Shown here: in pieces, positions 1 through 64,000 of the stretch
Layout: the number at the start of each line of letters is the position of its first letter
Numbering within the stretch: the stretch's first letter is position 1
From: an uncultured bacterium
GTDB lineage: Bacteria > Acidobacteriota > Thermoanaerobaculia > Multivoradales > JAHZIX01
Length of the DNA stretch: 64,000 nucleotides
NCBI GenBank assembly: GCA_965368975.1
Contig: CBDUPA010000012.1
Coordinates: 83,540 to 147,539, forward strand
Direction: 5' to 3'
The notes under the pieces: model-generated
Database searches by the model: none
What the model was told of the DNA's origin: nothing
What the model saw: the letters and a program-made list of their open reading frames with translations, nothing else
Made by a program: the position numbers and the translations under genes

Positions 1-613
1 GCAAGTACTGCAGCTGCGGCAGCTCGTGCTGCGCCGCCGCTGCCAGTCCCGGGCGGCGCAGCCGCAGCCAGACCTCGACCGCCGTAGCGTCTGTAGCGGT
101 CGCGTCCGCGAGCACGACGCCCGGGTGGAGCCTGGCGCGGTAGTCGTCGCTGCTGCGGCCACGGCGCACGGGCTCGGGGTCGAAGTCGGCGAACAGCTCG
201 GCTGCCGGACGCTGCAGCTCGCGCGCGGCTCGTTGCACGGGGTCGCTGTTCGTCGGCGGGATGGGTGTTGGTGGTAGGAGTGGCGGGGGCTCGCTCACCG
301 GAACCCGTGCGGCGCGCAGTTGCAGCACGTCGTCGATCGGCAGCACGTCGGGACGCGACCCCAGGTAGTCGGTGAACAGTTGGAAGGTAGGGCCCAGGTC
401 GCTGGCGGCGTCGATCAGGCGCTGCGCCCAGAGGCCGTCCGCGGCCTGGGAGTCGGTCGGGTTCGCGTCCGAGGAAGGTGTCGGGGCAGCCCCTCCGAAC
501 CAGCCCTGCTGCTCGAACCAGCTCGATCTTTCGAACAGGCCGTGCTGGGCCAGGCAGGCCTCGACGCGGTGACGAGCGTCGTCGCGGTGCACGCGGTGAC
601 CGGCGCGCCTCAC
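1..613 (-). CDS. ABC1/UbiB-family kinase-like protein, N-terminal part (gene runs off the window start)
   Basis: Absent from the ORF track because it is open at the window edge. Reverse-strand reading from GTG (613..611), preceded by GGAGG (complement of 620-624), gives MRRAGHRV...GPTFQLFTDYLGSRPDVLPIDDVLQLRAA.... This matches the ABC1 N-terminal 'GPTF-KLGQ-LS-R-D-LP' motif seen in the 1911..3563 paralogue. Start and stop overlap the upstream gene as GTGA. Confidence 0.55.
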   Translation of the reverse strand, partial: MRRAGHRVHRDDARHRVEACLAQHGLFERSSWFEQQGWFGGAAPTPSSDANPTDSQAADGLWAQRLIDAASDLGPTFQLFTDYLGSRPDVLPIDDVLQLRAARVPVSEPPPLLPPTPIPPTNSDPVQRAARELQRPAAELFADFDPEPVRRGRSSDDYRARLHPGVVLADATATDATAVEVWLRLRRPGLAAAAQHELPQLQYL

Positions 614-1914
614 GGTGCACCTCCGCCGACGGTTGCGTCTCGACCTGCTGGCGCGTCCCGATCTGCTGGCGCGCCTCGATATGCTGGCGTGCCGCGCTCG
701 CGGGCCGCTCGCGCCAGCTGGACCACCACCGCGCTGGCGCCCGGACCTCTGCCGCCGCTGGCGCCACCCTCGGCGTGGGCCAGCAGGGCACGCACCGGCT
801 CGATCAGCCGGACGTGCCAGGGGCTCGAGGTGACCGCTGGATGGTCGAGGAAGGCGTCGACCTCGGGGCCGGCGGGGGCCAGGCTGCGGCGCAGGAGCAG
901 GGCCGAGGCCACACCCTCGACGAAGGCGGCGTCGACCGCTTCGGGGTCGTGGCGCACGAAACGTTCGAGCACGAGAGGTCGCTCCAGGTTGACCAGGGTC
1001 GCGGCGTAGGCGATCCCGGCACTGCCGTTGTCGAGCGCCAGGCGATGCGGCGCTTCGTGCCGCAGGCGGCGCAGGGCGGCGTCGACAGTGCTGTAGCCCG
1101 GTAGCAGGTGCAGTGGCAGGAAGTAGAGCGCGCGCCCGACGCCGTGCCAGTAGACGACACTCACTGACGCTCTCGCGGCTGCCGGGTCCTGGCGCGCCAG
1201 CGCATCGCAAGCGCGGCCGAGGTCGGCGGTCAACTCGGGGAAGAAGCAGCGCACGGTGAGACCGAGGGCCTCCACCGCCGCGTCCTCGTGCGCGGTCTCG
1301 GCGTTGGCCTGGCACAGCGCCAGGAAGTCCTGCAGCACGCGGCGCGCGCCGTCGTCGTCGCCCGGCTGGAGAGCGGTGCACAGGTGTTCGGCCAGTGCCA
1401 TGCCCATGCCCAGGTGCGCCATGATCAGGGCGCCGTCGCTCAGCCGCAGGTCGTGCAGCAGACCGCGCGGTGCGGGGTCGTGGGCCAGCACGGCGGCGGC
1501 GTGGCCGTGACCGAGACCCTCGAGCAGCCAGGGCGCGTGGCTCGAGTCCAGGCCGAGAGCGTGCTCGGCGGCGACTTCGAAGACCTCGCGGCGCGCGGCC
1601 CGTTCATGAGGGCCGAGGCTGCTGCTGGCGCGGCGCACCAGGGTGTAGACCTCGAGCTTGTCGAGCAGTTCCTGGCGCACGGCGGTGCCGTCGGCGCTGG
1701 GGGCCAGGGCGCTCAGGGCGGCGTGGGTGTCGCTGGCCAGGCGCTCGCCGAAGCGGCGCCAGGTCGTCGCGGACAGGTCGCCGGGCAGCAGGTCGAACCA
1801 CTCGTTCTGGAAGTCGTCGCCGAGCCGGAAGAGGAGCTGCGGCAGCGGCGCCATGCGCCGGCGCGCGCGCAGGGAGAAGGCGTCGAGGGCGGCGGCGGCC
1901 GTGCGCAGGATCAC
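610..1914 (-). CDS. hypothetical protein (helical, Ala/His/Leu-rich; possibly DUF1702-like, not verifiable here)
   Basis: 434-aa ORF with GTG start. GTGA start/stop overlaps at both ends (1911-1914 and 610-613) tie it to the flanking ABC1-like genes. Recurrent H-G-x-G-x-A-L motifs (HLGMGMALAEHL, WHGVGRALYF). No confident family assignment by eye. Confidence 0.45.
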   Translation of the reverse strand: MILRTAAAALDAFSLRARRRMAPLPQLLFRLGDDFQNEWFDLLPGDLSATTWRRFGERLASDTHAALSALAPSADGTAVRQELLDKLEVYTLVRRASSSLGPHERAARREVFEVAAEHALGLDSSHAPWLLEGLGHGHAAAVLAHDPAPRGLLHDLRLSDGALIMAHLGMGMALAEHLCTALQPGDDDGARRVLQDFLALCQANAETAHEDAAVEALGLTVRCFFPELTADLGRACDALARQDPAAARASVSVVYWHGVGRALYFLPLHLLPGYSTVDAALRRLRHEAPHRLALDNGSAGIAYAATLVNLERPLVLERFVRHDPEAVDAAFVEGVASALLLRRSLAPAGPEVDAFLDHPAVTSSPWHVRLIEPVRALLAHAEGGASGGRGPGASAVVVQLARAARERGTPAYRGAPADRDAPAGRDATVGGGAP

Positions 1915-3563
1915 GCCAGGCTCCGCAGGTTCGCCGCCAGGGCCAGGGCGGTGGCGGTGGTGAAGGTGAGGGCGGCGGTGAGCAGGTTGAGGCCGAGCGC
2001 CGGGTCGGGCAGGGAGGCGGCGACGGCGGCGCCACCGAGGGTGGCCAGCGCCAGCTGCACGGCGCGCGTGCGCCGCTGCTTGCCGGGCTGTGACCGCAGG
2101 TGGACGCGCACCGGCACGTCACCGGTGTTCAGGCGGTCGAGCAGGCGTGCTCCGCGCGCCGGGCCGTCGTGCAGCAGCTGCGCCGAGGCGGTGGTCCAGT
2201 CGAGCAGAGAATCGCTGCTCAGCAAGCGGCCTCGGTACTGCCAGCGCAGCAGACCGGCGCAGCGCTCGGCCAGGTAGGCGCTGAGGTCGAAGTCAGGCTC
2301 GAAGCGGGTGACCAGGCCGTCGATGGCGATCGAGGAGCGGATGTACTTGATGACGTTGCGCTCGGGCATGACGTTGGTGCGCCGGGACAGGTGCAGCATT
2401 TCGGTCATCACGCGCGTGAAGTTGGCCACCAGGCGTGGCCCGTCGGGGCCGTCGGCATACCAATCCGCCGACAGCGTGTCGAGGCCGGCCCGGAAGCCCT
2501 CGAGGTCGGACCCGTCGTCCCAGATGGTGACGCGCAGGAATTGCTCGTGGAACGTGTCCATGTCGCCGCGGGCGAGCGCCAGTGTCATGCGCATCAGGTG
2601 GCGGCGGGCGTACTCGTTCATCACGCCGGTGATGCCGAAGTCGATGTAGCCGACCACGTTGCGGTCCAGAATCATCAAGTTGGCCGGGTGCAAGTCGGCG
2701 TGGTAGACGCCCAGCTCGAAAGCGTTGGCCAGGAAGTTGTCGATCACGTGGCTCGCCACCTGCCGGCGGTCGAACCCGCGGCTGGCCAGGCGGCGCGACA
2801 AGACCTCGTCGCCGTGCTCGCGGGCGCGCAGGTAGTCGAGCAGGGTGACGCCGTCCAGGAACTCGACCACCAGCGTTCGGCGCGTGGTGTAGCGGTCGTA
2901 GACGCGCGGCACGTACTGGCCCGCGCGCCCCTGGATCCGCTGGCGCAGCGTCTCGGAGCAGCGCGCTTCGTGACGGTAGTCGAGCTCTTCACGCGTCCAG
3001 TCGACGAACTCGCGCAGCGGCTCGAGTAGCCAGTACAGCGGCGCCAGGCGCAGCCCACGGATGGTGGCCATCAGCGCCAGCATCATGCGGATGTCGCTCT
3101 TGAATTCACTGTCGACGTTGGGCCGTTGCACCTTGACCGCGACCTTCTGCCCGTCGAGCCAGGCGACGTGGACCTGTCCCACCGAGGCGGTGGCCAGCGG
3201 TTCGCGCTCGATCGAGTCGAAAACCTCGTCGGGCGCGCGCCCGAGTTCTTCTTCGACGATGCGCTCGACGTCGTGCCAGCCGAACGGGTCGACCTGGTCG
3301 AGCAGCTTGAACAGGGCGTTGCAGTACGCTAGCGGCAGGATGTCCGGTTGCAGGGCCAGCATCTGTCCCAGCTTCACGAAGGTACCGCCCAGGTCTTCGA
3401 GCGCCAGCCGCAGGCGCTCGGGACCCGGCAAGGACGGCCCCCAGCGGCGCGCCGCCCAGCTGGGTCCGCGTTGATGCAGCAGGTGCCCTAGGAGATGCGC
3501 CAGTCCATGGCGCAGGGCGATGCCGGCGACATGCACGAAGCGGCGCGGGGTGGTGGCACGCAT
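1911..3563 (-). CDS. ABC1/UbiB (AarF/ADCK) family protein kinase
   Basis: 550 aa. Motifs: LEDLGGTFVKLGQMLALQPDILP, SVGQVHVAWLDGQKVAVKVQRPNV, GVYHADLHPANLMI, IDFGITG. Hydrophobic C-terminal tail. Confidence 0.85.
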   Translation of the reverse strand: MRATTPRRFVHVAGIALRHGLAHLLGHLLHQRGPSWAARRWGPSLPGPERLRLALEDLGGTFVKLGQMLALQPDILPLAYCNALFKLLDQVDPFGWHDVERIVEEELGRAPDEVFDSIEREPLATASVGQVHVAWLDGQKVAVKVQRPNVDSEFKSDIRMMLALMATIRGLRLAPLYWLLEPLREFVDWTREELDYRHEARCSETLRQRIQGRAGQYVPRVYDRYTTRRTLVVEFLDGVTLLDYLRAREHGDEVLSRRLASRGFDRRQVASHVIDNFLANAFELGVYHADLHPANLMILDRNVVGYIDFGITGVMNEYARRHLMRMTLALARGDMDTFHEQFLRVTIWDDGSDLEGFRAGLDTLSADWYADGPDGPRLVANFTRVMTEMLHLSRRTNVMPERNVIKYIRSSIAIDGLVTRFEPDFDLSAYLAERCAGLLRWQYRGRLLSSDSLLDWTTASAQLLHDGPARGARLLDRLNTGDVPVRVHLRSQPGKQRRTRAVQLALATLGGAAVAASLPDPALGLNLLTAALTFTTATALALAANLRSLA

Positions 3564-3567
3564 CGTC

Positions 3568-5250
3568 TCAGGCTCCAGCCTGGTCCAGAATGGAGCCGAA
3601 GAAGATCGACTTGCGGCGCTCCAGCATCTCGGCGATCGCGGCCTCCATGCGCTGGCGCACTTCCTGGCTCAGCTGGCGGACCAGCTCGGCGTCGTCGGCA
3701 GCGGCGGGGCCCTGCGCGTCGAAGTACTCGGCGACCGGCACGGGTTGCAGAAAGCGGGTGTGCCACTTGGAGGGCAGGGGCACGGTGCCCATGGTCGGGG
3801 TAATGGGCAGGTAGGGCCATTCGCTGAAGCGCTTGAACCAGCTCCAGTCGATGCGGCCGAAGATCGGGAAGATCTCGGCACTGCCGACGGTGACGAAGGG
3901 CACGATCGGTGCGCCGTGGCGTAGCGCCGCCTTGACGAATTCGTCGCGCCCGAAGCGCCCCAACTTGTAGGCGTCGCGGTAGGGCGTGAAGGCGCCGCGG
4001 ATGCCCTCGGGAAAGATGGCGAGGAGACCGTCGTTTTCGAGGATGCGGGCGCTGTTGTCGCGGCAGGCGTGCAGGCCGCCGCAGCGCAGCATGTAGGGCG
4101 CCAGGAAGGGAAACTTGACCAGCGTCGGATGGATCAGGAAGCGAGGGTAGCGCTGCAGCTCGCGCACCAGCAGGTGCAGCATCATGACGCCGTCCCAGGG
4201 CTGGTGGCCGCGGTGGACGCCGGCGAGCACCGCGCGCCCGCTGCGCGGCACGTGCTCCAGGCCCGCGACCTCGATGCGCCACCAGGCGTCGTGCAGGAAG
4301 CGGAAGAGCGTCTTGCCCAGGCGGCCGATGTACGCCGGGTCCATGCCGAAGTCGTCGTACCGGTTGGGCAGCGGCGACGCCGCGGAATTCTGCTGTGGGT
4401 CGCCCCGCGGCCCGGCGAAGGTGCGGGCGACCTCGGCGCTGGAGATGGCCGGTTCGACGCCCAGCTCGCGCCGCAACGTCTCGCCGCCGGCGGTCCAGCT
4501 GTGGCGCAGGTAGTCGCTGGCGTCGGCGGAGCGCGGCTGCAGCGGCGACGGCAGGCGACGGCTACCGGCGTGCCGTAGCGCCTGGCGCAGCGGTACGGCG
4601 ACCGGCGGCACGACGTGGTAGACACCGTTCTGCCCGCGCTGCACCCGGCGTTCGAGCAAGGCTTCGAGCGCGGCGGCCAGGTCGTCGAGACTGAGCAGTT
4701 GCACGGTCGGGTCGAATCCGACAGGCACGACAGCCCAGCGGCCGGGGTTTCGTCCGCTGAGCAGACGGGAGACGAGATCGTGGGCACCCGGCACCGGCGT
4801 GGGCGCCGGGCGCAGAATGGACAGGCGCGCGTCGGCGGCCGCGGCCAGTTCCGCGGCGCGCGCTTCCAAGGCCCGCCAGGCGTCGGCGATCGGATTGCGC
4901 TTGCGCGCCGCGCCGCGGTACTGCTCGCTCACCAGGCCCGCGTGGTGGTGGCTGGGAGCGTGGACGGCGGTGCTCGAGATCAGCACCAGGTGGCGCACCC
5001 CTGGTGGTAGTTCGTCGCTCGCCAGCGGTCCGCGCTGGCGCGCGGCGTCGAGCACGGCGGGGTCCCAGCACGGCGGCTGCGCCCACACGAGGGTGCTCGC
5101 CTCGGGGACCTCCTGTGTCGCTGCCGACTCGGGCGCAAACCACTGCCAGCTACCGCCCTGCCGCGCTTCCAGCGCTCGCTGCAGGTGGTCGCGCCAGGCA
5201 CCACGAGGGGCGCTGATGGCGACCGACGGACCGGCTGTGCCTTGGCTCAT
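3568..5250 (-). CDS. fusion protein: degenerate NAD-epimerase/SDR-like N-domain + lysophospholipid (PlsC/AGPAT-type) acyltransferase C-domain
   Basis: 560 aa. The C-terminal half has the acyltransferase blocks HRGHQPWD (H-x4-D) and FPEGIRG. The N-terminal half resembles the distal part of extended SDRs (LVLISSTAVH, ILRP, YHVV), but no GxxGxxG loop is visible. Confidence 0.7.
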   Translation of the reverse strand: MSQGTAGPSVAISAPRGAWRDHLQRALEARQGGSWQWFAPESAATQEVPEASTLVWAQPPCWDPAVLDAARQRGPLASDELPPGVRHLVLISSTAVHAPSHHHAGLVSEQYRGAARKRNPIADAWRALEARAAELAAAADARLSILRPAPTPVPGAHDLVSRLLSGRNPGRWAVVPVGFDPTVQLLSLDDLAAALEALLERRVQRGQNGVYHVVPPVAVPLRQALRHAGSRRLPSPLQPRSADASDYLRHSWTAGGETLRRELGVEPAISSAEVARTFAGPRGDPQQNSAASPLPNRYDDFGMDPAYIGRLGKTLFRFLHDAWWRIEVAGLEHVPRSGRAVLAGVHRGHQPWDGVMMLHLLVRELQRYPRFLIHPTLVKFPFLAPYMLRCGGLHACRDNSARILENDGLLAIFPEGIRGAFTPYRDAYKLGRFGRDEFVKAALRHGAPIVPFVTVGSAEIFPIFGRIDWSWFKRFSEWPYLPITPTMGTVPLPSKWHTRFLQPVPVAEYFDAQGPAAADDAELVRQLSQEVRQRMEAAIAEMLERRKSIFFGSILDQAGA

Positions 5251-5301
5251 GCGTCGTCTTCCTCAACTCCCCGGAAGCTGGCCACAGTCTCCAGCTCGCC
5301 G

Positions 5302-5606
5302 CTAGGCGGCGCTCTCGGCGGCCATCGCGGGTGCAGCGGCCGTCGCAGGTTCAGCAGTGGACGCCGTTCCCGCGTTCTTCAGAATCAGGTCGACGGCATC
5401 CTGGATCGTGCGCAACTGCTGCAGCCGTTCCTCCGGCAGCCCCAGCTGGAAGGCGTAGTCGATGTCGATGCCGATCTCGAGCAGCGACAGGGAGTCGAGG
5501 TCGAGATCGTCGAGAAACGAATCCTGATCGCCGATGGTTTCGGGGTCGATGCTGGTGATGCTGGCAATGATCTCTTTGACCTTGCTCCGAACTTCAGTTA
5601 CGTCCA
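5302..5606 (-). CDS. acyl carrier protein
   Basis: MDVTEVRSKVKEIIASITSIDPETIGDQDSFLDDLDLDSLSLLEI... carries the DSL phosphopantetheine-attachment motif. ATG at 5606 is preceded by GAGGAG. The track's upstream extension to 5640 is not needed. Ala/Thr-rich C-terminal tail. Confidence 0.85.
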
Positions 5607-5808
5607 TAGCAATTCTCCTCAGCCGGTTCCCGGGCCACATGGCCCACAGCGGGCACTCCGCAGAAGTCTCTTGCAGAGAAGGTGCTGAATACTACCAATT
5701 GCTGAAGGTTTGTGGTAGTCGGTTGACGGGATGACGTCGGACCAGGCGTCAGCCAGCCGGTGGACGCCAACCAGGGGACACCCGCCGCGCGCGCCGCGCG
5801 CACTGTGA

Positions 5809-6120
5809 TCACAGCTGTCTCCGGTCGAGTTGCAGGGCCACGGCTACCACCCGCACGACCAGTTGCACCCGACTATTGACCGCTAGCTTGCGGTAGATGC
5901 GTTCGAGATAGGTGTGCACGGTGTGCGGCGAGATACCCAAGTGCTGCGCGATGGTGATCTCCTTGCCATCGTCGAAGACGCCGCGCACAATCTGGAGCTC
6001 CCGCGGCGACAGCGCCAAGATCTCGGCCAACTCGTTCCACTGCGCGATGGAAAAGATCTCGTGACCCTCTGGCTCCCAAGGCTGCGATGGGTCAGGTAGG
6101 ACCCTCTGTGCCTTGGCCAT
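5809..6120 (-). CDS. LuxR/GerE-type helix-turn-helix transcriptional regulator (stand-alone, no receiver domain)
   Basis: 103 aa. LSPRELQIVRGVFDDGKEITIAQHLGISPHTVHTYLERIYRKLAV is a typical GerE HTH. GGAGGGAG Shine-Dalgarno lies upstream of the ATG. Confidence 0.8.
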   Translation of the reverse strand: MAKAQRVLPDPSQPWEPEGHEIFSIAQWNELAEILALSPRELQIVRGVFDDGKEITIAQHLGISPHTVHTYLERIYRKLAVNSRVQLVVRVVAVALQLDRRQL

Positions 6121-6441
6121 GTCTCCCTCCTCTCGATGCTGCCGACTTAGTTGAGACCAGGACCTGCCAAGGAAATAAATATCAGTCTTTCTTTAATCTT
6201 ATAGCAAGACGGATCTCTGTCGAAGTCCCCCGGCCAGACGTCGGCTCTCCAGGGGGCATTTGCATGTGGTCGCATCTACTAGATCCGAGCCCACACTGCG
6301 GTGCCGGGGGCTGCGCCCTCCGGCCCGGTCCCTCGGCGGATCGAGCGTCGCCCCCAGCGAACTGTGTGGACCACATCCCAGACCGTCTCCGCTACAATCC
6401 CCTCGACCCTTCGCCACTTTTCGCAACCGGGGGATTGCTGC

Positions 6442-9306
6442 ATGCCCGAGCCGCTGTCTGTTTTTATTTCCTACTCACAAAAAGACGAGGCCTACCGTGA
6501 GGCTTTCGTCACGCACTGCGCCACGTTGCAGCAGCAAGGCTGGATCGATGCCTGGCACGATGGCCTGATCCCAACTGGTGAGGAATGGGAAGATGCGATT
6601 CTGGGCAAGCTGCGGAGCGCTCAGTTCGTGATGTGCCTGGTGTCGGCGAACTCGCTGGCGTCGGAGTACTGCTGCAAAGAGCGCGACGATGCGTTGGCGC
6701 GCGGTAAGCAATGCCTGGTGATTCCAGTGATTCTGGACGACTGTGACTGGCAGGCTTCACCGTTCGGTCGGCTGCAAGCCTTGCCCAAGCAGGCGGCGAT
6801 TGTGCCGGTGGCACTGTGGGAGAACCAGAATAGCGGTTGGAACAGCGTCATCCAGAGTCTGCGGCAGCTGATCAGGGAATGGTTTCCCACTCGAGCGAAA
6901 CAGGCGGCCTGGCCGAAGCCCAAGGGGCAGGTTGACGTCAACATCCACCGCCTCCCCACTCCCGGCCCGACCTTCGTCGGCCGCACGGACGAACTCGCCC
7001 GCCTCGACGCTGCCTGGACGAATCCGGACGTCCGCATCTTCAGCGTCGTGGCCGCGGGTGGCTTCGGCAAGTCGGCGCTGGTGCACCGGTGGACGCAGCA
7101 GTTGCAGGCGGACGGCTGGCGGGGCGCGGAGCGGGTGTTTGCGTGGTCGTTCTACTCTCAGGGGACGGCGGAAGCCCCGCAAGCTGGAGAAAGAGGGTCT
7201 CGACGCACGGCGGCGTCGGGGGAGCCGTTCTTGATCGAGGCGTTGGAGTGGTTCGGATGGGAGGGAGGGATACCCGCTTCAGCGAACAAGAAGGGCGAAG
7301 TCCTCGCCGACCTCGTGGCATCGACACGCACGCTCCTGATCCTGGACGGCCTGGAACCACTGCAACAGAGCAGCGAACTCCCCGGCGAGGCGGGCCACCG
7401 ACTGCTCGACCCGGGGATCAAGGCGTTCTTGCGCCAGCTGGCGACGAGTAACGCCGAGGGATTGTGCGTGCTGACGACACGGCTGCAAGTTGCCGACCTG
7501 GCGTCGCGGGAGGCTTCGACGGCGCCGGTGCTGCGGTTGGAGAAGTTGGAGAAGGCGACGGGCGCGGCGTTGTTGGAGGCGGTGGGGGTGACGGGGCCTC
7601 GGAAGGAGCTGGAGCGGGTGAGCAAGGAGTTCGAGGGGCATGCGTTGACGTTGCAGCTCTTTGGGACCTACCTGGTGAGGTACCACGGCGGCGGCATCAA
7701 GCACCGGACGGAGGTGCCGTCGCTTGTGACCAAGAAGGGGTTCCAGAATCCGGTAGAACGGGTGTTCAAGGCGTACGTCGAGCAGATGACGCCGGAGCAG
7801 TTGCGGGTGTTGTTGCTGCTCGGGCTGTTCGACCGTCCCGCCGAGCCGGAGGCGGTGGAGGCGGTACGGGCGGAGCCGGCGATTGCGGGGCTGACGGAGG
7901 GGATCAGCGCGGCGGACGAGGAGGCGTGGGTGGATGCGGTTGTCGAGCTGGAAGACTTGGGGTTGTTGCGGCGGGAGGGAGGAGCCTTGGACGCTCACCC
8001 TCTGGTGCGCGAGAGCTTCGGCGCGCGGTTGCAGACGGAGCACGCGGAGGCGTGGCGACAGGGCAATCGGCGGCTGTACGAGTATTACCAGGCGTCGACG
8101 GACGAGTTCCCGGAGACGCTGGAGCAGATGCTGCCGCTGTACACGGCGGTGGTGCATGGGTGTCGGGCGGGGTTGGAGCAGGAGGCGCTGCACGAGGTGT
8201 TGTTCAAGCGCATCAAGCGGGCTAGCGAATTCTACAGCACCAAGAAGCTCGGCGCCTTCGGCTCGGAGCTGACGGCGTTAGCGGCGCTGTTCGAGCGGCC
8301 CTGGGACCGTCCCGCCGTCGCGCTGACGGCAGCGGCCCAGGCGTGGCTGCTCAACCAGGCCGCCTTCGTGCTGCGCGCCCTGGGGCGGCTGTCGGAGGCG
8401 GTGGCGCCGATGGAGGCGGCGCTGGAGCTCGGCATCAAGCAGGAGAACTGGAAAGCAGCCGCGACCCGTGCCAGCAACCTCAGCGAGCTGACGCTGACGC
8501 TGGGGCGGGTGGCGGATGCGGTCGAGTTCGGGGCGCGCGGCGTCGAGTTGGCGGATCGGAGTGGGGATGAGTTCCAACGCATGGGTAACCGCACCACCCA
8601 GGCCGACGCGCTGCACCAGGCCGGCGTAATCGAGGCCGAATCAGGCGACGCCAGCGCGGCGCGCTTCGCCGAGGCCGAAGCGCTGCAGGCGGAGCGGCAG
8701 CCGCAGTACCCGAAGCTGTACTCGGTTCAGGGCTACCAGTACTGCGACCTGCTGCTGACGCAGTGCGCGCGGGCTGTGGACGTCTCGGCCGTGGACCTCT
8801 CGGCGGGGGAGCGGGCGGAGAAGCTCGACGCGGTGCGGCAGCGGGCGGAGACGACGTTGGCGTGGTTGACCCAGGCAGGGAAAGACGTCCTATCTGTCGC
8901 CCTGGACCACCTGACGCTCGGCCGGGTCCACCTGGCCCTGGAGCAGGTGAGCGAAGCGGCCCTGGCGCTGGAGCGGGCGGTGGCGGGGCTGCGGCAGGCT
9001 GGACACGAGTGGTTTTTACCCGCTGGCCTGTTGGCCCGCGCCGCGCTGCACCGCCACACCGGCGACGGCACGTCCGCCCGCCGTGACCTCGACGAAGCGC
9101 TGGAGATCGCCGAGCGGGGATCGATGCGGCTGCACGAGGCGGATGCGCACCTGGAGTGGGCGCGGTTGTTGTTGTCGGAGGGGAAGGTCGAGGAGGCGCG
9201 GGGGCACGTGGCGGTGGCGCGGCGGATTGTGGACGAGACGGGGTATGGGCGGCGTCAGCCTGAGATTGCGGAATTAGAGGAAAGGTTGGCGGTAGGTTCT
9301 GGGTAG
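6442..9306 (+). CDS. TIR domain - STAND (NB-ARC-like) NTPase - TPR repeat protein
   Basis: N-terminus MPEPLSVFISYSQKDE...VMCLVSANSLASEYCCKE is TIR-like. Walker A is VVAAGGFGKSALV and Walker B-like is TLLILDGLEPL. The C-terminal ~450 aa is TPR-like. Start moved from 6301 to ATG 6442 so the protein begins at the TIR strand. Confidence 0.8.
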   Translation: MPEPLSVFISYSQKDEAYREAFVTHCATLQQQGWIDAWHDGLIPTGEEWEDAILGKLRSAQFVMCLVSANSLASEYCCKERDDALARGKQCLVIPVILDDCDWQASPFGRLQALPKQAAIVPVALWENQNSGWNSVIQSLRQLIREWFPTRAKQAAWPKPKGQVDVNIHRLPTPGPTFVGRTDELARLDAAWTNPDVRIFSVVAAGGFGKSALVHRWTQQLQADGWRGAERVFAWSFYSQGTAEAPQAGERGSRRTAASGEPFLIEALEWFGWEGGIPASANKKGEVLADLVASTRTLLILDGLEPLQQSSELPGEAGHRLLDPGIKAFLRQLATSNAEGLCVLTTRLQVADLASREASTAPVLRLEKLEKATGAALLEAVGVTGPRKELERVSKEFEGHALTLQLFGTYLVRYHGGGIKHRTEVPSLVTKKGFQNPVERVFKAYVEQMTPEQLRVLLLLGLFDRPAEPEAVEAVRAEPAIAGLTEGISAADEEAWVDAVVELEDLGLLRREGGALDAHPLVRESFGARLQTEHAEAWRQGNRRLYEYYQASTDEFPETLEQMLPLYTAVVHGCRAGLEQEALHEVLFKRIKRASEFYSTKKLGAFGSELTALAALFERPWDRPAVALTAAAQAWLLNQAAFVLRALGRLSEAVAPMEAALELGIKQENWKAAATRASNLSELTLTLGRVADAVEFGARGVELADRSGDEFQRMGNRTTQADALHQAGVIEAESGDASAARFAEAEALQAERQPQYPKLYSVQGYQYCDLLLTQCARAVDVSAVDLSAGERAEKLDAVRQRAETTLAWLTQAGKDVLSVALDHLTLGRVHLALEQVSEAALALERAVAGLRQAGHEWFLPAGLLARAALHRHTGDGTSARRDLDEALEIAERGSMRLHEADAHLEWARLLLSEGKVEEARGHVAVARRIVDETGYGRRQPEIAELEERLAVGSG

Positions 9307-9470
9307 GGGCGTCCCCATGTGGGCGCCCTGCGGCGGAACGCCGCATCCGGATCCGGATCCGGAGGGCGCAATGCCTTGCGCCCCTACGACCCTCCCGCCC
9401 CCCGAACGATACGCATGCGGGATGACATTACCGATGCGGACGTTCGGGGTCCCAGGTTTGACCCTCCTTC
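9303..9470. repeat. palindromic GC-rich repeat element, degenerate copy A
   Basis: Contains GGAGGGCGCAATGCCTTGCGCCCCTAC (9361-9387), identical to 18183-18209. This is followed by ...CCGAACGATACGCATGCGG...GCGGACGTTCGGGG, related to the centres of copies B and C. A degenerate GTAGGGGCG...GGCGCCCT hairpin at 9303-9329 overlaps the TIR gene stop codon. Confidence 0.7.
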
Positions 9471-9528
9471 CACCCCGGTGATAGCGTCCAAACGACCCTA
9501 CGCCCAAGGAAACCGAAGGAAAAACCCA

Positions 9529-10647
9529 GTGCCCGAATCCTCCGAATCCCTAGCCACCTCGACCGACACGCTGGACCTCACCGTCCACCGCGACAAGTCG
9601 AGCGAATTCCGCACCATGACGGGCGAGCCGGCGGTGGAGGCGAGCATCATCTTGATCGCGCATCCGGAGCACCAGCGCATGGGCACGCGCTACCGCCTGG
9701 TACCGGGGGAGATGCTGGAGGTCGGGCGGTCGTCGAAGGCGGGGGTGAGTCTGCCGGAAGTGGCGGCGTTGTCGAGGGTGCACGCGCGGCTGCAGCATCG
9801 CGGGGAGTGGGTGACGCTGGAGGATCTGGGGTCGACCAATGGCACCTACATCAACGGCCGACGCCTGCACGAACCGACGGCGCTACACAGTGGCGATCGC
9901 TTCCAGGTCTCGTCGGTGCACTTCAAGTTCCTGCACGAGAAAGACGTCGAGGCGGCGTACCACGAGGCGATTTACAACCTGGTGGCGCACGACGGGTTGA
10001 CCGAGGCCTACACCAAGCGCAAGTACGAAGAAGAAGCGGCGCGCGAGCTGGCGCGGGCGGCGCGGCACCGGCGGCCGTTGTCGTTGATCCTTCTCGACCT
10101 CGACCACTTCAAAGACACCAACGACACCCACGGCCACCTGGCCGGCGACGCGCTGCTCAAGCACTTCGCGGTGGTGGTGCGCCGGCACTTGCGGCCGGAG
10201 CAGATCTTCGCCCGCGTGGGCGGCGACGAGTTTGTGGTGCTGTCGCCCGAGATGACGGCGGCGCAGGCGGAGCGGCTGGCCGAGCGGCTGTGCCACAAGC
10301 TGGCGGCGTCGCCGCTGGAGTATGAAGACGTGCGGCTGACGATCTCGGTGTCGTGCGGGGTCGCCGAGTATGCGATGGACATGGAGCGGCCCGAGGATCT
10401 CTACGCCGCTGCCGACCGGGCGCTGTACAAGGCCAAGCTGGCCGGCCGGGGACGCGCCGTGCGGGCGGAGACGAATTCGGGCGCCATGCCGCCGCTGCCG
10501 GGCTCGGACCGCCGGTTCGAGAGCCACGGCTTCGAGGCCGGCTCCGGCAACGACGCGGAGGAGTCTTCGACCGACGTGGGCGAAGCGAAGGAAGACGCCG
10601 CCCAGGATGCGGCTGGCCGCGACCCGCAAGCGGATACGCGGGGCTGA
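9529..10647 (+). CDS. FHA domain - GGDEF domain protein (putative diguanylate cyclase)
   Basis: FHA: LEVGRSSKAGVSLPEVAALSRVHARLQHRGEWVTLEDLGSTNGTYINGRRL. GGDEF: LSLILLDLDHFKDTNDTHGHLAGDALL...ARVGGDEFVVL. Start is uncertain: GTG 9529 has GAAGGA upstream, and ATG 9616 is the alternative. The track start at 9319 would translate the repeat element. Confidence 0.8.
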   Translation: MPESSESLATSTDTLDLTVHRDKSSEFRTMTGEPAVEASIILIAHPEHQRMGTRYRLVPGEMLEVGRSSKAGVSLPEVAALSRVHARLQHRGEWVTLEDLGSTNGTYINGRRLHEPTALHSGDRFQVSSVHFKFLHEKDVEAAYHEAIYNLVAHDGLTEAYTKRKYEEEAARELARAARHRRPLSLILLDLDHFKDTNDTHGHLAGDALLKHFAVVVRRHLRPEQIFARVGGDEFVVLSPEMTAAQAERLAERLCHKLAASPLEYEDVRLTISVSCGVAEYAMDMERPEDLYAAADRALYKAKLAGRGRAVRAETNSGAMPPLPGSDRRFESHGFEAGSGNDAEESSTDVGEAKEDAAQDAAGRDPQADTRG

Positions 10648-10673
10648 CGGCGAGCTTCGCCGAGGACGTCGAC

Positions 10674-12473
10674 ATGCTGCGCGAACTCCATGTACGCAAT
10701 CTCGCCGTGCTCGCCGGAGCGGCGGTGGATTTCGCCGCCGGCTTCAATGTGCTCACCGGCGAGACCGGTGCCGGCAAGTCGATCGTCGTCGACTGCCTGG
10801 AACTGCTGGCCGGGGGCCGTGCCAGTGCCGAGCTGATCCGAACCGACGCCGACAAGCTGATGGTCTCGGGCGTCTTCGAACCGGCCGGCAACGGCTGGAA
10901 GGTGCTGCTCGAAGAGGCCGGGCTGGACGCCGACGGGCGCGAGTTGCTGATCCGCCGCGAGGTCAGCCGCGAGGGGCGCAACCGGGTGTATGTGAACGAC
11001 CAGCCGACGACGCTGCGTCTGCTCGCGGACCTGGCACCGTCGCTGCTGCGCATCCACGGCCAGCGCGACGAGCTGGGGCTGATCTCGCCCGAGCTGCAGC
11101 GCGCCTGGCTCGATCGTGCCGGCGGCGACGAGGCCGGCCCACGGCTCGACGCGGTCGCCGACGCCCACCGCGCCTGGCGCCGGCTGGCACGGCGGCTCGA
11201 GAGCCTGACGGGTGACGAGGAGCTGCGCCGCCAGCGTCTCGACTTGCTGCGCTTCCAGGCGTCCGAGATCGACGCTGCTGAGGTGCGCGCCGGTGAGGAG
11301 GACGAGCTGCGCCAGGAGCGCGACCAGCTGCGCCACCGCGAGGCGGTGGTGGCGGCGCTGTCCGAGCTGGTCGAGCGGCTGTACGAGGGCGAGACGGCGG
11401 TGGTCGACGAGCTGGCCAAGAGTGGCCACCGGCTGCAGGACATCGGCGAGTGGGAGCCCGCGGCAGCGAGCTGGACGACGGAACTCGAGGAGCTGCGCAT
11501 CCGCGCCGAGGAGGTGGCGCGCGGCGTGCGCGAGCGCCTGGACGGCATGGAGAGCGACCCGCGACGCCTCAACGCGGTGGAGGACCGGCTGTCGACGCTC
11601 GAACGCCTGTGCCGCAAGTACCATGGCACGACCGACGACATCCTGGTGCGGCGCGCCGAGATCGCCGCCGAGCTCGAAGAGCTGGAAGGCGACGCCGAGA
11701 ACGTCGAGGAGCTGGAGGCCGAGGCGGCGGCGGCGCTGGACGTCTATCGCAAGGCCGCGCTGGCGCTGTCGGCGGCGCGCGTGCGCTGGGGACAGGGGCT
11801 GGCCGAGCGCATGACCGCCGAGCTGGCCGACCTGGCGCTGGCGCAGGCGCGGCTGGAGGTGCGGCTGGAGCGCAGGCCACAGCCGAGCAGTCCGCTGCTC
11901 GTCGACGGCGTGGCGGTCGACTTCTCGGCGGCGGGTGTCGACCAGGTCGCATTCTACTTCGCGCCCAACCCCGGCGAGGCACCGCAGCCGCTGTCCAAGA
12001 TCGCTTCTGGCGGTGAGCTGTCGCGCTTGTCGCTCGCTTTGCAGCTCGCGGCGCGGGCCGAAGGCATGCAAGATCGACCGACGCTGGTGTTCGACGAGGT
12101 CGACACCGGCATCGGCGGTGCCGAGGGTGCGGCGCTGGGGGCCAAGCTGCGACGCCTGGCGCGCGGTGGCCAGATCTTTGCCGTCACCCATCTGCCGCAG
12201 GTGGCCAGCTGCGGCGACCACCACCTGAAGGTGAGCAAGGAAGTGCGTGGCGGCCGGACCTTCGCCGAGGTCGAAGCGCTGAGCGACAGTGCCCGCGTCG
12301 ACGAGGTGGCGCGCATGCTCGGCGGCGAGACGCTGACGGACCTGTCGCGCCAGCACGCGCGCGAGCTGCTGCGGGATGGCCGTGAGCTACAGCGGGAAGG
12401 CACAGAGGGCGATCCGCCCTCCAGCAGCGGCAAGAAGCGCCCACGAGCCAAGCGCGCCGCCGCCGGGAGCTGA
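10674..12473 (+). CDS. recN: DNA repair protein RecN
   Basis: MLRELHVRNLAVLAGAAVDFAAGFNVLTGETGAGKSIVVDCLELLAGGRA... (Walker A), long coiled-coil middle, and C-terminal SKIASGGELSRLSLALQLA signature with LVFDEVDTGIGG. Start set at ATG 10674; the track's extension from 10353 was dropped. Confidence 0.9.
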   Translation: MLRELHVRNLAVLAGAAVDFAAGFNVLTGETGAGKSIVVDCLELLAGGRASAELIRTDADKLMVSGVFEPAGNGWKVLLEEAGLDADGRELLIRREVSREGRNRVYVNDQPTTLRLLADLAPSLLRIHGQRDELGLISPELQRAWLDRAGGDEAGPRLDAVADAHRAWRRLARRLESLTGDEELRRQRLDLLRFQASEIDAAEVRAGEEDELRQERDQLRHREAVVAALSELVERLYEGETAVVDELAKSGHRLQDIGEWEPAAASWTTELEELRIRAEEVARGVRERLDGMESDPRRLNAVEDRLSTLERLCRKYHGTTDDILVRRAEIAAELEELEGDAENVEELEAEAAAALDVYRKAALALSAARVRWGQGLAERMTAELADLALAQARLEVRLERRPQPSSPLLVDGVAVDFSAAGVDQVAFYFAPNPGEAPQPLSKIASGGELSRLSLALQLAARAEGMQDRPTLVFDEVDTGIGGAEGAALGAKLRRLARGGQIFAVTHLPQVASCGDHHLKVSKEVRGGRTFAEVEALSDSARVDEVARMLGGETLTDLSRQHARELLRDGRELQREGTEGDPPSSSGKKRPRAKRAAAGS

Positions 12474-12474
12474 C

Positions 12475-13170
12475 GTGGCCGAGGCCGTGGCGCGCTGGAG
12501 CTGGGACCACGACCCGGCCGGGGTGCGCGCCCTGCTCGACGCCGGCGGCGTGCTGGCGATCCCCAGCGAATCGAGCTACGGCCTGGCGGTCGAGCCGACG
12601 AGCGTCGCGGGCGTCGAGGCGGTGTACCGGCTCAAGCAGCGCGACGCCGGCAAGCCGCTGCTGGTGGTGGTGGCGTCGCGGGCGCAGCTCGAAGCGCTCG
12701 GCGTCGCGGCACCCGCTCCGGCCTGGCGCGCGCTCGACGCCGCTTGGCCGGCACCCTTGACCGCCGTCTTGCCCCTGGCTCCCGAAGTCGCCGCCGGGAA
12801 CAATCTTCCTGCCGCGGCCGGTTCTTCTAGCTTGGCGGTGCGCATCCCCGATCACCCGCGGCTGCGCGCCTGGCTGGCCTGTGTCGGGCCGGTGACCGCC
12901 ACCAGCGCAAACCTCAGCGGTGAACCTCCCGTACTCAGTGCGGACGGTGCCGCCGAGTTGCTGGCCCGGCTGGCGCACAGCCCGGGGAACCACGTTCCCG
13001 TCGCAGTGATCGAAGGGGATGTGCCCGGCGGCCTCCCCTCGACGCTGATCGCCTGGGCGGGCTCTGATTCTGATCACCACGATGCCCCCGCCTGGCGCCT
13101 GCTGCGCGCCGGGCGCTACGACCTGACTGACACGGACTTCCAACCATTCATGGTACCTTCCCAGCGATGA
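12475..13170 (+). CDS. tsaC: L-threonylcarbamoyladenylate synthase (TsaC/YrdC/Sua5 family)
   Basis: GGVLAIPSESSYGLAVEP...VYRLKQRDAGKPLLVVV...LAVRIPDHP...VTATSANLSGEPP. GTG start lies 1 nt after the recN stop. Confidence 0.8.
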   Translation: MAEAVARWSWDHDPAGVRALLDAGGVLAIPSESSYGLAVEPTSVAGVEAVYRLKQRDAGKPLLVVVASRAQLEALGVAAPAPAWRALDAAWPAPLTAVLPLAPEVAAGNNLPAAAGSSSLAVRIPDHPRLRAWLACVGPVTATSANLSGEPPVLSADGAAELLARLAHSPGNHVPVAVIEGDVPGGLPSTLIAWAGSDSDHHDAPAWRLLRAGRYDLTDTDFQPFMVPSQR

Positions 13171-15275
13171 ACCAACCTCCTGCTCGTTTCCCGCGTCGAC
13201 GTCTTGCCACCTTCTTTCTCGGCCGCCGCGGTGCCGTGCTGCCGGTCTTGTGGGTCGCTGTCGTGGCCACCTTGTTGGCCCCTTCCTGGGCGACCGGATC
13301 GGCGCTGGCGCAGGACGAGCTGTCTCGCGACGAGTTGCCCGCGCAGCCACCCGTGCCGCACGACGAGATCGAAATCTTCGAACTGCACGAGGCGCGCGCC
13401 GGCCAGACGGGCTACGGCCTGTCCGTCTTCCAGGGGCGTGAGCCGCAGCGCTTCGAGGTCGAAGTGATTGGCGTCATGGAAGACTCGTCCGGCCTCGGCG
13501 ACGCCATCCTGGCGCACCTCAAGGGGCAGGGCCTGGAAGAGAGCGGCGTGCTCGGCGGCATGAGCGGCAGCCCGGTGTACATCGAGGGTCGCCTGGCCGG
13601 TGCCGTCGCCTTCAGCTGGAATTTCAGCCGCGGCGCCATCGCCGGCATCACGCCGATCCGCGACATGCGCCGCTTGCGTGTCGAGCCGGTCGCGGAAGTA
13701 CCCGCGGGCGAGATGGCGAGGTCGGACGCCTCGGTCTCGTCCTCAATCTCCACGACCACCCGGGAGGGCGCCGTGCCCGTTCCCAGCCTCGACGACCTGC
13801 TGCACCGGCGCTTCGACCAAGACCTGCTGCAGCAGCACCTCGCCGCGCTACGCCCGCCGACAGTGAGGGGTGGTGGTGGTCCCGAGGCGGCGACGTCCAA
13901 CGTTCAGTGGCTGGCCAGCGGCTTCAGTGACGGCGGCCGCCAGCTGCTGCGCTCGGCCCTCGGGCCCGTCACCTTTGGCGCGCCGATCCAGGAGCGGACC
14001 AGCGGCGCGGGACTGTTGGAAAGGGGGACACTGCTGGATCGTGGCGGCGACGATGGTGTCTCCGGCCTGCCCAGCGCGCGTCCGAACGCCCCCGATCTGA
14101 CCGCGCTCTACGAGCCCGACTTCACCGACGTTGCCAAGCCGGGCGGTGCGGTGATGGCGGCACTGGTCTTTGGCGACCTCAAGCTCGCCGCCGCTGGCAC
14201 CGTCACCGACGTCCAGGGCAACGACGTGGTCGCCTTCGGCCATCCCTTCCTGGGCGCCGGCCCGGTGCGCCTGCCGATGGCTTCGGCCGACATCGTCACC
14301 ACCGTCTCCAGCATCTTCAGCTCGTTCAAGGTCTCCAACATCGGCCGATTGGTCGGTACCGTGTGGCAGGACCGCTCCGCAGGCATCTACGGCCGCTTGG
14401 GCGAGGCGCCGCCGATCCTGCCTTTGACGGTGCGCTTGCATCCATCGGCCGGGCCGGGTGCTGACAGTGCGGAGGTCTACCAGATGTACCTGGCCGAAGC
14501 GCGCGACATCACGCCCGCTCTGCTCGGCACCGCCGCCGTCAGCATTCTCGACGTTGCCAGCCCGCGCCTGGGCGCCGGCAGCGTCGACCTGCGCGCCCGC
14601 TTCCAGATCGCTGGCCACGACGAACTGATCGTCGAGCAGAGCTTCGACGCGCCGCAGGCTGGCGTGCAAGCGATCATCACGACGCTCAGCTACGCCGCCT
14701 TCCTGATGCAGACACCGCAGGCGCCGCTCGACCTCGAAGCCATCGAGCTGGATTTCACCCTGCACCCGCGCCGCCGGCTGCAGACCCTGGTCGATGCCCA
14801 CCCGCTGCGCACCGTCGTCAAGCCCGGCGAGCGTCTGCCGGTATTCCTCGAACTCGAGTCCTACACCGGCGGTCGCCAGCGTCGCACCGTCGAGGTGCCG
14901 CTACCCGAGCATCTCGACGACGGTACCTACGTGCTGCTGGTCGCCGACGGTGCCAGCGCCGATGCGCTGCGCCTGGCGGTCGAGCCGCAAGACCCGACGT
15001 CGATCGACGACAGTCTGGCGATGCTGCGCGGCTTCCACTCCAACCGTGAAGTGCACGTCCTCGGCCTGGTGCCCGACCGCGGCCTGGTGCTCGGCGGCCA
15101 GGCCTTGCCGCGCGTGCCGGCGTCGATGCAGACCGTCTGGGGCCAGGCGCCGCCCGGCAGCACGCAGCCGCTCAATCTGGCGCTGGTCGACGAGACCAGC
15201 TGGACCTGGGACGAACCCGTCGCCGGCCTCGTTCGCATCGATTTGACGGTTCGCCGAGGAACCGGCCGTCGATGA
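13167..15275 (+). CDS. secreted serine-protease-like protein (SpoIVB/S55- or trypsin-like GMSGSP motif) with large C-terminal region
   Basis: 702 aa with an N-terminal signal-like segment (RRRLATFFLGRRGAVLPVLWVAVVATLLAPSWATGSALA). GVLGGMSGSPVYIEGRLAGAVAF resembles the catalytic-Ser block of S55/chymotrypsin-fold proteases. ATGA overlap with tsaC. Confidence 0.45.
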   Translation: MNQPPARFPRRRLATFFLGRRGAVLPVLWVAVVATLLAPSWATGSALAQDELSRDELPAQPPVPHDEIEIFELHEARAGQTGYGLSVFQGREPQRFEVEVIGVMEDSSGLGDAILAHLKGQGLEESGVLGGMSGSPVYIEGRLAGAVAFSWNFSRGAIAGITPIRDMRRLRVEPVAEVPAGEMARSDASVSSSISTTTREGAVPVPSLDDLLHRRFDQDLLQQHLAALRPPTVRGGGGPEAATSNVQWLASGFSDGGRQLLRSALGPVTFGAPIQERTSGAGLLERGTLLDRGGDDGVSGLPSARPNAPDLTALYEPDFTDVAKPGGAVMAALVFGDLKLAAAGTVTDVQGNDVVAFGHPFLGAGPVRLPMASADIVTTVSSIFSSFKVSNIGRLVGTVWQDRSAGIYGRLGEAPPILPLTVRLHPSAGPGADSAEVYQMYLAEARDITPALLGTAAVSILDVASPRLGAGSVDLRARFQIAGHDELIVEQSFDAPQAGVQAIITTLSYAAFLMQTPQAPLDLEAIELDFTLHPRRRLQTLVDAHPLRTVVKPGERLPVFLELESYTGGRQRRTVEVPLPEHLDDGTYVLLVADGASADALRLAVEPQDPTSIDDSLAMLRGFHSNREVHVLGLVPDRGLVLGGQALPRVPASMQTVWGQAPPGSTQPLNLALVDETSWTWDEPVAGLVRIDLTVRRGTGRR

Positions 15276-17671
15276 TGTCGCCGCCGATGACACTTCTTCT
15301 TTCCACCTCGACCTCGAAGCCACGGAGACCGCTCGCCGCCATGACCCACTCCCCGCGTCCCCGCCCTGCGCGCCGCGCCTCACTGGCGCCGCTCACCGCC
15401 GCTCCGCTCACGGCTGCTCTGCTCACGACCGCCTTGCTGCTGTCTCCGGCCCTGGCACCGCCCGCGAGCGCCACCGAGGTCAAGATCTTCCGCACCGCCG
15501 ACCGCGCCGGCTTCCTGGCTGGTGAGCTCGACGGCGTCAGCCTCGATCAGCTCGGCCGCCTGCGCCTGGCGGATCGCATCGAGCGCGTCAGCACCGTCGA
15601 GGAACCGTACCTGTACGCCGCCGCGGACTATCCGTCCGAGGATGGCGGCGGCTGGGTCGTCGGCACCGGTAGCGCCGGGCGTGTGTACCACGTGCGCCAG
15701 GACGGCACCTCCTCGCTGCTGTTCGAGGTCGCTGAGCCGCAGGTGCTGAGCGTGCTCAGCCACGGCGGCGCCGTCTACGTCGGCACCGGTCCGACCCCCG
15801 GCGCCGAGGCCACCGGCAAGGTCTACCGCTACACGCCGCCAGCGTCCGGCAGCGACGAAGCGACGCTCGAAGTCTTGTTCGACAGCGGCGAGACCTATGT
15901 TTGGGCGCTGGCCATGCTGAGCGATGGTCGCCTGGCGGTCGGCACCGGTACGCAGGGCAAGCTGTTCGCCCTCGACCTGAAGCAGGATCTGGCCGAGCAG
16001 GAAGCCACCCTGCTGCACGACTCCACGGACATCCACATCCGCAGCCTGCTGGCGCTTCCCGAGGACGGCGACTTCGGTGGTGGCCTGCTCGCCGGCACCG
16101 CTGGCGAAGGCCTGCTGCTACACGTCGCCGCCAACGGCACCACGCGCACGCTCTACGACGCGGCGCAGCCCGAGATCACCGCGCTGACCGCCGGCCCGGA
16201 CGCTAGCGGCTCCGGCGTGCGCGCGTATGCCGCCGCCATCGCCTCTGAAGCCTCCGGCGTCGACCTCGCACGCCGCGCCGCCCAGCAACAGCAGCAGCAA
16301 AGCCAGGAAGACCCGAGCAACGGCGACTCGCAGGCCGAGCTCGTCGCCCCGACACCCGACGGCACCGTCGGCTCGCGTCCCGGCAATTTCCGCGGCGGTC
16401 GCAGTGAGATCCTCACCATCGCCGCCGATGGCGTCGTCGAGAGCCTGTGGACGTTCCAGGAACAGACCGTCTTCAGCCTGCTCTACCTGGATGACCGCCT
16501 GTGGCTCGGCACCGGCGTCGAGGGCGAGCTGTTCAGCTTCCGCGGCGGCGACATGGTGGTCGAGAAGCAGAGCGAGGAGCGGCAGGTGATGGCGCTGCTG
16601 GCGAGCGAAGACGGCCCCGTCCTGGCCACCACCAACGGCGCCGCCGTCTACCGCGCCAGCGGTGGTCGAGAATCGGCGGGCATCTACACCAGCAGCGTCT
16701 ACGATGCCGAGGCCGTTTCGCGCTTCGGCAGCTTCCGCTGGTACGGCTCGCAGGCCGAGAAGGCTGCCAGCTTCTCCTTCCGCTCCGGCCTCTCCGCCTT
16801 CCCGGACGCCACCTGGTCCGACTGGACCGCACCCAAGAACGGCCACGAGATCGCCCTCGACACCCTGCCTGCCGGCCGCTACGTGCAGTGGCGCGCCGAG
16901 CTGAAGAATGGCGACGTGAGCCCGCGTCTCGACGCCGTCGAGCTGAGCTACCGGCAGCGCAACGCCAAGCCGCGCATCCACGAGCTGAGCGTCCTGGAAC
17001 CGGGGCAGATCCTGGTCCCCAGCACCTTCAACCCCAACGGCCAGACGTTCGAACCCGCGCACCCCAACCGCGATGGCATCTTCACCACCCTGCAGCCTGC
17101 CGCGCGCGAGGATGCCCGCCTCAAGACGCTGTGGAAGCTTGGCTACCGCTCGCTGTCCTGGAAGACCGAAGATCCCAACCAGGACGACCTCGAGTACACG
17201 CTGTCGTTCCAGCGCCAAGCGGACGTGGCGCCGGCAGACGACTGGTTGCCGATGGTCGAGAAGCTCGACGACGACCACCTCAGCTTCGACGCCACCGTGC
17301 TGCCCGATGGCATCTACCGTTTCCGTCTCGAAGCCAGCGATGCCGAGGCCAACCTGCCCGGCGAAGGCCAGAGCGCCGAGCGCGTCAGTGAGCCGGTGGT
17401 GATCGACCACAGTGTGCCGGTGCTGGTCAAAGCCGAGCGCCAGGGCAGTACCCTGCAGGTCGAAGTGCGCGACGCCTGGAACCCCCTGCGCGAAGTCGTC
17501 TACAGCGTCGATGCCGGCGAATGGCAACGCGCTCCCACCGCCGATGCCCTGGTCGACGGTCGGCGCGAAGTGCTGCAGATTCCGATCCCCGAAGGCGCCA
17601 AGCTGCTGATCCTGCGCTGCACCGACGCTGCCCACAACGTCATTACCTTCGACTTGTCCGGAGAGCTGTGA
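15272..17671 (+). CDS. secreted beta-propeller-like repeat protein, function unknown
   Basis: 799 aa with a signal-like hydrophobic N-region. Recurrent blade-like motifs: VGTGSAGRVYHV, YVGTGPTPG..GKVYRY, AVGTGTQGKLFAL, LAGTAGEGLLLHV, WLGTGVEGELFSF. The start overlaps the upstream stop; ATG 15341 is an alternative start. Confidence 0.5.
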   Translation: MMSPPMTLLLSTSTSKPRRPLAAMTHSPRPRPARRASLAPLTAAPLTAALLTTALLLSPALAPPASATEVKIFRTADRAGFLAGELDGVSLDQLGRLRLADRIERVSTVEEPYLYAAADYPSEDGGGWVVGTGSAGRVYHVRQDGTSSLLFEVAEPQVLSVLSHGGAVYVGTGPTPGAEATGKVYRYTPPASGSDEATLEVLFDSGETYVWALAMLSDGRLAVGTGTQGKLFALDLKQDLAEQEATLLHDSTDIHIRSLLALPEDGDFGGGLLAGTAGEGLLLHVAANGTTRTLYDAAQPEITALTAGPDASGSGVRAYAAAIASEASGVDLARRAAQQQQQQSQEDPSNGDSQAELVAPTPDGTVGSRPGNFRGGRSEILTIAADGVVESLWTFQEQTVFSLLYLDDRLWLGTGVEGELFSFRGGDMVVEKQSEERQVMALLASEDGPVLATTNGAAVYRASGGRESAGIYTSSVYDAEAVSRFGSFRWYGSQAEKAASFSFRSGLSAFPDATWSDWTAPKNGHEIALDTLPAGRYVQWRAELKNGDVSPRLDAVELSYRQRNAKPRIHELSVLEPGQILVPSTFNPNGQTFEPAHPNRDGIFTTLQPAAREDARLKTLWKLGYRSLSWKTEDPNQDDLEYTLSFQRQADVAPADDWLPMVEKLDDDHLSFDATVLPDGIYRFRLEASDAEANLPGEGQSAERVSEPVVIDHSVPVLVKAERQGSTLQVEVRDAWNPLREVVYSVDAGEWQRAPTADALVDGRREVLQIPIPEGAKLLILRCTDAAHNVITFDLSGEL

Positions 17672-18171
17672 TGCCCCATCGACGTCCCCCCGGAGCCCCC
17701 CTCACTGCCGTCTACCCGGGCTCCTTCGACCCCATCCATCACGGCCATCTCGACCTGATCGAGCGCTGTAGCGTGCTGTTCGACGAAGTCATCGTCGGCG
17801 TGCTGCACAACGAAGCCAAGCAGCCGCTGTTCACCAGCGCCGAGCGCGTCGAGATGATCTCCGAGCAGGTCACCCCCTTCGGCAACTGCCGCGTCGAGGC
17901 CTTCTCCGGCCTGCTCGTCGACTTCGTCGAAGGCGCCGGCGCCTCCTGCGTCATCCGCGGCCTGCGCGCCGTCGCCGACTTCGAGTACGAGTTCCAGATG
18001 GCGCTGATGAACCGGCGTCTCAACCCGAGAGTCGAGACCATGTTCATGATGCCCAAGGAGGACTACACCTTCCTGTCCAGCCGGACGGTGAAAGAAGTCT
18101 TCTTCCTCGGCGGCAACCTGGATGGCCTGGTGCCTGAGGGCGTGATCGAGCGGATGAAGGAGAAGTTGTAG
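17671..18171 (+). CDS. coaD: pantetheine-phosphate adenylyltransferase
   Basis: AVYPGSFDPIHHGHLDLIERC...VIRGLRAVADFEYEFQMALMNR...FLSSRTVKEV is a canonical CoaD. ATG 17671 overlaps the upstream TGA. Confidence 0.92.
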   Translation: MPHRRPPGAPLTAVYPGSFDPIHHGHLDLIERCSVLFDEVIVGVLHNEAKQPLFTSAERVEMISEQVTPFGNCRVEAFSGLLVDFVEGAGASCVIRGLRAVADFEYEFQMALMNRRLNPRVETMFMMPKEDYTFLSSRTVKEVFFLGGNLDGLVPEGVIERMKEKL

Positions 18172-18182
18172 GGGTTCCAGGG

Positions 18183-18328
18183 GGAGGGCGCAATGCCTTG
18201 CGCCCCTACGACCCGCGCCCCCGCCCGAACGTTACGCATTCGGGAGATCCACCAGGCCGCGGAGTTCGTGCCGTGCGTAGCGTTCGGGGGAAGGGTGGTT
18301 CCGTAGGGGCGCAGGGGTCTGCGCCCTC
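18183..18328. repeat. palindromic GC-rich repeat element, copy B (~146 bp)
   Basis: Terminal hairpins are GGAGGGCGCAATGCCTTGCGCCCCTAC (18183-18209) and GTAGGGGCGCAGGGGTCTGCGCCCTC (18303-18328). The interior arms are ...CGCCCGAACGTTACGCA / TGCGTAGCGTTCGGGGG.... The whole unit is an imperfect long inverted repeat. Confidence 0.8.
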
Positions 18329-18333
18329 TGGTG

Positions 18334-19353
18334 TCACAACATTCCCCGCAGCCACGCTCTCAGCCACAGAGGCCACCGCTTCCACCGCCCCGCCTCGACC
18401 GCCAGCTCCGCCGCCTCGACGCACAGGCGACGCCGCCAGTGCTCGCGCACCGCGTCGAACGTGTAGTCCTTCGCCCGCTCGCGCCCGTTCTCGACCATCG
18501 CCCGGTACAGCCCTGGCTCGGTGCGCAAGCGTCGGATCGCCGCTTTGGCGTCGTCCAGGCCCTCCACCTCGATGTAGTCCAGCTCCGAGCGGCGCAACTC
18601 GCGGTACGCCGCTTCCGGTCCCAGCAGCGCCGGAACCCCGGCGTGCCAGGCATTGACCAGCTTGGTGGCGGGCTTCTTCGAGTGCAACCGGCGATCCGGC
18701 GGACGGACGGCGAGGACGAGGTCGACGTCGCGGTAGTCGGGCCAGTGTGTCTCGGGCATCTCTTCCTTCTGGAAGGCGACCGAGTCGAGGTCCCAGGTCA
18801 TGTCCTGGTCGTGCAGGAAGGTCGGCCACGAAGGGTCGTGGAACGCGGGGTGCAGGTTGCCGTGGAAGCCCTTGTACGCCAGGTGCTCGACACGCGTGCC
18901 GCGCTGCGGATCGCGCGCTTGCAGTCCTGCCTGCGGCCAGTGCGGCACGTGCACGCGTCGCTGACCCGCATGCAGTGAGTCGTCGGCATAGACCCCGTTC
19001 TGCAGGATCTCGAGATCCGCCAGCCGTGCCGGCTTGAGGTCGCCGCGCACGCCGACCAGGACGAGATCGGCGTCTGTACCGCGACGCTGCAACTCCTTGC
19101 GCAGCGTGTGGCGGTGCTTGCTGTGGAAGACGACAACCTTGCTCTCCGGTGACACCGCGGGCAGCGCGTCCACCAGTTCCGCGTCCACCGGCGGCGACTG
19201 GCCCGCTCGCCGCAAGCGCAGGCAGGTTTGCAGGATCCAGGCATGCTCGCCGCGTCGGAAGGCGGTCCAGTCGCGGTCGGGGTCGAGGTGGAGGAGGGAG
19301 GGGAGCCCACTATGGGAAGACTCGTCTTGGTGGGGGAGGTAGAAGAGGATCAT
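18334..19353 (-). CDS. hypothetical protein, glycosyltransferase-like (GT-B C-terminal-like)
   Basis: 339 aa. The C-terminal segment KLVNAWHAGVPALLGPEAAYRELRRSELDYIEVEGLDDAKAAIRRLRTEPGLYRAMVENGRERAKDYTFD resembles GT1-type C-terminal lobes. Bracketed by repeat copies B and C. Confidence 0.4.
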   Translation of the reverse strand: MILFYLPHQDESSHSGLPSLLHLDPDRDWTAFRRGEHAWILQTCLRLRRAGQSPPVDAELVDALPAVSPESKVVVFHSKHRHTLRKELQRRGTDADLVLVGVRGDLKPARLADLEILQNGVYADDSLHAGQRRVHVPHWPQAGLQARDPQRGTRVEHLAYKGFHGNLHPAFHDPSWPTFLHDQDMTWDLDSVAFQKEEMPETHWPDYRDVDLVLAVRPPDRRLHSKKPATKLVNAWHAGVPALLGPEAAYRELRRSELDYIEVEGLDDAKAAIRRLRTEPGLYRAMVENGRERAKDYTFDAVREHWRRRLCVEAAELAVEAGRWKRWPLWLRAWLRGML

Positions 19354-19373
19354 GGGGAGCCCTCATCCGCCCC

Positions 19374-19503
19374 GGAGGGCGCAGACCCCTGCGCCCCTAC
19401 AGACCCGCGCCGCCGCCCGAACGTTACGTGGTCCGAATCGTTCATGCCGTGCGTTCCGTTCGGGGGTTGGGGTGGGTCGTAGGGGCGCAAGGCATTGCGC
19501 CCT
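19374..19503. repeat. palindromic GC-rich repeat element, copy C (~130 bp)
   Basis: GGAGGGCGCAGACCCCTGCGCCCCTAC (19374-19400) and GTAGGGGCGCAAGGCATTGCGCCCT (19479-19503). These are the exact reverse complements of copy B's two terminal hairpins, and the interior is related to copy B. The element overlaps the 3' end of dusA. Confidence 0.8.
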
Positions 19504-20509
19504 GGGTGGTGGTTGGCTCCGCCACCTTCCCCGCCGCCGCCACCAACACCTCGACGCCCGCACCGTCGAGATGCGCCTTCTCGCTCAGGTACCGTCGCCA
19601 TGCACGCGCCCCTGGCTGGCCGGCGAAGAGCCCCAGCAGGTGACGGCTGATCCGCTTCAGCGGCACCCCCGCCGCCAGCTGGCGCTCGACGTACGGAAAG
19701 AGCCCTTCGACGACCGCGCGGCGTGTTGGCACTTCACCGTCGTCGCCAAAGATCGCCGTGTCCACCGACGCGAGGAAGTACGGATCTTCGTACGCAGCCC
19801 GCCCGATCATGCAGGCGTCGACGTGACGCAGGTGCTCCTGGATCGCGTCCAGCGTGCGGATACCGCCGTTGATCTCGATGTGCAGGTGCGGGAACTCCCG
19901 CTTGAGCCGATACACGTCGTCATAGCGCAGCGGCGGAATCGTCCGGTTCTCCTTCGGGCTCAGCCCCGACAACCACGCCTTGCGCGCGTGCACCGTGAAC
20001 CGATCCGCCCCGGCGCGCGCCACCACCTCCACGAAGCGCGCCATGTCCTCATAGCGGTCCAGGTCGTCAATGCCGATGCGATGCTTCACCGTCACCGGCA
20101 ACGCTACCGCCCCGCGCATCGCCTCCACCGCCCGCGCCACCTTCTCCGGCTCGGCCATCAAGCAGGCGCCAAAGCTCCCTTTCTGCACCCGGTCGCTCGG
20201 GCAGCCGACGTTCAGGTTCACCTCGTCATAGCCCAGATCCGCCGCGATGCGCGCGCACTCGCTCAGCTCCGCCGGATCGTCGCCCCCCAGTTGCAGCGCC
20301 AGCGGATGCTCCACCTCGTCATAGCCGAGCAAGGCGTCGCGGTTCCCATGCAACACCGCTCCCGTCGTCACCATCTCCGTGTACAGCAGTGAGTGTCGTG
20401 TCAGCTGGCGCTGGAAGACGCGGAAGTGCCGGTCGCTGTGATCCATCATCGGGGCGATGGAGACGGACGGCGTCGAGGTGCGGGGAGTGGGGAGCGGCGT
20501 GGGCGTCAT
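19442..20509 (-). CDS. dusA: tRNA-dihydrouridine synthase A
   Basis: VSIAPMMDHSDRHFRVFQRQLTRHSLLYTEMVTTGAV...LQLGGDDP...VNLNVGCPSDRVQKGSFGACLM...TVKHRIGIDD is DusA-like throughout. The last ~20 codons read into repeat copy C. Confidence 0.9.
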   Translation of the reverse strand: MTPTPLPTPRTSTPSVSIAPMMDHSDRHFRVFQRQLTRHSLLYTEMVTTGAVLHGNRDALLGYDEVEHPLALQLGGDDPAELSECARIAADLGYDEVNLNVGCPSDRVQKGSFGACLMAEPEKVARAVEAMRGAVALPVTVKHRIGIDDLDRYEDMARFVEVVARAGADRFTVHARKAWLSGLSPKENRTIPPLRYDDVYRLKREFPHLHIEINGGIRTLDAIQEHLRHVDACMIGRAAYEDPYFLASVDTAIFGDDGEVPTRRAVVEGLFPYVERQLAAGVPLKRISRHLLGLFAGQPGARAWRRYLSEKAHLDGAGVEVLVAAAGKVAEPTTTQGAMPCAPTTHPNPRTERTA

Positions 20510-20570
20510 GGCGGGGGTATTCTACCGAGGTGGGGAGATGGGGGCGATGTGGTGCTTCCGAGGGGCCGGG

Positions 20571-21881
20571 TCAGAGCCGCCAGTAGAGGTGGTAGACGGG
20601 GAAGGGACGGCCGCCGGCTCGCTCGGCGCGCAGGACCTCGTGCAGCACCAGGCGGAGGTCCTGCAGCGTGAGATGTCCGCCAGAGGCTTGATTGCCGAAC
20701 AGGCGTAGGGCGAGGGCGGCTTGGGGGCTGCACGTGAGATGGTCGGCGAGGGCGGCGATACGACGTGCCAGGTCGAGGTCGACAGCTTGCTCGCCTTGGT
20801 GCCCCGCCCTGGCATCGGCCTTGCGGCTCAGCTTGCGGCCGGTCTTGCGAGCGGGTGCCAGTCGCAGCTGCAAGCCGTGGCTGAGAACGAGGACCGCTTC
20901 CAGCGCTCGACGGACCTGGACGAATTCGTCAGCCAGGTCGATCCAGGGGCGCGGGTCGGTGGCGTCGTCGACGTCGAGATCCCGGCCAGCGAAAGGGGAG
21001 CGCACGCCCAGGTCGTCGCCGTGCAGCAGGCACAGCCAGCGCAGGTGCGGCGGTGACGTGTCGAAGCCGGCGGTGTCGGCGGCACGCAGGCCTTCTTCGA
21101 TCACTTCGCGGGCCCGCTCCCGGTGGCCGTGGTAGAGCAAGGCTCGTGCGGCCGCGGCGTGGGCGCTGTCGTCGACCAGGGACGGGGCGCTCAGGGCTTC
21201 CAGGTCACGCAGTAGGTTCCGCCGGCGCAGGCGATCTTGCCGCAGGTCGAGCATCATGCGTCCGAACAGTGCGCTGTGCCGCAGCGGGAAGGGGTCGGGC
21301 AGGCTGGCGGCAGGGTCGGAGTCTTCGGCTCTCCCCGTAAGCGCTATGGGTAGCCGGAAGGCCAGGTCGACGGCGGTCTCGACGTGGTCACGGGCGGCCG
21401 GCAGGTAGCCTTGCCAGCTGTTGTAACTGGCCAGGGCCCAGTGGATCAGCGTGCGGGTCGCGGGGTGCAGGGGCTGCTGGTCGGTGCTCAGGTCGAGCGC
21501 TTGGTGCAGTCGTCGATAGCCTTGGAGATGGTAGCCGGTGTAGCTGAGGAAGCGGCCCAACTGGGCCAGTGCCAGCGCGTGCAGTTCGCGCGCGTCGCCG
21601 GCGAAGTGACGCGTCTGCCGCAGCTGCGCCGTGATCTCGACGGCAAGCCGGGTCAGCTGCGACGCCGCGGCGGGGCTCTCGCGCACCACGGCCTCGGCGG
21701 CGGTGAACAGCATCGCGACGCTGCCGCTGGTGTGGTAACGGCTGTCCTTGCGTACGATGTCCACGCGCCGCTGGGGCGTCTCGCGCAGCAACCGGGCGAG
21801 CAGCGGCCGCACCTCGGCGATTTCGGGGCGTTGTAGGAGTTCTTGCAGGCTGGGTTCTTTGGATCTGCTGTCCTGAGGCAT
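20571..21881 (-). CDS. TPR-like helical-repeat protein, function unknown
   Basis: 436 aa, helical repeats. The N-terminal third has the same layout as the 23625..24902 protein. Compare RYHTSGSVAMLFTAAEAVVRESPAAASQLTRLAVEI here with ASWVVNWCLVRLLLRENLRITPQDVHEGGRLARLALML there. Confidence 0.45.
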   Translation of the reverse strand: MPQDSRSKEPSLQELLQRPEIAEVRPLLARLLRETPQRRVDIVRKDSRYHTSGSVAMLFTAAEAVVRESPAAASQLTRLAVEITAQLRQTRHFAGDARELHALALAQLGRFLSYTGYHLQGYRRLHQALDLSTDQQPLHPATRTLIHWALASYNSWQGYLPAARDHVETAVDLAFRLPIALTGRAEDSDPAASLPDPFPLRHSALFGRMMLDLRQDRLRRRNLLRDLEALSAPSLVDDSAHAAAARALLYHGHRERAREVIEEGLRAADTAGFDTSPPHLRWLCLLHGDDLGVRSPFAGRDLDVDDATDPRPWIDLADEFVQVRRALEAVLVLSHGLQLRLAPARKTGRKLSRKADARAGHQGEQAVDLDLARRIAALADHLTCSPQAALALRLFGNQASGGHLTLQDLRLVLHEVLRAERAGGRPFPVYHLYWRL

Positions 21882-22081
21882 GAGAGGGCTCCTCGTAGGC
21901 TGGAGAGACAGGATGCGGGCGGCAAACGACGGCGGCGGGAGGCGTCGAGGCTGCTGGCATCGACCCCGCCCGTCGCCCGTGGGGTCACGGTGGGTGGCTG
22001 TGTCGAGGCACCGTCAGCGCTGGCGAACCGGTGCGGGCCGCCTCGACTCGAGGGGGGCTCCTGAGCTCCAGGAGTGGCGGC

Positions 22082-22630
22082 CTACAGGGCTTCCGGCAGC
22101 GCGAGGCTGCGATCGACCCCCTCGAGACCAGCGGCCAGGTCGAGATCGAGACCGGTGACGCCGCGGCGCACAGCTGGGCTCGCCACCTCGACGCGGAGGC
22201 TCGGGCCGTCGATGCTCAGCCGCGGTGGGTGACGCAGCTTGCGAGCCACCGCGGCGATGGCGTTGGCGAAGGCGCAGGCGGCGGTGAAGTCCGGGAAGCG
22301 GTACTGCTTCTGCAACCCGCGTTCGCCTTCCTGCCAGCCCGGCAGGCGCTGTAGTTCGAGCGCCAGCTGCGCCGTCTCGACTTCGCCGACCTTGGTGTGC
22401 CCGGTACGGCTGGCTGTGGACAGTCGGCTGCAGCCACCGGTGGCGTCGACGGTGGTGCTGTCGGCTTGCCGCTCCGCATCGCTACCGATGCGTTCTGCTT
22501 TGAGCTTGTCGACGCTGCCGAGGCTTTCGATAGGGGGGCCTACACGCGCGGAGTCTGCGCTCGGGGAGCCCGCGCCGCGGCGAGTGTCGGTCGAGCGAGG
22601 GGAGCGTTGTCGTGCATGGGTTTTACTCAT
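22082..22630 (-). CDS. pterin-4a-carbinolamine dehydratase (PCD/DCoH)-like protein with disordered N-terminal extension
   Basis: C-terminal ~95 aa: LQRLPGWQEGERGLQKQYRFPDFTAACAFANAIAAVARKLRHPPRLSIDGPSLRVEVASP..GVTGLDLDLA. This follows the PCD pattern, with RHPP in place of HHPD. Start set at ATG 22630 (MSKTHARQ...). Confidence 0.6.
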   Translation of the reverse strand: MSKTHARQRSPRSTDTRRGAGSPSADSARVGPPIESLGSVDKLKAERIGSDAERQADSTTVDATGGCSRLSTASRTGHTKVGEVETAQLALELQRLPGWQEGERGLQKQYRFPDFTAACAFANAIAAVARKLRHPPRLSIDGPSLRVEVASPAVRRGVTGLDLDLAAGLEGVDRSLALPEAL

Positions 22631-23252
22631 GGTCGTGTCATCCTTGATGAAGTGGGTTCGAGGTGAGTTTCGGCGGTAGCGCGCATGAATTCCTGCTGCA
22701 ATCTCCTTGGATTCGCGCTCATTGCAATGAAATTCATGCGCGATCTGGGGGCAGCTTAGGGATGCGATGCTGGCTTTGTCAAGTCTTAGGCAACGCAAAG
22801 GCATAGATTTTTATGCGGCTGATGCCGATCTGGACTGGAGGAAGCGTGTTCAGGCGAGTTCCGAAGGGCACGGCGAATCGCACCTCGGCAAGGAGGTGGG
22901 GAGGGAGCGGTCTGGGTACTGCAGAGTTGCCTCAGATCAAAGGGAATATTTCTTCTGCAAGATCAAATGTTCGCAGGAAGGGGGGGTGGCCCTGGGTTGT
23001 CGCCGCTGTGCGAGAGGCGTAGGATGGCCGTTTCGAGAAGCTGAGGAAGGGCGTAAGTAGTGCTAGAGGAACGAGTTGCGGGAGGAGGTCTACCGTCTCG
23101 GTGGCTGCTGGAGCAGCCCGCAAGAACGCCTGCGATAGTCTCTCTGGAGGCGACGGCTTGCTGAATGGGGCAAGTCGGCCTGAGTGTCTATATACATCTC
23201 AGTGGTATCCGTCATGAGGGCGGTGCCAAACATGGTGAAAAGGAGATGCGAA

Positions 23253-23351
23253 ATGCTGAAGTATGGTGAGGCGAAGAAGGCTGTCTACAGAGGATCGCTT
23301 ATCGACCCGATCGGGTTTGATAGAGGGTCATTGATCGATCCCATCGGATAG
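23253..23351 (+). CDS. small ORF (32 aa) with tandem RGSLIDPIG repeat
   Basis: Below the ORF-track length cutoff. AAAGGAG lies 8 nt upstream of ATG 23253. Product: MLKYGEAKKAVYRGSLIDPIGFDRGSLIDPIG*. In-frame alternative starts at 23232, 23214, 23202 and 23184 would give up to 55 aa. A perfect 9-bp hairpin follows at 23415-23439. Confidence 0.35.
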   Translation: MLKYGEAKKAVYRGSLIDPIGFDRGSLIDPIG

Positions 23352-23414
23352 CCCCGCTGTCTCGGTCCTTCCGAGTCTAAACTGCTGAATCCCCCCCATC
23401 GTACTTCCCCATAT

Positions 23415-23439
23415 GGCCCCGGGTGGCAGGCCCGGGGCC
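23415..23439 (+). terminator. GC hairpin downstream of the small ORF (possible terminator or attenuator; no U-tract)
   Basis: GGCCCCGGG-TGGCAGG-CCCGGGGCC: perfect 9-bp stem and 7-nt loop. Not followed by a T-run. Confidence 0.3.
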
Positions 23440-23624
23440 TCGACTTGCGTCAGTTACCGACCTCGACTACACTTTCGTCGATCCAGTAATATCTTTCCCG
23501 CAACCGGCTTGAATTCTGTCTTTCATGGATCACCGAATACTGGAAACGCCCGTGCGCTGTGATCCGCAGGGCGACTGTTGACGCATTGGCACCATGCTAC
23601 AGTGACCTAGGAGGACGAGACACC

Positions 23625-24902
23625 ATGACGGCATCCCATCCGGAACCGCTGCCGCTGACCTTGATTGCCGAGTATCTTGACGGATCCGCCGACGCCAACT
23701 CATTCTGGGACGATTGGGTGTCGGTTCTGCTGGAGAACCCGCGGTTCGCGGCCAGTTTCCACCGCCTCTTGGGGCTGAGCGAAGAGTTCAGCTTGCCGCA
23801 GCTGAGCCGGGTCGCCTACGAGGGCCCGGAGGCACGCGAGCTATTGCAGCGTCTGCGCTGCTTGCCGCCAGCGAGGCAGTGGCGCGAGGCACGCAATGCC
23901 AGTTGGGTGGTCAATTGGTGTTTGGTGCGCCTCTTGCTGCGAGAGAATCTCCGCATCACTCCGCAGGACGTGCACGAGGGCGGCCGCCTGGCGCGTTTGG
24001 CCCTGATGCTGGTGCGACGCTTGCCGGCTGCAGTCTACGGCACTGAGCGCTTGGCCGAACTGAGGGCACTGGCCTGGGCCAATCTGGCCAATGTCTATCG
24101 CGTGCGCGGTGATCTCAAGCAGGCCGACGCTCTCATGCAGCGTGCACTGCGTCGCCTCGGAGGAGAGCCGCTGCAAGAGCCCGGTCTGCGAGCGGATCTG
24201 CACCTGATTCAGGGTTCCATGCTCTACGATCAGCGGCAACTCGGTGCCGCCCGGATGGCCTTCGAGCAAGGCTTGAATCTCTGTCAGCACCCGCTTCGGC
24301 AAGAAACGGCCGCTATGCTTCAGATGCGGCTGGCCGCTCTGGACTACGAGGTGGCACACCTAGACAGTGCAATTGAGAGGACCGAGGCGGCCCTACGACT
24401 CATCGGCAAGTCTGGGGCTACGCGGCTCTTTGTGCAAGCGAGCTTCAATCTTGCGGATCTGTTTGCCCGAGCGGGCCGCTTCGACGAGGCGATGGCGCAG
24501 CTGTCTCAGCATCGGCAAGCCCTGCAAGTCTATGGGACGCCGAGTGATCAGTGCCGCGCCAACTGGTGCGAGGGGATCATCCACCAGGGGCTTGGCGAAT
24601 TTGGCGCGGCAGTGAAATGCTACGCGCGCGCAAAAAAAGCTTTCCTTTCTCTGGATTTGTGGTACGATGCAGCCATTGTCACGCTGGAGTTGGCTAGCTT
24701 ACTGCTCGAACACGGCAAAACAGCTGAAGTCAAGCAACTAGCGCTCGACACGCACAAGCTCTTTGAAATCCAGGACGTCGACCGCGAAGCTCTTGCAGCG
24801 CTAGAGCTCTTCCGCGAGGCAGCGACGCAGGAAGCCTTGTCGATCGAGATGCTGCAACGCATCGAAGCCGACTTCCGGCAAGCCTGCCGTGTCTCCGCTT
24901 AG
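23625..24902 (+). CDS. TPR repeat protein, function unknown
   Basis: 425 aa from ATG 23625, with AGGAGG 8 nt upstream. TPR-like repeats: LRALAWANLANVYRVRGDLKQADALMQRAL, QGSMLYDQRQLGAARMAFEQGL, NLADLFARAGRFDEAMAQL, GIIHQGLGEFGAAVKCYARA. Confidence 0.6.
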   Translation: MTASHPEPLPLTLIAEYLDGSADANSFWDDWVSVLLENPRFAASFHRLLGLSEEFSLPQLSRVAYEGPEARELLQRLRCLPPARQWREARNASWVVNWCLVRLLLRENLRITPQDVHEGGRLARLALMLVRRLPAAVYGTERLAELRALAWANLANVYRVRGDLKQADALMQRALRRLGGEPLQEPGLRADLHLIQGSMLYDQRQLGAARMAFEQGLNLCQHPLRQETAAMLQMRLAALDYEVAHLDSAIERTEAALRLIGKSGATRLFVQASFNLADLFARAGRFDEAMAQLSQHRQALQVYGTPSDQCRANWCEGIIHQGLGEFGAAVKCYARAKKAFLSLDLWYDAAIVTLELASLLLEHGKTAEVKQLALDTHKLFEIQDVDREALAALELFREAATQEALSIEMLQRIEADFRQACRVSA

Positions 24903-25028
24903 GCCTTGCGCCTGGGCGTTGGAGATCGCCGCGACATTTCTGGATATCTACACTTGGTGCACCAGCCTGGCGACCATCAGTAGCCTGATGGCCATCCTTC
25001 TGGTAGCTGGAACCTAAGAAATCGAGTT

Positions 25029-25107
25029 GGCCGGTGTAGGCGAACGGTCGGAGTTAAACCAGACTTCCGCCAAGTTTCCCGTTCGTCTACACCGGCCTTT
25101 AGTTTTT
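25029..25107. terminator. long hairpin + T-run between convergent genes (putative bidirectional terminator)
   Basis: GGCCGGTGTAGGCGAACGG (25029-25047) pairs with CCGTTCGTCTACACCGGCC (25079-25097). That is 18 Watson-Crick pairs plus one G.U pair. It is followed by TTTAGTTTTT. Confidence 0.55.
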
Positions 25108-25163
25108 GGGGCCTCGAGTTCTTAGGGCCCTCGGCTATTGAGCCCTTCAGTTCTGGGGAGAGC

Positions 25164-25721
25164 CTAGCGGAAGCAGGGGCGCTCCGGCCACGGGACGCGT
25201 TGCGGTAGATCTTGCGGTTCGGGAGTGGCCTGCAACTGACCCTGCAGAGCTGCCTCGACGGTCACACCGTCCGGCGCCAGCGGGTGATCCGGCAGCAGCT
25301 CGGCCAGGGGAAGCAGGGCGAACAGGCGTTGCTGGAGCCGTGGATGCGGCAGGGTGAGTTCCGGGCGCTGCAGGTGGGTGCTGCCGTAGAGCAGCAGATC
25401 GATGTCGAGAAGGCGCGCTGCGTTGCGCTGGCGCCGACGCCGGCCGGCGGCCAGCTCCAGCGCCTGGGTGACGGCCAGGACGGCCGTGGCCGGCAGTCGA
25501 CAGTCGCCGGTCAGCACGGCGTTGAGGTAGGGAGGCTGGGTTGCAGTCAGGGGCTGGGCTGTGTCCGTGGACTCGGACTGGGGCAGCCACAGGGGGCTAC
25601 GATAGAGGCCGGAGAGACGGGCGTGGCGCAGGCGCAGGCGATGCTGCAGAACGCGGGCAGCCTGCGCCAGGGTCGTTGCGACGTTGCCCAGGTTGGCACC
25701 CAGGCCCAGGGCCAGGACGAC
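25164..25721 (-). CDS. folK: 2-amino-4-hydroxy-6-hydroxymethyldihydropteridine diphosphokinase (HPPK); start codon unresolved
   Basis: Reverse frame reads (A)VVLALGLGANLGNVATTLAQAARVLQ...LYRSPLW...QPPYLNAVLTGDC...RLLDIDLLLYG...LTLPHPRLQQRLFALLPLAEL, which is HPPK over its full length. The track only lists the part from the internal GTG (25517). Confidence 0.75.
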   Translation of the reverse strand, partial: VVLALGLGANLGNVATTLAQAARVLQHRLRLRHARLSGLYRSPLWLPQSESTDTAQPLTATQPPYLNAVLTGDCRLPATAVLAVTQALELAAGRRRRQRNAARLLDIDLLLYGSTHLQRPELTLPHPRLQQRLFALLPLAELLPDHPLAPDGVTVEAALQGQLQATPEPQDLPQRVPWPERPCFR

Positions 25722-25731
25722 GGCCGGGGAA

Positions 25732-26070
25732 TCAGTCGTCGTCGTCCTCGTCGTCGCTGTCGTCGTCGTCGCTCAGGTCGGCACCTTCGAGTTCGCTCTC
25801 GAGGTCGTCATCCTCGAGATCGTCGTCGTCCTCGTCGTCATCTTTGGCGCCGTCCTCGAGCAGGTCCGAGTTGTCCTTCTTCGGCGCCTTCTCTTTCTCG
25901 GTCTTGACGGCGACGGGCGGTGGCGGTGCCGCGGCAGGCTTGCTCTTGCCGCTCGCCGGCGCTACCGGGGTGGCGCACTTGGGACAGGCGGGTTGCGGTC
26001 GGCCCAGGTCGTAAAACTTGGTGCTGCACTCACTGCAGGTGTGCTTGGTGCCCAGCTTGTTTTCAGCCAT
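25732..26070 (-). CDS. FYDLN-acid family zinc-ribbon protein (TIGR02300-like)
   Basis: MAENKLGTKHTCSECSTKFYDLGRPQPACPKCATPV... followed by a poly-Asp/Glu tail. ATG at 26070; the track extension to 26292 was dropped. Confidence 0.6.
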   Translation of the reverse strand: MAENKLGTKHTCSECSTKFYDLGRPQPACPKCATPVAPASGKSKPAAAPPPPVAVKTEKEKAPKKDNSDLLEDGAKDDDEDDDDLEDDDLESELEGADLSDDDDSDDEDDDD

Positions 26071-26236
26071 GATGAAAATCAGCCCCGTAGATCGGTTCAG
26101 CCGTTGGATTCGTCCCACATGGGAATCTGTCGACGTGCCGCGAAGAGCGCTTGCCCCCGGCGCGGCGGGAAGATACCATGCCGCAGGTCCGCGCTGGGAC
26201 CAGTTCGGCTGGAAGCAGCGCTTCTTATACCCCAAG

Positions 26237-27052
26237 ATGCGAATGTCGACAACGATTTCTACTGCAAGTTCCCTGACGTCGTGGCTGGCCAATGTCGCCC
26301 GCTACGGGGCGATCGCGCTGCTGGCGCTGCTTCTGGCAGCTTCGCTGCTGGCGCCTGCGTTGATCGCTCAGGCGTCCGATGTACCCGATCCTTCCGAGCC
26401 CGGGCTGAGCGCTGACGAGCAACTGCGCCGGCTGCTGGCTCGTGTTCAGTACGAGCAGCGCAACACGCGCACGCTGCACGCCGACTTCCGGCTGCTGCAG
26501 CAGAGTGAGCTGCTGCTCGAGCCGCAAGAGTCGTCCGGCGAGCTGTTCTACCGTGCACCGGACGAGGTGCGCTGGGAGTACAGTTCCCCTGAACCGATGA
26601 CGGTGGTCATTCGCGAGGATCGTATGCTCACCTGGTACCGCGATCTGCATCGAGCCGAGCGGGCGCAGGTGGGCAGTTATTCCGAGCGGGTGATGAAGTA
26701 TCTCAACGCTGCCAACTCCTTGGACGCGTTGCTCGAATACTTCGACGCCCGGGTCAGCTTCGCGCAGCTCGACCAGCCCTACCAGGTCAAGCTGGAGGCC
26801 AACAGCCCGCGCGTGGCGCGGCGTCTGAGTGGCATGACGCTGTGGATCGACCGCGAGCTGTACCGGCCGGTGAAGATCATCGTCGAATCGGCGGACGGCG
26901 ACGTGACGGAGTTCCAGTTCGAGAACTTCCGGGTCAACGGTGAGTTGCCCGAGGGCGTGTTCGACGTCGAGCTACCACCGGACGTCGAAGTGCGCGACGT
27001 CGAGCTGGGTAGTTCCAGCTCTGGAGCCGCCGCGAGCGGCGGTCACTTCTGA
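26237..27052 (+). CDS. LolA-like outer-membrane lipoprotein carrier/sorting protein
   Basis: Signal peptide: ARYGAIALLALLLAASLLAPALIAQA. LolA-like body: LHADFRLLQQSELLLEPQESSGELFYRAPDEVRWEY...MTLWIDRELYRPVKIIVESADGDVTEFQFENFRVNGELPEGVF. Confidence 0.6.
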   Translation: MRMSTTISTASSLTSWLANVARYGAIALLALLLAASLLAPALIAQASDVPDPSEPGLSADEQLRRLLARVQYEQRNTRTLHADFRLLQQSELLLEPQESSGELFYRAPDEVRWEYSSPEPMTVVIREDRMLTWYRDLHRAERAQVGSYSERVMKYLNAANSLDALLEYFDARVSFAQLDQPYQVKLEANSPRVARRLSGMTLWIDRELYRPVKIIVESADGDVTEFQFENFRVNGELPEGVFDVELPPDVEVRDVELGSSSSGAAASGGHF

Positions 27053-27080
27053 GCCCTGGCCGCGAGCGGGGGGAGCTGCG

Positions 27081-28733
27081 ATGAGCGACGACCAGTTCAA
27101 GTGGCCGGTCTCGGACACGCCGCCTCCCAGGAGCATGCCGACGGGGAGCCGGCCGCCGGGTGGTTTCGACTTCCCGTCGCGCCGCGGCTTCCTGGGCCGA
27201 CCGGGGGGCCGCTACCGTGCTGGCGTTTTCGCCTGTGGTGGCGGCGGGCTCGGCCCGATCCGTTTCGATCTCCTGCCGCCGGAGGAGGACGTCAAGGAGC
27301 CGCCGGAGTTCGCCACCTTCATCGGCCAGCGCTTCATGGGCATTCCGGTGGAGTGGGAGCAGACGCATCTGCCGACCCACATGCGCGAGCCACCGCGCGA
27401 GCTCGAGGAGAGCCCGAGTGCGGTTGCCGTGCGCGAAGGACGGCTGGAGCGGCGCGGTCGTCTGGGCCGCCTGGTGACGCCGCACGGTGCCATCTTCACG
27501 CCCGCCTTCATGCCGGTGGGCACGCTCGGTGCGGTCAAAGGCTTGCCGTCCTGGGAGCTCGAAGCCCTGGGCGCCAACGTCATGCTGAGCAACTTCTACC
27601 ACCTGGCGGTGCGGCCCGGTCTCGAGCAGATCATCGCTGCCGGTGGTGTGCACGACTTCACCGGCTGGCGTGGCCCGATTCTCACCGACAGCGGCGGCTA
27701 CCAGATCTGGAGCCTGCCGGATCTGCGCAAGATCGACGACGACGGCGTCAGCTTCCGCAACCATGTTGACGGCTCGCCGATGCGCCTGACGCCCGAGTCG
27801 GTGGTCGACGGCCAGTACTGGATCGGCGTCGACATCGCCATGGTGCTGGACGAATGCCCGCCGGCCGGCGGTAGCTACGAGGAAGTAGCGGCGTCCTGGA
27901 AGCGCACGCTGGCGTGGGCCGGCCGGGCGCGCGACGCCTGGGCGCGCCACGACGCCGAGGCCGGGCTGTTCGGCATCGTCCAGGGCGGTGTCTACGATGA
28001 CCTGCGTCGGCGCGCGGCACGCGATCTCGAAGACCTCGACTTCGACGGCTACGCCATCGGTGGTGTCAGCGTCGGTGAGCCGGAGGCCGACCGCCGCCGC
28101 GTCGTCGAGGTGACGGCACCCGAGTTGCCCTTCGACAAACCGCGCTACCTGATGGGGGTCGGCTATCCGCTCGACATCGGTCACGCCGTGCTGCACGGTG
28201 TCGACCTGTTCGACTGCGTGCTGCCGTCGCGCAATGCTCGCCATGGCTTGCTGTTCCAGCGCGGCGGGGGTGTCGTCAAGATCAAGAACTCCCGCTACCA
28301 GCATGCCCACGGCCCGATCGACGCCGCCTGCGCCTGCCCGGTGTGCCAGCAACACACGCTGGCCTTCGTGCACCATCTCTTCCGCTGTGGCGACATCACA
28401 GGCCAGGTCTTGGCGACGGTGCACAATGTCTACCATTACCTTGACTTTATGTCGGAGCTTCGGCAAGCTATCGCGACCGGTGTGCTGGTGGAAACCATCG
28501 CCGACTGGTGTGGTGTCGATCCGGCTGAGCTGAACGTCAGCGAAGAAGAAGCCGAACTCGCCCGCCAGGGTGTGGCGCTTCGGGAGCGGGAACGCGAACG
28601 GTTCGAAGAAGAATCGATTCGCCCGACTGCCGAGGAGTGGGCCGCGTCGAAACGGTTGGCGACACAAGCGGCGCAATACGCCGACGCCACAACCGCTCCG
28701 GCGCCCGCTCACAAGCCGAAGAGAAGGTCGTAG
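27081..28733 (+). CDS. tgt: tRNA-guanine transglycosylase (queuine tRNA-ribosyltransferase) with N- and C-terminal extensions
   Basis: Core: GRLVTPHGAIFTPAFMPVGTLGAVKG...ILTDSGGYQIWSL...YAIGGVSVGEP...YLMGVGYP...CACPVCQQHTLAFVHHL (zinc site). About 110 aa of Pro/Arg/Gly-rich N-extension and about 70 aa of C-extension. Confidence 0.9.
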   Translation: MSDDQFKWPVSDTPPPRSMPTGSRPPGGFDFPSRRGFLGRPGGRYRAGVFACGGGGLGPIRFDLLPPEEDVKEPPEFATFIGQRFMGIPVEWEQTHLPTHMREPPRELEESPSAVAVREGRLERRGRLGRLVTPHGAIFTPAFMPVGTLGAVKGLPSWELEALGANVMLSNFYHLAVRPGLEQIIAAGGVHDFTGWRGPILTDSGGYQIWSLPDLRKIDDDGVSFRNHVDGSPMRLTPESVVDGQYWIGVDIAMVLDECPPAGGSYEEVAASWKRTLAWAGRARDAWARHDAEAGLFGIVQGGVYDDLRRRAARDLEDLDFDGYAIGGVSVGEPEADRRRVVEVTAPELPFDKPRYLMGVGYPLDIGHAVLHGVDLFDCVLPSRNARHGLLFQRGGGVVKIKNSRYQHAHGPIDAACACPVCQQHTLAFVHHLFRCGDITGQVLATVHNVYHYLDFMSELRQAIATGVLVETIADWCGVDPAELNVSEEEAELARQGVALRERERERFEEESIRPTAEEWAASKRLATQAAQYADATTAPAPAHKPKRRS

Positions 28734-28932
28734 CCAAGATCTCGTGACGAGCTTCGTGACGGAGCGCGCTACGACAAGCCACAGACTGCCCTCCGCCGGC
28801 AACGTCCGCCGCTAGGAGCGAAACAACCCCCGAGTCAGAAGAATCCGCGAGCCGAGCGGTCACGGTCCGTTTCGGGACCGTCGGAGAAGCGTCGCCTCGG
28901 TGCCCGCGGGGCAAAGTTTTCAGGAGCACAAC

Positions 28933-29334
28933 ATGTCGATTTCATGGCTGCCCACGTGGATTGGGCCGCTCGCCACGGATGCTTTGGCTGGTCCTTTCAG
29001 CACGTTGGAAGGGCTGGGTAGGTTCTTGGCGCAGGCCGGCGGAGCGGGTGCAAGCGCGTTCGGTCAGCTGGCGCCGATCATCATCATCGTCGTCATCTTC
29101 TACATCATCGTCTTCCTGCCGCTGCGCAAGCAGCGCAAGCAGCACGCCACGATGTTGGAAGAACTACAGAAGGGCGACAAGGTGGTGACCAACGGCGGCC
29201 TTTACGCCGAAATCGTGTCGGTGGACGCGGACACCGTGATCGTCAAGGTGGCCGACAACGTCAAGCTCCGCATGATGAAGTCCGCGGTGGCGGGCAAGCA
29301 GGGTGAGGAACTCACCGGGAGCACGCAACAATGA
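28933..29334 (+). CDS. yajC: preprotein translocase subunit YajC
   Basis: APIIIIVVIFYIIVFLPLRKQRKQHATMLEELQKGDKVVTNGGLYAEIVSVDADTVIVKV. AGGAG lies 6 nt upstream of ATG 28933. Confidence 0.85.
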   Translation: MSISWLPTWIGPLATDALAGPFSTLEGLGRFLAQAGGAGASAFGQLAPIIIIVVIFYIIVFLPLRKQRKQHATMLEELQKGDKVVTNGGLYAEIVSVDADTVIVKVADNVKLRMMKSAVAGKQGEELTGSTQQ

Positions 29335-30914
29335 ACAACAGTCTAGTGATTCGCGCCCTGGTGATCTTGGGCGTCTTGGTGTGGGCGGCGTTCTCCGCTT
29401 ACCCGCCGCAGGAGAGCATCAACCTCGGCCTCGACCTGCGCGGCGGCATGCACTTGGTGCTGGAGGTCGAGACCAACGACGCTCTGCGCGCCGAGACCGA
29501 CCAGGACATGGACACGATGCGGGGCCAGCTGGCCGAAGAGGGCATCACCGGTGTGGTGCTCGAACGCAGTGCCCCGGCGGCCGACGGTAGCGTCTTCGCT
29601 TTCACCCTCAGCGGTGTGCCCGCTGGCGAGGACGACACGGTCGATCAGATCCACACGGATTACCTCGGCGACGATTGGGACATGAGCCGCAGCGGTGACA
29701 CCTACCGCTTCAGCCTGACCGAGAGTGCCAAGCGCGACCTGCGCAGCCGCACCGTCGACCAGGCGCGGCGCACCATCGAGCGGCGTGTCGACGCGTACGG
29801 CGTCGCCGAGCCGGCGATCCAGCGTCAAGGTTTCGGCGACAGCGAGCGGCTGGTCGTCCAGCTCCCCGGTGTCGACGACCCGGAGCGCGTCAAGGACCTG
29901 ATTCAGGACACCGCTTTCCTCGAGTTCCGCCTGCTCGATGAGCGCACTCCCAACGGCGCCGGCACGCGCGAGCAACTGCTGTCTCAGTTCGGCGGTACCC
30001 TGCCGGCCGACGTCGAGATCTTCCCCAGCGTGCTGGGACCCGAAGAGAGCGGCGAGCAGTTCTACGCCGTACAGGCCTCCAGCGTGCTCACCGGTCGCGA
30101 CCTGCGCAACGCGTCGGTAGGAGCCGGCGAGTTCAACGAGCCGGTGGTGAACTTCCGTCTCAGCTACGAGAAGGGCACCCAGTTCGGCGAGATGACCTCG
30201 TCCAACATCGGTCGCCGCATGGCCATCATCCTCGACGGCCAGGTGCTGTCGGCGCCCTCGATCAACGGTCGCATCAATGATCGCGGCATGATCGAAGGTG
30301 GCTTCGACCAGGCCGAGGCGCTCGACCTGTCGCTGGCCCTCAAGTCCGGTGCGCTGCCCGCCGGCATCACCACCCTGGAAGAGCGCACCGTTGGCCCGTC
30401 GCTGGGCCAGGACTCGATCGACCAGGGCCTCGAGGCTGGCCTCTACGGCGCCGGCTTGGTGGTGGTGCTGATGTTGGTCGTCTACCTGCTGTCGGGCATG
30501 AACGCCATCTTCGTGCTGGCGATGAACGTGGTGCTGGTGTTCGGCGCTCTGGCATCGCTCGGCGCCACGCTGACGCTGCCCGGTATCGCCGGCATCATCC
30601 TGACCATCGGCATGGCGGTCGACGCCAACGTGCTGATCTTCGAGCGCATCCGCGAAGAGCTGCGGATCAAGCCGGTGAAGGCGGCGGTCAAGGCCGGCTT
30701 CGAGAAGGCTTTCTCGTCGATCCTGGACGCCAACGTCACCACCCTGATCGCGGCGATCTTCCTGTTCCAGTTTGGCACCGGCCCGATCCGCGGCTTCGCC
30801 GTCACGCTCAGCGTCGGCATCTTCGCTTCGGTGTTCACCGCGGTCTTCGTGAGCCGCTTCCTCTTTGACCTGTGGCTCTCCCGCTCGACGGCGGTGGAAT
30901 CGATCTCGATTTGA
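29331..30914 (+). CDS. secD: protein translocase subunit SecD
   Basis: NLGLDLRGGMHLVLEV..., P1 domain, and C-terminal 6-TM block ...GIAGIILTIGMAVDANVLIFERIREE.... ATGA overlap with yajC. Confidence 0.92.
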   Translation: MNNSLVIRALVILGVLVWAAFSAYPPQESINLGLDLRGGMHLVLEVETNDALRAETDQDMDTMRGQLAEEGITGVVLERSAPAADGSVFAFTLSGVPAGEDDTVDQIHTDYLGDDWDMSRSGDTYRFSLTESAKRDLRSRTVDQARRTIERRVDAYGVAEPAIQRQGFGDSERLVVQLPGVDDPERVKDLIQDTAFLEFRLLDERTPNGAGTREQLLSQFGGTLPADVEIFPSVLGPEESGEQFYAVQASSVLTGRDLRNASVGAGEFNEPVVNFRLSYEKGTQFGEMTSSNIGRRMAIILDGQVLSAPSINGRINDRGMIEGGFDQAEALDLSLALKSGALPAGITTLEERTVGPSLGQDSIDQGLEAGLYGAGLVVVLMLVVYLLSGMNAIFVLAMNVVLVFGALASLGATLTLPGIAGIILTIGMAVDANVLIFERIREELRIKPVKAAVKAGFEKAFSSILDANVTTLIAAIFLFQFGTGPIRGFAVTLSVGIFASVFTAVFVSRFLFDLWLSRSTAVESISI

Positions 30915-30931
30915 CGGAGGCGTAGCCTGAT

Positions 30932-32116
30932 ATGCGATTTCTCACCGATCCGAAAATCGACTTCATGGGCATGCGAAAGGGCTTCATTGTCCTTTCCGTC
31001 GTGCTGGTGTTGTCGTCCCTGTCCTACCTTGTCTACGCCTACAGCAACGACGAGCTGAACGTCGGCATTGACTTTGCCGGCGGTACGCAGATCACCCTGC
31101 AATTCGGGGACACGCCCGATATCGATCAACTGCGCACGATCCTCAACGACGCCGGCATCGCCAAGCCGCAGATCCAGCGCTTCGGCCTCGCTGAGCGCAA
31201 CGAGCTGTTGATTCGCACCGCCACCGTCGAAGGCAGTGAAGAAGGCGCTTCCGACGCCCTCTTCGCCGCGCTCGACGGCGCTTACAACCCCGGTTCCGGC
31301 GCCGGTGACGACCTCAACCGCATGGGCCCCGATGCCGTTGCCCGCCTGCTCACCGCGTCCAACCCGCTCGGGCTGGATCTCATCCCCGGTGCTGTACCCG
31401 ATGAGTACCGGCAGATCGGTGAAGCCGTCATCGCGCAGCGTCGCGACGTCGGCCTACTGGCCAGTTGGGACGACCTGGCGAACATCGACGGCATGAGTCC
31501 CGAGAAGCTGACGGCCCTGCAGGACTCCACGCACCTGGGTGCCTTCTCGCTGCTCAGCGTCGAGAACGTCGGTCCGCAGATCGGCAGCGAGCTGAAGTCC
31601 AAGGGTATCTGGGCGGTCGTCTTCTCGCTCGTCGGCATGCTGGCCTACATCGCCTTCCGTTTCCAGCTGCGCTTCGGTATCGGCGCCGTGGTCGCCATCT
31701 TCCACGACGTCCTGATCACGCTCGGCATCTATGCCTTCCTCGGCTTCGAGTTCAACCTCACCCTGATCGCCGCCTTCCTGACGCTGGTCGGGTACTCGGT
31801 GAACGATACGGTGGTGGTTTTCGACCGTGTGCGTGAGAACATGCAACGCTTGCGCCGGGAGCCGTTGGTCGAGACGCTCAACAAGTCGCTCAACCAGACC
31901 CTCAGCCGTACGGTGATGACGTCCATGACCACCTTCCTGGTCGTGCTGACGCTCTTCGTCTTCGGTGGCCAGGTGATCCGCGGCTTCGCCTTCGTGCTCA
32001 CCGCCGGTGTCGTGGTCGGCACTTACTCCTCCGTCTTCGTCGCCTCGCCGGTGGTGCTGGCGTGGGAAGCCCGCTTCAGCAAGGAAGCACGGACGCGGCG
32101 TAGAGAAAGCAAGTAG
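30932..32116 (+). CDS. secF: protein translocase subunit SecF
   Basis: IDFMGMRKGFIVLSVVL..., GIDFAGGTQITLQF, ...FHDVLITLGIYAFLGFEFNLTLIAAFLTLVGYSVNDTVVVFDRVREN. Confidence 0.92.
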   Translation: MRFLTDPKIDFMGMRKGFIVLSVVLVLSSLSYLVYAYSNDELNVGIDFAGGTQITLQFGDTPDIDQLRTILNDAGIAKPQIQRFGLAERNELLIRTATVEGSEEGASDALFAALDGAYNPGSGAGDDLNRMGPDAVARLLTASNPLGLDLIPGAVPDEYRQIGEAVIAQRRDVGLLASWDDLANIDGMSPEKLTALQDSTHLGAFSLLSVENVGPQIGSELKSKGIWAVVFSLVGMLAYIAFRFQLRFGIGAVVAIFHDVLITLGIYAFLGFEFNLTLIAAFLTLVGYSVNDTVVVFDRVRENMQRLRREPLVETLNKSLNQTLSRTVMTSMTTFLVVLTLFVFGGQVIRGFAFVLTAGVVVGTYSSVFVASPVVLAWEARFSKEARTRRRESK

Positions 32117-32185
32117 GACGTACGTCGTTCCGTCCGAAATCCGGGTAGGGGCCGCCCTGCCGCGTCGCCACATCCCTGGATGCAT

Positions 32186-32218
32186 CAACCCCCGCCTCTT
32201 GGCGGGGGTTGGTGTTTG
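32186..32218 (+). terminator. rho-independent terminator after secF
   Basis: CAACCCCCGCC-TCTT-GGCGGGGGTTG followed by GTGTTTG. Confidence 0.7.
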
Positions 32219-32420
32219 CGGGCAAATTCCGTCGCTGTACCGGGATTCCCGGCAGGCAAGAAATGCGCGCCGCGCCGTGCCAGGATTGGCGCAAAAAGTT
32301 CCTCTGTCGTAGGACAAGCCCGGGATCACTTGTGCTCCGAGGCACGGCCGGCCGCCGTCGCCAAATCACAGAGTAAAAAGGGCTTGCGTCGATCCAGGGC
32401 GTGTTCTAGAATTGGAACTA

Positions 32421-33248
32421 ATGCTCTCTCGAATCGCGCGCCACCGCTTCGTGGAATTGATCCGCTCCCTGGACGCCAGAACCGACCTCGCCGAGGTTGC
32501 TTTGGTCGTGGCGGCCGAGACCACGCCCGGTCTGGATATCGAGGCCTACCTGCATCGTCTCGACTCCATGGCCGAAGAAGCGGATCGACGCACGCGTGCC
32601 GCCGAAGAGCCCCACCAGCGCATCGAGACGCTGAACCGCTACCTGTTCGAAGATCTCGGCTTCATCGGCGACGATGACGACTACTACAACCCGCGCAACA
32701 GCTTCCTCAACGAGGTTCTCGACCGCCGCTCCGGCATTCCCGTGACGCTGGCCCTGGTCTACCTCAGCCTCACTCGCCGCCTCGGCTGGCCGGTGGTCGG
32801 TGTCGGTTTCCCGGCGCACTTCCTGGTCAAGTACACGCGGCCGCAGATCCTCGTCGACCCTTTCACCGGCGAAGTGATCAACAAGCGCGAGTGTCGCCGC
32901 CGCTTGCGCATCGCCTTGGGCGACAACGCCGAGTGGCGCGACGACTACCTCGATCCCGCCGCGCCCGTAGACATCGTCCTGCGTTTGCTCACCAACCTCA
33001 AGCACATCTACATCCAGAGCCAGCGTCACGAACTAGCGCTCAGCTGCTGCGAACGCCTACTCCTGCTGCTACCGGACTCGCCCAAAGAGCTGCGGGATCG
33101 CGGGCTGGTACTGCTCGAACTGGAATGCCGCGAGGAGGCCTACGCCGACTTCGAACGCTTCCTCGAACTGGCCCCCGAAGACCCCGCCGCCGAAGCCGTG
33201 CGCGATGTGCTGTCGATGGCACGGCAGCAGATTCCCCTGGTCAACTGA
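32421..33248 (+). CDS. SirB1-like transglutaminase-fold/TPR protein (UPF0162 family)
   Basis: YYNPRNSFLNEVLDRRSGIPVTLALVYLSLTRRLGWPVVGVGFPAHFLVKY plus a C-terminal TPR-like segment. Confidence 0.6.
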   Translation: MLSRIARHRFVELIRSLDARTDLAEVALVVAAETTPGLDIEAYLHRLDSMAEEADRRTRAAEEPHQRIETLNRYLFEDLGFIGDDDDYYNPRNSFLNEVLDRRSGIPVTLALVYLSLTRRLGWPVVGVGFPAHFLVKYTRPQILVDPFTGEVINKRECRRRLRIALGDNAEWRDDYLDPAAPVDIVLRLLTNLKHIYIQSQRHELALSCCERLLLLLPDSPKELRDRGLVLLELECREEAYADFERFLELAPEDPAAEAVRDVLSMARQQIPLVN

Positions 33249-33279
33249 GCCTCCTCCTCCGCCTCTGCCTGCGCCGGAA

Positions 33280-33291
33280 CTGAATATTCAG
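33280..33291. promoter_or_regulatory. perfect 12-bp palindrome upstream of the RiPP promoter (candidate operator)
   Basis: CTGAATATTCAG, located in an AT-rich patch 34 bp upstream of the -35 box. Confidence 0.3.
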
Positions 33292-33324
33292 AGAGATAAT
33301 AAATCTTTGCAGCTAAGAGCTTAT

Positions 33325-33353
33325 TTGACAGCGGCTGCAAGCCTGGTTACGAT
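33325..33353 (+). promoter_or_regulatory. sigma70-like promoter for the precursor-peptide gene
   Basis: TTGACA (33325-33330), a 17-nt spacer, then TACGAT (33348-33353). It sits ~110 nt upstream of ATG 33463 in a locally AT-rich stretch. Confidence 0.45.
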
Positions 33354-33462
33354 TTCCCCATATTCTCCTATTGCGGGTCCTCTTCTCGAAGCCATTCGAA
33401 TCACGGTCATCCGGAGCCCCAGCGGTTCCTTATCTCACCACGTGACCTTTGGAGGACACATC

Positions 33463-33585
33463 ATGAACAAGAGCAAGAAGCCCGTCTCGCTGAACCTCGA
33501 ACTCGAAACCGTCGAGTCCCGCTGCAAGCCGGGCTGTGGCAGCTCCACCACGCTGCCGCTGTGCACCTGTCCCATTTCTTGCTGA
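33463..33585 (+). CDS. RiPP precursor peptide (lanthipeptide/thiopeptide-like), 40 aa
   Basis: GGAGG lies 7 nt upstream of the ATG. Product: MNKSKKPVSLNLELETVESR-CKPGCGSSTTLPLCTCPISC*. The leader has an LNLELE segment reminiscent of the class I F(N/D)LD box. The C-terminal 20 aa hold 5 Cys and 6 Ser/Thr. It sits immediately upstream of the split LanB genes. Confidence 0.75.
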   Translation: MNKSKKPVSLNLELETVESRCKPGCGSSTTLPLCTCPISC

Positions 33586-33591
33586 GGCGAT

Positions 33592-34695
33592 TTGGCTACC
33601 GGATCGGACCGTGAATCCGGTCCGGTAGCGGTACTCCTGAGCACCGTTTTCGCCCCATCGCCTGGGCAGCCCCCTGCCCCGGTATACACTAGAGGCGTGA
33701 AACAACCCGAGTCTCCGGAATCTGAGCATCCGGACCGTGATCCGGTCCCCGTACCGCCGGCTTCTCTGCAGGCTACTGCCGAGACGGAAGGCAACTACCC
33801 CGACCTGTACCTGGTTGCCGAGTGCGGCGAGCAGGATCAAGAGAAATTGGTGCGCGAACTGGTGGCCCCGATCGTGGCCGAGATCCGGGATCATCCGGAA
33901 CTCGAGTCGCTGTTCTTCGTGCGCATGAGCAAGCCTACCTGGCAAGTCCGCCTGCGTGTCGTCGGAGACTTGGAGTGGTTGCAGAACCGCTGCAGGCGCG
34001 TGATGTGCCTGCGTCTCGACGCCTTGCGCGGCCGGCGGGCGGTGCACGACTTCAGCCTGGGGCACTACGGGCGTGAGCTCGAGCGCTACGGCGGTGAAGG
34101 CGGCATGCGCATCGCCGAACAGCTGTACCACCACGACTCGCTCGCCTGCTTGGACCTGATCACCGCCGAGGCCCGCGGCCTGCTCGAACGTTCGCGGCGT
34201 GAGCTGGCGCTGCTCTACAGCGAGCGGCTGGCCAATCGGTTGGGCCTGCATGGCGAAGACCGCTCGCGCTTTTACCGCTACGGCTACCAGTGGACCTTCC
34301 AGACCGAGACCTGGGACCAGAGCGATGCCGACGCACTAGAAGAACGGTTCGAGCAACTGGAGGCCGGGCTGCGCTCCCTCTTTCCGCTGGGTGGCAAGGC
34401 ACCGCCCGAGACGGATCTCTGGGGCGGAGACGAGCCGGCGCGCGTTGGTGCCGGCCTGGCAGCGTCGCAAGAACCAGCGCTGGCACGGCTGCTCAAGGGG
34501 CACAGGGCGGGGCGCATCGGCGGTGATCTGGCCTACCTCGGCTGGTCCTACTGCCACCTCTTCTGCAACCGCCTGGGCATCGACCCGTCCGGCGAGGCGG
34601 TACAGCGCTACCTGATGCACCTGTACCACTACCGCGTCCGTGCCCAGGGCTCGCTGCCGGGGCCCTTGCTCACCGAAGCGGCCAGCGACACCTGA
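33592..34695 (+). CDS. LanB C-terminal (glutamate-elimination, SpaB_C / thiopeptide-type bacteriocin biosynthesis) domain protein
   Basis: LYLVAECGEQDQEKLVRELVAPIVAEIRDHPELESLFFVRMSKPTWQVRLRV... and LGHYGRELERYGGEGGMRIAEQLYHHDS fit the family pattern (FF-RY...H-RLR; Y-PE-ERYGG...AE-F--DS). The TTG start is uncertain; the N-terminal ~60 aa are Pro-rich. Confidence 0.7.
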   Translation: MATGSDRESGPVAVLLSTVFAPSPGQPPAPVYTRGVKQPESPESEHPDRDPVPVPPASLQATAETEGNYPDLYLVAECGEQDQEKLVRELVAPIVAEIRDHPELESLFFVRMSKPTWQVRLRVVGDLEWLQNRCRRVMCLRLDALRGRRAVHDFSLGHYGRELERYGGEGGMRIAEQLYHHDSLACLDLITAEARGLLERSRRELALLYSERLANRLGLHGEDRSRFYRYGYQWTFQTETWDQSDADALEERFEQLEAGLRSLFPLGGKAPPETDLWGGDEPARVGAGLAASQEPALARLLKGHRAGRIGGDLAYLGWSYCHLFCNRLGIDPSGEAVQRYLMHLYHYRVRAQGSLPGPLLTEAASDT

Positions 34696-34698
34696 ACG

Positions 34699-37464
34699 AT
34701 GGGGGACGGCTACCCCCGAGAGGCGGACTGCTGGCAGAGAGGGCCCCGCATCGCCCTCCTACGACTGGCGTTGCAACCCTGGCAGCGTCTGCAGGCTCTG
34801 CGCGCCGACGCGACCGTCGGGCACCTGGCCGTGGCCCGCCAGGCACAGGCCGAGCTCGACGCCCTCGTGCCGACGCTCGAGGCCGCACTGTTCACCGCCG
34901 CCGGTCCCAAGCGTCCCGCCGCCGGTCCCGTGGAGGCAGCGCGACGCCTGGCGTGCGTCGCGCTACGGCGGGCGGTGCACAATGGTCGGGAGTTGGACGC
35001 CTCGACACTCGGGAGCAGTGACCGCGACGGTGATCTGCAAGGGCAGCTGCAGCGATATAGCGAGCTGAAGGCTACTGTCGAGCGTGCCCGTGCCGCGGCG
35101 TTGCAGGCCTGCCAGGCCGAGTTGCCGCGGGCACGTCAGCACGTTCTCGACGCCAGCGCTGAACCGCTCCAGGCGGCGGCGCTAGCACTGGTCAGCCGAT
35201 CGCTGTTCCGCCGGCTGCAGCGTCTGCAGGCCGCAGCCGCACCCCATACTCAGGCCCGCGACGCCCAGACCCACGATACGCGTCACACCGTCGCCAAACT
35301 GCTCGCCTACCTCGACCGTGCCGCCAGCAAGACCAGCCCCAACGGCCTTTTCTGCGCCACCGCCGTCGCAACCTGGGGCGAGCGCCTGAACGTCCACCGC
35401 CTCGCTACGCCGCCGCGTGTCGATCTGCGCCTCAACGTCACCGAAGCGCGCAAACTCACCGCCCACCTCGGCTTCGGCCCGCAGATGGATGCCCTCGTGC
35501 GACCCCGTGTCACCACGACGCTGCATCGCCAATCCGCGGAGTCCGGCGAAGTCCTGACCTTCTGGCGCACAGCCTCGCTGCGTCGACCTGAGGACGACGA
35601 AGCTCTCCAGCGCCTGGGCGCACAGCCGATCGTCGACCTCTTCGTGCAACTGGCGGATGGTCGTCGCTCCGTTCCCGAACTCCTCCTGGCCGTCGCCAGC
35701 GCGGCGGCAGAGCACGGCATGGAAGTCAGCGTCGAGCAATTGGAGCCCTTCTTCCGCCAGCTCGTCGACGCCGGCCTGCTGCACGCCGAGATCGAGCTGC
35801 CGTACGGCTGCGGCCGCCCCCTGCGCGCGTTTGCGCATCGAGTTGAGGAACCGGCTGTCGACGGGGCCCCAAGGATTGCCGAGCTCGAAGCCATCGAAGC
35901 CGACCTCGACGCCGTCAACGCCACGCCCATCGAGGCCGCCGCTGCCGTCCGTCTGCCCGCCATCCTCGACGACCTGGCACGGCGTCTCGACGCCCAGGCA
36001 GCCACCCTGCCCGAACTGGCCCGGCCGCTCGTGCGCGATGAACTCTTCCGTCTCGACGCGGCCCTCGACGCGGCACCCGGTCGGCAAACCACCCTGCCGT
36101 GTCCCTGGCGCGACGCCCTGCAGCCCACCGTCGACGGCTACGCGCGCCTGTTCGCCTCGATGTACCCGTCGTCAAACTATCGTCAGCGCCTGGCGTCCGC
36201 CTTCCTGGAGCACTGGCCCGCGGACACCGACATCCCCCTGCTCGACCTCTACCATCACTTCCAACCACCACCCCCGGATTCCCGCGTACTCGACTTCCCG
36301 TGCCCGAGCAGCGATGTCGATAGCCAGCCGTACCAAGCCTGGCAGCAAGCCCGCGCCCTGCTCGTCGAGCTGGCCAGACAGGCCAGGGCGGCCGGGGAGC
36401 ACGAAGTCCGTCTCGACGACACCGCCTGGCATGCCTTGACGCATCCGCTTTCCGACCCAACCGGTCCTTCTGAGACGCTGAAGTGGACCGCCGGCGTTCT
36501 CTTCCAGCCCGTGCTCGCCAGTTCCGCGAACCGAAAGCAGCAGAACCGGCTCGTCCTCAACGCCCTCTTCTCGGGCACCGGCGTTGCCTTCGCCCGCTTT
36601 GCCGACCTGCACCCCGAAGTCGAGCCTGAGCTGCGCCGGCAACTCCGTGCCTCGGACTCTGCCGAAACCGCCCAAGTCCCCATCGTCGCCGAGCTGACCT
36701 ACAACCACTGGGGCCGCACCGCCAACGCCGGCCTGCGTCCACGACTCCACGAGTGGGAACTCGAACTCCCCGGTGACCGCGCCTCCGATGCTGGCTACGC
36801 CGCTGGCAAGGTCCTCACCCTCGCCGACCTCACCCTGCGCTACGACTCCACCGAGCAGCGCTTCCACCTGCGTCGCATCCAAGACGGTCGCCAGGTCCTC
36901 CCCGTTCTGTCGAGCGGCGTCAGCCCCGAAGGCCTGGTGGCGCTGCTGGTGGCGATCGGGCGTCAAGAGCAGCAGCCCCTTGGTCTGCTCCCCGGCTTCG
37001 CCTGGCCGGAAGAAGAGCTGGAACAAGACTTCCCAGACGGCGTTGAGACCTGGCCCCGCTTCGTCCGAGCTGTTTCTTCGGAGGCAGGCACTGACGAGAT
37101 CGACCTCGAAATCGTCCTCTGGCGCCGCCGCTGGCGCTTCCCCCGCGCCACCATTCCCAAACCCCCAAAGTCCCGCCCCGGCGACGACGCTGACCTCCAC
37201 CTCGCTACCTACTTCGCAGCCGTCGACACCTGGCGCCACCACCACCTCCTTCCTCGCCACATCTACCTCCACACCGCCACCGTCCGCAAGCCCACCCACG
37301 TCGATCTCGAATCCCCCCTCCACGTCGAGCTGCTGCGTCGACGCCTGGCGTCAGAGAAGGGAGATGTCTACGTCACCGAAGCGCTGCCGGGGCCAGAGGG
37401 TCTGTGGTGGGGCGGTGGAGACGAGCGCTCGAACGTCGAGGTGCTGGTGCAGTTGGGGGTGTGA
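34699..37464 (+). CDS. lantibiotic dehydratase (LanB) N-terminal glutamylation-domain protein
   Basis: 921 aa. VAKLLAYLDRAASKTSPNGLFCATAVATWGE matches the conserved LanB '...R-TPFGLFAGV..G' block. PELLLAVASAAAEHGMEVSVEQLEPFFRQLVDAGLLHAEIELP matches the typical winged-helix-like leader-binding region pattern. Confidence 0.75.
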   Translation: MGDGYPREADCWQRGPRIALLRLALQPWQRLQALRADATVGHLAVARQAQAELDALVPTLEAALFTAAGPKRPAAGPVEAARRLACVALRRAVHNGRELDASTLGSSDRDGDLQGQLQRYSELKATVERARAAALQACQAELPRARQHVLDASAEPLQAAALALVSRSLFRRLQRLQAAAAPHTQARDAQTHDTRHTVAKLLAYLDRAASKTSPNGLFCATAVATWGERLNVHRLATPPRVDLRLNVTEARKLTAHLGFGPQMDALVRPRVTTTLHRQSAESGEVLTFWRTASLRRPEDDEALQRLGAQPIVDLFVQLADGRRSVPELLLAVASAAAEHGMEVSVEQLEPFFRQLVDAGLLHAEIELPYGCGRPLRAFAHRVEEPAVDGAPRIAELEAIEADLDAVNATPIEAAAAVRLPAILDDLARRLDAQAATLPELARPLVRDELFRLDAALDAAPGRQTTLPCPWRDALQPTVDGYARLFASMYPSSNYRQRLASAFLEHWPADTDIPLLDLYHHFQPPPPDSRVLDFPCPSSDVDSQPYQAWQQARALLVELARQARAAGEHEVRLDDTAWHALTHPLSDPTGPSETLKWTAGVLFQPVLASSANRKQQNRLVLNALFSGTGVAFARFADLHPEVEPELRRQLRASDSAETAQVPIVAELTYNHWGRTANAGLRPRLHEWELELPGDRASDAGYAAGKVLTLADLTLRYDSTEQRFHLRRIQDGRQVLPVLSSGVSPEGLVALLVAIGRQEQQPLGLLPGFAWPEEELEQDFPDGVETWPRFVRAVSSEAGTDEIDLEIVLWRRRWRFPRATIPKPPKSRPGDDADLHLATYFAAVDTWRHHHLLPRHIYLHTATVRKPTHVDLESPLHVELLRRRLASEKGDVYVTEALPGPEGLWWGGGDERSNVEVLVQLGV

Positions 37465-37638
37465 GGGGGAGGTAGTTGCAGTCCAGGGCACTCGAGTCCT
37501 TGGTCTGCTTGACTGCGGTTTGCCGCGTACTAGATCAAGGGTTTCTTGTCTCTTTCGTAGTTGGGTAACGAGTGTCGCCGTCAATGAGTGACAGGGCAGC
37601 TCGAGTCACGAACCAGGTGACAAAAAGGGGATTGCATC

Positions 37639-40362
37639 GTGGTCGTATGTCTCTTGGAGACAGTCGTTCGAAGAGCAGTGACAGCTGCTGCGATTCTGAC
37701 GCTTGTCGTGGGACTGGGCTTACAGGCACAGTCAGGGTCTGCTAACGCCCCGAAAGGGGCCCAGTTTGTCTTCGTGATCGATGATTCTGGCAGCATGGGG
37801 CAGCCGGAACACGGGCTTACAGACCCCGATCGGCTGGCTGTGTTCGCGGTGCGTGCTCTACTGGGTGTGCTCGACGACCGGGACTGGGCGACAGTTGTTC
37901 GTCTCAATGGCCCTCGCGAGGGTGAAGATCCGCTATCGCTGGCGCCTTTGGGAGATGCGCACCGAACCCGGCTGATGGAGGTTCTGCAGCTGGACGCGGA
38001 ACTGGCGCGATATGAGGGGGAGTACACGCCTTGCCGAAGGGCTCTACAGGCCGTCAAGCGGATGCTCGAAGGGTCGGATAGGCAGAACATTTCCCAAGTC
38101 GTGATCTTCCTTTCGGATGGCAAGTGCACACCGGTAACGCAAGGGGAAGATCGTGTCCTTGACTTTGCTGAAGGTTTGCGCTCGGCTCAGGGAGAGAATC
38201 CGCGCCTTCAGTTCTACTTTCTGCGATTCGAAGGGCAAGAGTACACTCCGGGGCTGGAGCAGCTGGCCGAGAACACCGGAGGTTCGGCGATCGAGGTCCG
38301 ACAGGGGGATCCGACGCGGATCCTCTACACCTTTGCGCAAGCGCTGGCCCGCTCGCAGGGCTACGAACCTCTGATCCTCAGTCCGAGCGTGCGGCAGCTG
38401 CCGGCCTACCGGGGGGCCAACCGAGTCCGCTTGCTGGCAATTGCGCGCGGCGATCAGGGAGAGCCGTTGGCGGTGCGCGTCCGGCGTCGTCAAGGGGGCG
38501 GAGTCGATACGGTGCCGATCGAGCAGGGCACCCACAGATTCCCGGGGCAACAGGGGTATCGCTTCGCTTCGGTGCAGTATCGGCCGGTCGAGCAGCCGGT
38601 GGAGGTGGAGGTGGTCGGAGCCGGCGAGGATTGGGAGGTCGTTGCCTTGCCGGAATATCACCTGGCGGTCAACCTGGCCTTGCGTCGTGGTGGCTGTGAG
38701 GAGGAAGGCGAGACCCTGGGTGGCGTCACGCCAGCCGGAAGCGGATTGTGTGCGGTGATCGAGCTAGTCAATGAGGAAGGGCGCGTGGTGGGCAAGGAGG
38801 TGACCACCGGGCAGTTACAGGCTTCCTTGCGTCAGACAGTCCCGGGTGGTTCCGAGCCTCGGCTGATTTCGGCAACGGAAGCTTCCTCGGATCTCGCCAG
38901 CTTCCGCTTGGATATACAAGGGCTCGAGAGCGGTCACCACGAGTTTCAGGGGCAGGTCCAGTTGGGGACCCAGGTTGACGATCCCCGAGTTCTGACGGGC
39001 ACTGCGCGAACACTGCAAGCAGTAGATCTGGCGATCCGGCCGGTTCCGAGTGAGCTGCGACTCGATCCAATCCAGCCCGGTGAGGTCAGCCGTCAGAGCC
39101 TGGAGATCCATGGCAACTTCGCGCCGTCGGAAGCCGTGGTCTCCTTGGAAGAGGGAGAGAATCTGCCGAGCTGCGTGACCTTAAGCTTTGACGGCAAGGA
39201 GCTTGGAGAGACCATCTCGATTCGTCCAAAGCAGGGCTACTGGGTCGAATTTCGGGCGGCCAAAGCCTGCGGCGAGACGCAAGGTCGACAGGTCGATGCG
39301 CGCCTGCGCCTGGAGCTTGCGGGACTCGATTCGATTGCCATACCGGTAACCTTTCGCTTGGAGAACAACGCCCAACGCCGAGATCCGACAACAGTGGAAT
39401 TGCGGGCAGGTACGACGAGAGAGGTCGATGTAGCAATCCCCGCGGCCTGGAATTCTTTCGACGTACAAGCAACCGCCGCCGAGAATGCGCAGGGCGAAAC
39501 CTATGAGTTGCTGCGCGCTGAGATTCTGAGCGAGCCTCCGATTCCCTCTGAAGACGGTGAAGCCTCAGGTCGCCAGCGAGTCGAGGGATTGACCGCTGAA
39601 CAGGGACTGTCTCTGCAACTCGTAGCTTCGGGCTGTTGCAGGTCCGGGACCTACGCCCTCGATGTCTACCTGTGGCCCAAGGTCGGTGCCACGACCATCG
39701 TACCGCTGGTCGTCGAAGTCGAGGCCAGCTGGTGGACCTGCTACGGCTCTTGGGTGCTCGCGGGGACCATCGGTCTCTTGGCTGGCTTGCTGGTGTTCTA
39801 TGTCCTGAGCATGTTCAGTCATACCACCTTGCTCGACCGAGACCAGCTGAGCGCTCGTCTAGTGCCCTTACGCTGGCCTCGCCATCGCGGCGCACCGCAA
39901 CCCGCCAGCAATCGCAGTAGTGACCGAGAAGAGGTCGAAGACATTGTGCACAGTGAAGTCTCTAGCCTGCAGCGGGTGCGGAGCTGGCTACGAGCCAATC
40001 CCCTGGTCTTTGGCTCGCCTGGGCGAGAGTACAGAGAGACGGCCGAACTCTTTTTGACCACTGATCTCGGGCTAACCTCGATTTCCCTGGTATTGGAGCG
40101 GGATGTCGTCGACCGACTCCGGACGAGCGAGGAGATCGACACTTGGGAAGAGGGGAGGCTCTTCGCGCGCGCCGGCAATCCCGTCTCCTTCTTTGTCGTG
40201 CGCGGTCCGAGCAAGAAAGTTCAGCAGATGACTCCGGAAGGCTGGTTCGGCAAGGTCGATGACCTGACTGTCGAGCAGGTTTCCAAAGGACAAAGATTCA
40301 TTCGTCAGCTTTCCATCAAAGAGCGCAAAGAAGGCGCTGTGGCCGGGTGGGTTCTGGAATAG
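37639..40362 (+). CDS. exported von Willebrand factor A (vWA) domain protein with single C-proximal TM helix and cytoplasmic tail
   Basis: Signal/anchor: RRAVTAAAILTLVVGLGLQAQS. vWA with MIDAS: FVFVIDDSGSMGQ...; VVIFLSDGKCTP. About 500 aa of beta-rich repeats follow. TM helix: WWTCYGSWVLAGTIGLLAGLLVFYVLSMF. The tail is ~200 aa. Confidence 0.75.
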   Translation: MVVCLLETVVRRAVTAAAILTLVVGLGLQAQSGSANAPKGAQFVFVIDDSGSMGQPEHGLTDPDRLAVFAVRALLGVLDDRDWATVVRLNGPREGEDPLSLAPLGDAHRTRLMEVLQLDAELARYEGEYTPCRRALQAVKRMLEGSDRQNISQVVIFLSDGKCTPVTQGEDRVLDFAEGLRSAQGENPRLQFYFLRFEGQEYTPGLEQLAENTGGSAIEVRQGDPTRILYTFAQALARSQGYEPLILSPSVRQLPAYRGANRVRLLAIARGDQGEPLAVRVRRRQGGGVDTVPIEQGTHRFPGQQGYRFASVQYRPVEQPVEVEVVGAGEDWEVVALPEYHLAVNLALRRGGCEEEGETLGGVTPAGSGLCAVIELVNEEGRVVGKEVTTGQLQASLRQTVPGGSEPRLISATEASSDLASFRLDIQGLESGHHEFQGQVQLGTQVDDPRVLTGTARTLQAVDLAIRPVPSELRLDPIQPGEVSRQSLEIHGNFAPSEAVVSLEEGENLPSCVTLSFDGKELGETISIRPKQGYWVEFRAAKACGETQGRQVDARLRLELAGLDSIAIPVTFRLENNAQRRDPTTVELRAGTTREVDVAIPAAWNSFDVQATAAENAQGETYELLRAEILSEPPIPSEDGEASGRQRVEGLTAEQGLSLQLVASGCCRSGTYALDVYLWPKVGATTIVPLVVEVEASWWTCYGSWVLAGTIGLLAGLLVFYVLSMFSHTTLLDRDQLSARLVPLRWPRHRGAPQPASNRSSDREEVEDIVHSEVSSLQRVRSWLRANPLVFGSPGREYRETAELFLTTDLGLTSISLVLERDVVDRLRTSEEIDTWEEGRLFARAGNPVSFFVVRGPSKKVQQMTPEGWFGKVDDLTVEQVSKGQRFIRQLSIKERKEGAVAGWVLE

Positions 40363-40408
40363 AGCTCGAGGCCGGTCCGAAAACAAAAGCAAAATTGCGA
40401 GGTTGAAC

Positions 40409-43400
40409 ATGGCCAGAGATCGTAAGTTGATCGTCGAAGAACTCCTGACCAAGCCCAGCGGCGTGTGTCCGATGCTGTTCGTTGGTATGGGAGGAGCGGG
40501 TTGCAGGATGGTGGAGCGGATCGCCGGTCATCTCCGAGGTCGACCGGATTATAAAGAACGCTTCAAAGATCTGGTCAAGTTCGCCATGATCGACAGCAAT
40601 GTCAATGATCTGGAAGGGTATCGAGAAGTGGCCAATGCAACCTTCCTGATCAGTGACTTCGAGAAGGAGGAGTACGCCAATCTGGCCTCTGGCAAGAAGT
40701 TCCTGGAACCGCAGCAGTACTTTACACAGTGGGTGCCGTCGGACTATCGCTTCCGCTCCGGAGATACCTCGGGGGCTGGCCAGATTCGCATCGAATCTCG
40801 TCTGGGTGTTTACTACCAGATGAAGCACAAACAATTCGTGCCCAGATTCCGCAGTCTCTTGGAGAGTCTGAAGTCGCACGAGAACGGACATCGGAGGTTG
40901 GACTCCGACGAGATCCGGATCGTACTCTGCTATTCCGTCGCCGGCGGAACCGGCTCCGGTTGTCATCTGCCAGTGGCCTATATGTTGCGGGATCAGGCCG
41001 ACGACCTGGGCAAGCCGACTTTGATCGGTGTTGCGGTGTTGCCGGCGGTCTTCGAGGACAAGGTCGGCGTCAATAAGGATGGTGTTTTTGCCAACGGTTA
41101 TGCAGCTCTGAAGGAAACCGAGCATTTGATGAAGCTCGGTGCCCCGGATTCTCGGTTCTTTCCCGAGAAGGGGATCGAGTTTCACTACAACCCCGCCGAT
41201 GAATCGAAGCGAACGGTTCACGCGCGTCCCTTCGACTTCCTTTATCTGATCGACAAACCCGAGTCGTTCAGCGTTCCCGAGCCGGTGGATGCTGCGGCGG
41301 ACGGACTCTATCTGCAGTTCTTCTCGCCCCTCTACGGGGCCCAGCTCTCCGACTACGACAACTACACGCAGTACCAGAGGTTCTTGGTACCGGAAGACTT
41401 CGAAGAGGGAGGCATTCCGGGCTTCTCGACCTTCTATGGCTCCTACGGTTGCGCAGTGCTCCTGGTGCCGGTTCCCGGCCTGGTGGAGTATTGCAGCCAG
41501 GCTGCCGCCCTGGCGTTGATTCGGGCCAGCTTCATGGGGGATATCCCAGCGGATCCGATGTACGAGCCCTTGCGCATCGACAGCGACCGCTTCTATGAAG
41601 TCAAGGAGCGCGACGACGAGGATGCGCAGCTCTTCCAGGCTGCGGATATCCCCAGTCAGCCTCAGAAAGAGCGTCGCCGAAGGTTGTTCGATCGGCTTTT
41701 TGCCAAGCGGGTGCGCCTGCTGGCGGCGTGTGAGTACCGGGCTGACCGCGACGGCCGGTTCCGCGGCATCTTCCGGCACGGCCACTATCTCGGAACCATC
41801 CCGAAGCTCGACGGTAGCGCCGTCATGGACATGGAGCGGTTCGACGAAGAGGCCGAGCGCGAGCGCGAGCTGGTCGGTGGCAAGCTCAGCGTTTCGATCG
41901 GCGGCATCATCCTGCCCGCCTTGGTCGGACTGCCGGGGGACGACCCCGGACTCCTGCAACGGGCGCACCAAGCGATCAAGAACTTCAAGGTCGACAAGCC
42001 GCGTCGTGACATGCGGGTCAACGAACTACGAGCGCGCGGCGACGCGTGGCGGACGATGTTGAGGGATGAGGGGCGTCAACGCCTGCGCGATGGCTACAGC
42101 GATGGCACGGTGCAGGTGCCTGGCATGGAGAGCCTGGTGCAAATGGACTTCCTGCGCCGGGAGGCGGGAGAGGTCGAGCTGGCGGCCAAGCGCTACGCGG
42201 TGCTCTCTCTGCTCGACGCGGTGGATTGGGAACAAGCGCCGGAAGACGAGGCCGAGTCCAACTTCGATGTCCAGGAGAAGAAGCCCACGGCCAAGGCCGA
42301 CGATGCCTTGATCGAGCACGTAATCAACCAGGCTCGGGATCTGGCCTTCCGCGACATCCGCCGCGAGTTCCTGTCCCAATTGGGCGAGTTGCGCGAGGCG
42401 CTGGAGAGCATCGCCGACGAGATGCGGGAGCTGGAGCAGGGGTCGACCAACCTGGAGCGCGAGTACGGTCGTCGCCTGGAGCGCCTGCAGTTCCAGGGCG
42501 AGGAGTCGGCCAATCAGTACATCCTGGACGCCGAGGCGTTGCAAGGGGAAGACAATCGACGCTTCTGGGACTTCTACTTCGAGGACAAAATCGCAGCTCT
42601 GCCCGAGTTGTCGCTGAGCAATGCTCGCGTGCAACAAATCCTGAGTGACACCGTCATCGAGCTATCGCAGCGTACGGGCCGCAGCACGAGCACGTCACGC
42701 CTGGAGAAACTGTTCACCGCGTTGCGCAAGTATGCCCAGGACTTCCTCGACAAGCGGATCGGCGGTGATCGTCACTCACCGGACCTGGAACGTCGCGAAG
42801 GGTTGACGCTGTCGGATGCGCTGGAGCTGGAGATCACCTACCGAGCGCTCTATCGCAGCTACGCCGAAGCGATCCAGGGGCAGGGGGACAAGGTCATTCG
42901 TCGCATTCTCTCCGAATACCGCGCCCTGCCCGACGAGAAGCAGATCGATTTCGCGGAGCCCAAGCACCAGGACTATCTGCGCGACAAGATCAAGCGGGTA
43001 GTGCAGGAGAAGGCATCCCTGCTCTGTGTCTACAACCACTCACGCGATCAGCATGGTGGCGTGCGGCCAAACCATATCTTCCTGGCCGCGATTGATGAGA
43101 ACTTCAAGAACAGCAACATCGAACAGGCGCTGAAAGATGCCGACATCGATGATCTCAAGTGGGTGTCCGGCAGCTGGCACAACGCCAAAGAGATCGTCTT
43201 CTACCGCGCGGTGTTGAATGTTCCGCTTTACACCTTCGGTCGGCTCGACCAGATGAAGCACCACTATGAAAGCTTCCGCAGTCTGAGGCGGCGCTCGAAG
43301 GTGCTGCACATCGACAAGAACTGGGAGGGTGACCAGCTCTGTGACCTGGATCCGGGCACGCTCAAAGAAGTGCATCGTCAACTAACCGTGCGCGACCAGA

Positions 43401-44278
43401 TCATCAACTTCACCTCGCTGCTGAGCAGCAAGCATCCGCGCATCGATGAGAAGGGGGCTACCTGCATCTTGCGTCGGCGCGGGCGCTACTATCTGCTGGA
43501 TCCGACCCTCAGCAAGATACCCGATGAGCACGATCCTGGTTCGACCTTGTTGGGCGACGCCCTGGCCCGAGCCATCGAACGCTTGCCCGAGGTGCTCGAT
43601 GCCGAGCGCGTGAACTTCAGCGAGTACCGGGATTCGCTGCACGGTGTACGCAATGGCATGGCCCCGTGGCTGCTGGGCAAGATCTGCAGGTTACCTTTCC
43701 AGTGGCGCCTGCAATACGAAGATTTGAGCAACCACTATGGGCATCAGCGTTCGATCGAGCAGCAAGAGATTCTGCGTGATCTGAAAAACTCCTACGAGAA
43801 GCTCAATGAAGCGCTGGACTCTCTGCTCGCGGAACTGCGCAATCGTCGACTCGAGAGTCGGACCCGCAAGGAGGACTTCACGGTCTACGCTCGCCGCTTG
43901 ACCGCCCAGCAGGCCAAGGATGCACTGGATCAGAGCATCAAGGTGCTGGCCAACTACAGCGAGGCCTGGAGCAAGGTCGAGGACAGCTCGCAGGTCCCGG
44001 ATACCCCCGAGTCGTTCGTGGATCTCTTCCAGCCTCTGGACCATGGCAAGTTGCAGAGCATGCTCGACAAGTTGCACAAGCCGATCCTTGATGACGATGA
44101 TGACGATGAGGAAGGCGATGGCCCCGGCCCAGCCAAGCCCCCAGCGGAGCCGGTCAAGCGCCCAGCGGAGCCAGACAAGCCCTCAGCGGAGCCAGACAAA
44201 GACTCGGCGGAGCCAGACGAAGACTCTGCCACTGAAGAGCCTTCGGAACCAGATCCCACTGAAACCGAAGGGTCATGA
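40409..44278 (+). CDS. giant tubulin/FtsZ-superfamily GTPase (Tubulin_2 / FtsZl-1-like) with long coiled-coil region and acidic repeat tail
   Basis: MLFVGMGGAGCRMVERI (G-box/T1-like), GDTSGAGQIRIESRLG (T3-like), and IRIVLCYSVAGGTGSGCHLPVAYML with the tubulin signature AGGTGSG at nt 40940-40960. GAGG lies 6 nt upstream of ATG 40409. The C-terminal ~800 aa are helical or charged. Confidence 0.7.
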   Translation: MARDRKLIVEELLTKPSGVCPMLFVGMGGAGCRMVERIAGHLRGRPDYKERFKDLVKFAMIDSNVNDLEGYREVANATFLISDFEKEEYANLASGKKFLEPQQYFTQWVPSDYRFRSGDTSGAGQIRIESRLGVYYQMKHKQFVPRFRSLLESLKSHENGHRRLDSDEIRIVLCYSVAGGTGSGCHLPVAYMLRDQADDLGKPTLIGVAVLPAVFEDKVGVNKDGVFANGYAALKETEHLMKLGAPDSRFFPEKGIEFHYNPADESKRTVHARPFDFLYLIDKPESFSVPEPVDAAADGLYLQFFSPLYGAQLSDYDNYTQYQRFLVPEDFEEGGIPGFSTFYGSYGCAVLLVPVPGLVEYCSQAAALALIRASFMGDIPADPMYEPLRIDSDRFYEVKERDDEDAQLFQAADIPSQPQKERRRRLFDRLFAKRVRLLAACEYRADRDGRFRGIFRHGHYLGTIPKLDGSAVMDMERFDEEAERERELVGGKLSVSIGGIILPALVGLPGDDPGLLQRAHQAIKNFKVDKPRRDMRVNELRARGDAWRTMLRDEGRQRLRDGYSDGTVQVPGMESLVQMDFLRREAGEVELAAKRYAVLSLLDAVDWEQAPEDEAESNFDVQEKKPTAKADDALIEHVINQARDLAFRDIRREFLSQLGELREALESIADEMRELEQGSTNLEREYGRRLERLQFQGEESANQYILDAEALQGEDNRRFWDFYFEDKIAALPELSLSNARVQQILSDTVIELSQRTGRSTSTSRLEKLFTALRKYAQDFLDKRIGGDRHSPDLERREGLTLSDALELEITYRALYRSYAEAIQGQGDKVIRRILSEYRALPDEKQIDFAEPKHQDYLRDKIKRVVQEKASLLCVYNHSRDQHGGVRPNHIFLAAIDENFKNSNIEQALKDADIDDLKWVSGSWHNAKEIVFYRAVLNVPLYTFGRLDQMKHHYESFRSLRRRSKVLHIDKNWEGDQLCDLDPGTLKEVHRQLTVRDQIINFTSLLSSKHPRIDEKGATCILRRRGRYYLLDPTLSKIPDEHDPGSTLLGDALARAIERLPEVLDAERVNFSEYRDSLHGVRNGMAPWLLGKICRLPFQWRLQYEDLSNHYGHQRSIEQQEILRDLKNSYEKLNEALDSLLAELRNRRLESRTRKEDFTVYARRLTAQQAKDALDQSIKVLANYSEAWSKVEDSSQVPDTPESFVDLFQPLDHGKLQSMLDKLHKPILDDDDDDEEGDGPGPAKPPAEPVKRPAEPDKPSAEPDKDSAEPDEDSATEEPSEPDPTETEGS
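44141..44224 (+). repeat. 4 x 21-bp in-frame tandem repeat (PAEPVKR/PAEPDKP/SAEPDKD/SAEPDED) inside the tubulin-like gene
   Basis: CCAGCGGAGCCGGTCAAGCGC / CCAGCGGAGCCAGACAAGCCC / TCAGCGGAGCCAGACAAAGAC / TCGGCGGAGCCAGACGAAGAC. Confidence 0.85.
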
Positions 44279-53649: not shown

Positions 53650-53801
53650 AGATCTGTAGATTTCTGTGCTGGATTTCCGGGAATGGCTCCACTAAGAAGA
53701 AACGCGAGAACACGTCGATTCCCGGACCAACGGCTGTACTCAATCTCGGCGGAAAAATTCAGCTTGGCTTTCTGAGTGGCTTAGATCATGAAGACGGGCC
53801 C

Positions 53802-55967
53802 TCAAACCCGCGACGCCACCCACTCGCTGATCCTCCCGTGCGCAGTCACCAGCGCCGACTTGCGGGCACGCGTCAGCGCGACGTAGAGGAGGGCGCGTTC
53901 CATGAGTTCGGTTTCGCGCTGGATGGCTCGGTCTTTGGAGTAGCGCACGCGGGTGCGCCAGGGCATGTTGTCGTCGCTCAGGCCGGCGACGATCATGTGG
54001 TCGTACTCTAGGCCTTTGACGCGGTGCATGGTGGCGACGCGTAGGCCGGGTTTGTCGGCGTCGTCGCTGGTGTCGCGGCCCAGACGCAGGGTGGGGACGC
54101 CTCGGTCTTCTAGGGCTTCGGCGTAGCGGTCGGCGAGGGCGTTGGTGCGGGCGACGAGGCAGGCGTGGGTGGTCTCGCGGTCGGTGAGCCATTGGGCGAT
54201 GGCTTCGACTTCGTCGTCGAAGGTGGGTAGTTCGAGGGTTTGGGGGACCGCGCCGTGGGTGAGGGAGCGGTAGCCTTGACGCGAGTCGGCGGTGCCGTCG
54301 AGGTCGTCGAATTCTTGGTTCTCGAGCACGGCGACGGCGTAGCGGCGGATTTCGTCGGTGGTGCGGTAGTTGATGCGCAGGCGGCGGCCGCGACCGCGGA
54401 TGTTGACGCCAGCGTGGGAGAGCACGACGCGCTTACGGTAGATGCGCTGGTGGCCATCGCCGACCAGGAAGAGGTCGTCCGGCTTTTCGGGGACGGCGGC
54501 GCGCAGCAGGCGGAAGGCGTTGGTGCTCATGTCTTGCGCTTCGTCGACGACGATGGAGCGTAGCGCCAGCTGTACGCGGCCGGCTTCGAGCAGCACGCAG
54601 GCGTCGAGCAGGGCGTCTTCGGGTTCGCGCAGGCCGTGCTTGTCGAGCTGGTGGCGGTATTCTTCGAATACCGGCCAGATCGCCTTGCGCTGGGCGCGAC
54701 TGAGGCGCTCACCGCGACCGGCGCGGCTGGCTCGCTTGTAGTCTTTCCAGCTCTGGCAGCCTTGCGCCTGCACCACGGCTTCCCACTCGTCGCGGTAGAA
54801 GGACTCGGAGACTTCGAGGTGGGTTGCGGGATCGGATGCGCTGCTGGGCGCCAGCGTGAGGGCGGAGTCCCAGGAGTCCTTCAGCGGGCCACGGCTCGGA
54901 TCCCAGTACTTGATCCGGTATTCGTAGCCGGCGCGCAGCAGCAGGTCACGCACCCATTTGTCGATGTTGACGACATCGATGCGTCGCAGCGCTTCGGGTG
55001 GGCACAGGCGCGCCAGGTTGGCGCGGATGTCGTTGGCCAGGTTCTTGGTGAAGGTGGTGAAGAGGATGCGATCGCCGGGGGCGACGAAGACGTTCTGCGC
55101 CAGGTAGGCGGCGCGATGCATGGCGACGACGGTCTTGCCGGTACCGGCGCCGCCGAGCACGCGCACGGGACCGTTCCAGCTACGCTCGACCAGTTTGCGC
55201 TGGCTCGGGTGCAGGAAGGTGCGCCACTTTTCGAGCGGCGCGTCGAGCATCGCCTGCAGGCTGGCGTCGTCCTCGACGACCACGAAACGCCGCTTGGTGG
55301 CGTCGCGTTCGAGGGCGCGGTCGATGTCCGAGGTGTCGATGTCGGGCTCGGCGGACACCGCCATGGCCTGTTCGACTTCTTCCAGCGACTCGCCCTCGCT
55401 GAGCCAGTAGAGGGCTTCGAAAGCCTCGGGCGGCAGCTGCGCGGAAAGGGCCTCCAGTTCGTGGGCCCTGCGCAGCGCGCGCACCTCGTCGAGCTGGGGC
55501 TCGGGGACGCCGAGGCGCAGGAGTTCGCGGTCGCGGATGGCGTCGAAGAGGCGCGTTTCGACGGTGCCGGCACTTGCTGCCGGCGTCTCTGCCCCGTCCC
55601 GGGGCGACGCCGTCGCTTGGCGGCTGAAGACCTGCAGGGCGCCGGTTTCCGGGTGCACCGAGACGCTCTTGTGCTCGGCCCAGCGCATGGCTTTGTCGTG
55701 GTGGTCGATCCACAACAGCAGGTAGGTGTTGCCCTTCTCGGGCTGACGTACGATGGCTCGGTACTCCAGGTCGATGCGCACGGTGCGTAGACGCGGATCG
55801 GAGAAGGTGCTGATGGGCTCGTAGTTGATGCTGGACTGCGTGGGGTCCTGACGGAATTTGCGCAGGAACTTGCTCACCTTCTTCTGCTGTGCGCGCGGGA
55901 TGAGCGCGAAGGCATCGAAGAATTCCTCGTAGATCGCGACTTTGAAGGTTTGCTCGTAGGCCATCAC
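53802..55967 (-). CDS. UvrD/Rep-family SF1 helicase with RelE/ParE-fold-like N-terminal domain
   Basis: 721 aa. Walker A: VRVLGGAGTGKTVVAMHRAAYL. Walker B: SIVVDEAQDMS. C-terminal motifs: RVATMHRVKGLEYDHMIV, LLYVALTRARK. The N-terminal ~100 aa (KVSKFLRKFRQDPTQSSINYEPI...RTVRIDLEYRAIVRQPEKGNTYLLLWIDHHDKAM) follow the RelE/ParE toxin pattern. ATGA overlap with the upstream gene. Confidence 0.8.
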   Translation of the reverse strand: MMAYEQTFKVAIYEEFFDAFALIPRAQQKKVSKFLRKFRQDPTQSSINYEPISTFSDPRLRTVRIDLEYRAIVRQPEKGNTYLLLWIDHHDKAMRWAEHKSVSVHPETGALQVFSRQATASPRDGAETPAASAGTVETRLFDAIRDRELLRLGVPEPQLDEVRALRRAHELEALSAQLPPEAFEALYWLSEGESLEEVEQAMAVSAEPDIDTSDIDRALERDATKRRFVVVEDDASLQAMLDAPLEKWRTFLHPSQRKLVERSWNGPVRVLGGAGTGKTVVAMHRAAYLAQNVFVAPGDRILFTTFTKNLANDIRANLARLCPPEALRRIDVVNIDKWVRDLLLRAGYEYRIKYWDPSRGPLKDSWDSALTLAPSSASDPATHLEVSESFYRDEWEAVVQAQGCQSWKDYKRASRAGRGERLSRAQRKAIWPVFEEYRHQLDKHGLREPEDALLDACVLLEAGRVQLALRSIVVDEAQDMSTNAFRLLRAAVPEKPDDLFLVGDGHQRIYRKRVVLSHAGVNIRGRGRRLRINYRTTDEIRRYAVAVLENQEFDDLDGTADSRQGYRSLTHGAVPQTLELPTFDDEVEAIAQWLTDRETTHACLVARTNALADRYAEALEDRGVPTLRLGRDTSDDADKPGLRVATMHRVKGLEYDHMIVAGLSDDNMPWRTRVRYSKDRAIQRETELMERALLYVALTRARKSALVTAHGRISEWVASRV

Positions 55968-58900
55968 TCAGTCTCCTCTGCTAGCGCCTCTGCTAGTACC
56001 TCGGCCAGCGGCGAGACGTCGACCGTCCCGTCGGGCTCGAGCGCCAGGTCTTCCAGGTAGAAAAGTCTCCAGTCCGCCGCCGGCTCGCCGACGGCCCAGG
56101 CGCTGTCGGCGTACGAGGTGAGCGCGACGCGCGCGGTGTGCCACACCAGTTCGGCCTCGCTCCACACGGTATCGCGCTGGTTCGGTATGTCGTCACCGAC
56201 CACCGGCTCCACGATGCCCGCGGCGATCATGGCCTCGGCGGCGCCTCGGTAGGCGTCCTCGATCTCGTCGAGCTGTGTCCAGATTGCATCCTCGCCTTCC
56301 GGGCCGTGCTCGGCGAGGCTGCGCAGCTGAGCGATGCCGCTGTAGTCGCCGACGTCCGATGTGGTGACGAAGACGATGTCGTCGATCGCGCGCAGCCACT
56401 GGAAGAGACGCAGGAAGCCACGCCACGCCCGGTGCATCTGCGGCAGTTCGCGCCGATCTTCGCGGTCGTCGAGTTCGCGGTCGTCGAGGCGGGCGAGCAC
56501 GGTCACTCGCTGACCATCGTGGGCGGCCATCCACTCGATCTGCCGCGGCTCGCCCCAGGTGCCGCTGGCGAGGGCGCGGGGCCTCGTCGCGGCGAGCTGG
56601 TCGCGTAGGGCTTCCGGTGCCGCTTGCCGCGCGAACTCGGTCCAGGCGCGTTGCTGACTCGGCAGCGTGGCTTCGAGTCGAGGTACCAGCGCCGCCGCCG
56701 CCAGGTCGCGCCACGGCAAGCCGTTGGCATCTTGGAGGTCCTGCAAGAGCCAGCGGAAGGTCGACTGTTGCGGCAGGTCGGTGAACTGGGTGAGGCCCAG
56801 CTGCTGGAGAGCCTTCTTGAAGTCACCCAGGTCGAGCGCCGCCAGTTCGGGCGCGGGCTCGACCTCGGTGGATCTCGTCAGCTCGGCTTCCAGATCGTCC
56901 CAGGTGAAGGTCCACACGTCCCAGCCCGCGGCCAGCAGTGCCTGGCGCTGGCGCAGGTCCTGCCCCAAGCGATCTTGGTGGAACTGCCAGCCGTCGAGGA
57001 AGATGGCCAGACGACGATCGGTGGCGGCGCTGGCCGGTCGCAGCACGAAGTCGATCGAGACGCCGATGCCGCCGGTCTCGGCCCTCGGCGGTTCGACCTG
57101 CGGCTCGATACGCCATTGGGCGTCGCCCAGCGTCCACAGCCAAGCATCTTTGATGCCGATCGGGATCCGCTTCAGCTGGGCTGGGTGCTGTTCGTTGCCG
57201 GCGCGTAGTAGGGCTTCGAGGAAGCGGGCTTCGAGGGCACTGTCGAGCAGGCCGGAGTGGCTGATGTCGCCCAGGCGTTCGATTTCCTGCACGCTGTCGG
57301 CGCGCGCCAGGATGCGGCGCAGGATCTCGGAGGCCGTGCGCGCCGAGGTGTCGCGCATCTCGCGACTGTTGCGGTAGCCGAAGAGGCAGCGATAGCAGCC
57401 TTCCACCAGCTTGCCGGCTCGGTTCGTGGTGCCCCAGCAGGCGCAGCCCTCGATCCGTTGCAGGCTCGCCTCGAGAGCTCGGAACAGGGGTATCGTGGCA
57501 TCGGCATCGGGCGTGACCAGCTGTTTCAGAAAGCCGGTGCCGCCGGGCACGGAGTCGAAGAGCACCAGGTACTGGCGGCGCAGCGTGCTGTCGGGAGTCG
57601 GTTCGGAGTAGACGGTGGTGCGCAGGTGGTCGACGCTGCCGGCGAAGTAGCTCTCCAGCCCCAGCTGCAGGGCGGCGGTGAACGAGTTGAGCTGGCGCGT
57701 GCCGGCGAAGTCGGTGATCGGCAGCAGCAGGCGCAGGGCCTCGGACTCGAGCTGGCGGTAGAGATAGACGCAGGACTCGATCTGCTCGTCCGTGTCCTTG
57801 CGTCGCGACGGGCAGGACAGCAGGTGGTCGGTCTTCTCACCCTTGCGCGTCGCCTGCACCTTGCCGCAGCGTGCGCACAGCTCGAAACCCTGGCGCACCA
57901 TGGCTCGGCCGGCGATGGTGTTGCGCGCGCCCAGGTCGGAGGGTTCGCCGAAGTTGATGTCGCGAAAGGTCACCCGTGCGCAGTACTCGAAGCCGAAGGG
58001 GTGACGGTCGTCGTCCAGCCGCCAGGCGCGCGAGGAACTGCGAGTGTCGAAGGTGGGCAGGATGTCGCGCTCGAAGAAGCGCGGCTGGCGTTCGTCGCGA
58101 TCGTCGCGAATCCGGGAGTTGCGGTCGGATTCTCTGGCGAATACTTGCTCCAGCTTCAGCAGGCGCTGGGTCTGGCCGCTGTCGCGCCAGTCGGCGGCGC
58201 CGCAAACCGGGCAGGCCGTGTGCGCATCGCCGGTGTCGATCGACTCGGCGTGGCTGCACTCGGGGCAGAAGCGCCAGGTCTCGAGCTTGGAGGACGAGAG
58301 ATCGACGGCGTCGATGCCCACGCGTCGTCCCGAAGCGTAGAACTCGGCGCCAGGCGCCAGCTCGGCCAGGGCGCTCGACGGCGAGCGCTTGTACTCGTAG
58401 GTCCAGGTTTCGTAAGGACTCCCCTGGGCTGGAGGGTGCTTCTTGCGCCGCCAGATCACCGAGCGCAGTCGCACCGCCGACTCCGGGAAGGCGTAGTTGG
58501 GCAGCAGGCCCTGGTCGGTGAGGAATTCGAGCGTCGAGCGCTGGTTGATCGCCTTGATCAGGCCGATCAGGGCCTCTTTCTCGGCTTCGCGCTCGTCGAT
58601 CTGCTCCTGGTGGTCCTTGTCGCGGGCCTCGGTGGCGCGTAGCACTTTGAGTTGCTTGCGCAGGGTCTCTACGTTGGCGCGGTGTGCTTCGCGCTGCTTG
58701 CGTTCCTTGTGCAGGGTGTCGAGCAGGCGGCTTTCGAGGGTCGCCTCGATGTGGTGCAGGGCATCTCGAGCTTGCGCCTTCTCGGGCTGCTCGCTGTCGA
58801 GTTCAGCTTTGGCCTCCGCGCCGAGCAGGAAGCGCTCCAGGTGGGCGGCGGTGGGCGGTCCGATCTCGTCCTCGAACATCTCGAGGAATTCTCGCAGCAG

Positions 58901-61900
58901 GCGCGGACGCTCCTGCTTCACGAAGGCGAGCAGGTTGCTCGGGAACCGCTCGACGTCCGGCTGGTTGCCTTGGTTGAGCACGCTGCGCAGCTGCGGCGGT
59001 AACTCGGCACGGTCACCCTCGACGCCGACCCAGCGATCGATGCAGAAGGCGGTGAGCTGGCGTTCGAGCACGGCTCCGGTGTCGAGAAAGACACCGGGCG
59101 GCGGCACGTCACCGGCGATCATCTCGTGCGGCTGGGCGAAGAAGTAGAGGTCGTGCGGCTTCGCCGCGGCGACGGTGAGCACGAAGGCGTTGCCATCGCG
59201 CCGGCCGGCGCGGCCGATGCGCTGCAGGTAGCTGGCCTGGCCGGGTGGTACCGAGCACAGGATGGCGCTCGACAGGTCGCCGATGTCGATGCCCATCTCC
59301 AGCGTCGGCGTGCAAGAGAGCAGGTTCGGGTACCACGGCCGCCGCGCCTCGGGATCGTCCAGCTCCGGCGACGGTTCGAATGCTTTGAACTCGATCTCGA
59401 TGCGCTCGCGCTCGGCGCGCTCCAGCAGGCCGGTATGCTCCTGGGCAAAGATGCGCTGCAGGTGACCGCTGCGGTAGAGATGGCCGAAGTAGTCGTGTGC
59501 CGGCGCGGCGTCCGGACGGTAGACGCCGGCACAGCCCGTGCGCAGGCAGGGTACGCCGTGCCAGCGTTCGGCCAGCGCGCGGCTGGCGTGGGTGCGGTGA
59601 CCGCAGACGTGGCAAGCCAAGGCTGCACTGTGCGGGCTGATGACCAGCGCTTCTTCGCGCAGACCCCAGATCTGCTCACCCTTGGATGCACTGCGCTCGT
59701 CGAGCAGGCCGACTCGCACCAGCGCGCTCAGCACCACCGGGTACAGCGAGCCGGCGTCGGCGACCAGGCCGGGGCCACCCAGGAAGCAGGCATCGGCCCA
59801 GCGTGCATACCAGGATTCCCCGCCCCGTCCGGTGCGGCTCCAGGTGTCGAAGCGACGGCCGGTGCGGTCGGTCAGGAAGCTGGGCAGGCGCGAGCTGCTC
59901 TTGTAGCCGGGCAACGCCGGTTGCCGGGAGAAGGCATGGACATCCTTGCCGCAGCTCTCGATATAGGCGCCCGGCAGGCTGCGTGCCAGGATGCCGCCGC
60001 GCAGGCGCAGGTGTTGTAGCAGTCCGAGCACGAACGCCTCGACGCGCCGCGCTTCGACCTGGCGCAGGCCGGGCACCTCGTTGCGCACCACCTCCACCAA
60101 GGCCGCCACCGCGGTCTCTACATCGCCCGGCCGCAGGTCGGCGACGGCGCAGCCGGTGCGGGTCAGTGAGCGGCCGATCTCCGCCTGCAGCGAGAACTCG
60201 GTCAGCACCTCGAAGGCCAGGCGCTGGTCGATGAGGTCCGGCAGGTCGGAGGCGCGCGGTAGCTCGCCGTCGCGACGCAAGGCGTCCCAATCGTGCAGCC
60301 AGGCCATGTTGGGCGCCAGGAAGGTGGCGACGAAGGTCGCCTCGTCGTGCGCCTGCCGAGCCCACGGGCCGAGCCCGTCGGCCAGCTCGCGCAGCGTGGT
60401 TTCGCCCAGGGGCTCGAGCGCTTGCAGCATCGCGATGCGCAGGTTGGTACGCCAGGTGCGAGCGGCAAAGAAGCCGGCCCGGTGCGCCGCGTCTTGCACG
60501 CTGTCGGAGAAGGTGAGCAGCTTCTTGTCGTCGTTGAAGCGCGAGGCGAAGAGCTGGTCGATGTGCACGCTGGTCAGCGTGGCGGCGCGGAAGCCGACGA
60601 TGGCCAGGCTCTCGCGTGCGCGGCAGAAGGGGCAGTCGCGCACCAGGGCTTGCCGGCTGGCGGTGGACTGAGCTTCGAAGATTTCGATCACCCGCAGCGT
60701 CTCGTCGGCGTGCTCCGCGTCGACCTTGATCAGGTTCTTCACGTCGAGCTCGAAGGCGCTGTGCTGGAGCCGGTCGTCGGCGGGCCAGGCGTTGGCGGGG
60801 AACAGGAAGCGTACGCGGCTGCTGCGCCCGAAGTAGGCGTCGTAGAAGCGCCGCGGCAGGCAGCGATAGAGGTACGGCCGATCGCGTTCCACCACAGTGC
60901 CCCAGCCCAGGGCGCCGCATTCGCGGCAGTGGATCATCGGCAGGTGGCGGTCTTGCTCCTCCTCGTCGAGGTCGTCGGAGTGCCGCAGGTGCGGCTGCGG
61001 TCCAACGTTGGCGACCAGGCGTCGCAGCTCGCGTTGCCACAGCTGCACGCGCACCTCCAGCAGCGGCGCCGCCGGTCTCGGTCGCCCCTCGGCGCGCCGC
61101 CGCTCGGCCACTTCGGGCAACTCGTGACGCCAGGCGCGAGCCTCGGAGACCAGGCCCAGCAGGCTGAGCACGGCGAGGCGGGCGAACTGGGCGTCCCGGT
61201 GCCAAGCGTCGCGCCTGCGCCGCATCTCGTGCACGGCGTCGTCCAGCGTCGTGGCCTGGCCATCGAGGGCGCGCAGCAGGTCGTGGAAGGCGGCATGGTG
61301 GCGCAACTGCCGCCCCAACTCGACGCTGCGCTCGAACGATTCAGGCCCAGTGAGTTCGCCCTCACCGTCGGCGCCGATCGTCGCCGCTACGTCTGCCGGG
61401 AACCACAGGGCGAGCTGCGCCGCCAGCCAGGCGTGCGGGTCCGGGGCCTGCGCCGCGTCGAGTCGCTCCAGGTCTTCAGCGTCCGGTTCCTCGGTGTAGC
61501 GGATCTCGCAGCCGTGCAAGAACTGCTCCACACTCTGCCGCGTCTCGCCGATGATGGCGTCGGCGTCGAAGGGTTCGCCGAAGACCTTACGCGCATAGTC
61601 CCGCAGCTGTTCTCGCGCCGCCTCGCCGCCCAGCGTGGCGCTGGTGCCGATGCAGGCCAGCGAGCCGTCGTCCACGTCGAGACGCCGCTTGAGGCGTCGC
61701 AGCAGGCAGGCCAGGTCGGTGCCCTGGGCGCCGTCGAAGGTGTGGATCTCGTCGACCACCAGGAAGCGCAGCGTGCCCTTCACGTTGTGCTGCCAGATGC
61801 GCTGATCGCGTGGACGCAGCAGCAGGTAGTCGAGCATCTTGTAGTTGGTGAGCAGGATGTCCGGCGGCGCTTCTTGCAGGGTGGCGCGATCGGTGATCAC

Positions 61901-62461
61901 GTGGTCCGCCCCCATGCGCGTCTCGCCGTGTGCCGACCCACGACGCTTGCCCTTGCCACCGCTACCCCCGTCCCCCACGTAGAGCCCCGCCGTCACGCGG
62001 CCGCGCAGCTTGTGGTTGTCATAGATCCGCCGCGCGATGCGCGCCGCCTGGTCGCTGGCCAGCGCGTTCATGGGGTAGATCAAGATCGCCTTGACGCCCG
62101 GCTCGTGCGCCGTCTGCAGGCAGTGGTCGAGAATCGGAAGCAGGAAGCTCTCGGTCTTGCCGGAGCCGGTGCCGGTGGCCAGCAGGGTGCTCTGCTTGCG
62201 TCGACCGCCGAGGCGGGCGAACACTTGTTCCTGGTGGTGATGGGGAGGAAACCCGAGCGGTACGTCGGGGAAGACGTCTGGGGTCTCGCCGCTCAGGAAG
62301 GGCATCTTGACGGAGAGGTAGGGCCCCTTGAACAGCATGCCGTCGTCCGCGAGCAGGTGTTCGACGACGTTCTCCATGCCCGGCGTGGAGGACCAGAAGG
62401 AGAAGCGCAGGAAGTCTTGCAAGCCCTGTTCGAGCTGGCGGTGGATGGCGGAGGGGATCAA
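55964..62461 (-). CDS. 2165-aa DExH-box helicase with DUF1998 zinc-ribbon domain and C-terminal Vsr/DUF559-like domain (DrmA+DrmB-fusion-like / DruE-like)
   Basis: Motif I: LLATGTGSGKTESFLLPIL. Motif II: LRFLVVDEIHTFDG. Motif III: IGTSATL. Motif VI: YLQRIGRAGRRDG. Zinc ribbons: CPECSH...CPVCG, CARCGK, CYRCL. DUF1998 core: YLVLFDSVPGGTGFLKQL. Near the C-terminus, IDFVLRP...RLAIFLDGWQFH...RQALLAAGWDVWTFTWDDL resembles the DUF559/Vsr endonuclease fold. Confidence 0.8.
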   Translation of the reverse strand: MIPSAIHRQLEQGLQDFLRFSFWSSTPGMENVVEHLLADDGMLFKGPYLSVKMPFLSGETPDVFPDVPLGFPPHHHQEQVFARLGGRRKQSTLLATGTGSGKTESFLLPILDHCLQTAHEPGVKAILIYPMNALASDQAARIARRIYDNHKLRGRVTAGLYVGDGGSGGKGKRRGSAHGETRMGADHVITDRATLQEAPPDILLTNYKMLDYLLLRPRDQRIWQHNVKGTLRFLVVDEIHTFDGAQGTDLACLLRRLKRRLDVDDGSLACIGTSATLGGEAAREQLRDYARKVFGEPFDADAIIGETRQSVEQFLHGCEIRYTEEPDAEDLERLDAAQAPDPHAWLAAQLALWFPADVAATIGADGEGELTGPESFERSVELGRQLRHHAAFHDLLRALDGQATTLDDAVHEMRRRRDAWHRDAQFARLAVLSLLGLVSEARAWRHELPEVAERRRAEGRPRPAAPLLEVRVQLWQRELRRLVANVGPQPHLRHSDDLDEEEQDRHLPMIHCRECGALGWGTVVERDRPYLYRCLPRRFYDAYFGRSSRVRFLFPANAWPADDRLQHSAFELDVKNLIKVDAEHADETLRVIEIFEAQSTASRQALVRDCPFCRARESLAIVGFRAATLTSVHIDQLFASRFNDDKKLLTFSDSVQDAAHRAGFFAARTWRTNLRIAMLQALEPLGETTLRELADGLGPWARQAHDEATFVATFLAPNMAWLHDWDALRRDGELPRASDLPDLIDQRLAFEVLTEFSLQAEIGRSLTRTGCAVADLRPGDVETAVAALVEVVRNEVPGLRQVEARRVEAFVLGLLQHLRLRGGILARSLPGAYIESCGKDVHAFSRQPALPGYKSSSRLPSFLTDRTGRRFDTWSRTGRGGESWYARWADACFLGGPGLVADAGSLYPVVLSALVRVGLLDERSASKGEQIWGLREEALVISPHSAALACHVCGHRTHASRALAERWHGVPCLRTGCAGVYRPDAAPAHDYFGHLYRSGHLQRIFAQEHTGLLERAERERIEIEFKAFEPSPELDDPEARRPWYPNLLSCTPTLEMGIDIGDLSSAILCSVPPGQASYLQRIGRAGRRDGNAFVLTVAAAKPHDLYFFAQPHEMIAGDVPPPGVFLDTGAVLERQLTAFCIDRWVGVEGDRAELPPQLRSVLNQGNQPDVERFPSNLLAFVKQERPRLLREFLEMFEDEIGPPTAAHLERFLLGAEAKAELDSEQPEKAQARDALHHIEATLESRLLDTLHKERKQREAHRANVETLRKQLKVLRATEARDKDHQEQIDEREAEKEALIGLIKAINQRSTLEFLTDQGLLPNYAFPESAVRLRSVIWRRKKHPPAQGSPYETWTYEYKRSPSSALAELAPGAEFYASGRRVGIDAVDLSSSKLETWRFCPECSHAESIDTGDAHTACPVCGAADWRDSGQTQRLLKLEQVFARESDRNSRIRDDRDERQPRFFERDILPTFDTRSSSRAWRLDDDRHPFGFEYCARVTFRDINFGEPSDLGARNTIAGRAMVRQGFELCARCGKVQATRKGEKTDHLLSCPSRRKDTDEQIESCVYLYRQLESEALRLLLPITDFAGTRQLNSFTAALQLGLESYFAGSVDHLRTTVYSEPTPDSTLRRQYLVLFDSVPGGTGFLKQLVTPDADATIPLFRALEASLQRIEGCACWGTTNRAGKLVEGCYRCLFGYRNSREMRDTSARTASEILRRILARADSVQEIERLGDISHSGLLDSALEARFLEALLRAGNEQHPAQLKRIPIGIKDAWLWTLGDAQWRIEPQVEPPRAETGGIGVSIDFVLRPASAATDRRLAIFLDGWQFHQDRLGQDLRQRQALLAAGWDVWTFTWDDLEAELTRSTEVEPAPELAALDLGDFKKALQQLGLTQFTDLPQQSTFRWLLQDLQDANGLPWRDLAAAALVPRLEATLPSQQRAWTEFARQAAPEALRDQLAATRPRALASGTWGEPRQIEWMAAHDGQRVTVLARLDDRELDDREDRRELPQMHRAWRGFLRLFQWLRAIDDIVFVTTSDVGDYSGIAQLRSLAEHGPEGEDAIWTQLDEIEDAYRGAAEAMIAAGIVEPVVGDDIPNQRDTVWSEAELVWHTARVALTSYADSAWAVGEPAADWRLFYLEDLALEPDGTVDVSPLAEVLAEALAEETE

Positions 62462-64000
62462 GCGCGGTCCTTCCCGTCAGCGAGCGGACGGCCTTGTTCG
62501 GCGAATCTTTTGGTGAAATGTTCCCAGGCGACCGCGTAGTCCTTCTCGCGGTCGCAGCGCACCCACGGCGCCTGGTACACGATCGTCTTCTCGCGCGGGC
62601 CGCCGGGCAGAGTGTCGTCCATCACGACCTGGGTCACGGTCTCGTTGCCGGTGTAGCCGGCTTCTTCGGACATGTGTTGGACGTCGTTCCAGCAGGGGTT
62701 CGGATCTTTCTTGCTGGTGGTGCGGTTCAGGCCGACACCCACCAGGCCGCGCGAGTTGGTGAAGACGATGCGGCCGTTGCGGTCGTACCAGGTGTCGGCT
62801 TCGTAGGAGCGCAGGACGGGGAATTGGACGCGGTAGATGGTCTGGAGTTGTTCGAGGGTGAGGCCGAGGGCCATGGAGATCAGGACGTCGATTTCTACCA
62901 GCACGGCGCGGCGGGCGGCGTCGGGGCGGATGGCGGAGTCGCGGGTCCAAGACTGGTCGCTCGATGCGAAGGGCTGTTCCAGGAATTGAGAGAGGAAAGG
63001 TGTCGCTTCTGTACTCCACTCCCGCCTGGATCGGCGATTCCAGAGATCTGCGAAGTGGGTGGTGAGGCAAACGAGGCTACAGACTCGGGCGACGAGAGCT
63101 TCCTGGATCTTGGACTCGGGGATGATCGGTAGGCGCCGCGCCAGGTTTGGTCGGAAGTCTCCAGAGCCGCTCGATTTGATCAGGAAGTCAATCGGTAAAG
63201 ACATCCACGTCCCAGCTACAGCTACAGCCTGAGTCTCATTCGAAAAACAATAACTGTAGACACCGTCGATGTGCGCTGTGCCTGGTGGTGAGATGGCCGG
63301 TTGCAGTGTGCGCTCACTTGTCGGGCCCAGACCTCTGTTCACCACGAGTCGAAAGTAGTCCAGTACCGCGTTCGGGGCATCATCCGAGGCCCAAGGGACT
63401 TTGGGCGATCGCGTCCGATAGTCTGAGGGCTCGGCATTGGGCAGATAGATCGAGCGCGGCAGATAGTCTTCTGGTAGCTCCGTCAGGTCCAGTACGTCAT
63501 AGCAGCTGTTGTTCGTGACCTCTGCGCGCGGAGTCTTGTAGAACGGATTACCGACGTGGAAGTGCGGTCCGGAAATAATCCATTCGTGTACATCTTGCGG
63601 GAACCTCACCTCCTTTCGGATGGTTCCATCCCGCTGAGACCGGGACTCGTGCCACATTTCTGCCGACTTGTAGCAGTCTGCCGGCAGATCGCCCAGTTTC
63701 AATGGACTGACAGCGAACGCTTCGAGCGCCTGAAGCAAGGTCGCAGAATGGAGCGCCGGAAGCTTGGCCTCCGTTGCCGGAGTGTCCGGTTCGTCATAGA
63801 GACGAGCAAAGAGTTCCAGCTCCGTCTCCGTGATGCGCAGAATCCGATCACGATGACCGCGCGTCTCCCAGCTGTTCTCGTCGTCCTTGATCCCGGGCAC
63901 CGGGCCGTAGCCATCGTGGGCATGACACTCGTCGATGGTTGCGGGGACGAAGAGATTTGCCAGGTGCGTGAAGTCCGGAGTGCTTCTTTGGGCTCCATAG
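62458..64000 (-). CDS. C-terminal part of a large MmeI/Eco57I/PglX-like DNA methyltransferase-type protein (5' end outside the window)
   Basis: The frame stays open upstream of the track's GTG (63900) to the window edge (...NLFVPATIDECHAHDGYGPVPGIKDD...). ERTLQPAISPPGTAHIDGVYSYCFSNETQAVAVAGTWMSLPIDFLIKSSGSGDFRPNLARRLPI resembles the target-recognition domain of type IIG/IIL enzymes. No catalytic NPPY/DPPY motif is visible in the in-window part. ATGA-type overlap with the helicase gene. Confidence 0.4.
   Translation of the reverse strand, partial: YGAQRSTPDFTHLANLFVPATIDECHAHDGYGPVPGIKDDENSWETRGHRDRILRITETELELFARLYDEPDTPATEAKLPALHSATLLQALEAFAVSPLKLGDLPADCYKSAEMWHESRSQRDGTIRKEVRFPQDVHEWIISGPHFHVGNPFYKTPRAEVTNNSCYDVLDLTELPEDYLPRSIYLPNAEPSDYRTRSPKVPWASDDAPNAVLDYFRLVVNRGLGPTSERTLQPAISPPGTAHIDGVYSYCFSNETQAVAVAGTWMSLPIDFLIKSSGSGDFRPNLARRLPIIPESKIQEALVARVCSLVCLTTHFADLWNRRSRREWSTEATPFLSQFLEQPFASSDQSWTRDSAIRPDAARRAVLVEIDVLISMALGLTLEQLQTIYRVQFPVLRSYEADTWYDRNGRIVFTNSRGLVGVGLNRTTSKKDPNPCWNDVQHMSEEAGYTGNETVTQVVMDDTLPGGPREKTIVYQAPWVRCDREKDYAVAWEHFTKRFAEQGRPLADGKDRA

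What the first reader, a model, noticed from the sequence alone, without database searches (positions are those of the whole stretch)
6442..9306. TIR-STAND-TPR protein next to a solo LuxR regulator
The architecture is a TIR domain (FISYSQKDE...SEYCCKE), a P-loop NTPase (GGFGKSALV; LLILDGLE) and a long TPR array. This is the bacterial counterpart of NLR-like immune sensors; TIR effectors degrade NAD+ or make signalling nucleotides. It is transcribed divergently from a 103-aa LuxR-type HTH across a 320-bp AT-richer region. It ends exactly in a copy of the palindromic repeat. It is a single-gene candidate defence locus, separate from the main island.
Basis: partly seen in the sequence, partly recalled or inferred. 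Interest (0 to 1): 0.5.

Follow-up and report, generated by a model that had tools for sequence, protein, structure and literature searches.

The report
Single-gene TIR-STAND-TPR immune-type sensor
This gene encodes a bacterial counterpart of plant and animal NLR immune receptors (a TIR enzyme head, an ATP switch and a TPR sensor); the type is already known, it belongs to a large unnamed family whose head is swapped by recombination, and the LuxR gene next door is probably unrelated.

Summary
Window 6442-9306 (+) encodes a 954-aa protein with three parts: a TIR domain (Pfam TIR_2 E 1e-16), a STAND NTPase with intact Walker A, Walker B, sensor-1 Arg and winged-helix His, and a MalT-like TPR sensor.

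The NTPase is neither NB-ARC nor NACHT by Pfam thresholds. Its nearest solved relative is PH0952.

The family is large: 2,652 clusters at 50% identity with E<=1e-30. It is centred on Acidobacteriota and also occurs in Chloroflexota, several other bacterial phyla and methanogen-related archaea.

On a conserved chassis the N-terminal head varies: TIR in 63 of 77 members, otherwise SEFIR, PNP, Schlafen, Mrr, EAD7 or HNH. The nearest ortholog shows a recombination breakpoint exactly at the TIR/NTPase junction (p = 8e-10).

No neighbouring gene is conserved. There was no defence-island signal in 12 sampled loci, no phage-borne copies, and no match to any PADLOC Avs, bNACHT or TIR-NLR model.

The LuxR adjacency is real but not conserved (1 weak hit in 79 loci). 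Of five LuxR homolog contexts, four places (three look-ups) adjoin R-body genes and one heads an ACP operon, as in the window.

The catalytic Glu (E80) is present, with a one-residue deletion beside it.

Most likely this is an abortive-infection NADase sensor: a new member of a known kind.

The parts
6442..9306 (+). Complete gene for the 954-aa TIR-STAND-TPR protein (stop codon TAG at 9304-9306)
   Evidence: ORF list and translation. It is identical to database protein P0001. The AlphaFold2 model has mean pLDDT 80.7 and pTM 0.65.
6454..6897 (+). TIR effector domain (residues 5-152); GC 0.589 and GC3 0.73, against GC3 0.86-0.88 in the rest of the gene
   Evidence: Pfam TIR_2 E 9.9e-17 and PADLOC ThsB1 E 2e-31. 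A profile of family TIR domains matches solved TIR domains: Cat1, AtTIR, ROQ1, RPV1, RPP1, AbTIR and RUN1. Composition.
6661..6681 (+). TIR alpha-C catalytic motif S74-E-Y76-C-C-K-E80; the E80 codon is 6679-6681. The motif is one residue shorter than in all closest TIR relatives (Y-C-Y-D-I-E).
   Evidence: Alignments. The same YCCKE motif is kept in the nearest ortholog P0002. Coordinates.
6961..6963 (+). Inferred recombination breakpoint (codon 174), just after the conserved R-L-P motif that opens the chassis
   Evidence: Synonymous differences within identical codons against ortholog L087: 51 of 90 upstream and 90 of 400 downstream, Fisher p = 8e-10. The maximum-likelihood breakpoint is residue 174.
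6934..8046 (+). STAND nucleotide-binding oligomerisation module (NBD-HD-WHD, residues 165-535). Motifs: Walker A 7051-7080, Walker B 7333-7356, sensor-1 'TTR' 7468-7482, GxP-like 'GHALTL' 7633-7665, winged-helix 'LDAHPLVR' 7987-8010.
   Evidence: Invariant columns G206, G207, G209, K210, D302, G303, E305, R347, H519, P520. Coordinates. Top Foldseek hits are PH0952 (6mfv, E 2.6e-10) and RPP1 (E 5.8e-7). Pfam AAA_16, NACHT and NB-ARC are all below their cut-offs.
8047..9303 (+). Arm plus TPR sensor (residues 536-954); the most conserved part of the family
6121..6441 (.). 321-bp divergent intergenic region (GC 0.604). It holds a -10-like TACAAT at 6393-6398 and a GGGGGA ribosome-binding-like site at 6429-6434, both shared with ortholog L087.
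   Evidence: Sequence, composition and comparison of the 85 nt upstream of the start codon with L087. The only promoter-scan hit in this gap is on the minus strand, at 6223-6196.
9303..9392 (+). Array of four hairpins that starts at the stop codon and ends in a REP-like palindromic unit (core 9361-9392). There is no U tract.
   Evidence: Inverted repeats, repeat family D4 and RNA fold of -58.3 kcal/mol with z = -4.25. No Rfam match.
5809..6120 (-). Neighbouring 103-aa solo LuxR/GerE HTH gene. It is listed because the finding names it, but it is probably not part of the system.
   Evidence: GerE E 1.9e-15. It is not conserved next to homologs of the TIR gene. LuxR homolog contexts are RebB clusters or ACP operons.

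Best explanation
The gene encodes a self-contained NLR-like (STAND) sensor-effector, most likely an abortive-infection immune protein.

Proposed mechanism (inferred, by analogy with solved STAND and TIR systems):
1. At rest the NTPase module holds ADP and is clamped shut by the arm and the TPR sensor.
2. A trigger, most probably a conserved phage protein, binds the TPR sensor and releases the clamp.
3. Nucleotide exchange opens the module and lets it oligomerise.
4. Oligomerisation brings the N-terminal TIR domains together, forming composite active sites around Glu80.
5. These sites hydrolyse NAD+, which arrests or kills the infected cell.

What is shown and what is inferred:
- Shown here: the three-module anatomy, the intact switch and catalytic motifs, family-wide effector exchange on a conserved chassis, and a recombination breakpoint at the module junction.
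- Inferred: the trigger, the oligomerisation, the NADase activity and the immune role.
For: Anatomy
- TIR, NTPase and TPR domains are confirmed.
- Across 31 homologs, Walker A K210, Walker B D302/E305, sensor-1 R347 and winged-helix H519 are invariant.
- The Glu of the TIR catalytic motif is present and is kept in the nearest ortholog, although the TIR domain as a whole is only 62% identical.

Immune-type modularity
- In 77 members the N-terminal module is TIR in 63, SEFIR in 3, PNP_UDP_1 in 2, Schlafen/HATPase_c_4 in 2, Mrr in 1 and EAD7 in 1.
- HNH heads appear in P0020, P0041 and P0061.
- Many pairs with 82-88% identical chassis carry unrelated N-terminal modules.
- This meets the effector criterion (at least 50% of members with effector domains) that Lee et al. 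2026 (PMC13581612, Methods) used to call STAND clades defence-associated.

Mosaic history
- Against the nearest ortholog, synonymous divergence is saturated in the TIR segment (pS 0.72) and moderate in the chassis (pS 0.30).
- The breakpoint falls at residue 174 (p = 8e-10).

Distribution
- The distribution is patchy and cross-domain, with up to three paralogs per genome.
- The family is large: 2,652 clusters at 50% identity with E<=1e-30.

Precedent
- An E. coli P4-satellite TIR-STAND-TPR protein ('TIR-NLR') protects against phages, and its relatives swap TIR for SIR2 or Mrr (Rousset et al. 2022, PMC9122126).
- The PH0952 crystal structure and MalT mutagenesis show arm and sensor autoinhibition (PMC6468293).
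Against: - Genomic context gives no support. In the window the gene sits among core genes.
- In 12 homolog loci the 87 neighbours gave only generic kinase and AAA+ matches to PADLOC. By Pfam they are histidine kinases, Ser/Thr kinases, response regulators, glycosyltransferases and housekeeping genes.
- No PADLOC Avs, bNACHT or TIR-NLR model matches the protein.
- No family member was found in 50,697 phage records or in 2.9 million IMG/VR contigs.
- The TPR sensor is the most conserved part. This fits one conserved ligand but does not say that the ligand is viral.
- The catalytic helix carries a one-residue deletion relative to every close TIR relative, so activity is not certain.
- Nothing here is experimental.
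Confidence: 0.6

Rival explanations
1. It is a non-immune STAND switch. The conserved TPR sensor reads an endogenous or environmental cue (metabolite, peptide or stress signal), and the TIR domain lowers NAD+ to impose dormancy or programmed death. This would resemble the conflict and apoptosis-like systems proposed for bacteria with complex life styles.
For: - There is no defence-island association in the window or in 12 sampled homolog loci.
- The sensor is the most conserved module across phyla.
- The closest solved relatives, PH0952 and MalT, are regulators that sense small molecules.
- The family is abundant in large-genome Acidobacteriota, with several paralogs per genome.
- Kaur et al. 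2020 (PMC7159879) place TIR-AP-ATPase-TPR proteins in such systems.
Against: - Swapping of the head among TIR, HNH, Mrr, PNP and Schlafen modules is typical of immune effectors, not of regulators.
- The recombination mosaic points to conflict-driven turnover.
- A validated anti-phage protein has the same architecture.
Confidence: 0.2
2. The TIR domain makes a signalling nucleotide (a cADPR isomer or an ADPR adduct, as in Thoeris or plant TNLs) that activates an effector encoded elsewhere, rather than depleting NAD+.
For: - The best PADLOC match of the TIR domain is a ThsB model (E 2e-31).
- Plant TNLs with the same domain order signal in this way. The fold match to RPP1 covers TIR plus NTPase, 577 aligned columns.
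Against: - No gene is conserved next to family members, so no partner effector is evident.
- In relatives the TIR head is replaced by directly toxic enzymes (HNH, Mrr), which argues that the head itself is the terminal effector.
Confidence: 0.1
3. The TIR-STAND gene is under the control of the divergent solo LuxR regulator, and the two form one unit, as the finding's title suggests.
For: - They are divergent across a 321-bp gap.
- LuxR, the gap and the TIR segment share lower GC (0.59-0.62) than the chassis (0.68-0.70).
- The closest LuxR homologs also sit about 300 bp from a divergent cluster.
Against: - Only 1 weak LuxR hit in 79 homolog loci, and it lies 5 kb from the gene.
- The divergent partners of LuxR homologs are RebB clusters, not STAND genes.
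- One homolog heads a LuxR-ACP-ketosynthase operon, matching the window's LuxR-ACP-acyltransferase order.
- The intergenic DNA does not align with that of the homolog loci.
- The nearest ortholog contig is too short to show its neighbour.
Confidence: 0.1
4. The gene is a decaying or inactive copy.
For: - There is a one-residue deletion in the catalytic helix relative to all close TIR relatives.
- The nearest ortholog carries a frameshift near residue 646 in two sequencing runs.
Against: - The window ORF is intact over 954 codons, with all switch motifs.
- dN/dS is 0.12-0.22 against the ortholog.
- The shortened motif restores the canonical W-x-x-x-E spacing of plant and animal TIRs and is conserved in the ortholog.
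Confidence: 0.07

Closest known systems
E. coli P4-satellite 'TIR-NLR' (Rousset et al. 2022, PMC9122126)
   Same: It is a single gene with an N-terminal TIR, a central STAND NTPase and C-terminal TPRs. Relatives replace TIR by other effectors (SIR2, Mrr). The proposed logic is the same: TPR sensing, oligomerisation, then TIR NADase activity.
   Different: That protein is experimentally anti-phage and is carried in a satellite hotspot. This one is chromosomal among core genes. It has no phage-borne relatives and no match to the PADLOC defence models beyond the TIR domain.
Avs (antiviral STAND) families Avs1-21 and the 198 defence-associated STAND clades of Lee et al. 2026 (PMC13581612)
   Same: The tripartite layout of effector, STAND and TPR-like sensor. 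The family meets their effector-domain criterion for a defence clade.
   Different: No PADLOC Avs model matches. Their genomic-context criterion is not met in my small sample. The trigger is unknown. I could not map the protein onto their clade tables because no supplement is held.
[quoted passage not shown]
   Different: Those proteins are transcription factors with DNA-binding effectors. Here the effector is a TIR enzyme.
Plant TIR-NB-ARC-LRR receptors (RPP1, ROQ1)
   Same: The same TIR-then-NTPase order. The fold match spans both modules (7crc_B, E 5.8e-7). The TIR profile matches ROQ1, RPP1 and RUN1. The aromatic-x-x-x-Glu spacing is the same.
   Different: The sensor is TPR, not LRR. The NTPase does not reach the Pfam NB-ARC cut-off (12.2 against 23.5 bits). 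No EDS1-type downstream pathway is known in bacteria (from background knowledge, not tested here).
Thoeris ThsB
   Same: It is the best defence-database match for the TIR domain (PADLOC PDLC00420, E 2e-31).
   Different: ThsB is a stand-alone TIR protein that works with an adjacent ThsA-type effector. Here the TIR domain is fused to its own sensor and no partner gene is conserved.

Membership tests
TIR domain superfamily | Match to a TIR profile above the curated threshold | tested here: met
   Pfam TIR_2 scores 62 bits against a cut-off of 28, E 9.9e-17. A profile of family TIR domains hits 30 solved TIR-domain chains (of 32 matches) at E<=0.01.
Catalytically competent (NADase-type) TIR | Conserved Glu in the alpha-C motif S-x-[WFY]-[CI]-x-x-E | tested here: met
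   S74-E-Y76-C-C-K-E80. The Glu column is invariant in the 16-sequence alignment once a one-residue gap is placed in the query. The motif is kept in ortholog P0002. Caveat: the indel lies directly next to the Glu.
Catalytically competent (NADase-type) TIR | Measured NAD+ cleavage | not testable with these tools
   This needs a biochemical assay.
STAND NTPase | Walker A Lys, Walker B Asp, sensor-1 Arg, helical domain with a GxP-type motif, and a winged-helix domain with a conserved His | tested here: met
   K210, D302/E305, R347 and H519 are invariant; 'GHALTL' stands where PH0952 has 'GHPLML'. There are fold matches to PH0952 and RPP1.
NB-ARC (AP-ATPase, Pfam PF00931) | Score at or above the Pfam gathering threshold | tested here: not met
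   The query scores 12.2 bits against 23.5. Thirteen of 15 family members give weak hits, best E 9.4e-5. PGAP-annotated Nostoc 'NB-ARC' proteins are 24-26% identical.
NACHT (Pfam PF05729) / bNACHT | Score at or above the Pfam gathering threshold, or a PADLOC bNACHT model hit | tested here: not met
   The query scores 13.6 bits against 26.7. All 15 members give weak hits, best E 9.5e-8. There is no PADLOC bNACHT hit.
Avs / AVAST and TIR-NLR as modelled in PADLOC-DB v2 | HMM match of the NTPase-sensor body | tested here: not met
   Only ThsB (the TIR part) and one weak TPR model matched at E<=0.1.
Defence-associated STAND clade (criteria of Lee et al. 2026) | At least 50% of members carry an annotated immune effector domain | tested here: met
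   63 of 77 members carry TIR; others carry PNP, Schlafen, Mrr, SEFIR or EAD7.
Defence-associated STAND clade (criteria of Lee et al. 2026) | Enrichment of known defence genes within 5 kb | tested here: inconclusive
   In 12 loci with 87 neighbours there were only generic PADLOC hits: protein kinase (PD-T4-6/mad6), MkoA and RtcR/PspF-type AAA+. The sample is small and PADLOC was used instead of DefenseFinder.
Thoeris | A ThsB TIR gene adjacent to a ThsA-type effector gene | tested here: not met
   No neighbour is conserved in 79 loci. The window neighbours are LuxR and FHA-GGDEF.
Anti-phage defence system | Protection against phage infection | not testable with these tools
   This needs an experiment.

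The most novel reading that the evidence does not exclude
This may be the type example of a very large, unnamed STAND clade (at least 2,652 clusters at 50% identity) that lies outside defence islands and outside phages. It is centred on Acidobacteriota and shared with methanogen-related archaea. Its strongly conserved TPR sensor may read a single, non-viral or host-derived cue, while the killing head is continually exchanged by recombination at a fixed junction. In that case the family would be a general cell-autonomous death or dormancy switch rather than a phage pattern-recognition receptor.
Probability: 0.15. Interest if true: 0.6.

Novelty: new member of a known kind. Interest (0 to 1): 0.36.

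Why it matters
TIR-STAND-TPR proteins are the bacterial side of the NLR story. A validated example exists in E. coli, and recent work sorts prokaryotic STANDs into hundreds of clades.

This locus adds three things:
- an abundant family from poorly studied soil and sediment phyla that a 2023 defence database does not detect;
- nucleotide-level evidence, within one pair of close relatives, that the effector head is exchanged by recombination exactly at the TIR/NTPase junction;
- a caution that a neighbouring regulator is not evidence of a functional link.

If the conserved sensor's ligand were found, it would extend the catalogue of what bacterial NLR-like receptors recognise to Acidobacteriota and archaea.

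Tried and rejected
- Sequence search of the whole protein against PDB found nothing useful.
- Pfam on 15 NTPase regions gave AAA_16, NACHT and NB-ARC all at sub-threshold levels, so I dropped the attempt to call it NB-ARC or NACHT.
- I looked for a conserved partner gene by clustering all ORFs from 79 loci and found none.
- I tested defence-island association with PADLOC and Pfam on 87 neighbours; only generic hits appeared.
- I searched phage genomes, IMG/VR and plasmids for mobile copies. There were none in phages or viral contigs, and only partial domain hits on plasmids.
- I considered that LuxR, the promoter and the TIR segment arrived together as a low-GC cassette. This is untestable because the ortholog contig has only 85 nt upstream, and the intergenic DNA does not align with the LuxR-homolog loci.
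- I considered that the LuxR gene is a split-off MalT C-terminus. I rejected this because it is upstream, divergent and not conserved.
- I tried to identify the source genome through exact-protein look-ups of P0001 and P0121; neither is on record.
- Supplementary tables of Lee et al. 2026 are not held, so clade assignment was impossible.
- There are no Rfam families (searched 5000-11000) and no tRNAs in the window.
Full report
**1. What is there**

The ORF list shows a stop-to-stop frame at 6301-9306 (+). The ATG at 6442, preceded by GGGGGA at 6429-6434, gives 954 aa. This protein is identical to database entry P0001. Homologs begin at the same 'M..P.VFISYS' position.

- Pfam gives TIR_2 for residues 7-112 (62 bits, cut-off 28) and TPR_12 (38.6 bits, cut-off 30.1). 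It gives only a sub-threshold AAA_16 match for the P-loop region.
- PADLOC gives a strong ThsB-type TIR hit (E 2e-31) and nothing for any Avs, bNACHT or TIR-NLR model.
- NCBIfam gives only weak AfsR- and MalT-type TPR similarities.

The divergent neighbour at 5809-6120 (-) is a 103-aa GerE/LuxR HTH protein. The gap is 321 bp with GC 0.604.

**2. Structure and class of the switch**

An AlphaFold2 model built on 31 homologs is confident (pLDDT 80.7, pTM 0.65).
- Foldseek against PDB ranks PH0952, an archaeal STAND with a TPR sensor, first (E 2.6e-10). The plant TIR-NLR RPP1 is next (E 5.8e-7, 577 aligned columns).
- A profile of the NTPase region finds only PH0952 (E 0.005) and plant CNL P-loops (E 0.1-0.5) among solved chains.
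- Lisa et al. [quoted passage not shown]

On 15 family NTPase regions, AAA_16, NACHT and NB-ARC all give weak hits (best E 1.4e-9, 9.5e-8 and 9.4e-5). The query is below every gathering score. This is a separate STAND lineage nearest the PH0952/AP-ATPase/MalT side.

The switch looks functional. Invariant in 31 sequences are G206, G207, G209, K210 (Walker A), D302, G303, E305 (Walker B), R347 (sensor 1, 'TTR') and H519, P520 (winged-helix 'DAHPLVR'). H400 of the GxP-like 'GHALTL' motif is nearly invariant.

**3. The TIR catalytic residue**

A profile of family TIR domains aligns to solved TIRs: Cat1, AtTIR, TLRs, ROQ1, RPV1, RPP1, AbTIR and RUN1.

In most family members, and in the closest stand-alone TIR proteins, the motif is S-x-[FY]-[CI]-x-x-x-E. 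The query has S74-E-Y76-C-C-K-E80, one residue shorter. This is the canonical aromatic-x-x-x-Glu spacing of plant TIRs.

With the one-residue gap placed in the query, the Glu column is invariant. The nearest ortholog keeps 'DYCCKERD' although its TIR domain is only 62% identical overall. The indel beside the Glu is a caveat.

**4. The family**

- The word-indexed search returned at least 2,698 relatives, with full-length hits at 42-53% identity.
- The exhaustive search with the chassis alone (residues 165-954) found 2,652 clusters at 50% identity with E<=1e-30, and 5,307 with E<=1e-10.
- In species-representative genomes at least 550 loci encode relatives. They come mostly from Thermoanaerobaculia and Holophagales. 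Others come from Chloroflexota, Nitrospinota, Proteobacteria, Bacteroidota, Deferribacteres and Methanosarcinales/Methanophagales/Methanoperedens archaea. Single MAGs hold up to three paralogs.
- The window's own genome is not among them, and exact look-ups of its proteins failed. An Acidobacteriota origin is only a guess from the best hits and the high GC.

**5. Effector exchange**

Pfam on the N-terminal parts of 77 members gives TIR_2 in 63, SEFIR in 3, PNP_UDP_1 in 2, HATPase_c_4 in 2 (one of these also matches SLFN_AlbA_2), Mrr_cat in 1 and EAD7 in 1. HNH heads occur in P0020, P0041 and P0061.

Among 307 proteins that have both parts, many pairs have chassis 82-88% identical but N-terminal modules with no detectable similarity or only 23-25% identity. 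Examples are P0005/P0078, P0018/P0086, P0023/P0032 and L009/P0012.

Domain by domain, the TIR is the least conserved part (query against others 0.26) and the arm/TPR-N region is the most conserved (0.60).

**6. A recombination junction in this very gene**

The nearest relative (P0002; contigs L087 and L088 from two Logan runs) is 86% identical in the chassis but 62% in the TIR domain.
- By the Nei-Gojobori method, the synonymous difference is 0.72 in the TIR segment, which is at saturation. It is 0.30 in the chassis. dN/dS is 0.12 and 0.22 respectively.
- Counting codon differences only where the amino acid is identical gives 51 of 90 for residues 1-165 and 90 of 400 for residues 170-645 (Fisher p = 8e-10).
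- The two-rate maximum-likelihood breakpoint is residue 174, window nt about 6961. This is right after the conserved R-L-P motif where all family alignments begin.
- GC3 is also lower in the TIR segment in both genes (0.73 and 0.63, against 0.88 and 0.86).

Because synonymous sites are affected, relaxed selection cannot explain the pattern. The head and the body have different histories.

**7. Context**

No neighbour is conserved. Clustering all ORFs of 79 loci gives only the family itself as a recurrent cluster.

A LuxR homolog appears once, weakly and 5 kb away, in 79 loci. I looked at five contexts of the closest LuxR homologs (64-70% identity).
- Three look-ups (P0289, P0287 and P0292; four places) sit about 300 bp from divergent RebB (R-body) gene clusters.
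- One heads a LuxR-ACP-ketosynthase operon.
- One lies beside unrelated genes.

The window has no RebB homolog. On LuxR's own strand it has ACP (5302-5640) and an acyltransferase (3568-5250), like the ACP-operon case. The LuxR adjacency is therefore best read as coincidental.

The other window neighbours are FHA-GGDEF, RecN and a Sua5/YrdC-family protein.

Eighty-seven neighbours from 12 family loci gave only generic PADLOC matches (protein kinase, MkoA and AAA+ activators). By Pfam they are a mix of two-component, kinase, glycosyltransferase and housekeeping genes.

No copies occur in phage genomes or IMG/VR. Plasmids hold only partial relatives: Nostoc 'NB-ARC' proteins at 24-26% identity to the NTPase, and Acaryochloris TIR proteins at 45-48% identity to the TIR domain.

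**8. Gene ends**

Upstream, a -10-like TACAAT (6393-6398) and the ribosome-binding-like site are shared with the ortholog.

Downstream, four hairpins run from the stop codon to 9385 (-58.3 kcal/mol, z = -4.25). The last is the core of a REP-like unit that recurs in inverted pairs at 18.2 and 19.4 kb. The stop codon lies in a degenerate arm (GTAGGGGCG), not in a clean copy. There is no U tract and no Rfam family.

**9. Interpretation**

The anatomy, the intact motifs, the family-wide and locus-specific effector exchange, and the validated E. coli TIR-NLR precedent (PMC9122126) make an NLR-like abortive-infection sensor with a TIR NADase head the best explanation (confidence 0.6).

By the published effector criterion the family would count as a defence-associated STAND clade. 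The genomic-context criterion is not supported in my small sample.

Rivals:
- a non-immune death or dormancy switch (0.2);
- a signalling TIR with an unlinked effector (0.1);
- LuxR control of the gene (0.1);
- a decaying gene (0.07).

**10. Novelty**

The architecture has been known in bacteria since Leipe et al. 2004 (as cited in PMC7159879 and PMC9122126). It has been validated once, and large STAND surveys exist.

This is a new member of a known kind, from an under-studied lineage and missed by PADLOC v2. The recombination junction and the absence of defence-island context are modestly interesting. Interest 0.36.

Noticed in passing
window 5809-6120 (-); loci L082, L083, L084, L086: The closest homologs of the solo LuxR (64-70% identity) were checked in five look-ups. 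Three of them (four places) sit about 300 bp from divergent clusters of RebB (R-body) genes, one heads a LuxR-ACP-ketosynthase operon, and one lies beside unrelated genes. The window has no RebB homolog, and the TIR gene occupies the place that reb genes hold elsewhere.
   Followed up: partly
window 18183-18225, 18264-18327, 19374-19416, 19440-19503 (and 9361-9392): A REP-like palindromic unit (GGAGGGCGCAATGCCTTGCGCCCCTAC and its inverse) occurs as inverted pairs about 100 nt apart in intergenic DNA. Each pair encloses a conserved CCGAACG...CGTTCGGGG segment. It may be a small mobile or regulatory element.
   Followed up: partly
window 53802-63900 (-): A defence island: a GajB-like UvrD helicase (53802-55967), a 2,165-aa DruE-like DEAD/MZB helicase (55964-62461; PADLOC DruE E 3.6e-99), and the C-terminal part of a type IIG restriction-methyltransferase that is cut by the window end (62458-63900).
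   Followed up: partly
window 37639-52258 (+): Four consecutive giant genes (907, 1,291, 1,351 and 1,315 aa) have lower GC (0.60-0.63). One has a Tubulin_2 domain and one a DEAD helicase domain. None has a PADLOC match. This may be an uncharacterised system next to the defence island.
   Followed up: no
window 52263-53649 (-): Two ORFs have strikingly low GC (0.48-0.51) in a 66% GC window. They lie between the giant-gene cluster and the UvrD-like gene and are probably foreign DNA.
   Followed up: no
L087 and L088 (Logan SRR16995658 and SRR16995659), around codon 646: The nearest ortholog of the TIR-STAND gene carries a frameshift, after which the TPR region continues in another frame. It appears in contigs from two runs. 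It is either a real pseudogene or a shared assembly error.
   Followed up: partly
L080 (Acaryochloris marina plasmid pREB8, NC_009933.1, record 46718-57146): The TIR domain most similar to the query's (47.6% identity) lies in a 365-aa protein encoded between a 1,293-aa NB-ARC protein and a TPR protein. The same three modules are thus encoded as separate adjacent genes on a conjugative plasmid.
   Followed up: no
window 23559-24902 (+): A 447-aa protein has a MalT-like TPR region (TPR_MalT E 9.6e-12) but no NTPase. It has no PADLOC match.
   Followed up: no

Follow-up and report, generated by a model that had tools for sequence, protein, structure and literature searches.

The window analysed here, a 64-kb stretch of DNA, carries a three-gene cassette encoding a short precursor peptide, a glutamate-elimination protein and a glutamylation protein (Table 1), through which an uncharacterised clade of split LanB proteins and a new precursor family can be recognised. 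The cassette is nearly always found without a linked ring-closing enzyme, and in at least one related genome such an enzyme is encoded elsewhere. We tentatively read the unit, at a little short of an even chance, as the dehydrating half of a lanthipeptide pathway of class I type, the components of which lie scattered across the genome.

Table 1. Features of the cassette and its upstream region (positions in the window)
Feature	Position	Strand	Remarks
Perfect 12-bp palindrome CTGAATATTCAG	33280-33291		5′ of the -35 element; possible operator
Sigma70-like promoter, TTGACA-17-TACGAT	33325-33353	+	10/12 matches
Precursor Shine-Dalgarno, GGAGG	33451-33455	+	7 nt ahead of the ATG; read from sequence
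Precursor peptide gene, 40 aa, MNKSKKPVSLNLELETVESRCKPGCGSSTTLPLCTCPISC	ATG 33463 to TGA 33585	+	Read from sequence
Hairpin, 14-bp stem and 7-nt loop	33595-33629	+	Directly 3′ of the precursor stop codon
Glutamate-elimination protein, LanB C-domain type	33697-34695	+	332 aa from GTG; alternative TTG 33592 gives 367 aa
Glutamylation protein, LanB N-domain type, 921 aa	34699-37464	+	PF04738, 1.4e-46

This reading is favoured, first, by the presence of both LanB halves, with intact elimination residues and an invariant glutamylation motif. The preliminary description had proposed a LanB elimination-domain protein after the precursor and a 921-aa glutamylation-domain protein; both clear the curated cut-offs of their profiles, the former matching PF14028 (3.3e-33) and TIGR03891 (3.1e-28) over the open reading frame 33592-34695 and the latter PF04738. 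Compared with solved structures, the glutamylation family profile has its closest relatives in TbtB (6ec7, 3.8e-36) and GodF (9jhq, 3.3e-16), and the eliminase family profile matches MibB (1.4e-19), 9g04 (5e-18) and NisB (1.6e-10), all of them elimination domains. The motif Y-x2-R-x3-K-T-S-P, invariant in the LanB-N family, comprises Y204, R207, K211, T212, S213 and P214. Alignment to NisB (4wd9) places R87, R130 and H287 of the eliminase at the positions of NisB R786, R826 and H961; these residues are intact in 43/43 single or primary copies, including that of the window, and in all loci that extend far enough upstream the eliminase gene adjoins the LanB-N gene. When searched for among 1.84 billion representative proteins, the split-LanB clade comprised about 24 full-length representatives at 235-470 bits, the next LanB-like proteins scoring at most 85 bits, and the LanB-N protein of the window forms the deepest and most isolated branch of the family tree.

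Because pyridine synthases share the PF14028 fold, the preliminary description had left room for another role for the second gene product, which could be a [4+2] pyridine synthase-like enzyme or other cyclase of a pyritide- or thiopeptide-like system. Extra PF14028 paralogues with lost catalytic residues do occur, only in four related loci (L003, L016, L036 and L050), but the sole copy in the window keeps all three residues, and the window contains neither a YcaO nor a second, [4+2]-type PF14028 gene. Elimination domains also match the profile best, TsrE (DWLGG for ERYGG) scoring lower, and, if the eliminase were missing, Dha could not form from the glutamylated intermediates. We consider such a system very improbable; the pyridine-synthase assignment itself was rejected on account of the intact eliminase residues and the profile matches to elimination domains.

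PEARLs, too, fall under PF04738 (PMC9247985). It is nonetheless scarcely credible that LanB-N acts as an aminoacyl-tRNA ligase of the PEARL kind, extending a peptide, or that the cassette is what remains of a decaying system. The LanB-N gene always has a catalytically intact eliminase partner beside it, and conservation in the precursors falls on internal Ser, Thr and Cys; the C-terminus of a scaffold peptide, as the acceptor, would be conserved, but precursor C-termini vary, and the PEARL assignment was rejected on that ground. Against decay, all three genes are intact and are conserved in 44 sources.

Second, the precursor is conserved, with invariant Cys, Ser and Thr positions and a leader box resembling the FNLD box of class I lanthipeptides. 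The alignment joins the window precursor to 76 distinct others drawn from 43 additional loci (n = 77), and a precursor is present beside the homologous enzyme pairs in 44/44 sources with enough upstream sequence. The family has in common a leader box, [FL]-[NDS]-L-E, and an invariant core motif, G-C-x(1-2)-[ST]-S-[ST]-T-x3-C-T-C; in the window these appear as the box LNLELE and the predicted core (C)KPGCGSSTTLPLCTCPISC, with the invariant Gly-Cys reading G-C-G. Given 77 homologues with this common box and core, the Cys/Ser/Thr-rich 40-aa open reading frame of the preliminary description is, on sequence conservation, a genuine gene and not a chance one. It has no match among the Pfam or NCBIfam models, and a literature text search for the core motifs returned only irrelevant papers and no mention, so that by these searches the family is new. 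Sequence comparison thus puts several points on firm ground: the genes are there, they belong to the families named, the catalytic residues of the enzymes are conserved, and so is the precursor.

The proposal that the precursor gene has its own sigma70-like promoter also held: the element is the sole match in 33200-37700 (shuffles give 0.2) and lies in an intergenic stretch of 52% GC, against 66% for the whole window. The 12-bp palindrome described upstream of it is indeed present but not statistically notable, since 37 perfect palindromes of 12 bp occur in the window; only two of these are AT-rich, CTGAATATTCAG among them. As it is weak by itself, we discarded it as evidence. The hairpin that follows the precursor (construct 33583-33650, -30.3 kcal/mol, z = -2.8) is likely to be an attenuator or an mRNA-stabilising element, and stable hairpins (z < -2) lie 3′ of 30/77 family precursors. 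Since this hairpin falls inside the TTG extension of the eliminase, and since homologues (285-311 aa) align only from residue 72, the GTG is the more likely start, leaving a structured spacer of about 110 nt after the precursor. Choosing the first TTG as the start probably gave rise, as artefacts, to the 7-nt gap and 367-aa length reported earlier. The two enzyme genes are separated by 3 nt.

Conservation of the three-gene unit extends to some 45 genomes from uncultured Acidobacteriota and their allies, its carriers belonging to Acidobacteriota, Verrucomicrobiota, Eisenbacteria, Binatia and Omnitrophota, in unrelated neighbourhoods. Its neighbours across the family are mostly housekeeping genes (called with GC3 weighting in high-GC loci), and a general link to defence islands was dismissed for that reason. 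In the window, a DruE-type helicase gene is found some 16 kb away from the cassette. A tblastn search of plasmids with the LanB-N protein gave no match.

Third, LanC genes occur in settings that point to a dispersed pathway. Within the window, Pfam scans of about 32 large open reading frames across the whole 64 kb, and phmmer searches of all six-frame segments with NisC and Thermoanaerobaculia LanCs, found no LanC, YcaO, SagB, dedicated peptidase or dedicated transporter, in line with the absence of cyclase, YcaO, protease and transporter noted earlier. The window likewise has no PF01135 protein and no PF02624 or SagB-type protein, the latter types being absent also from the recurrent flank families of related loci. 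Flanks of up to 10 kb were searched for LanC in 47 related non-redundant loci (at least 8 kb on both sides in 28), and LanC was absent in 45/47. The remaining two, L013 and L030, have a LanC pair 5-8 kb upstream of a cassette whose core is of the same type as ours. LanCs of their family abound in Thermoanaerobaculia (≥51% identity, at least 120 clusters), and all four of the distinct Thermoanaerobaculia-type LanC contexts that we opened hold tandem LanC genes with a second precursor family of their own and no LanB within 10 kb. The window itself is placed by its SecD in Acidobacteriota, near this class. In one binned MAG (GCA_036402955.1, DASWRX01), the single case of such co-occurrence, a LanC-less cassette on DASWRX010000028.1 (L011) is accompanied by a LanC triple on a separate contig, DASWRX010000205.1 (L060). 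The earlier idea of a cyclase encoded elsewhere thereby gains direct support from related genomes, and for the present organism we infer one. The reciprocal orphan modules, LanB with one precursor and a LanC pair with another, suggest that lanthipeptide pathways of Acidobacteriota can be split across loci, a point of consequence for heterologous expression and for genome mining that relies on cluster boundaries. The orphan LanC modules, having their own different precursors, may however be unrelated to the cassette.

In the dispersed pathway as we picture it, a single promoter would drive the 40-aa precursor, with the hairpin reducing the number of transcripts that reach the two enzyme genes. 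The 921-aa protein would bind the L-N-L-E leader box and, using Glu-tRNA(Glu), esterify the invariant core Ser and Thr residues (S27, S28, T29, T30, T35 and perhaps S39), from which the 332-aa protein would eliminate glutamate to give Dha and Dhb. The invariant C25, C34 and C36, with C21 and C40 in the window, could then add to Dha or Dhb to form (methyl)lanthionine rings, closed by LanC cyclases whose genes would lie outside the window, at other sites in the genome. The sites of dehydration, the thioether rings and, above all, the trans-encoded cyclase of this organism are what we infer from the comparisons above.

Several of the same observations count against a dispersed pathway. There is no LanC in the 64 kb, co-occurrence amounts to one MAG, and the loci with a linked LanC fall together in a single subclade of the tree, shallow and nested, so the linkage looks derived; the occurrence of the cassette in many unrelated neighbourhoods and several phyla is easier to explain for a self-sufficient unit. 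In such a unit, after dehydration by the split LanB, the invariant Cys residues, which lie close together, would add to Dha or Dhb spontaneously or in a LanB-templated manner to yield a compact thioether-knotted peptide with no LanC, an account that we regard as possible but doubtful. It would fit the lack of LanC in the window and in nearly all related flanks, the confinement of LanC linkage to one nested subclade, the joint travel of the three genes through the five groups named above, and the fixed T-x3-C spacing; for short rings like these, closure without an enzyme is possible. Against it, L013 and L030 each have two LanC genes beside a like core type, one MAG has an unlinked LanC module, and uncatalysed closure of three to five rings of defined topology would be unusual. 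Taken to its conclusion, which is doubtful and leans towards unlikely, the three genes would be a complete LanC-free pathway whose C-x-[ST]S[ST]T-x3-C-T-C core becomes a small peptide, thioether-knotted or rich in Dha; as exporter and protease are absent from most loci, this product would remain intracellular. Weaker still is the extension that it works with nearby defence genes in this genome, as lanthiphages do. If the LanC-free reading were true, the cassette would represent a lanthipeptide-like class that standard LanC and YcaO mining rules do not see.

The product might also not be a lanthipeptide at all: Dha and Dhb could persist, or the Cys residues could go into disulfides, metal binding or a thiazole formed at Gly-Cys by an unlinked GMC-type oxidase resembling ThaO/TheO. 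The invariance of Gly-Cys in the precursor family is consistent with this, as is the precedent in Thermoanaerobaculia, where ThaO/TheO form a thiazole at Gly-Cys without YcaO (PMC13083261). A methyltransferase gene lies directly 3′ of LanB-N in at least 11 loci, and a divergent GMC oxidoreductase gene adjoins the cassette in L001. The latter arrangement is confined to that locus and its duplicate contig L002, with none in the window, and a general GMC oxidoreductase link was dismissed. As free thiols next to Dha are chemically unstable and one subclade associates LanC with the cassette, we judge a non-lanthipeptide product unlikely.

Common mining rules require LanC for lanthipeptides and YcaO for thiopeptides. 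Lanthipeptide mining by Walker et al., for example, was seeded on LanC. With rules keyed in this way, cassettes such as the one described here are likely to have been overlooked. A split LanB with a short leader and no dependence on azoles could also serve as a tool to install dehydroamino acids.

Finally, the cassette can be set beside known systems. Lanthiphages are class I clusters in actinobacterial defence islands, colocalised with anti-phage systems (10.1101/2024.06.26.600839); both they and the cassette have a LanB-type dehydratase, and the cassette has the DruE-type helicase gene in its wider neighbourhood, but lanthiphages, defined by LphB, LphC and the accessory proteins LphD/E, are restricted to Actinobacteria and always have LphC (LanC), whereas the cassette, in an Acidobacteriota-like host, has neither LanC nor PF01135. 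In thiomuracin (TbtB/TbtC) and goadsporin (GodF/GodG) biosynthesis, as in the cassette, glutamylation and elimination reside on separate polypeptides. Those pathways include azole-forming enzymes and, for thiomuracin, a [4+2] enzyme; the cassette has neither, its Cys residues are not converted by any linked enzyme, and the window contains no YcaO-type cyclodehydratase, azoline dehydrogenase or separate [4+2] enzyme of the thiopeptide kind. The pyritide cluster MroA-MroD is likewise minimal and azole-free, its split LanB making Dha (PMC9247985), but it requires a second PF14028 protein, MroD ([4+2]), and has a Cys-free core and a C-terminal recognition tripeptide, where the window combines a single canonical eliminase with a core rich in Cys. 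From PEARLs, the LanB-N protein is set apart by its elimination partner and by the varying precursor C-termini. Pinensin- and nocathioamide-type clusters include LanC (PMC8362196; PMC7268733), which is missing here as in 45/47 related loci, and the precursor family is new. Of the class I lanthipeptide components, the cluster thus has no LanC (PF05147) but has PF04738, PF14028 with its catalytic residues and a precursor, and it has in common with pinensins and nocathioamides a split LanB, a Ser/Thr/Cys core and an FNLD-like leader.

The three-gene cassette belongs to a conserved family. Searching one genome for each species recovered 45 loci, nearly all from Acidobacteriota MAGs (Thermoanaerobaculia and Polarisedimenticolia), with a minority from Eisenbacteria, Verrucomicrobiia, Binatia and Omnitrophota; the SecD protein encoded in the window is 57–62% identical to proteins from Acidobacteriota and Thermoanaerobaculia MAGs. 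The order of small ORF(s), PF14028 protein and PF04738 protein is repeated in unrelated neighbourhoods, for example downstream of a ribosomal-protein operon, next to TCA-cycle genes or next to kinases. One to five precursor genes (77 distinct peptides) stand next to the enzyme pair in all 44 sources with enough upstream sequence, which upholds the small ORF that the preliminary description had read as a precursor gene. Common to the precursors is a leader box, [FL]-[NDS]-L-E-[VIL]-x2-[VIL]-E. In their core, an invariant G-C precedes [ST]-S-[ST]-T, and C-T-C, mostly with P after it, comes three variable positions later. The window peptide, which matches no Pfam or NCBIfam model, belongs to a C-[NK]-P-G-C-G subgroup, differing by ending right after C-T-C-P-I-S with one extra Cys.

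The 12-bp palindrome noted in the preliminary description is present but carries little weight, being one of 37 perfect 12-bp palindromes counted in the window, only two of them AT-rich. The 7-nt gap between the precursor and elimination genes is doubtful. It assumes that the second gene starts at TTG 33592; the first codons of that ORF contain a hairpin whose stem is 14 bp long (construct 33583–33650 folds at −30.3 kcal/mol, z = −2.8), and eliminase homologues, 285–311 aa long, align only from its residue 72. GTG 33697, giving a predicted 332-aa protein, is therefore the more likely start. Precursor, hairpin and enzymes form the usual layout of lanthipeptide operons, and the hairpins with z < −2 found downstream of 30 of the 77 family precursor genes fit it.

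Both halves of a split LanB were confirmed by their profile matches (see table). A profile built from 48 family PF14028 proteins and run against solved structures matches the elimination domains of full-length LanBs; the values are 1.4e-19 for MibB, 5.3e-18 for 9g04, 1.6e-10 for NisB and 1.7e-9 for TsrE, whose DWLGG is ERYGG in the eliminase family. In an alignment to NisB (4wd9), R786, R826 and H961, the residues required for glutamate elimination, correspond to R87, R130 and H287 (numbered on the 332-aa protein), and all three are retained in 43 of 43 single or primary copies. Because the window holds a single PF14028 copy with these residues intact, the suggested pyridine-synthase role is not supported. 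Five extra paralogues in related loci lack one to three of the residues and may have a non-elimination role; one has W at the R826 equivalent, like TsrE, and they accompany G-G-C type precursors.

For the large protein, the family profile matches TbtB (3.8e-36) and GodF (3.3e-16), and a Y-x2-R-x3-K-T-S-P motif is invariant across the LanB-N family. These matches and this motif, together with the constantly adjacent eliminase and the variable precursor C-termini, argue against a PEARL-type ligase. Word-indexed relatives of the 921-aa protein number just 16, at 36–40% identity; among 1.84 billion representative proteins, about 24 full-length relatives score 235–470 bits and the next LanB-like proteins at most 85 bits.

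Pfam scans covered about 32 large ORFs over the full 64 kb, and among them no LanC, YcaO or SagB and neither a dedicated protease nor a dedicated transporter turned up; phmmer searches of every six-frame segment with NisC and then Thermoanaerobaculia LanCs found no LanC in the window, in agreement with the absences first described. The NisC query matched PDB 2g02 at 2.4e-271, and the same searches recovered known LanCs in control loci. SecD, SecF and a transglutaminase-like/TPR protein are encoded upstream of the cassette. The operon directly after it encodes a vWA protein (907 aa), a Tubulin_2 protein (PF13809, 1291 aa), a 1351-aa protein and a DEAD-like helicase (1315 aa); no padloc model matched the first two, and the last two have weak matches (LeoBC, 3.8e-5; a DRT helicase, 5.6e-4). 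The 1001-aa TIR protein, which also matches the AAA_16 NTPase model weakly (3.4e-4, under the Pfam cut-off), shows the STAND-type architecture that is typical for proteins of defence or signalling.

Features of the window and of related loci (positions without a locus name are window coordinates)
Feature	Position	Strand	Match or remark
1001-aa protein	6301-9306	+	TIR domain (ThsB-like, 2.2e-31), TPR repeats
Perfect palindrome CTGAATATTCAG	33280-33291		within + strand feature stretch 33280-37464
Sigma70-like promoter TTGACA-17-TACGAT	33325-33353	+	sole match in 33200-37700; shuffles give 0.2
GGAGG	33451-33455	+	
Precursor ORF	33463-33585	+	40 codons; encodes MNKSKKPVSLNLELETVESRCKPGCGSSTTLPLCTCPISC
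Hairpin	33595-33629	+	
Elimination ORF	ends 34695	+	PF14028 Lant_dehydr_C 3.3e-33; TIGR03891 3.1e-28
Glutamylation ORF, 921 aa	34699-37464	+	PF04738 Lant_dehydr_N 1.4e-46
Four-gene operon	37639-52258	+	
Defence-island-like stretch	52263-63900	-	
UvrD/GajB-like helicase	53802-55967	-	
DruE-type Druantia helicase, 2165 aa	55964-62461	-	MZB domain; padloc 3.6e-99
Type IIG restriction-methyltransferase fragment	62458-63900	-	3.9e-76
GMC-family oxidoreductase	L001:6610-8220	-	
Housekeeping setting of the cassette (ribosomal-protein operon)	L007:5252-8676		
PGM1-like ATP-grasp ligase	L013:4256-6061; L030:5903-7444	-	PF24923/PF18105
PMT_2-type polytopic glycosyltransferase-like gene	L010:245-1981; L013:7011-8810; L048:1494-4715	+	directly 5′ of precursors
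Degenerate PF14028 paralogues	L003:7033-7896; L003:9147-10001; L016:8122-8931; L036:2496-3344; L050:9132-9995		
Orphan LanC modules	L055:8703-13085; L057:9742-12531; L058:10001-12789; L059:9555-12507		L060 same as L055

We propose, with support from the sequences, that the leader would guide Glu-tRNA-dependent glutamylation of the invariant Ser/Thr, followed by glutamate elimination. The invariant cysteines could then form thioether rings by Michael addition, for instance from T30 to C34 at a fixed i+4 spacing, with a LanC encoded in trans as the possible catalyst of ring closure. Counted from C21, the core has a calculated monoisotopic mass of 1969.84 Da, which six dehydrations would lower to 1861.78 Da. 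Among 215 flanking genes of at least 200 aa within 5 kb of the cassette, LanC and YcaO are absent from the recurrent families, which include SAM methyltransferases (about 18, which in at least 11 loci immediately follow the large gene), MFS transporters (9), extra PF14028 copies (9) and ABC ATPases (4 among the first 112 genes tallied, outside the top 25 of the second set). All these accessory genes are missing from the window, and its cassette is the minimal form. A less likely rival to a LanC encoded in trans is self-sufficiency, with the cassette closing its rings without LanC. Some other cysteine chemistry is improbable; one option is a thiazole at the invariant Gly-Cys, as formed by the GMC oxidases ThaO/TheO in Thermoanaerobaculia RiPPs (2026; PMC13083261). 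In a TARA coral-reef scaffold (L001), the precursor gene does have a divergent GMC-family gene 620 nt upstream, but such a gene adjoins the cassette only there and in a duplicate contig (L002).

Six loci (L007, L018, L034, L035, L046 and L047) have an EF-G gene no more than about 5 kb from the cassette, and in L007 the cassette directly follows the rpsM-rpsK-rpsD-rpoA-rplQ operon, a recurrent housekeeping setting that is odd for a RiPP cassette.

Of the 47 related non-redundant loci searched, just two have LanC: L013, with two genes, and L030, with a fragment where its contig ends. LanC lies 5–8 kb upstream of the cassette there, with opposite-strand genes, including the ATP-grasp ligase, in between. 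The two loci fall within one shallow subclade of the tree, and the window is the deepest branch. The ATP-grasp gene (L013, L030) and the PMT_2-type gene (L010, L013, L048) mark one subclade, and they suggest that its cluster is larger and carries more decoration.

At least 120 relatives share 51% identity or more with the L013 LanC, the named ones labelled Thermoanaerobaculia. LanCs of this type occur as tandem pairs or triples in all four distinct contexts examined, on Thermoanaerobaculia-type contigs. The precursors beside them form a family of their own (MKKKFKKL-x-L-x2-ETL ... GG then (C-T-x-x)n), distinct from that of the cassette, and no dehydratase, LanB included, lies within 10 kb. One MAG, GCA_036402955.1, holds both an orphan LanC module (L060, on DASWRX010000205.1) and a LanC-less cassette (L011, on DASWRX010000028.1). 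The lineage therefore holds reciprocal half-clusters, both in at least one binned genome, and this makes a cyclase encoded elsewhere, one of the explanations first offered, the best-supported reading; we hold it tentatively, as it is short of proof for the window organism or for the joint working of the two modules.

In searchable literature we found no experimental or bioinformatic description of the cassette and none of its precursor motifs. By the membership tests for each, it falls outside the thiopeptides, pyritides, PEARL systems and lanthiphage. Its enzymes would act in the same way as the split LanBs in the thiomuracin, goadsporin and pyritide pathways, and its precursors follow the same logic as those of class I lanthipeptides, but the cassette lacks the linked LanC that is one defining test of a class I cluster. 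We class it as a separate clade of split LanBs, with a precursor family that is new and, as a rule, no linked cyclase.

Follow-up and report, generated by a model that had tools for sequence, protein, structure and literature searches.

Type II ARMADA combines a methyltransferase with three helicases, one of which carries a nuclease, in a joint direct and non-abortive defence. In the systems described so far, which come mostly from Actinomycetota and Pseudomonadota, a BrxHII/RapA-like SNF2 helicase (ArmA) is encoded upstream of the methyltransferase ArmB, and ArmD is fused to an N-terminal RelE-like domain (PMC12458937, preprint 2025). Since 2010, no function has been assigned to FtsZl1 operons, in which a Tubulin_2 gene is paired with a vWA-domain gene; membrane remodelling was the role favoured by Makarova and Koonin 2010 (PMC2875224). 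Gene neighbourhoods combining tubulin and vWA proteins have also been predicted to be conflict systems (Kaur et al. 2020, PMC7159879). Here we analysed a 64-kb stretch of DNA (64,000 nt; hereafter, the window) from a member of Thermoanaerobaculia (Acidobacteriota), whose last 26 kb had been taken in a preliminary description for contiguous defence-type genes. This supposed defence island consists of two unrelated gene modules downstream of secF, a tubulin-like envelope module and an operon that we assign to type II ARMADA.

Borders and base composition of the region

The genes from secF to the start of the tubulin-like module are as follows.
30932..32116, + strand: secF (Pfam SecD_SecF_C, E=1e-69), last gene of LolA-tgt-yajC-secD-secF, anchoring the variable region on its left side
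32412..33248, + strand: SirB1-like transglutaminase/TPR protein (Pfam Transglut_core2, E=5e-52; TPR_9)
33463..37464, + strand: small RiPP-type cluster, consisting of a precursor candidate and a split LanB dehydratase
33463-33585, + strand: RiPP precursor candidate of 40 aa, rich in Cys, Ser, and Thr (ORF read)
33592-34695, + strand: LanB dehydratase C-domain (Pfam Lant_dehydr_C, E=3e-33)
34699-37464, + strand: LanB dehydratase N-domain (Pfam Lant_dehydr_N, E=1e-46)

The LolA-tgt-yajC-secD-secF block was kept in about 45 Thermoanaerobaculia loci, and secF was directly followed by relA/spoT and then pilM..pilQ in 33 of these. Neither relA/spoT nor pilM..pilQ is present in the 64-kb window, and the conserved synteny (LolA-tgt-yajC-secDF-relA-pilMNOPQ) breaks at secF. 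Nothing to the right of secF was syntenic when the region was aligned to relatives, which moves the left border of the non-syntenic region from the 37.5 kb assumed earlier to about 32.1 kb. The relatives are distant (SecF identity of 47–66%), and to the left of about 25.2 kb synteny with them is lost as well, so that a rearrangement, in place of an insertion, could explain the break at secF. The SirB1-like gene, the first non-syntenic gene, was not found in the secF flanks of any relative. The RiPP cluster, which is not a defence gene set, is host-like in GC (0.684).

No integrase, transposase, tRNA, tmRNA, or Rfam RNA family was detected in positions 1–64000, and the right border lies outside the window, where an integrase, a tRNA, or relA may be situated just past the end. 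Long direct or inverted repeats were also absent from the window; the matches were short and at chance level, and none of them bracketed the island. A hidden integrase or transposase would not fit between the genes of 32–64 kb, where no intergenic gap exceeds 344 nt. The earlier statement that no mobility gene, tRNA, or repeat boundary was in view is thus correct within the window. The marks that delivery of an island by a mobile element would leave (integrase or transposase, att site, and flanking repeats) were not found in 1–64000; those of a genomic island in the loose sense were, namely the synteny break, a segmented composition, and the deletion of ARMADA in a close relative (L110, see below).

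The mosaic composition and stepwise GC that had been suggested are real, as judged by per-gene GC3, entropy segmentation, and tetranucleotide signatures. Entropy segmentation placed change points at 37351, 52251, 53861, and 62961, and the segments that these define had a GC of 0.619, 0.511, 0.682, and 0.581. GC3 was 0.68–0.77 in the vWA/tubulin genes, 0.52–0.55 in the two small genes c303 and c184, 0.86–0.87 in the two helicase genes (armC and armD), and 0.72 in the last gene, which is cut by the window end (armB). Against a reference of 0.85–0.95 for 5-kb chunks of the core, the correlation of the tetranucleotide signature with the core was 0.80–0.85 for the tubulin module, 0.55 for the c303/c184 pair, and 0.90–0.93 for the helicase operon. 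The genes upstream, which had been called uniformly high in GC, are not so: further change points were located at 22601, 23341, and 34531, the mean GC of tgt-secDF was 0.649, and GC3 to the left of 32.1 kb was 0.79–0.91 in 19 of 22 genes and 0.66–0.73 in the other three, all in a patch at 22–26 kb. The GC-skew check gave no clean signal.

The vWA/FtsZl1 envelope module and the c303/c184 pair

Over half of the supposed defence island (37.6–53.6 kb) is a conserved vWA/FtsZl1 envelope module of no known function, with the following genes.
37639..40362, + strand: vWA protein (Pfam VWA_2, E=1e-5), first gene of the module
40403..44278, + strand: FtsZl1 (Pfam Tubulin_2, PF13809, E=9e-41), tubulin-like GTPase of 1291 aa
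44275..48330, + strand: p3, 1351 aa, predicted second, highly divergent tubulin/FtsZ-fold protein (structure model)
48311..52258, + strand: p4, 1315 aa, membrane SF2 (DExH-like) ATPase (Pfam DEAD, E=3e-7; alignment)
52263..53084, − strand: c303, single-TM protein with positionally conserved homologs; the probable start is Met31 of a 303-aa ORF running to 53174
53095..53649, − strand: c184, coiled-coil protein with two terminal TM helices, one N-terminal and one C-terminal (TM scan)

The vWA protein has a signal/TM segment at residues 1–31, a TM helix at 701–732, and a cytoplasmic tail in the TM scan. Its vWA domain is predicted to be extracytoplasmic, and the MIDAS motif is intact (DDSGS at residue 48). 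The FtsZl1 gene follows on the same strand after a gap of 40 nt, and its product has GGTGSG at residue 181 and shares 77–79% identity with its closest homologs. A 21-nt tandem repeat was observed in the 3′ tail of this gene. In p3, neither the GGxGxG motif nor a P-loop GTPase motif was found by motif scan, and a TM hairpin is located at about 942–990. Profile–profile comparison of p3 with FtsZl1 aligned the N-terminal strand–loop–helix alone, with a probability of 0.6%; therefore, the tubulin relationship of p3 rests on the structure model, which is of medium confidence and shows a tubulin fold. A PDB sequence search with p3 and p4 returned nothing or noise. p4, which had been called a helicase, is rather a multi-pass membrane SF2 ATPase, with five or six N-terminal TM helices preceding the ATPase, Walker A GSGKT at 458, and DDVE at 563. 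Its RecA1 domain aligned to ArmC with an hhalign E of 0.0098 and a probability of 4%.

The gene set vWA–FtsZl1–p3–p4 was found in 26 loci, and its genomic context differed in every genome. The p3 family is widespread in Thermoanaerobaculia, with 126 homologs in our search; a first metagenome scan with p3 as the sole query found nothing. Wherever the sequence continues, p4 is followed in module loci by a fifth gene encoding a lipoprotein, p5. In the genome studied here, p4 is intact to its C-terminus and neither p5 nor a remnant of it follows, and this module is a lineage variant without the usual fifth gene.

The two small genes had been described as a two-gene cassette, but they are not an independent unit. 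c303 homologs lie right after the module and convergent to it in eight loci (L083, L084, L085, L088, L089, L090, L105, and L110), and the gene is low in GC in all eight (0.54–0.64 vs 0.60–0.72 in the adjacent module genes). Since low GC is a trait of the family in every relative, it does not mark a recent separate insertion; given this and the conserved position of c303, a recent independent insertion of the pair was rejected. c184 is the upstream partner of c303; a homolog with 73% identity occupies the same position in L110, and none was found in the other module loci. No Pfam match was obtained for c303, an AF2 model built from three sequences was unusable (pLDDT 49.5), and promoter and terminator scans around the pair were not above shuffled expectation. 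c303 and c184 are intrinsically low-GC, deeply diverged alleles.

The helicase operon

Three genes run from 53.8 kb to beyond the end of the window.
53802..55967, − strand: ArmD, UvrD/GajB-like SF1 helicase with a 250-aa N-terminal domain (Pfam UvrD-helicase, UvrD_C; PADLOC GajB-like, E=3e-27)
55964..62461, − strand: ArmC, YprA-family DEAD/DExH helicase of 2165 aa (Pfam DEAD, Helicase_C, MZB, MTES_1575; PADLOC DruE1, E=4e-99)
62458..64000, − strand: ArmB, C-terminal 513 codons of a PglX/type IIG-like DNA methyltransferase, its frame open to base 63999

Judged by homology and gene order, this operon is a type II ARMADA system represented by the ArmB C-terminus, ArmC, and ArmD. The genes are ordered methyltransferase, YprA-type helicase, UvrD-type helicase and overlap by 4 nt, armB directly preceding armC; the E. 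coli plasmid locus used for comparison reads SNF2–MTase(1636)–DEAD(2113)–helicase(704). ArmC combines a YprA-like helicase, the MZB/DUF1998 (OB-CON-DUF1998) region, and a C-terminal Vsr-like PD-(D/E)xK nuclease region (MTES_1575, E=1e-4; DUF559, E=0.09), and aligned over its full length with the E. coli ArmC-type protein (36% identity, 2207 aligned columns). ArmD, which has a GajB-like UvrD core and lies downstream of armC, shared 48% identity over 98% of its length with E. coli plasmid ArmD-type proteins, and its K278 and D475 are close to E. coli K266 and D454. Its N-terminal 250 aa matched the same region of the E. coli protein (44% identity, E=5e-64); neither Pfam nor a PDB sequence search nor BLASTP against RelE detected a RelE-like fold there. 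The ArmB fragment matched positions 1148–1577 of the 1584 in the PADLOC model REase_MTase_IIG (E=4e-76) and residues 1121–1631 of the E. coli 1636-aa methyltransferase (44% identity).

The whole ArmB would be about 1630 aa long, its homologs carry Eco57I (PF07669), and its catalytic N-terminal part lies outside the window. In L081, L082, and L111, a SNF2/DrmD-like gene precedes the homolog of this fragment; ArmA and the remaining part of ArmB, about 1120 codons, are expected past base 64000. GC3 jumps inside armB at about 62960–63000, from 0.62–0.68 to 0.88, and ARMADA is host-like in composition except for the recombined 5′ part of armB.

The region thus contains a real defence system, as had been proposed. 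The claim that every gene is either defence-associated or unknown was overstated: the recognised defence system is the last operon only, and it is specifically ARMADA type II rather than a generic or Druantia/Gabija-type helicase set. The Druantia/Gabija reading was rejected, since no match to the partners of DruE (DruABCD, DruM/F/G, or DruH) was found among the neighbours by PADLOC.

Turnover of the locus and comparison with described systems

L110, a single 14-kb contig from Logan run SRR16995659, has the same p4/c303/c184 layout and armD junction. Its armD is reduced to 277 nt, beyond which the genes are unrelated. Third-codon identity between the window and L110 was 0.76 for p4, 0.72 for p3, 0.50 for c303, and 0.48 for c184, and the armD remnant was 95% identical (binomial p=4e-7). 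Such sharply unequal divergence of adjacent segments indicates that the locus is a hotspot of recombination and deletion, and comparison with this close relative shows turnover at the level of modules. The genes of L110 all have a GC of 0.51–0.62, matching the tubulin module of the window (0.62) and not its core (0.69); in composition the module resembles a lower-GC relative, as would agree with its horizontal arrival. Since L110 is one 14-kb contig whose flanks may themselves be island DNA, the inference of a lower-GC donor is weak. A tblastx comparison of its left flank with the window gave noise only.

We consider it probable that the chromosome has a variable region from secF to the end of the window, in which the RiPP cluster, the tubulin module with its convergent c303/c184, and ARMADA II have been juxtaposed with separate histories. 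The stepwise GC would reflect these histories, and assembly and turnover would proceed by recombination and deletion of whole modules rather than through a self-mobile element visible in the window. In an improbable account, a single integrated element (a satellite, an ICE, or a prophage-like element) carries the whole block from 32 to >64 kb as its cargo, and its integrase and attachment site lie beyond base 64000. ARMADA II islands in E. coli have been reported on elements that bear an integrase and insert at tRNA or tmRNA genes (PMC12458937), the E. coli plasmid encodes a tyrosine recombinase at a distance of 2.2 kb from armD, and the window ends inside armB with the far border out of view. 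Such a cargo does not fit a left border at secF that lacks tRNA, repeat, and integrase, the occurrence of the tubulin module in 26 loci without ARMADA and of ArmA/ArmB homologs elsewhere without the tubulin module, or a composition and divergence that vary segment by segment. Vertical inheritance with no island at all, the GC steps being gene-specific effects of amino-acid content or expression level, is very improbable. The host-like GC3 and tetranucleotide signature of the ARMADA genes, the low GC of c303 in every lineage, the position of the FtsZl1 gene as always the lowest in GC of its module, and the wide spread of p3 would agree with it, but the secF-relA-pil adjacency that is intact in 33 relatives is broken here, the module has a different context in every genome, GC3 jumps within armB, and divergence from L110 is incongruent between adjacent segments.

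Whether the contiguous defence island was essentially right depends on the vWA/two-tubulin module. That this module is itself an anti-phage or conflict system, in which a vWA sensor triggers a tubulin-like polymer and the SF2 ATPase acts as effector or motor, appears unlikely, if somewhat less so than the cargo account. The module adjoins ARMADA in two lineages (the window and, through the armD remnant, L110), tubulin and vWA neighbourhoods are predicted conflict systems (PMC7159879), the synonymous divergence of c303/c184 is near-saturated as expected for arms-race genes, and the RecA1 domain of p4 weakly resembles the Lhr/YprA type. On the other side, none of the six module proteins had a significant PADLOC match, no recognisable defence system was present in the module flanks at 17 other loci and L110, where the 69 flank proteins gave only generic kinase-type matches, and the called neighbours in relatives are housekeeping-like (PBP1C, A2M, histidine kinase, and glyoxalase). 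Furthermore, DO-GTPase and GAP1, the defining proteins of the systems of Kaur et al., were not recognised, and Makarova and Koonin favoured membrane remodelling.

In the proposed mechanism of the module, the periplasmic vWA domain would bind a ligand and signal via the TM helix and cytoplasmic tail to the FtsZl1/p3 pair, which would assemble with GTP at the membrane, with p4 and c303/c184 as possible envelope partners; the output could be either defence or membrane remodelling. A more specific proposal is tentative and rather unlikely: vWA–FtsZl1–p3–p4–(lipoprotein)–c303 would be an undescribed envelope-spanning two-tubulin system, in which the periplasmic vWA sensor drives the assembly, at the inner membrane, of a heteromeric tubulin-like polymer that serves in immunity or conflict and the fast-diverging, low-GC c303/c184 form the exchangeable specificity or effector part.

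The favoured reading, a variable region of units with separate histories, resolves a vague defence island into defined units. The comparison with L110 documents how the locus changes, by deletion of a whole module leaving the 277-nt stub and by allele replacement of the small gene pair, and within the methyltransferase gene, armB, there is a recombination joint. For experiments on FtsZl1 operons, a concrete gene set is also defined; its widespread architecture includes, besides a membrane SF2 ATPase, a cryptic second protein with a tubulin fold.

Like the GAP1-N2 type DO-GTPase conflict systems of Kaur et al. (PMC7159879), the module has tubulin-domain proteins, two of them as in the Firmicutes versions, together with a membrane protein that has an extracellular vWA domain, and the components of those systems are likewise predicted to act near the membrane. 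Unlike them, it has no recognised TRAFAC-class DO-GTPase, of which they have one or two, GAP1, or FNIII-repeat protein; an SF2 ATPase occupies the NTPase slot, and p3 is tubulin-like. With the vWA/FtsZl1 operons of Makarova and Koonin (PMC2875224) the module has the following in common: FtsZl1 directly follows a membrane-associated vWA gene with an intact MIDAS, a pairing that recurs in the 26 loci, and the other partners are mostly membrane proteins. The partners themselves differ: the module has p3 with its tubulin fold, the multi-pass SF2 ATPase p4, the lipoprotein p5, which this genome has lost, and the small convergent membrane protein c303, in place of the GTPase, OmpA, and protein-kinase partners, which are absent here; the word helicase does not occur in the supplementary files of that study.

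Against the Druantia and Gabija models of PADLOC-DB v2.0 (2023), ArmC scores as DruE and ArmD as GajB-like, but DruA-D, DruH, DruM/F/G, and GajA are lacking and the neighbours are those of ARMADA II. These labels arise because the library predates ARMADA, and it mislabels ARMADA II as DruE, GajB, and type IIG. Compared with ARMADA II as described (PMC12458937), the operon lacks an adjoining Druantia III or Zorya II and, in the window, a visible carrier element; its armB has an internal composition break, and the greater part of ArmB, together with the expected ArmA, falls outside the window. It shares with the described systems a PglX-like methyltransferase, a YprA-like helicase with MZB/DUF1998 and a Vsr-like nuclease, a GajB/UvrD-like helicase, translationally coupled genes, Walker residues at matching positions, and the extra N-terminal domain on ArmD, with homology to the E. 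coli ArmA-D locus over the full length (ArmC 36%, ArmB part 44%, and ArmD 48%). These similarities would extend ARMADA II to Acidobacteriota.

Base composition and left border of the variable stretch

Entropy-based segmentation of the window, which belongs to a genome of ~69% GC, placed change points at 22601, 23341, 34531, 37351, 52251, 53861, and 62961.

Table GC of the rightmost segments (entropy-based segmentation)
37351-52250, GC 0.619
52251-53860, GC 0.511
53861-62960, GC 0.682
62961-64000, GC 0.581

The four large plus-strand genes of the tubulin module (37.6–52.3 kb) had GC3 of 0.68–0.77; values were 0.52–0.55 in two small minus-strand genes (c303/c184), 0.86–0.87 in two large minus-strand helicase genes (armC and armD), and 0.72 overall in the last, cut gene (armB). 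Tetranucleotide-signature correlations with the core were 0.80–0.85 (tubulin module), 0.55 (c303/c184), 0.90–0.93 (helicase operon), and 0.57 (last kilobase), against 0.85–0.95 for core 5-kb chunks and a mean of 0.79 (minimum, 0.52) for core 1.6-kb chunks. The stepwise GC at 37.5–64 kb noted in the preliminary description is thus real by segmentation, per-gene GC3, and tetranucleotide signature, and this mosaic composition reflects the histories of separate modules. GC skew along the window gave no clear signal. Contrary to what had been stated, GC is not uniformly high upstream: of the 22 genes to the left of 32.1 kb, 19 had GC3 of 0.79–0.91 and three, all within a 22–26 kb patch, had 0.66–0.73, and the first three change points lie left of 37.5 kb. 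A further compositional anomaly, not part of the 37.5–64 kb region, is the 740-nt stretch at 22601–23340 (GC 0.553); it is largely intergenic, had no Rfam match, and is flanked by a Pterin_4a gene and by a TPR gene that likewise has reduced GC3 (0.71).

The nearest SecF relatives in a scan of species-representative genomes were all Acidobacteriota of the class Thermoanaerobaculia (47–66% identity). The gene order LolA-tgt-yajC-secD-secF was conserved in ~45 relative loci, and in 33 of them a ~750-aa RelA/SpoT gene (Pfam) came directly after secF, with the genes from pilM to the secretin gene pilQ behind it. RelA/SpoT and pilM–pilQ genes are nowhere in the window, and no window gene right of secF adjoins secF in any of the ~45 loci. 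Therefore, the non-syntenic region begins at ~32.1 kb, after secF, and not at the 37.5 kb edge proposed earlier. The break at secF may represent a rearrangement or an insertion, which cannot be told apart because these relatives are distant and synteny with them on the left side extends only to ~25.2 kb. Left of 37.5 kb, the non-syntenic region also holds a SirB1-like gene and a small RiPP cluster.

33463-33585, + strand, RiPP precursor candidate, Cys/Ser/Thr-rich 40-aa ORF, MNKSKKPVSLNLELETVESRCKPGCGSSTTLPLCTCPISC
33592-37464, + strand, split LanB dehydratase, C-domain gene first, N-domain gene second

Located directly upstream of the split LanB genes (GC3 0.79–0.80), the 40-aa ORF resembles the precursor of a lanthipeptide or other RiPP; the window shows no LanC cyclase. 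Mobility genes were absent as described, with no tRNA, tmRNA, Rfam family, or long direct or inverted repeat found in the window and intergenic gaps of ≤344 nt across 32–64 kb. From 32.1 kb onward, the window is a variable stretch that joins a RiPP mini-cluster, a conserved two-tubulin envelope module (here a variant lacking p5, with c303/c184 as its partners), and an ARMADA type II system truncated by the window end. Of the 26-kb defence-gene island proposed earlier, the observations (GC steps, no mobility genes) stand; the interpretation is only partly right, as more than half of those 26 kb is a module not typed as defence.

The tubulin module and its small-gene neighbours

37639-40362, + strand, vWA
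40403-44278, + strand, FtsZl1
44275-48330, + strand, p3, 1351-aa divergent tubulin-fold protein
48311-52258, + strand, p4, 1315-aa membrane SF2 ATPase
52263-53084, - strand, c303, probable start Met31 of a 303-aa ORF
53095-53649, - strand, c184

The vWA/tubulin operon forms a module that is conserved across loci: vWA–FtsZl1–p3–p4 occurred in all loci extending far enough among 26 module loci (L083–L109, from look-ups and an alignment-based metagenome scan; L089 is a near-duplicate of L083). p3 had 126 homologs (E ≤ 0.001), nearly all about full length, mainly in Thermoanaerobaculia and also in Bradymonas and Lujinxingia. A fifth gene, p5, encoding a 340–400-aa lipoprotein and overlapping the p4 stop codon, was present in nearly all related loci, with L101 as the only exception (tblastn). 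In the window, p5 is missing without remnant (tblastn E > 0.2), p4 is intact through its conserved C-terminal motif, and the stop codons of p4 and convergent c303 are 4 nt apart (52258–52263).

In the vWA protein, the MIDAS motif is intact, and a signal/TM segment, a TM helix (701–732), and a cytoplasmic tail are present; FtsZl1 retains the GGTGSG motif. p4 carries five or six N-terminal TM helices followed by Walker A GSGKT and DDVE, and its RecA1 domain showed weak alignment to the ArmC RecA1 domain. For p3, searches of Pfam and of PDB sequences gave no match. In its 3′ tail (44129–44212), the FtsZl1 gene contains four tandem copies of a 21-nt unit (consensus CCAGNCAAGCCCNCAGCGGAG) encoding a repeated heptad rich in Pro/Ala/Lys/Glu.

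Makarova and Koonin (2010) described the vWA/FtsZl1 pairing and proposed a role in membrane remodelling (PMC2875224); the word "helicase" is absent from the supplementary files of that paper. Kaur et al. (2020) interpreted tubulin+vWA neighbourhoods as conflict systems built on DO-GTPases and GAP1 (PMC7159879), neither of which was recognised in the window module. No functional study of the pairing after these papers was found in the searchable literature. PADLOC gave no significant match for any module protein. Called neighbours in relatives were PBP1C, A2M, ankyrin, MacB, histidine kinase, glyoxalase, SIR2, TPR, MoxR, and transglutaminase proteins, and when 69 flank proteins (17 relatives and L110, a close relative on a Logan contig) were pooled and scanned with PADLOC, only generic Ser/Thr-kinase-type matches appeared (PD-T4-6 in three proteins, MkoA in three, and mad6 in two). 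ARMADA genes were never adjacent to the module in the 26 loci. On these results, we consider it unlikely that the tubulin module is a defence system. The statement that every gene from 37.5 kb is defence-associated or of unknown function is too strong: only the helicase operon is a recognised defence system.

c303 homologs (26–51% identity) were convergent to the module directly after p5 in L083, L084, L085, L088, L089, L090, and L105. Their GC was below that of the adjoining module in all cases (0.54–0.57 in five loci and 0.64 in L105, next to module genes of 0.60–0.72), and their GC3 was 0.61–0.65 versus 0.73–0.90 for module genes except p5. Low GC is therefore a trait of the c303 family and not a sign of recent separate insertion, a reading rejected for the small pair. 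The "low-GC two-gene cassette" is indeed low in GC; as a separate unit it is contradicted by the convergent c303 in relatives. Across L083, L084, L088, L089, L090, L105, and L110, whose genomes differ in their own GC, the GC of c303 was 4–17 points lower than that of the adjoining module genes, with a gap of ~8 points or more at most loci. In the public source-genome record (P0242), c303 is annotated as 169 aa (C-terminal 62%); this start is probably too far downstream, since homologs align from Met31. c184 was present only in the window and L110.

The 14.4-kb contig L110, which carries the best c303 homolog (P0241, 64% identity), has the same layout as the window: p5 is missing without remnant, and p4 is followed by convergent c303 (3 nt between stop codons) and c184. 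Protein identity to the window was 90% for p3 and 83–84% for p4; nucleotide identity was 85–88% for p3/p4 and 72–77% for c184/c303. L110 6540–6813 consists of two abutting armD 3′-end pieces (window 53799–53944 and 54325–54455; 95% identity), a 277-nt stub with an internal deletion of 380 nt, beyond which lie unrelated genes for a sigma70_r4-like protein and a kinase-TPR regulator. Because the alignment is unbroken from c184 across the spacer into armD, the module/ARMADA junction is ancestral to both, with ARMADA later deleted in L110. Third-codon identity was 0.76 (p4), 0.72 (p3), 0.50 (c303), and 0.48 (c184), and just 14 of the 277 nt of the armD stub were mismatched (p=4e-7 under 14% divergence). 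Judged by these values, adjoining segments differ in age of common ancestry, and recombination or transfer is needed to explain this. Across all L110 genes, GC is 0.51–0.62 and GC3 0.60–0.73, like the module and unlike the window's core, hinting that the tubulin module derived from a lower-GC lineage. The stub documents turnover at this locus. Alignment to relatives, suggested earlier for defining island borders, thus yielded the left border at ~32.1 kb and this turnover, not the 37.5 kb edge.

The helicase operon and ARMADA type II

53802-55967, - strand, armD, 721-aa helicase
55964-62461, - strand, armC, 2165-aa helicase
62458-64000, - strand, armB, methyltransferase (MTase), cut by the window end

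PADLOC (2023) labelled these genes GajB-like, DruE, and type IIG RM. A Druantia or Gabija identity was dropped since no partner genes of either were alongside. ARMADA type II has a strict gene order of ArmA (BrxHII/SNF2 helicase), ArmB (PglX-like methyltransferase), ArmC (YprA-like helicase bearing a Vsr nuclease at its C-terminus), and ArmD (GajB-like UvrD helicase fused to an N-terminal RelE-like domain), and its protection is direct, not abortive infection, with all four proteins required (PMC12458937, 2025 preprint). The armB ORF is open to the window end and covers only positions 1148–1577 of the 1584-position PADLOC model; ArmA and the remaining ~1120 ArmB codons are expected past base 64000. 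tblastn against plasmids gave full-length ArmD homologs at 48% identity, and in E. coli plasmid pQnrS1_005237 the homolog is the last gene of the row SNF2 (952 aa)–MTase (1636 aa)–DEAD helicase (2113 aa)–helicase (704 aa).

Table Identity of window proteins to their E. coli counterparts
ArmC (2165-aa helicase), 36% over 2207 aligned columns
ArmB (MTase fragment), 44% to residues 1121-1631
ArmD, full length, 48% over 98%
ArmD, N-terminal 250 aa, 44%, E=5e-64

The Walker residues are K102/D237 (ArmC) and K278/D475 (ArmD) in the window; for the E. coli proteins, K110/D234 and K266/D454 have been published (PMC12458937). The ArmC C-terminal region had weak MTES_1575 and DUF559 (Vsr-like) matches, and no RelE fold was detected directly in the ArmD N-terminus (Pfam, PDB sequence search, and BLASTP against RelE).

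GC3 of the armB fragment rises from 0.62–0.68 (first ~330 codons) to 0.88 (last ~165 codons, matching armC/armD) at about fragment codon 340, near 62.96–63.0 kb. Such a break suggests a recombination joint within the gene and may reflect a swap of methyltransferase specificity.

The E. coli plasmid (L111; NZ_CP026578.2) is conjugative and IncFIB; a ~2105-aa DEAD helicase (Druantia III-like position) directly precedes its complete ArmA–D row, and a tyrosine recombinase lies 2.2 kb downstream. In two metagenome contigs with ArmB-fragment homologs (L081 and L082), the MTase was called as two ORFs behind an SNF2/DrmD-like gene, followed directly by Zorya II ZorA in L081 and separated from a split DruE/ArmC-like helicase by a UPF0175/DUF3368 pair and an HNH gene in L082.

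The helicase operon is an ARMADA type II system, its row of MTase, YprA-type helicase, and GajB-like helicase matching the last three genes of the E. coli plasmid row.

Follow-up and report, generated by a model that had tools for sequence, protein, structure and literature searches.

A conserved operon of the vWA-FtsZl1 class joining a tubulin-like pair to a putative membrane-anchored MrfA/YprA-type helicase

The four large genes at 37639-52258 of the window (the whole 64,000-nt stretch of DNA analysed) form an operon of the predicted, uncharacterised vWA-FtsZl1 class, and very probably encode a conserved multi-protein system that spans the cell envelope. The periplasm would contain the g1 vWA/MIDAS domain, joined in other genomes by a lipoprotein (g5); the inner membrane would contain the transmembrane (TM) helix of g1, the TM hairpin of g3 and the polytopic domain of g4; and the cytoplasm the g1 tail, the g2 GTPase, the g3 pseudo-GTPase and the MrfA-type SF2 module of g4. 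Only the helicase and pseudo-tubulin components are new with respect to earlier descriptions of the class. The genes, their main motifs and two adjacent accessory genes are as follows.

37639..40362, plus strand: g1, exported vWA/MIDAS protein, 907 aa (ORF, VWA matches, TM scan)
40409..44278, plus strand: g2, FtsZl1/Tubulin_2 GTPase, 1289 aa (PF13809 match, T1/T4 motifs)
40946..40966, plus strand: T4-loop tubulin signature AGGTGSG of g2, aa 180-186 (read from the translation)
44275..48330, plus strand: g3, membrane-anchored pseudo-tubulin, 1351 aa
47098..47235, plus strand: TM hairpin of g3, aa 942-960 and 969-987 (hydropathy scan)
48311..52258, plus strand: g4, membrane-anchored MrfA/YprA-type SF2 helicase-like ATPase, 1315 aa
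48311..49264, plus strand: polytopic membrane domain of g4, aa 1-318, five to six TM helices (hydropathy scan)
49673..49699, plus strand: Walker A of g4, APEGSGKTT, aa 455-463
49988..50011, plus strand: Walker B/motif II of g4, VVVDDVES, aa 560-567 (conserved family-wide)
51794..51820, plus strand: MZB/DUF1998-like core motif of g4, FDLHQGGDG, aa 1162-1170 (kept in orthologues)
52263..53174, minus strand: o303, accessory gene, probable start Met31 (53084), with homologues near the operon elsewhere
53095..53649, minus strand: o184, accessory gene for a small protein with TM helices at both ends, with homologues near the operon

The four plus-strand ORFs are packed head to tail and encode proteins of 907, 1289 (or 1291), 1351 and 1315 aa. 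With ATG 40409, which has GAGG six bases 5′, taken as the g2 start, the g1-g2 spacer is 46 nt (the alternative start at 40403 gives the 1291-aa form); g2 and g3 share an ATGA overlap (44275-44278) and g3 and g4 overlap by 20 nt (48311-48330). The four ORFs and these junctions had been listed in an earlier reading of the DNA made without database searches (the sequence-only reading) and were all reproduced from the ORF coordinates. Long chance ORFs are common in high-GC DNA, with dozens listed in the window, but that g1-g4 are spurious ORFs of this kind, or unrelated neighbours, is practically ruled out because the gene order is kept in ~40 independent loci. Each of the four proteins also has homologues with E=0 (tens to >100), catalytic motifs are kept and the structure models are confident. 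The fixed order and overlapping stop/start codons across the ~40 loci bear out the proposal of a single co-evolving operon, and the check for co-occurrence of the four families elsewhere returned the same order there.

In g1, a signal or anchor sequence (aa 1-31) precedes the vWA domain (aa 44-215) and a beta-rich periplasmic region, followed, according to the TM scan, by one TM helix (aa 706-724) and a tail of ~180 aa, predicted to be cytoplasmic from the positive residues past the last TM helix. The Pfam matches (VWA_2, E=1.4e-5; VWA, E=1.1e-3) are both slightly under the Pfam cut-offs; VWA is matched by 13 of 14 g1 family members (best E=1e-7) and the MIDAS residues D48, S50, S52, T130 and D160 (DxSxS, T, D) are invariant in the family, in agreement with the initial description of a signal-anchored vWA/MIDAS protein with one TM helix. 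An orthologue lies 5′ of g2 in most loci that extend upstream of g2, and is missing from six, mostly from Lujinxingia/Myxococcales.

The g2 product matches Pfam Tubulin_2 (PF13809) with 140.8 bits (cut-off 27; E=8.8e-41) over profile positions 1-355 of 356. T1 (FVGLGGxGC) and T4 (AGGTGSG) are both kept in 35 orthologues, which, with the Tubulin_2 match, substantiates the GTPase with an intact signature noted before. After its N-terminal tubulin-like domain, g2 has a long charged and probably helical region (aa ~360-870 are charged and helix-prone in a crude composition scan), and it would end in an alpha-helical domain with an acidic disordered tail. No gene of the operon is better conserved than g2, with 49-80% identity overall and at least 49% between phyla.

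In g3, a tubulin/FtsZ-fold domain with large helical insertions carries a T1-like GxGRFG motif, while a conserved GDMSEPF replaces the tubulin signature at the T4 position. The TM hairpin precedes a conserved cytoplasmic C-terminal domain of ~330 aa and its loop is short, so both large domains would lie on the same, cytoplasmic side. At the sequence level g3 does not belong to Tubulin_2 (Pfam, E=0.022), and hhalign of g2 against g3 aligned the 23-column T1 region alone (probability 1.4%). g3 is a fold-level member of the tubulin/FtsZ superfamily, probably inactive as a GTPase; its fold, the changed T4 motif and the hairpin fit the tubulin paralogue with lost signature and two TM helices of the sequence-only reading.

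In its cytoplasmic part g4 has a pair of RecA-like domains, then a winged helix, a beta-rich domain and, lacking the zinc cysteines, an MZB-like domain. g4 matches the 3′-5′ DNA helicase MrfA, its best structural match, over all domains and in the same order (SF2 core, winged helix, OB-like, DUF1998; good model confidence), and sequence profiles link it to TM+DEAD+WHD_HRQ1+MZB proteins (97.5%). With few exceptions the distant relatives scanned have N-terminal TM helices as well, and positive residues after the last TM helix predict a cytoplasmic helicase domain. Both halves of the proposed fusion, a polytopic membrane domain and a YprA/MrfA-type helicase, are thereby upheld by the TM scan and the MrfA match. 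Walker A is GxGK[ST] in nearly all of the window's clade and mostly GxGR[ST] in remoter relatives, among them a large sister group with GxGR[ST] and a fused M90 peptidase. Across the family motif II reads DDVE rather than DExH; motif III was unrecognisable in the alignment, and Pfam Helicase_C gave no match although a RecA2-like domain is present in the structure model. Pfam MZB (PF09369) likewise gave no match to g4 at E<=0.1, and no C-terminal cysteine is conserved; in the relative P0256 the same D..GG.G motif is followed by CRCRDGCPWC, a cysteine cluster missing from g4. Of the DUF1998-like domain proposed earlier, the fold and the D..GG.G motif stand, but the Pfam match and zinc cysteines do not. 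With motif II as DDVE and the zinc site lost, g4 is a putative helicase.

The unit, first described as a four-gene system, normally has five genes: in almost every other locus a lipoprotein gene (g5), deleted in this window, overlaps the g4 stop by 4 nt. The o303 product is anchored by an N-terminal TM segment, and a Pro-rich linker leads to its conserved C-terminal domain, in which a G..SC motif is invariant; Pfam, PADLOC and PDB gave no match. At least 12 other loci have an o303 homologue adjoining the operon, downstream in convergent orientation or upstream in the same direction. For o184, homologues adjoining the operon are encoded in L005/L048, with 41% identity, and in L012, with 34%. 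As relatives of both genes flank the operon elsewhere, 52263-53649 is part of its neighbourhood rather than foreign DNA, and its earlier labelling as a low-GC insert has to be dropped. The lower GC content ascribed to the operon is seen in this window (0.62 vs 0.67 in the remainder), but averaged over loci operon and flank GC are equal. A minus-strand gene at 55964-62461 is DruE-like (E=3.6e-99); g4 is not close to this DruE homologue (hhalign 4.8%). The suggested defence-island setting thus has a DruE-like neighbour here but is not conserved: flanks in most loci are housekeeping or metabolic, and 8 of 10 sampled neighbours gave no defence match. A caspase (L026), a Ser/Thr kinase-TPR protein (L013) and a kinase (L007) are neighbours at single loci.

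The ~40 loci belong to Thermoanaerobaculia (Acidobacteriota) and Bradymonadales/Myxococcota. Overall the system is rare, and its cultured hosts are Bradymonas sediminis and Lujinxingia species. Neighbour-joining trees of g2 and g3, both strongly conserved, have the same two major clades and most subclades in common, and gene trees follow taxonomy, with a clean split between an Acidobacteriota and a Myxococcota clade. One upstream neighbour is common to Thermoanaerobaculia loci whose g2 proteins are only 59-62% identical, indicating long positional stability, which is atypical for defence genes; two Lujinxingia species have both flanks in common. No relatives were found on plasmids or viral contigs. 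Two far more distant operons (L049 and L051) encode a weak-vWA protein, Tubulin_2, a third protein and a TM+YprA-like helicase, and this recurrence of the order suggests that the tubulin-helicase link is old. Distant FtsZl1 cassettes occur in an IS-flanked island beside BrxL and among caspases.

No catalogued defence system was recognised among g1-g4 with PADLOC models: the lowest E-value was that of LeoBC (E=3.8e-5), in a coiled-coil/TM region of g3, with no DrmA, DruE or Zor, and NCBIfam models matched none of the four. The literature yielded no description of a system with a tubulin and a membrane-anchored YprA helicase, and no experimental study of FtsZl1 (Tubulin_2) since the 2010 prediction. 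The view that no named system combines these parts is consistent with both searches, but needs qualification in that vWA-FtsZl1 operons were predicted in 2010 and tubulin-vWA conflict systems in 2020.

Operons of vWA and FtsZl1 genes were described by Makarova & Koonin (2010; PMC2875224), who proposed a role in membrane remodelling or envelope biogenesis and listed protein kinases, a diverged P-loop GTPase and OmpA-family proteins as frequent, not obligatory, partners. As in that class, g2 directly follows a vWA gene whose product has an intact MIDAS, a signal peptide and a TM helix, the other operon members are membrane proteins, and kinases are found near some loci (L007, L013). The 2010 description includes no helicase or second tubulin-fold protein, whereas the constant partners here are a TM-hairpin pseudo-tubulin, a membrane-anchored YprA-type helicase and a lipoprotein, with no P-loop GTPase; GTPase, kinase and OmpA domains are absent from g1-g4, g5, o303 and o184 (Pfam), kinases being only occasional neighbours. 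Tubulin-vWA neighbourhoods were read as conflict systems by Kaur, Burroughs, Iyer and Aravind (2020; PMC7159879), and a connection of tubulin-vWA systems with conflict systems and CRISPR loci is drawn both in their paper and by Altae-Tran et al. (2023). The GAP1-N2 systems (PMC7159879) resemble the present operon in having a membrane protein with an extracellular vWA, a predicted near-membrane, regulated cytoskeleton-like assembly and, in the Firmicutes version, two tubulin-domain genes with C-terminal helical/coiled-coil regions. They are, however, defined by the GAP1 protein, zinc-ribbon TRAFAC GTPases and FNIII-repeat proteins and occur in other taxa (Firmicutes, Actinobacteria, Planctomycetes and Chloroflexi; PMC7159879); the NTPase partner here is an SF2 helicase, and no such GTPase and no FNIII domain was found in the operon proteins (Pfam).

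The domain order of g4 (RecA1, RecA2, winged helix, beta-rich/OB, MZB-like) is that of MrfA/YprA helicases (PMC7797055). Bell et al. (2025; bioRxiv 10.1101/2025.09.15.676423) separated a DNA-repair branch of the YprA family from another that includes DISARM, Dpd, Druantia and ARMADA, the last shown to be protective, and predicted defence for the remaining clades; their survey of ~52,000 homologues describes no membrane-anchored or tubulin-linked clade. Unlike MrfA/YprA, DrmA, DruE, DpdJ and ARMADA, g4 has a polytopic N-terminal anchor and DDVE, and the four zinc cysteines are gone. It is also encoded without a MrfB-type nuclease, methyltransferase, DrmB or DruH partner.

Zorya combines the ZorAB envelope motor with the helicase-nuclease components ZorC/ZorD, and offers a purely functional analogy: an envelope sensor, a long cytoplasmic structure and an SF2 nucleic-acid enzyme acting at the membrane. 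There is no homology, however, with no PADLOC Zor match and neither a MotAB-like stator nor a nuclease domain in the operon. FtsK/SpoIIIE, in which a cytoplasmic DNA motor is attached to a polytopic N-terminal domain, acts alongside FtsZ. FtsZ with its anchors and FtsK/SpoIIIE is likewise an analogy only: there too a GTPase of the tubulin family goes together with a partner that anchors it to the membrane and with a DNA motor whose N-terminal membrane domain is polytopic. However, g4 is an SF2 helicase whereas FtsK is a RecA-like hexameric pump, g2 and g3 represent the most divergent branch of the tubulin superfamily, and nothing links the operon to cell division.

These features suggest a scheme in which g2 and g3 form a hetero-oligomer or polymer held at the membrane by the g3 hairpin, as in alpha/beta-tubulin or FtsZ with its anchors, with GTP binding and hydrolysis by g2 as the assembly switch. 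A ligand or disturbance at the vWA/lipoprotein module might be relayed through the g1 cytoplasmic tail to the g2/g3 assembly, which would then position or activate membrane-tethered g4, allowing it to engage single-stranded or forked DNA at the inner membrane face. The coupling of envelope sensor, filament and motor put forward in the sequence-only reading is a plausible hypothesis. That the full mechanism serves in conflict, with invading DNA handled at entry by a Zorya-like logic, is tentatively preferred, at somewhat below an even chance. A little less probable is the wider reading of an unrecognised envelope machine, in which a g2/g3 heteropolymer coupled to the g4 DNA motor and periplasmic receptors acts as a cytoskeleton transmitting signal or force in an immune or DNA-gating role.

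The conflict role draws on the defence branch of the YprA family and the defence predicted for its other clades (Bell et al. 2025), on the tubulin-vWA links (Kaur et al. 2020; Altae-Tran et al. 2023), on the BrxL/IS island and caspase contexts of distant FtsZl1 cassettes, on the DruE (this window), caspase (L026) and Ser/Thr kinase-TPR (L013) neighbours, on the M90 peptidase fused in g4 relatives and on overall rarity. Part of this evidence also weakens its main competitor, a lineage-specific housekeeping machine in which the tubulin pair shapes or constricts the membrane and g4 clears or moves chromosomal DNA, as FtsK/SpoIIIE does with FtsZ: rarity and a confinement to a few lineages of two unrelated phyla, requiring at least one inter-phylum transfer, fit it poorly, as do the mobile/defence contexts of wider FtsZl1 cassettes, the caspase, kinase and DruE neighbours, and the dispensability of components indicated by loss of the lipoprotein gene here and of the vWA gene in Lujinxingia copies. 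Conversely, much that argues against conflict favours housekeeping, including trees split by phylum, an upstream neighbour kept over deep Thermoanaerobaculia divergence, the unusually strong conservation of g2, mostly housekeeping flanks (8 of 10 neighbours again), no PADLOC matches and no plasmid or viral-contig relatives. Also against conflict, NCBIfam matches are missing, operon GC equals flank GC on average, and no nuclease, pore-forming or other recognisable effector domain was found in the core genes; with DDVE in motif II and the zinc site lost, helicase activity, like the protein interactions, is a prediction. The strong conservation of g3, the flanks common to two Lujinxingia species on both sides, the FtsK/SpoIIIE-like layout of g4, its best structural match to a repair helicase (MrfA) and the published membrane-remodelling proposal (PMC2875224) further favour housekeeping. 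Because phylogeny follows taxonomy and position is stable, both unusual for defence systems, the conflict role is favoured only narrowly and housekeeping is considered slightly less probable.

Two other roles concern g4. ComFA pulls nucleic acid in competence, and by analogy the g4 membrane domain could form or gate a channel through which the helicase pulls DNA (or RNA) in or out, the vWA/lipoprotein module capturing substrate outside the cell; predatory or scavenging bacteria might in this way take up DNA as a nutrient. Such a conduit is compatible with the direct fusion of the helicase to a membrane domain of five to six helices, an arrangement that distant relatives share, with the periplasmic vWA and lipoprotein partners, and with cultured hosts from the Bradymonadales, which are known predators. 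It is nonetheless unlikely: nothing resembling ComEC, ComEA, pilins or secretins was found, no known channel family is matched by the membrane domain, the tubulin pair is left without an obvious role, and the Walker A K-to-R change in many distant relatives argues against a processive motor as the ancestral function. That same GxGR[ST] Walker A in the large sister group with fused M90 peptidase, together with DDVE, the unrecognisable motif III, the missing Pfam Helicase_C and MZB matches and the lost zinc cysteines, would suit a module that does not act on nucleic acid. It could be a scaffold or nucleotide-dependent switch by which the tubulin-like assembly is remodelled or anchored, or a partner enzyme regulated. 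This too is improbable, given that g4 keeps the full MrfA domain set with its OB-like and MZB-like parts, which in MrfA grip the DNA, and that nearly all members of the window's clade retain the Walker A lysine.

For FtsZl1 (Tubulin_2), the most divergent branch of the tubulin superfamily, the operon supplies defined partners open to testing: a tubulin pair, one member predicted active and the other inactive, that recalls alpha/beta-tubulin and brings its own membrane anchor, and, as a further partner, a predicted nucleic-acid motor fixed in the membrane. The YprA helicase family, otherwise known from DNA repair, DISARM, Druantia, Dpd and ARMADA, gains a membrane-anchored, tubulin-linked branch. 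Since cultured hosts exist (Bradymonas sediminis and Lujinxingia), a role of a tubulin-like polymer in immunity, DNA handling or membrane remodelling is directly testable.

An ORF scan of the window placed the four genes of the operon, here g1 to g4, on the plus strand, directly downstream of a split lantibiotic-dehydratase pair:

33592-37464, plus strand: lantibiotic-dehydratase pair
37639-40362, plus strand: g1, vWA protein
40403/40409-44278, plus strand: g2, FtsZl1 GTPase (ATG at 40409, with GAGG six bases upstream)
44275-48330, plus strand: g3, pseudo-tubulin
48311-52258, plus strand: g4, membrane-anchored MrfA/YprA-type helicase-like protein

The sequence-only reading had described the junctions correctly (a 46-nt gap between g1 and g2 with ATG 40409, g2 and g3 overlapping in ATGA at 44275-44278, and g3 and g4 sharing 20 nt at 48311-48330), and Pfam matches, motifs and structure models bear out its four domain assignments (vWA, tubulin, signature-lost tubulin, membrane helicase). 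Promoter and terminator scans gave no more than chance. The genes upstream of the operon are tgt, secD, secF, a transglutaminase-TPR gene and the dehydratase pair, the order of which is unusual, with the Lant_dehydr_C gene (367 aa) preceding the Lant_dehydr_N gene (921 aa) across a 4-nt gap.

g2 is unambiguously a Tubulin_2/FtsZl1 protein (Pfam 140.8 bits, E=8.8e-41), its T1 (GLGGxGC) and T4 (AGGTGSG) motifs being kept in 35 orthologues. g3 has no usable Pfam match; an AlphaFold model of aa 1-940 from a 62-sequence alignment reached pLDDT 79.8 and pTM 0.68, and the g3 family retains a T1-like GxGRFG motif and carries a conserved GDMSEPF at the signature position, followed by a TM hairpin (aa 942-987) and a well-conserved C-terminal domain. 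In hhalign, g2 and g3 aligned over 23 columns at the T1 loop only (probability 1.4%), and paralogy at the sequence level was rejected on this value; because the profiles align there only, ‘paralogue’ is here a fold-level statement, and the relationship of the two proteins rests on fold. A LeoBC match to g3 (PADLOC, 3.8e-5), within a coiled-coil/TM region, was treated as compositional.

For g1, Pfam VWA_2 (1.4e-5) and VWA (1.1e-3) both fell slightly below cut-offs, VWA was matched by 13 of 14 orthologues (best E-value 1e-7), and the MIDAS residues (DxSxS at 48-52, T130, D160) are invariant. Searched against PDB sequences, the g1 family profile gave weak matches only (E 0.03-0.5), the best of them all vWA proteins, and the profiles of g2, g3, g4 and o303 (a small minus-strand ORF downstream of g4) gave nothing significant. 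At its N terminus the protein has a signal or anchor sequence; it carries a single TM helix (aa 706-724), after which come basic residues and a ~180-aa tail. In five Thermoanaerobaculia loci there is a further gene upstream, identified by similarity to the g1 tail, in the order g1-tail-like gene, o303-like gene, g1:

L013, 1944-2525: g1-tail-like gene
L014, 1878-2360: g1-tail-like gene
L036, 1609-2307: g1-tail-like gene
L037, 1937-2467: g1-tail-like gene
L045, 1812-2477: g1-tail-like gene

Two tandem vWA genes were ruled out in these loci, as the extra gene corresponds to the TM-plus-tail part of g1 only (aa ~650-866); such a stand-alone version suggests that the tail may be a reusable docking module.

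g4 begins with five to six TM helices (aa 1-318) and has a Pfam DEAD match (2.7e-7); the model of aa 321-1265 reached pLDDT 75.4 and pTM 0.81. Nearly all orthologues keep Walker A (APEGSGKT); motif II reads DDVE, and an MZB-like domain has the D..GG.G core and lacks the zinc cysteines. Neither Pfam MZB nor Helicase_C matched g4. The protein descends from the YprA/MrfA lineage yet falls outside its Pfam MZB, zinc-site and DExH definitions, and is a divergent offshoot of that lineage, not one of its regular members. A close relationship with the window's own DruE homologue was ruled out (hhalign probability 4.8%).

The g4 family is small: a word-indexed search recovered 24 members among 5.8 billion proteins, and an exhaustive one 122 among 1.84 billion representatives; the g3 search returned 126 relatives. 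The 48 loci compared came from ten context look-ups together with a scan of GTDB species representatives, and in the tblastn table of these the order g1-g2-g3-g4 is found in nearly every locus long enough. Six loci, mostly from Lujinxingia/Myxococcales, are missing g1, including the Lujinxingia loci. Identity to the window descends from g2 (49-80%) through g3 (36-62%), g4 (31-52%) and g1 (31-48%) to g5, a fifth operon member in other genomes. Hosts are Acidobacteriota (Thermoanaerobaculia including Ca. Multivoradales, the source of the loci closest to the window) and Myxococcota (Bradymonadales, namely Bradymonas sediminis, Lujinxingia and Persicimonas, and others). Neighbour-joining trees of g2 and g3 recovered the same main groups, an Acidobacteriota clade that includes the window and a Myxococcota clade.

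Among the distinct loci compared, 26 have g5, a gene that shares 4 nt with the end of g4, stop codon included; its product (~340-535 aa) starts with a lipoprotein signal (for example LFVTGC, LLCGC or LLVGC). Examples located by comparison with the window, and the two small ORFs that follow g4 in the window itself, are:

L001, 13930-15138: g5
L003, 14266-15312: g5
L005, 13795-14970: g5
window, 52263-53174, minus strand: o303, homologues beside the operon in many loci
window, 53095-53649, minus strand: o184, small membrane protein, homologues beside the operon elsewhere

In the window, the g4 stop and the end of the convergent o303 are only 4 nt apart (52259-52262), and tblastn found no g5 remnant there at E<=10, from which we conclude that g5 has been cleanly deleted; the operon as present in the window may therefore be incomplete or reduced. 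G+C content falls from ~0.67-0.69 in the window to ~0.62 in the operon and ~0.53 at 52-54 kb, and the stretch at 52.2-53.7 kb had been taken for a foreign insert. This does not hold, because homologues of both ORFs adjoin the operon elsewhere, either convergent and downstream of g5 (L001, L005, L011, L012, L039) or, for o303, upstream of g1 and in the same direction in several Thermoanaerobaculia (L013, L014, L036, L037, L045); o303 and o184 are accessory members of the neighbourhood. The o303 protein matched nothing known; a TM anchor and a proline-rich linker precede its C-terminal domain, in which a G..SC motif is invariant. The motif is followed by a conserved Arg and a Gln-Arg, with a spacing that recalls OmpA-like peptidoglycan-binding domains, to which there was no match.

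The weakest matches of the exhaustive g4 search (~1000-1350 aa) combine TM helices at the N terminus with a DEAD-like domain, often with WHD_HRQ1 and a bona fide MZB and sometimes with a C-terminal M90 peptidase. hhalign joins the g4 family to one such relative, P0255 (97.5%, E=6.8e-12, 461 columns). In this outer group (P0209-P0255) many members have GxGR[ST] in place of GxGK[ST] in Walker A, and some of the membrane-anchored YprA-like proteins encoded in Tubulin_2 operons end in Peptidase_M90. Both distant relatives that were looked up (L049, 9282-13196; L051, 8256-11999) lie in an operon of the same kind, the products being, in order:

L049: 818 aa (faint VWA_2); Tubulin_2, 1118 aa; 869 aa; TM-MrfA-like-M90, 1304 aa; 824 aa
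L051: 792 aa (VWA_2 0.001); Tubulin_2, 996 aa; 772 aa (weak Tubulin_2 0.0021); TM-DEAD-MZB, 1247 aa

The L049 869-aa protein is homologous to g3 residues 552-1291 (99.2%, E=3.5e-19); the third L051 gene gave no significant hhalign match to g3 or g2. These two operons and the g3 homology indicate that FtsZl1, a g3-like protein and a YprA-like helicase anchored in the membrane were already associated before the window's family arose. Genes for an ADP-ribosylglycohydrolase and a TPR-guanylate cyclase follow the L049 operon, and HD_4 and RelA_SpoT genes follow the L051 helicase gene.

The components, topology and conserved active sites of g1-g4 are shown by these analyses, and a mechanism can be proposed in which g2 and g3 would form a membrane-attached hetero-assembly, g2 providing a GTP switch and g3 the anchor. 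A periplasmic vWA/lipoprotein module would signal to this assembly via the g1 tail, and the assembly would position or activate the MrfA-like motor, itself tethered to the membrane, on DNA at the inner membrane face. The window's system is a new form of a kind known by prediction. The g1-g2 pair, with g2 as an FtsZl1 member, fits the vWA/FtsZl1 operon class (2010, PMC2875224). A survey of ~52,000 YprA homologues (2025, bioRxiv 10.1101/2025.09.15.676423) mentions no tubulin, vWA or transmembrane forms, and literature searches gave nothing relevant on Bradymonas with tubulin, or on tubulin-like proteins with DUF1998 and phage defence. The system differs from GAP1-N2 systems (2020, PMC7159879), which are defined by GTPase, FNIII and GAP1 components: Pfam gave no GTPase or FNIII domain in any operon protein, and GAP1 is apparently missing as well. 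What makes the partnership interesting is that it is unexpected, that its conservation is robust and that cultured Bradymonadales allow it to be tested.

A Zorya-like local response to incoming DNA is our tentative reading of the operon's role, by analogy and at somewhat less than even confidence. The second branch of the YprA family contains DISARM, Dpd and Druantia, with defence roles predicted for other clades (Bell et al. 2025, bioRxiv 10.1101/2025.09.15.676423); tubulin-vWA-GTPase neighbourhoods have been classed as conflict systems (Kaur et al. 2020, PMC7159879); and vWA systems with tubulin-domain proteins occur near CRISPR loci (Altae-Tran et al. 2023). Distant Tubulin_2 cassettes (25% identical) are found on megaplasmids, between IS701 copies beside BrxL and also among caspases and OmpA proteins. 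Neighbours of the operon itself include a caspase (L026), Ser/Thr kinase-TPR proteins (L007, L013) and DruE. The latter belongs to a separate, Druantia-like cluster (53802-63900) on the opposite strand, which lies beyond o303 and o184, is joined throughout by 4-nt overlaps and neighbours the tubulin operon in the window only:

53802-55967, minus strand: UvrD/GajB-like helicase, 721 aa
55964-62461, minus strand: DruE homologue, 2165 aa (PADLOC DruE1 E=3.6e-99; DEAD, Helicase_C, MZB and MTES_1575 nuclease-like domains)
62458-63900, minus strand: type IIG REase-MTase-like gene, 480 aa (E=3.9e-76)

Against a conflict role, PADLOC and NCBIfam gave no meaningful match to g1-g4, no operon protein has a recognisable effector domain, eight of ten further sampled neighbours lacked a defence match, and annotated flanks encode mostly housekeeping or metabolic functions (ankyrin, MacB, TopoIII-RecQ fusion, PhoD, fatty-acid synthesis, IF3, histidine kinase, tRNA synthetase). 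Four loci (L021, L023, L024, L046) share an upstream neighbour (33% identical; g2 there 59-62%), and two Lujinxingia species share both flanks; taken with the agreement between trees and taxonomy, these shared positions speak for long vertical inheritance. IMG/VR viral contigs held no relatives and PLSDB plasmids no operon copies, with plasmid Tubulin_2 proteins at 25% identity only. The mean operon-minus-flank GC difference is +0.005 over 27 loci, so that low GC as a general sign of horizontal acquisition was rejected, the lower operon GC being peculiar to the window. A lineage-specific membrane or DNA housekeeping function, analogous to FtsZ with FtsK, is a serious, if doubtful, alternative to the conflict role, while a DNA transport conduit seems improbable and a helicase-like module acting as a switch without DNA contact is similarly unlikely.

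On Allomeiothermus silvanus pMESIL01 (L052, 7363-13764), a three-gene cassette of vWA, tubulin-like and hypothetical protein genes resembles a mobile unit within a defence island, since two identical IS701-family transposase genes flank it and brxL and a helicase gene adjoin it.

Topo III and RecQ are usually separate partners. In three Thermoanaerobaculia loci the gene convergent on g5 encodes a ~1350-aa Toprim/topoisomerase IA-RecQ fusion (DEAD, Helicase_C, RecQ_Zn_bind, HRDC):

L003, 15309-19367, minus strand: topoisomerase IA-RecQ fusion
L008, 15796-19860, minus strand: topoisomerase IA-RecQ fusion
L045, 19788-23813, minus strand: topoisomerase IA-RecQ fusion

In a complete 7.5-Mb ‘delta proteobacterium’ chromosome (L040, 1-14074), the match to g2 runs to about 3111, and g3 does not begin until 10001; the ~7 kb between these genes, adjacent everywhere else, may be an insertion into the operon.
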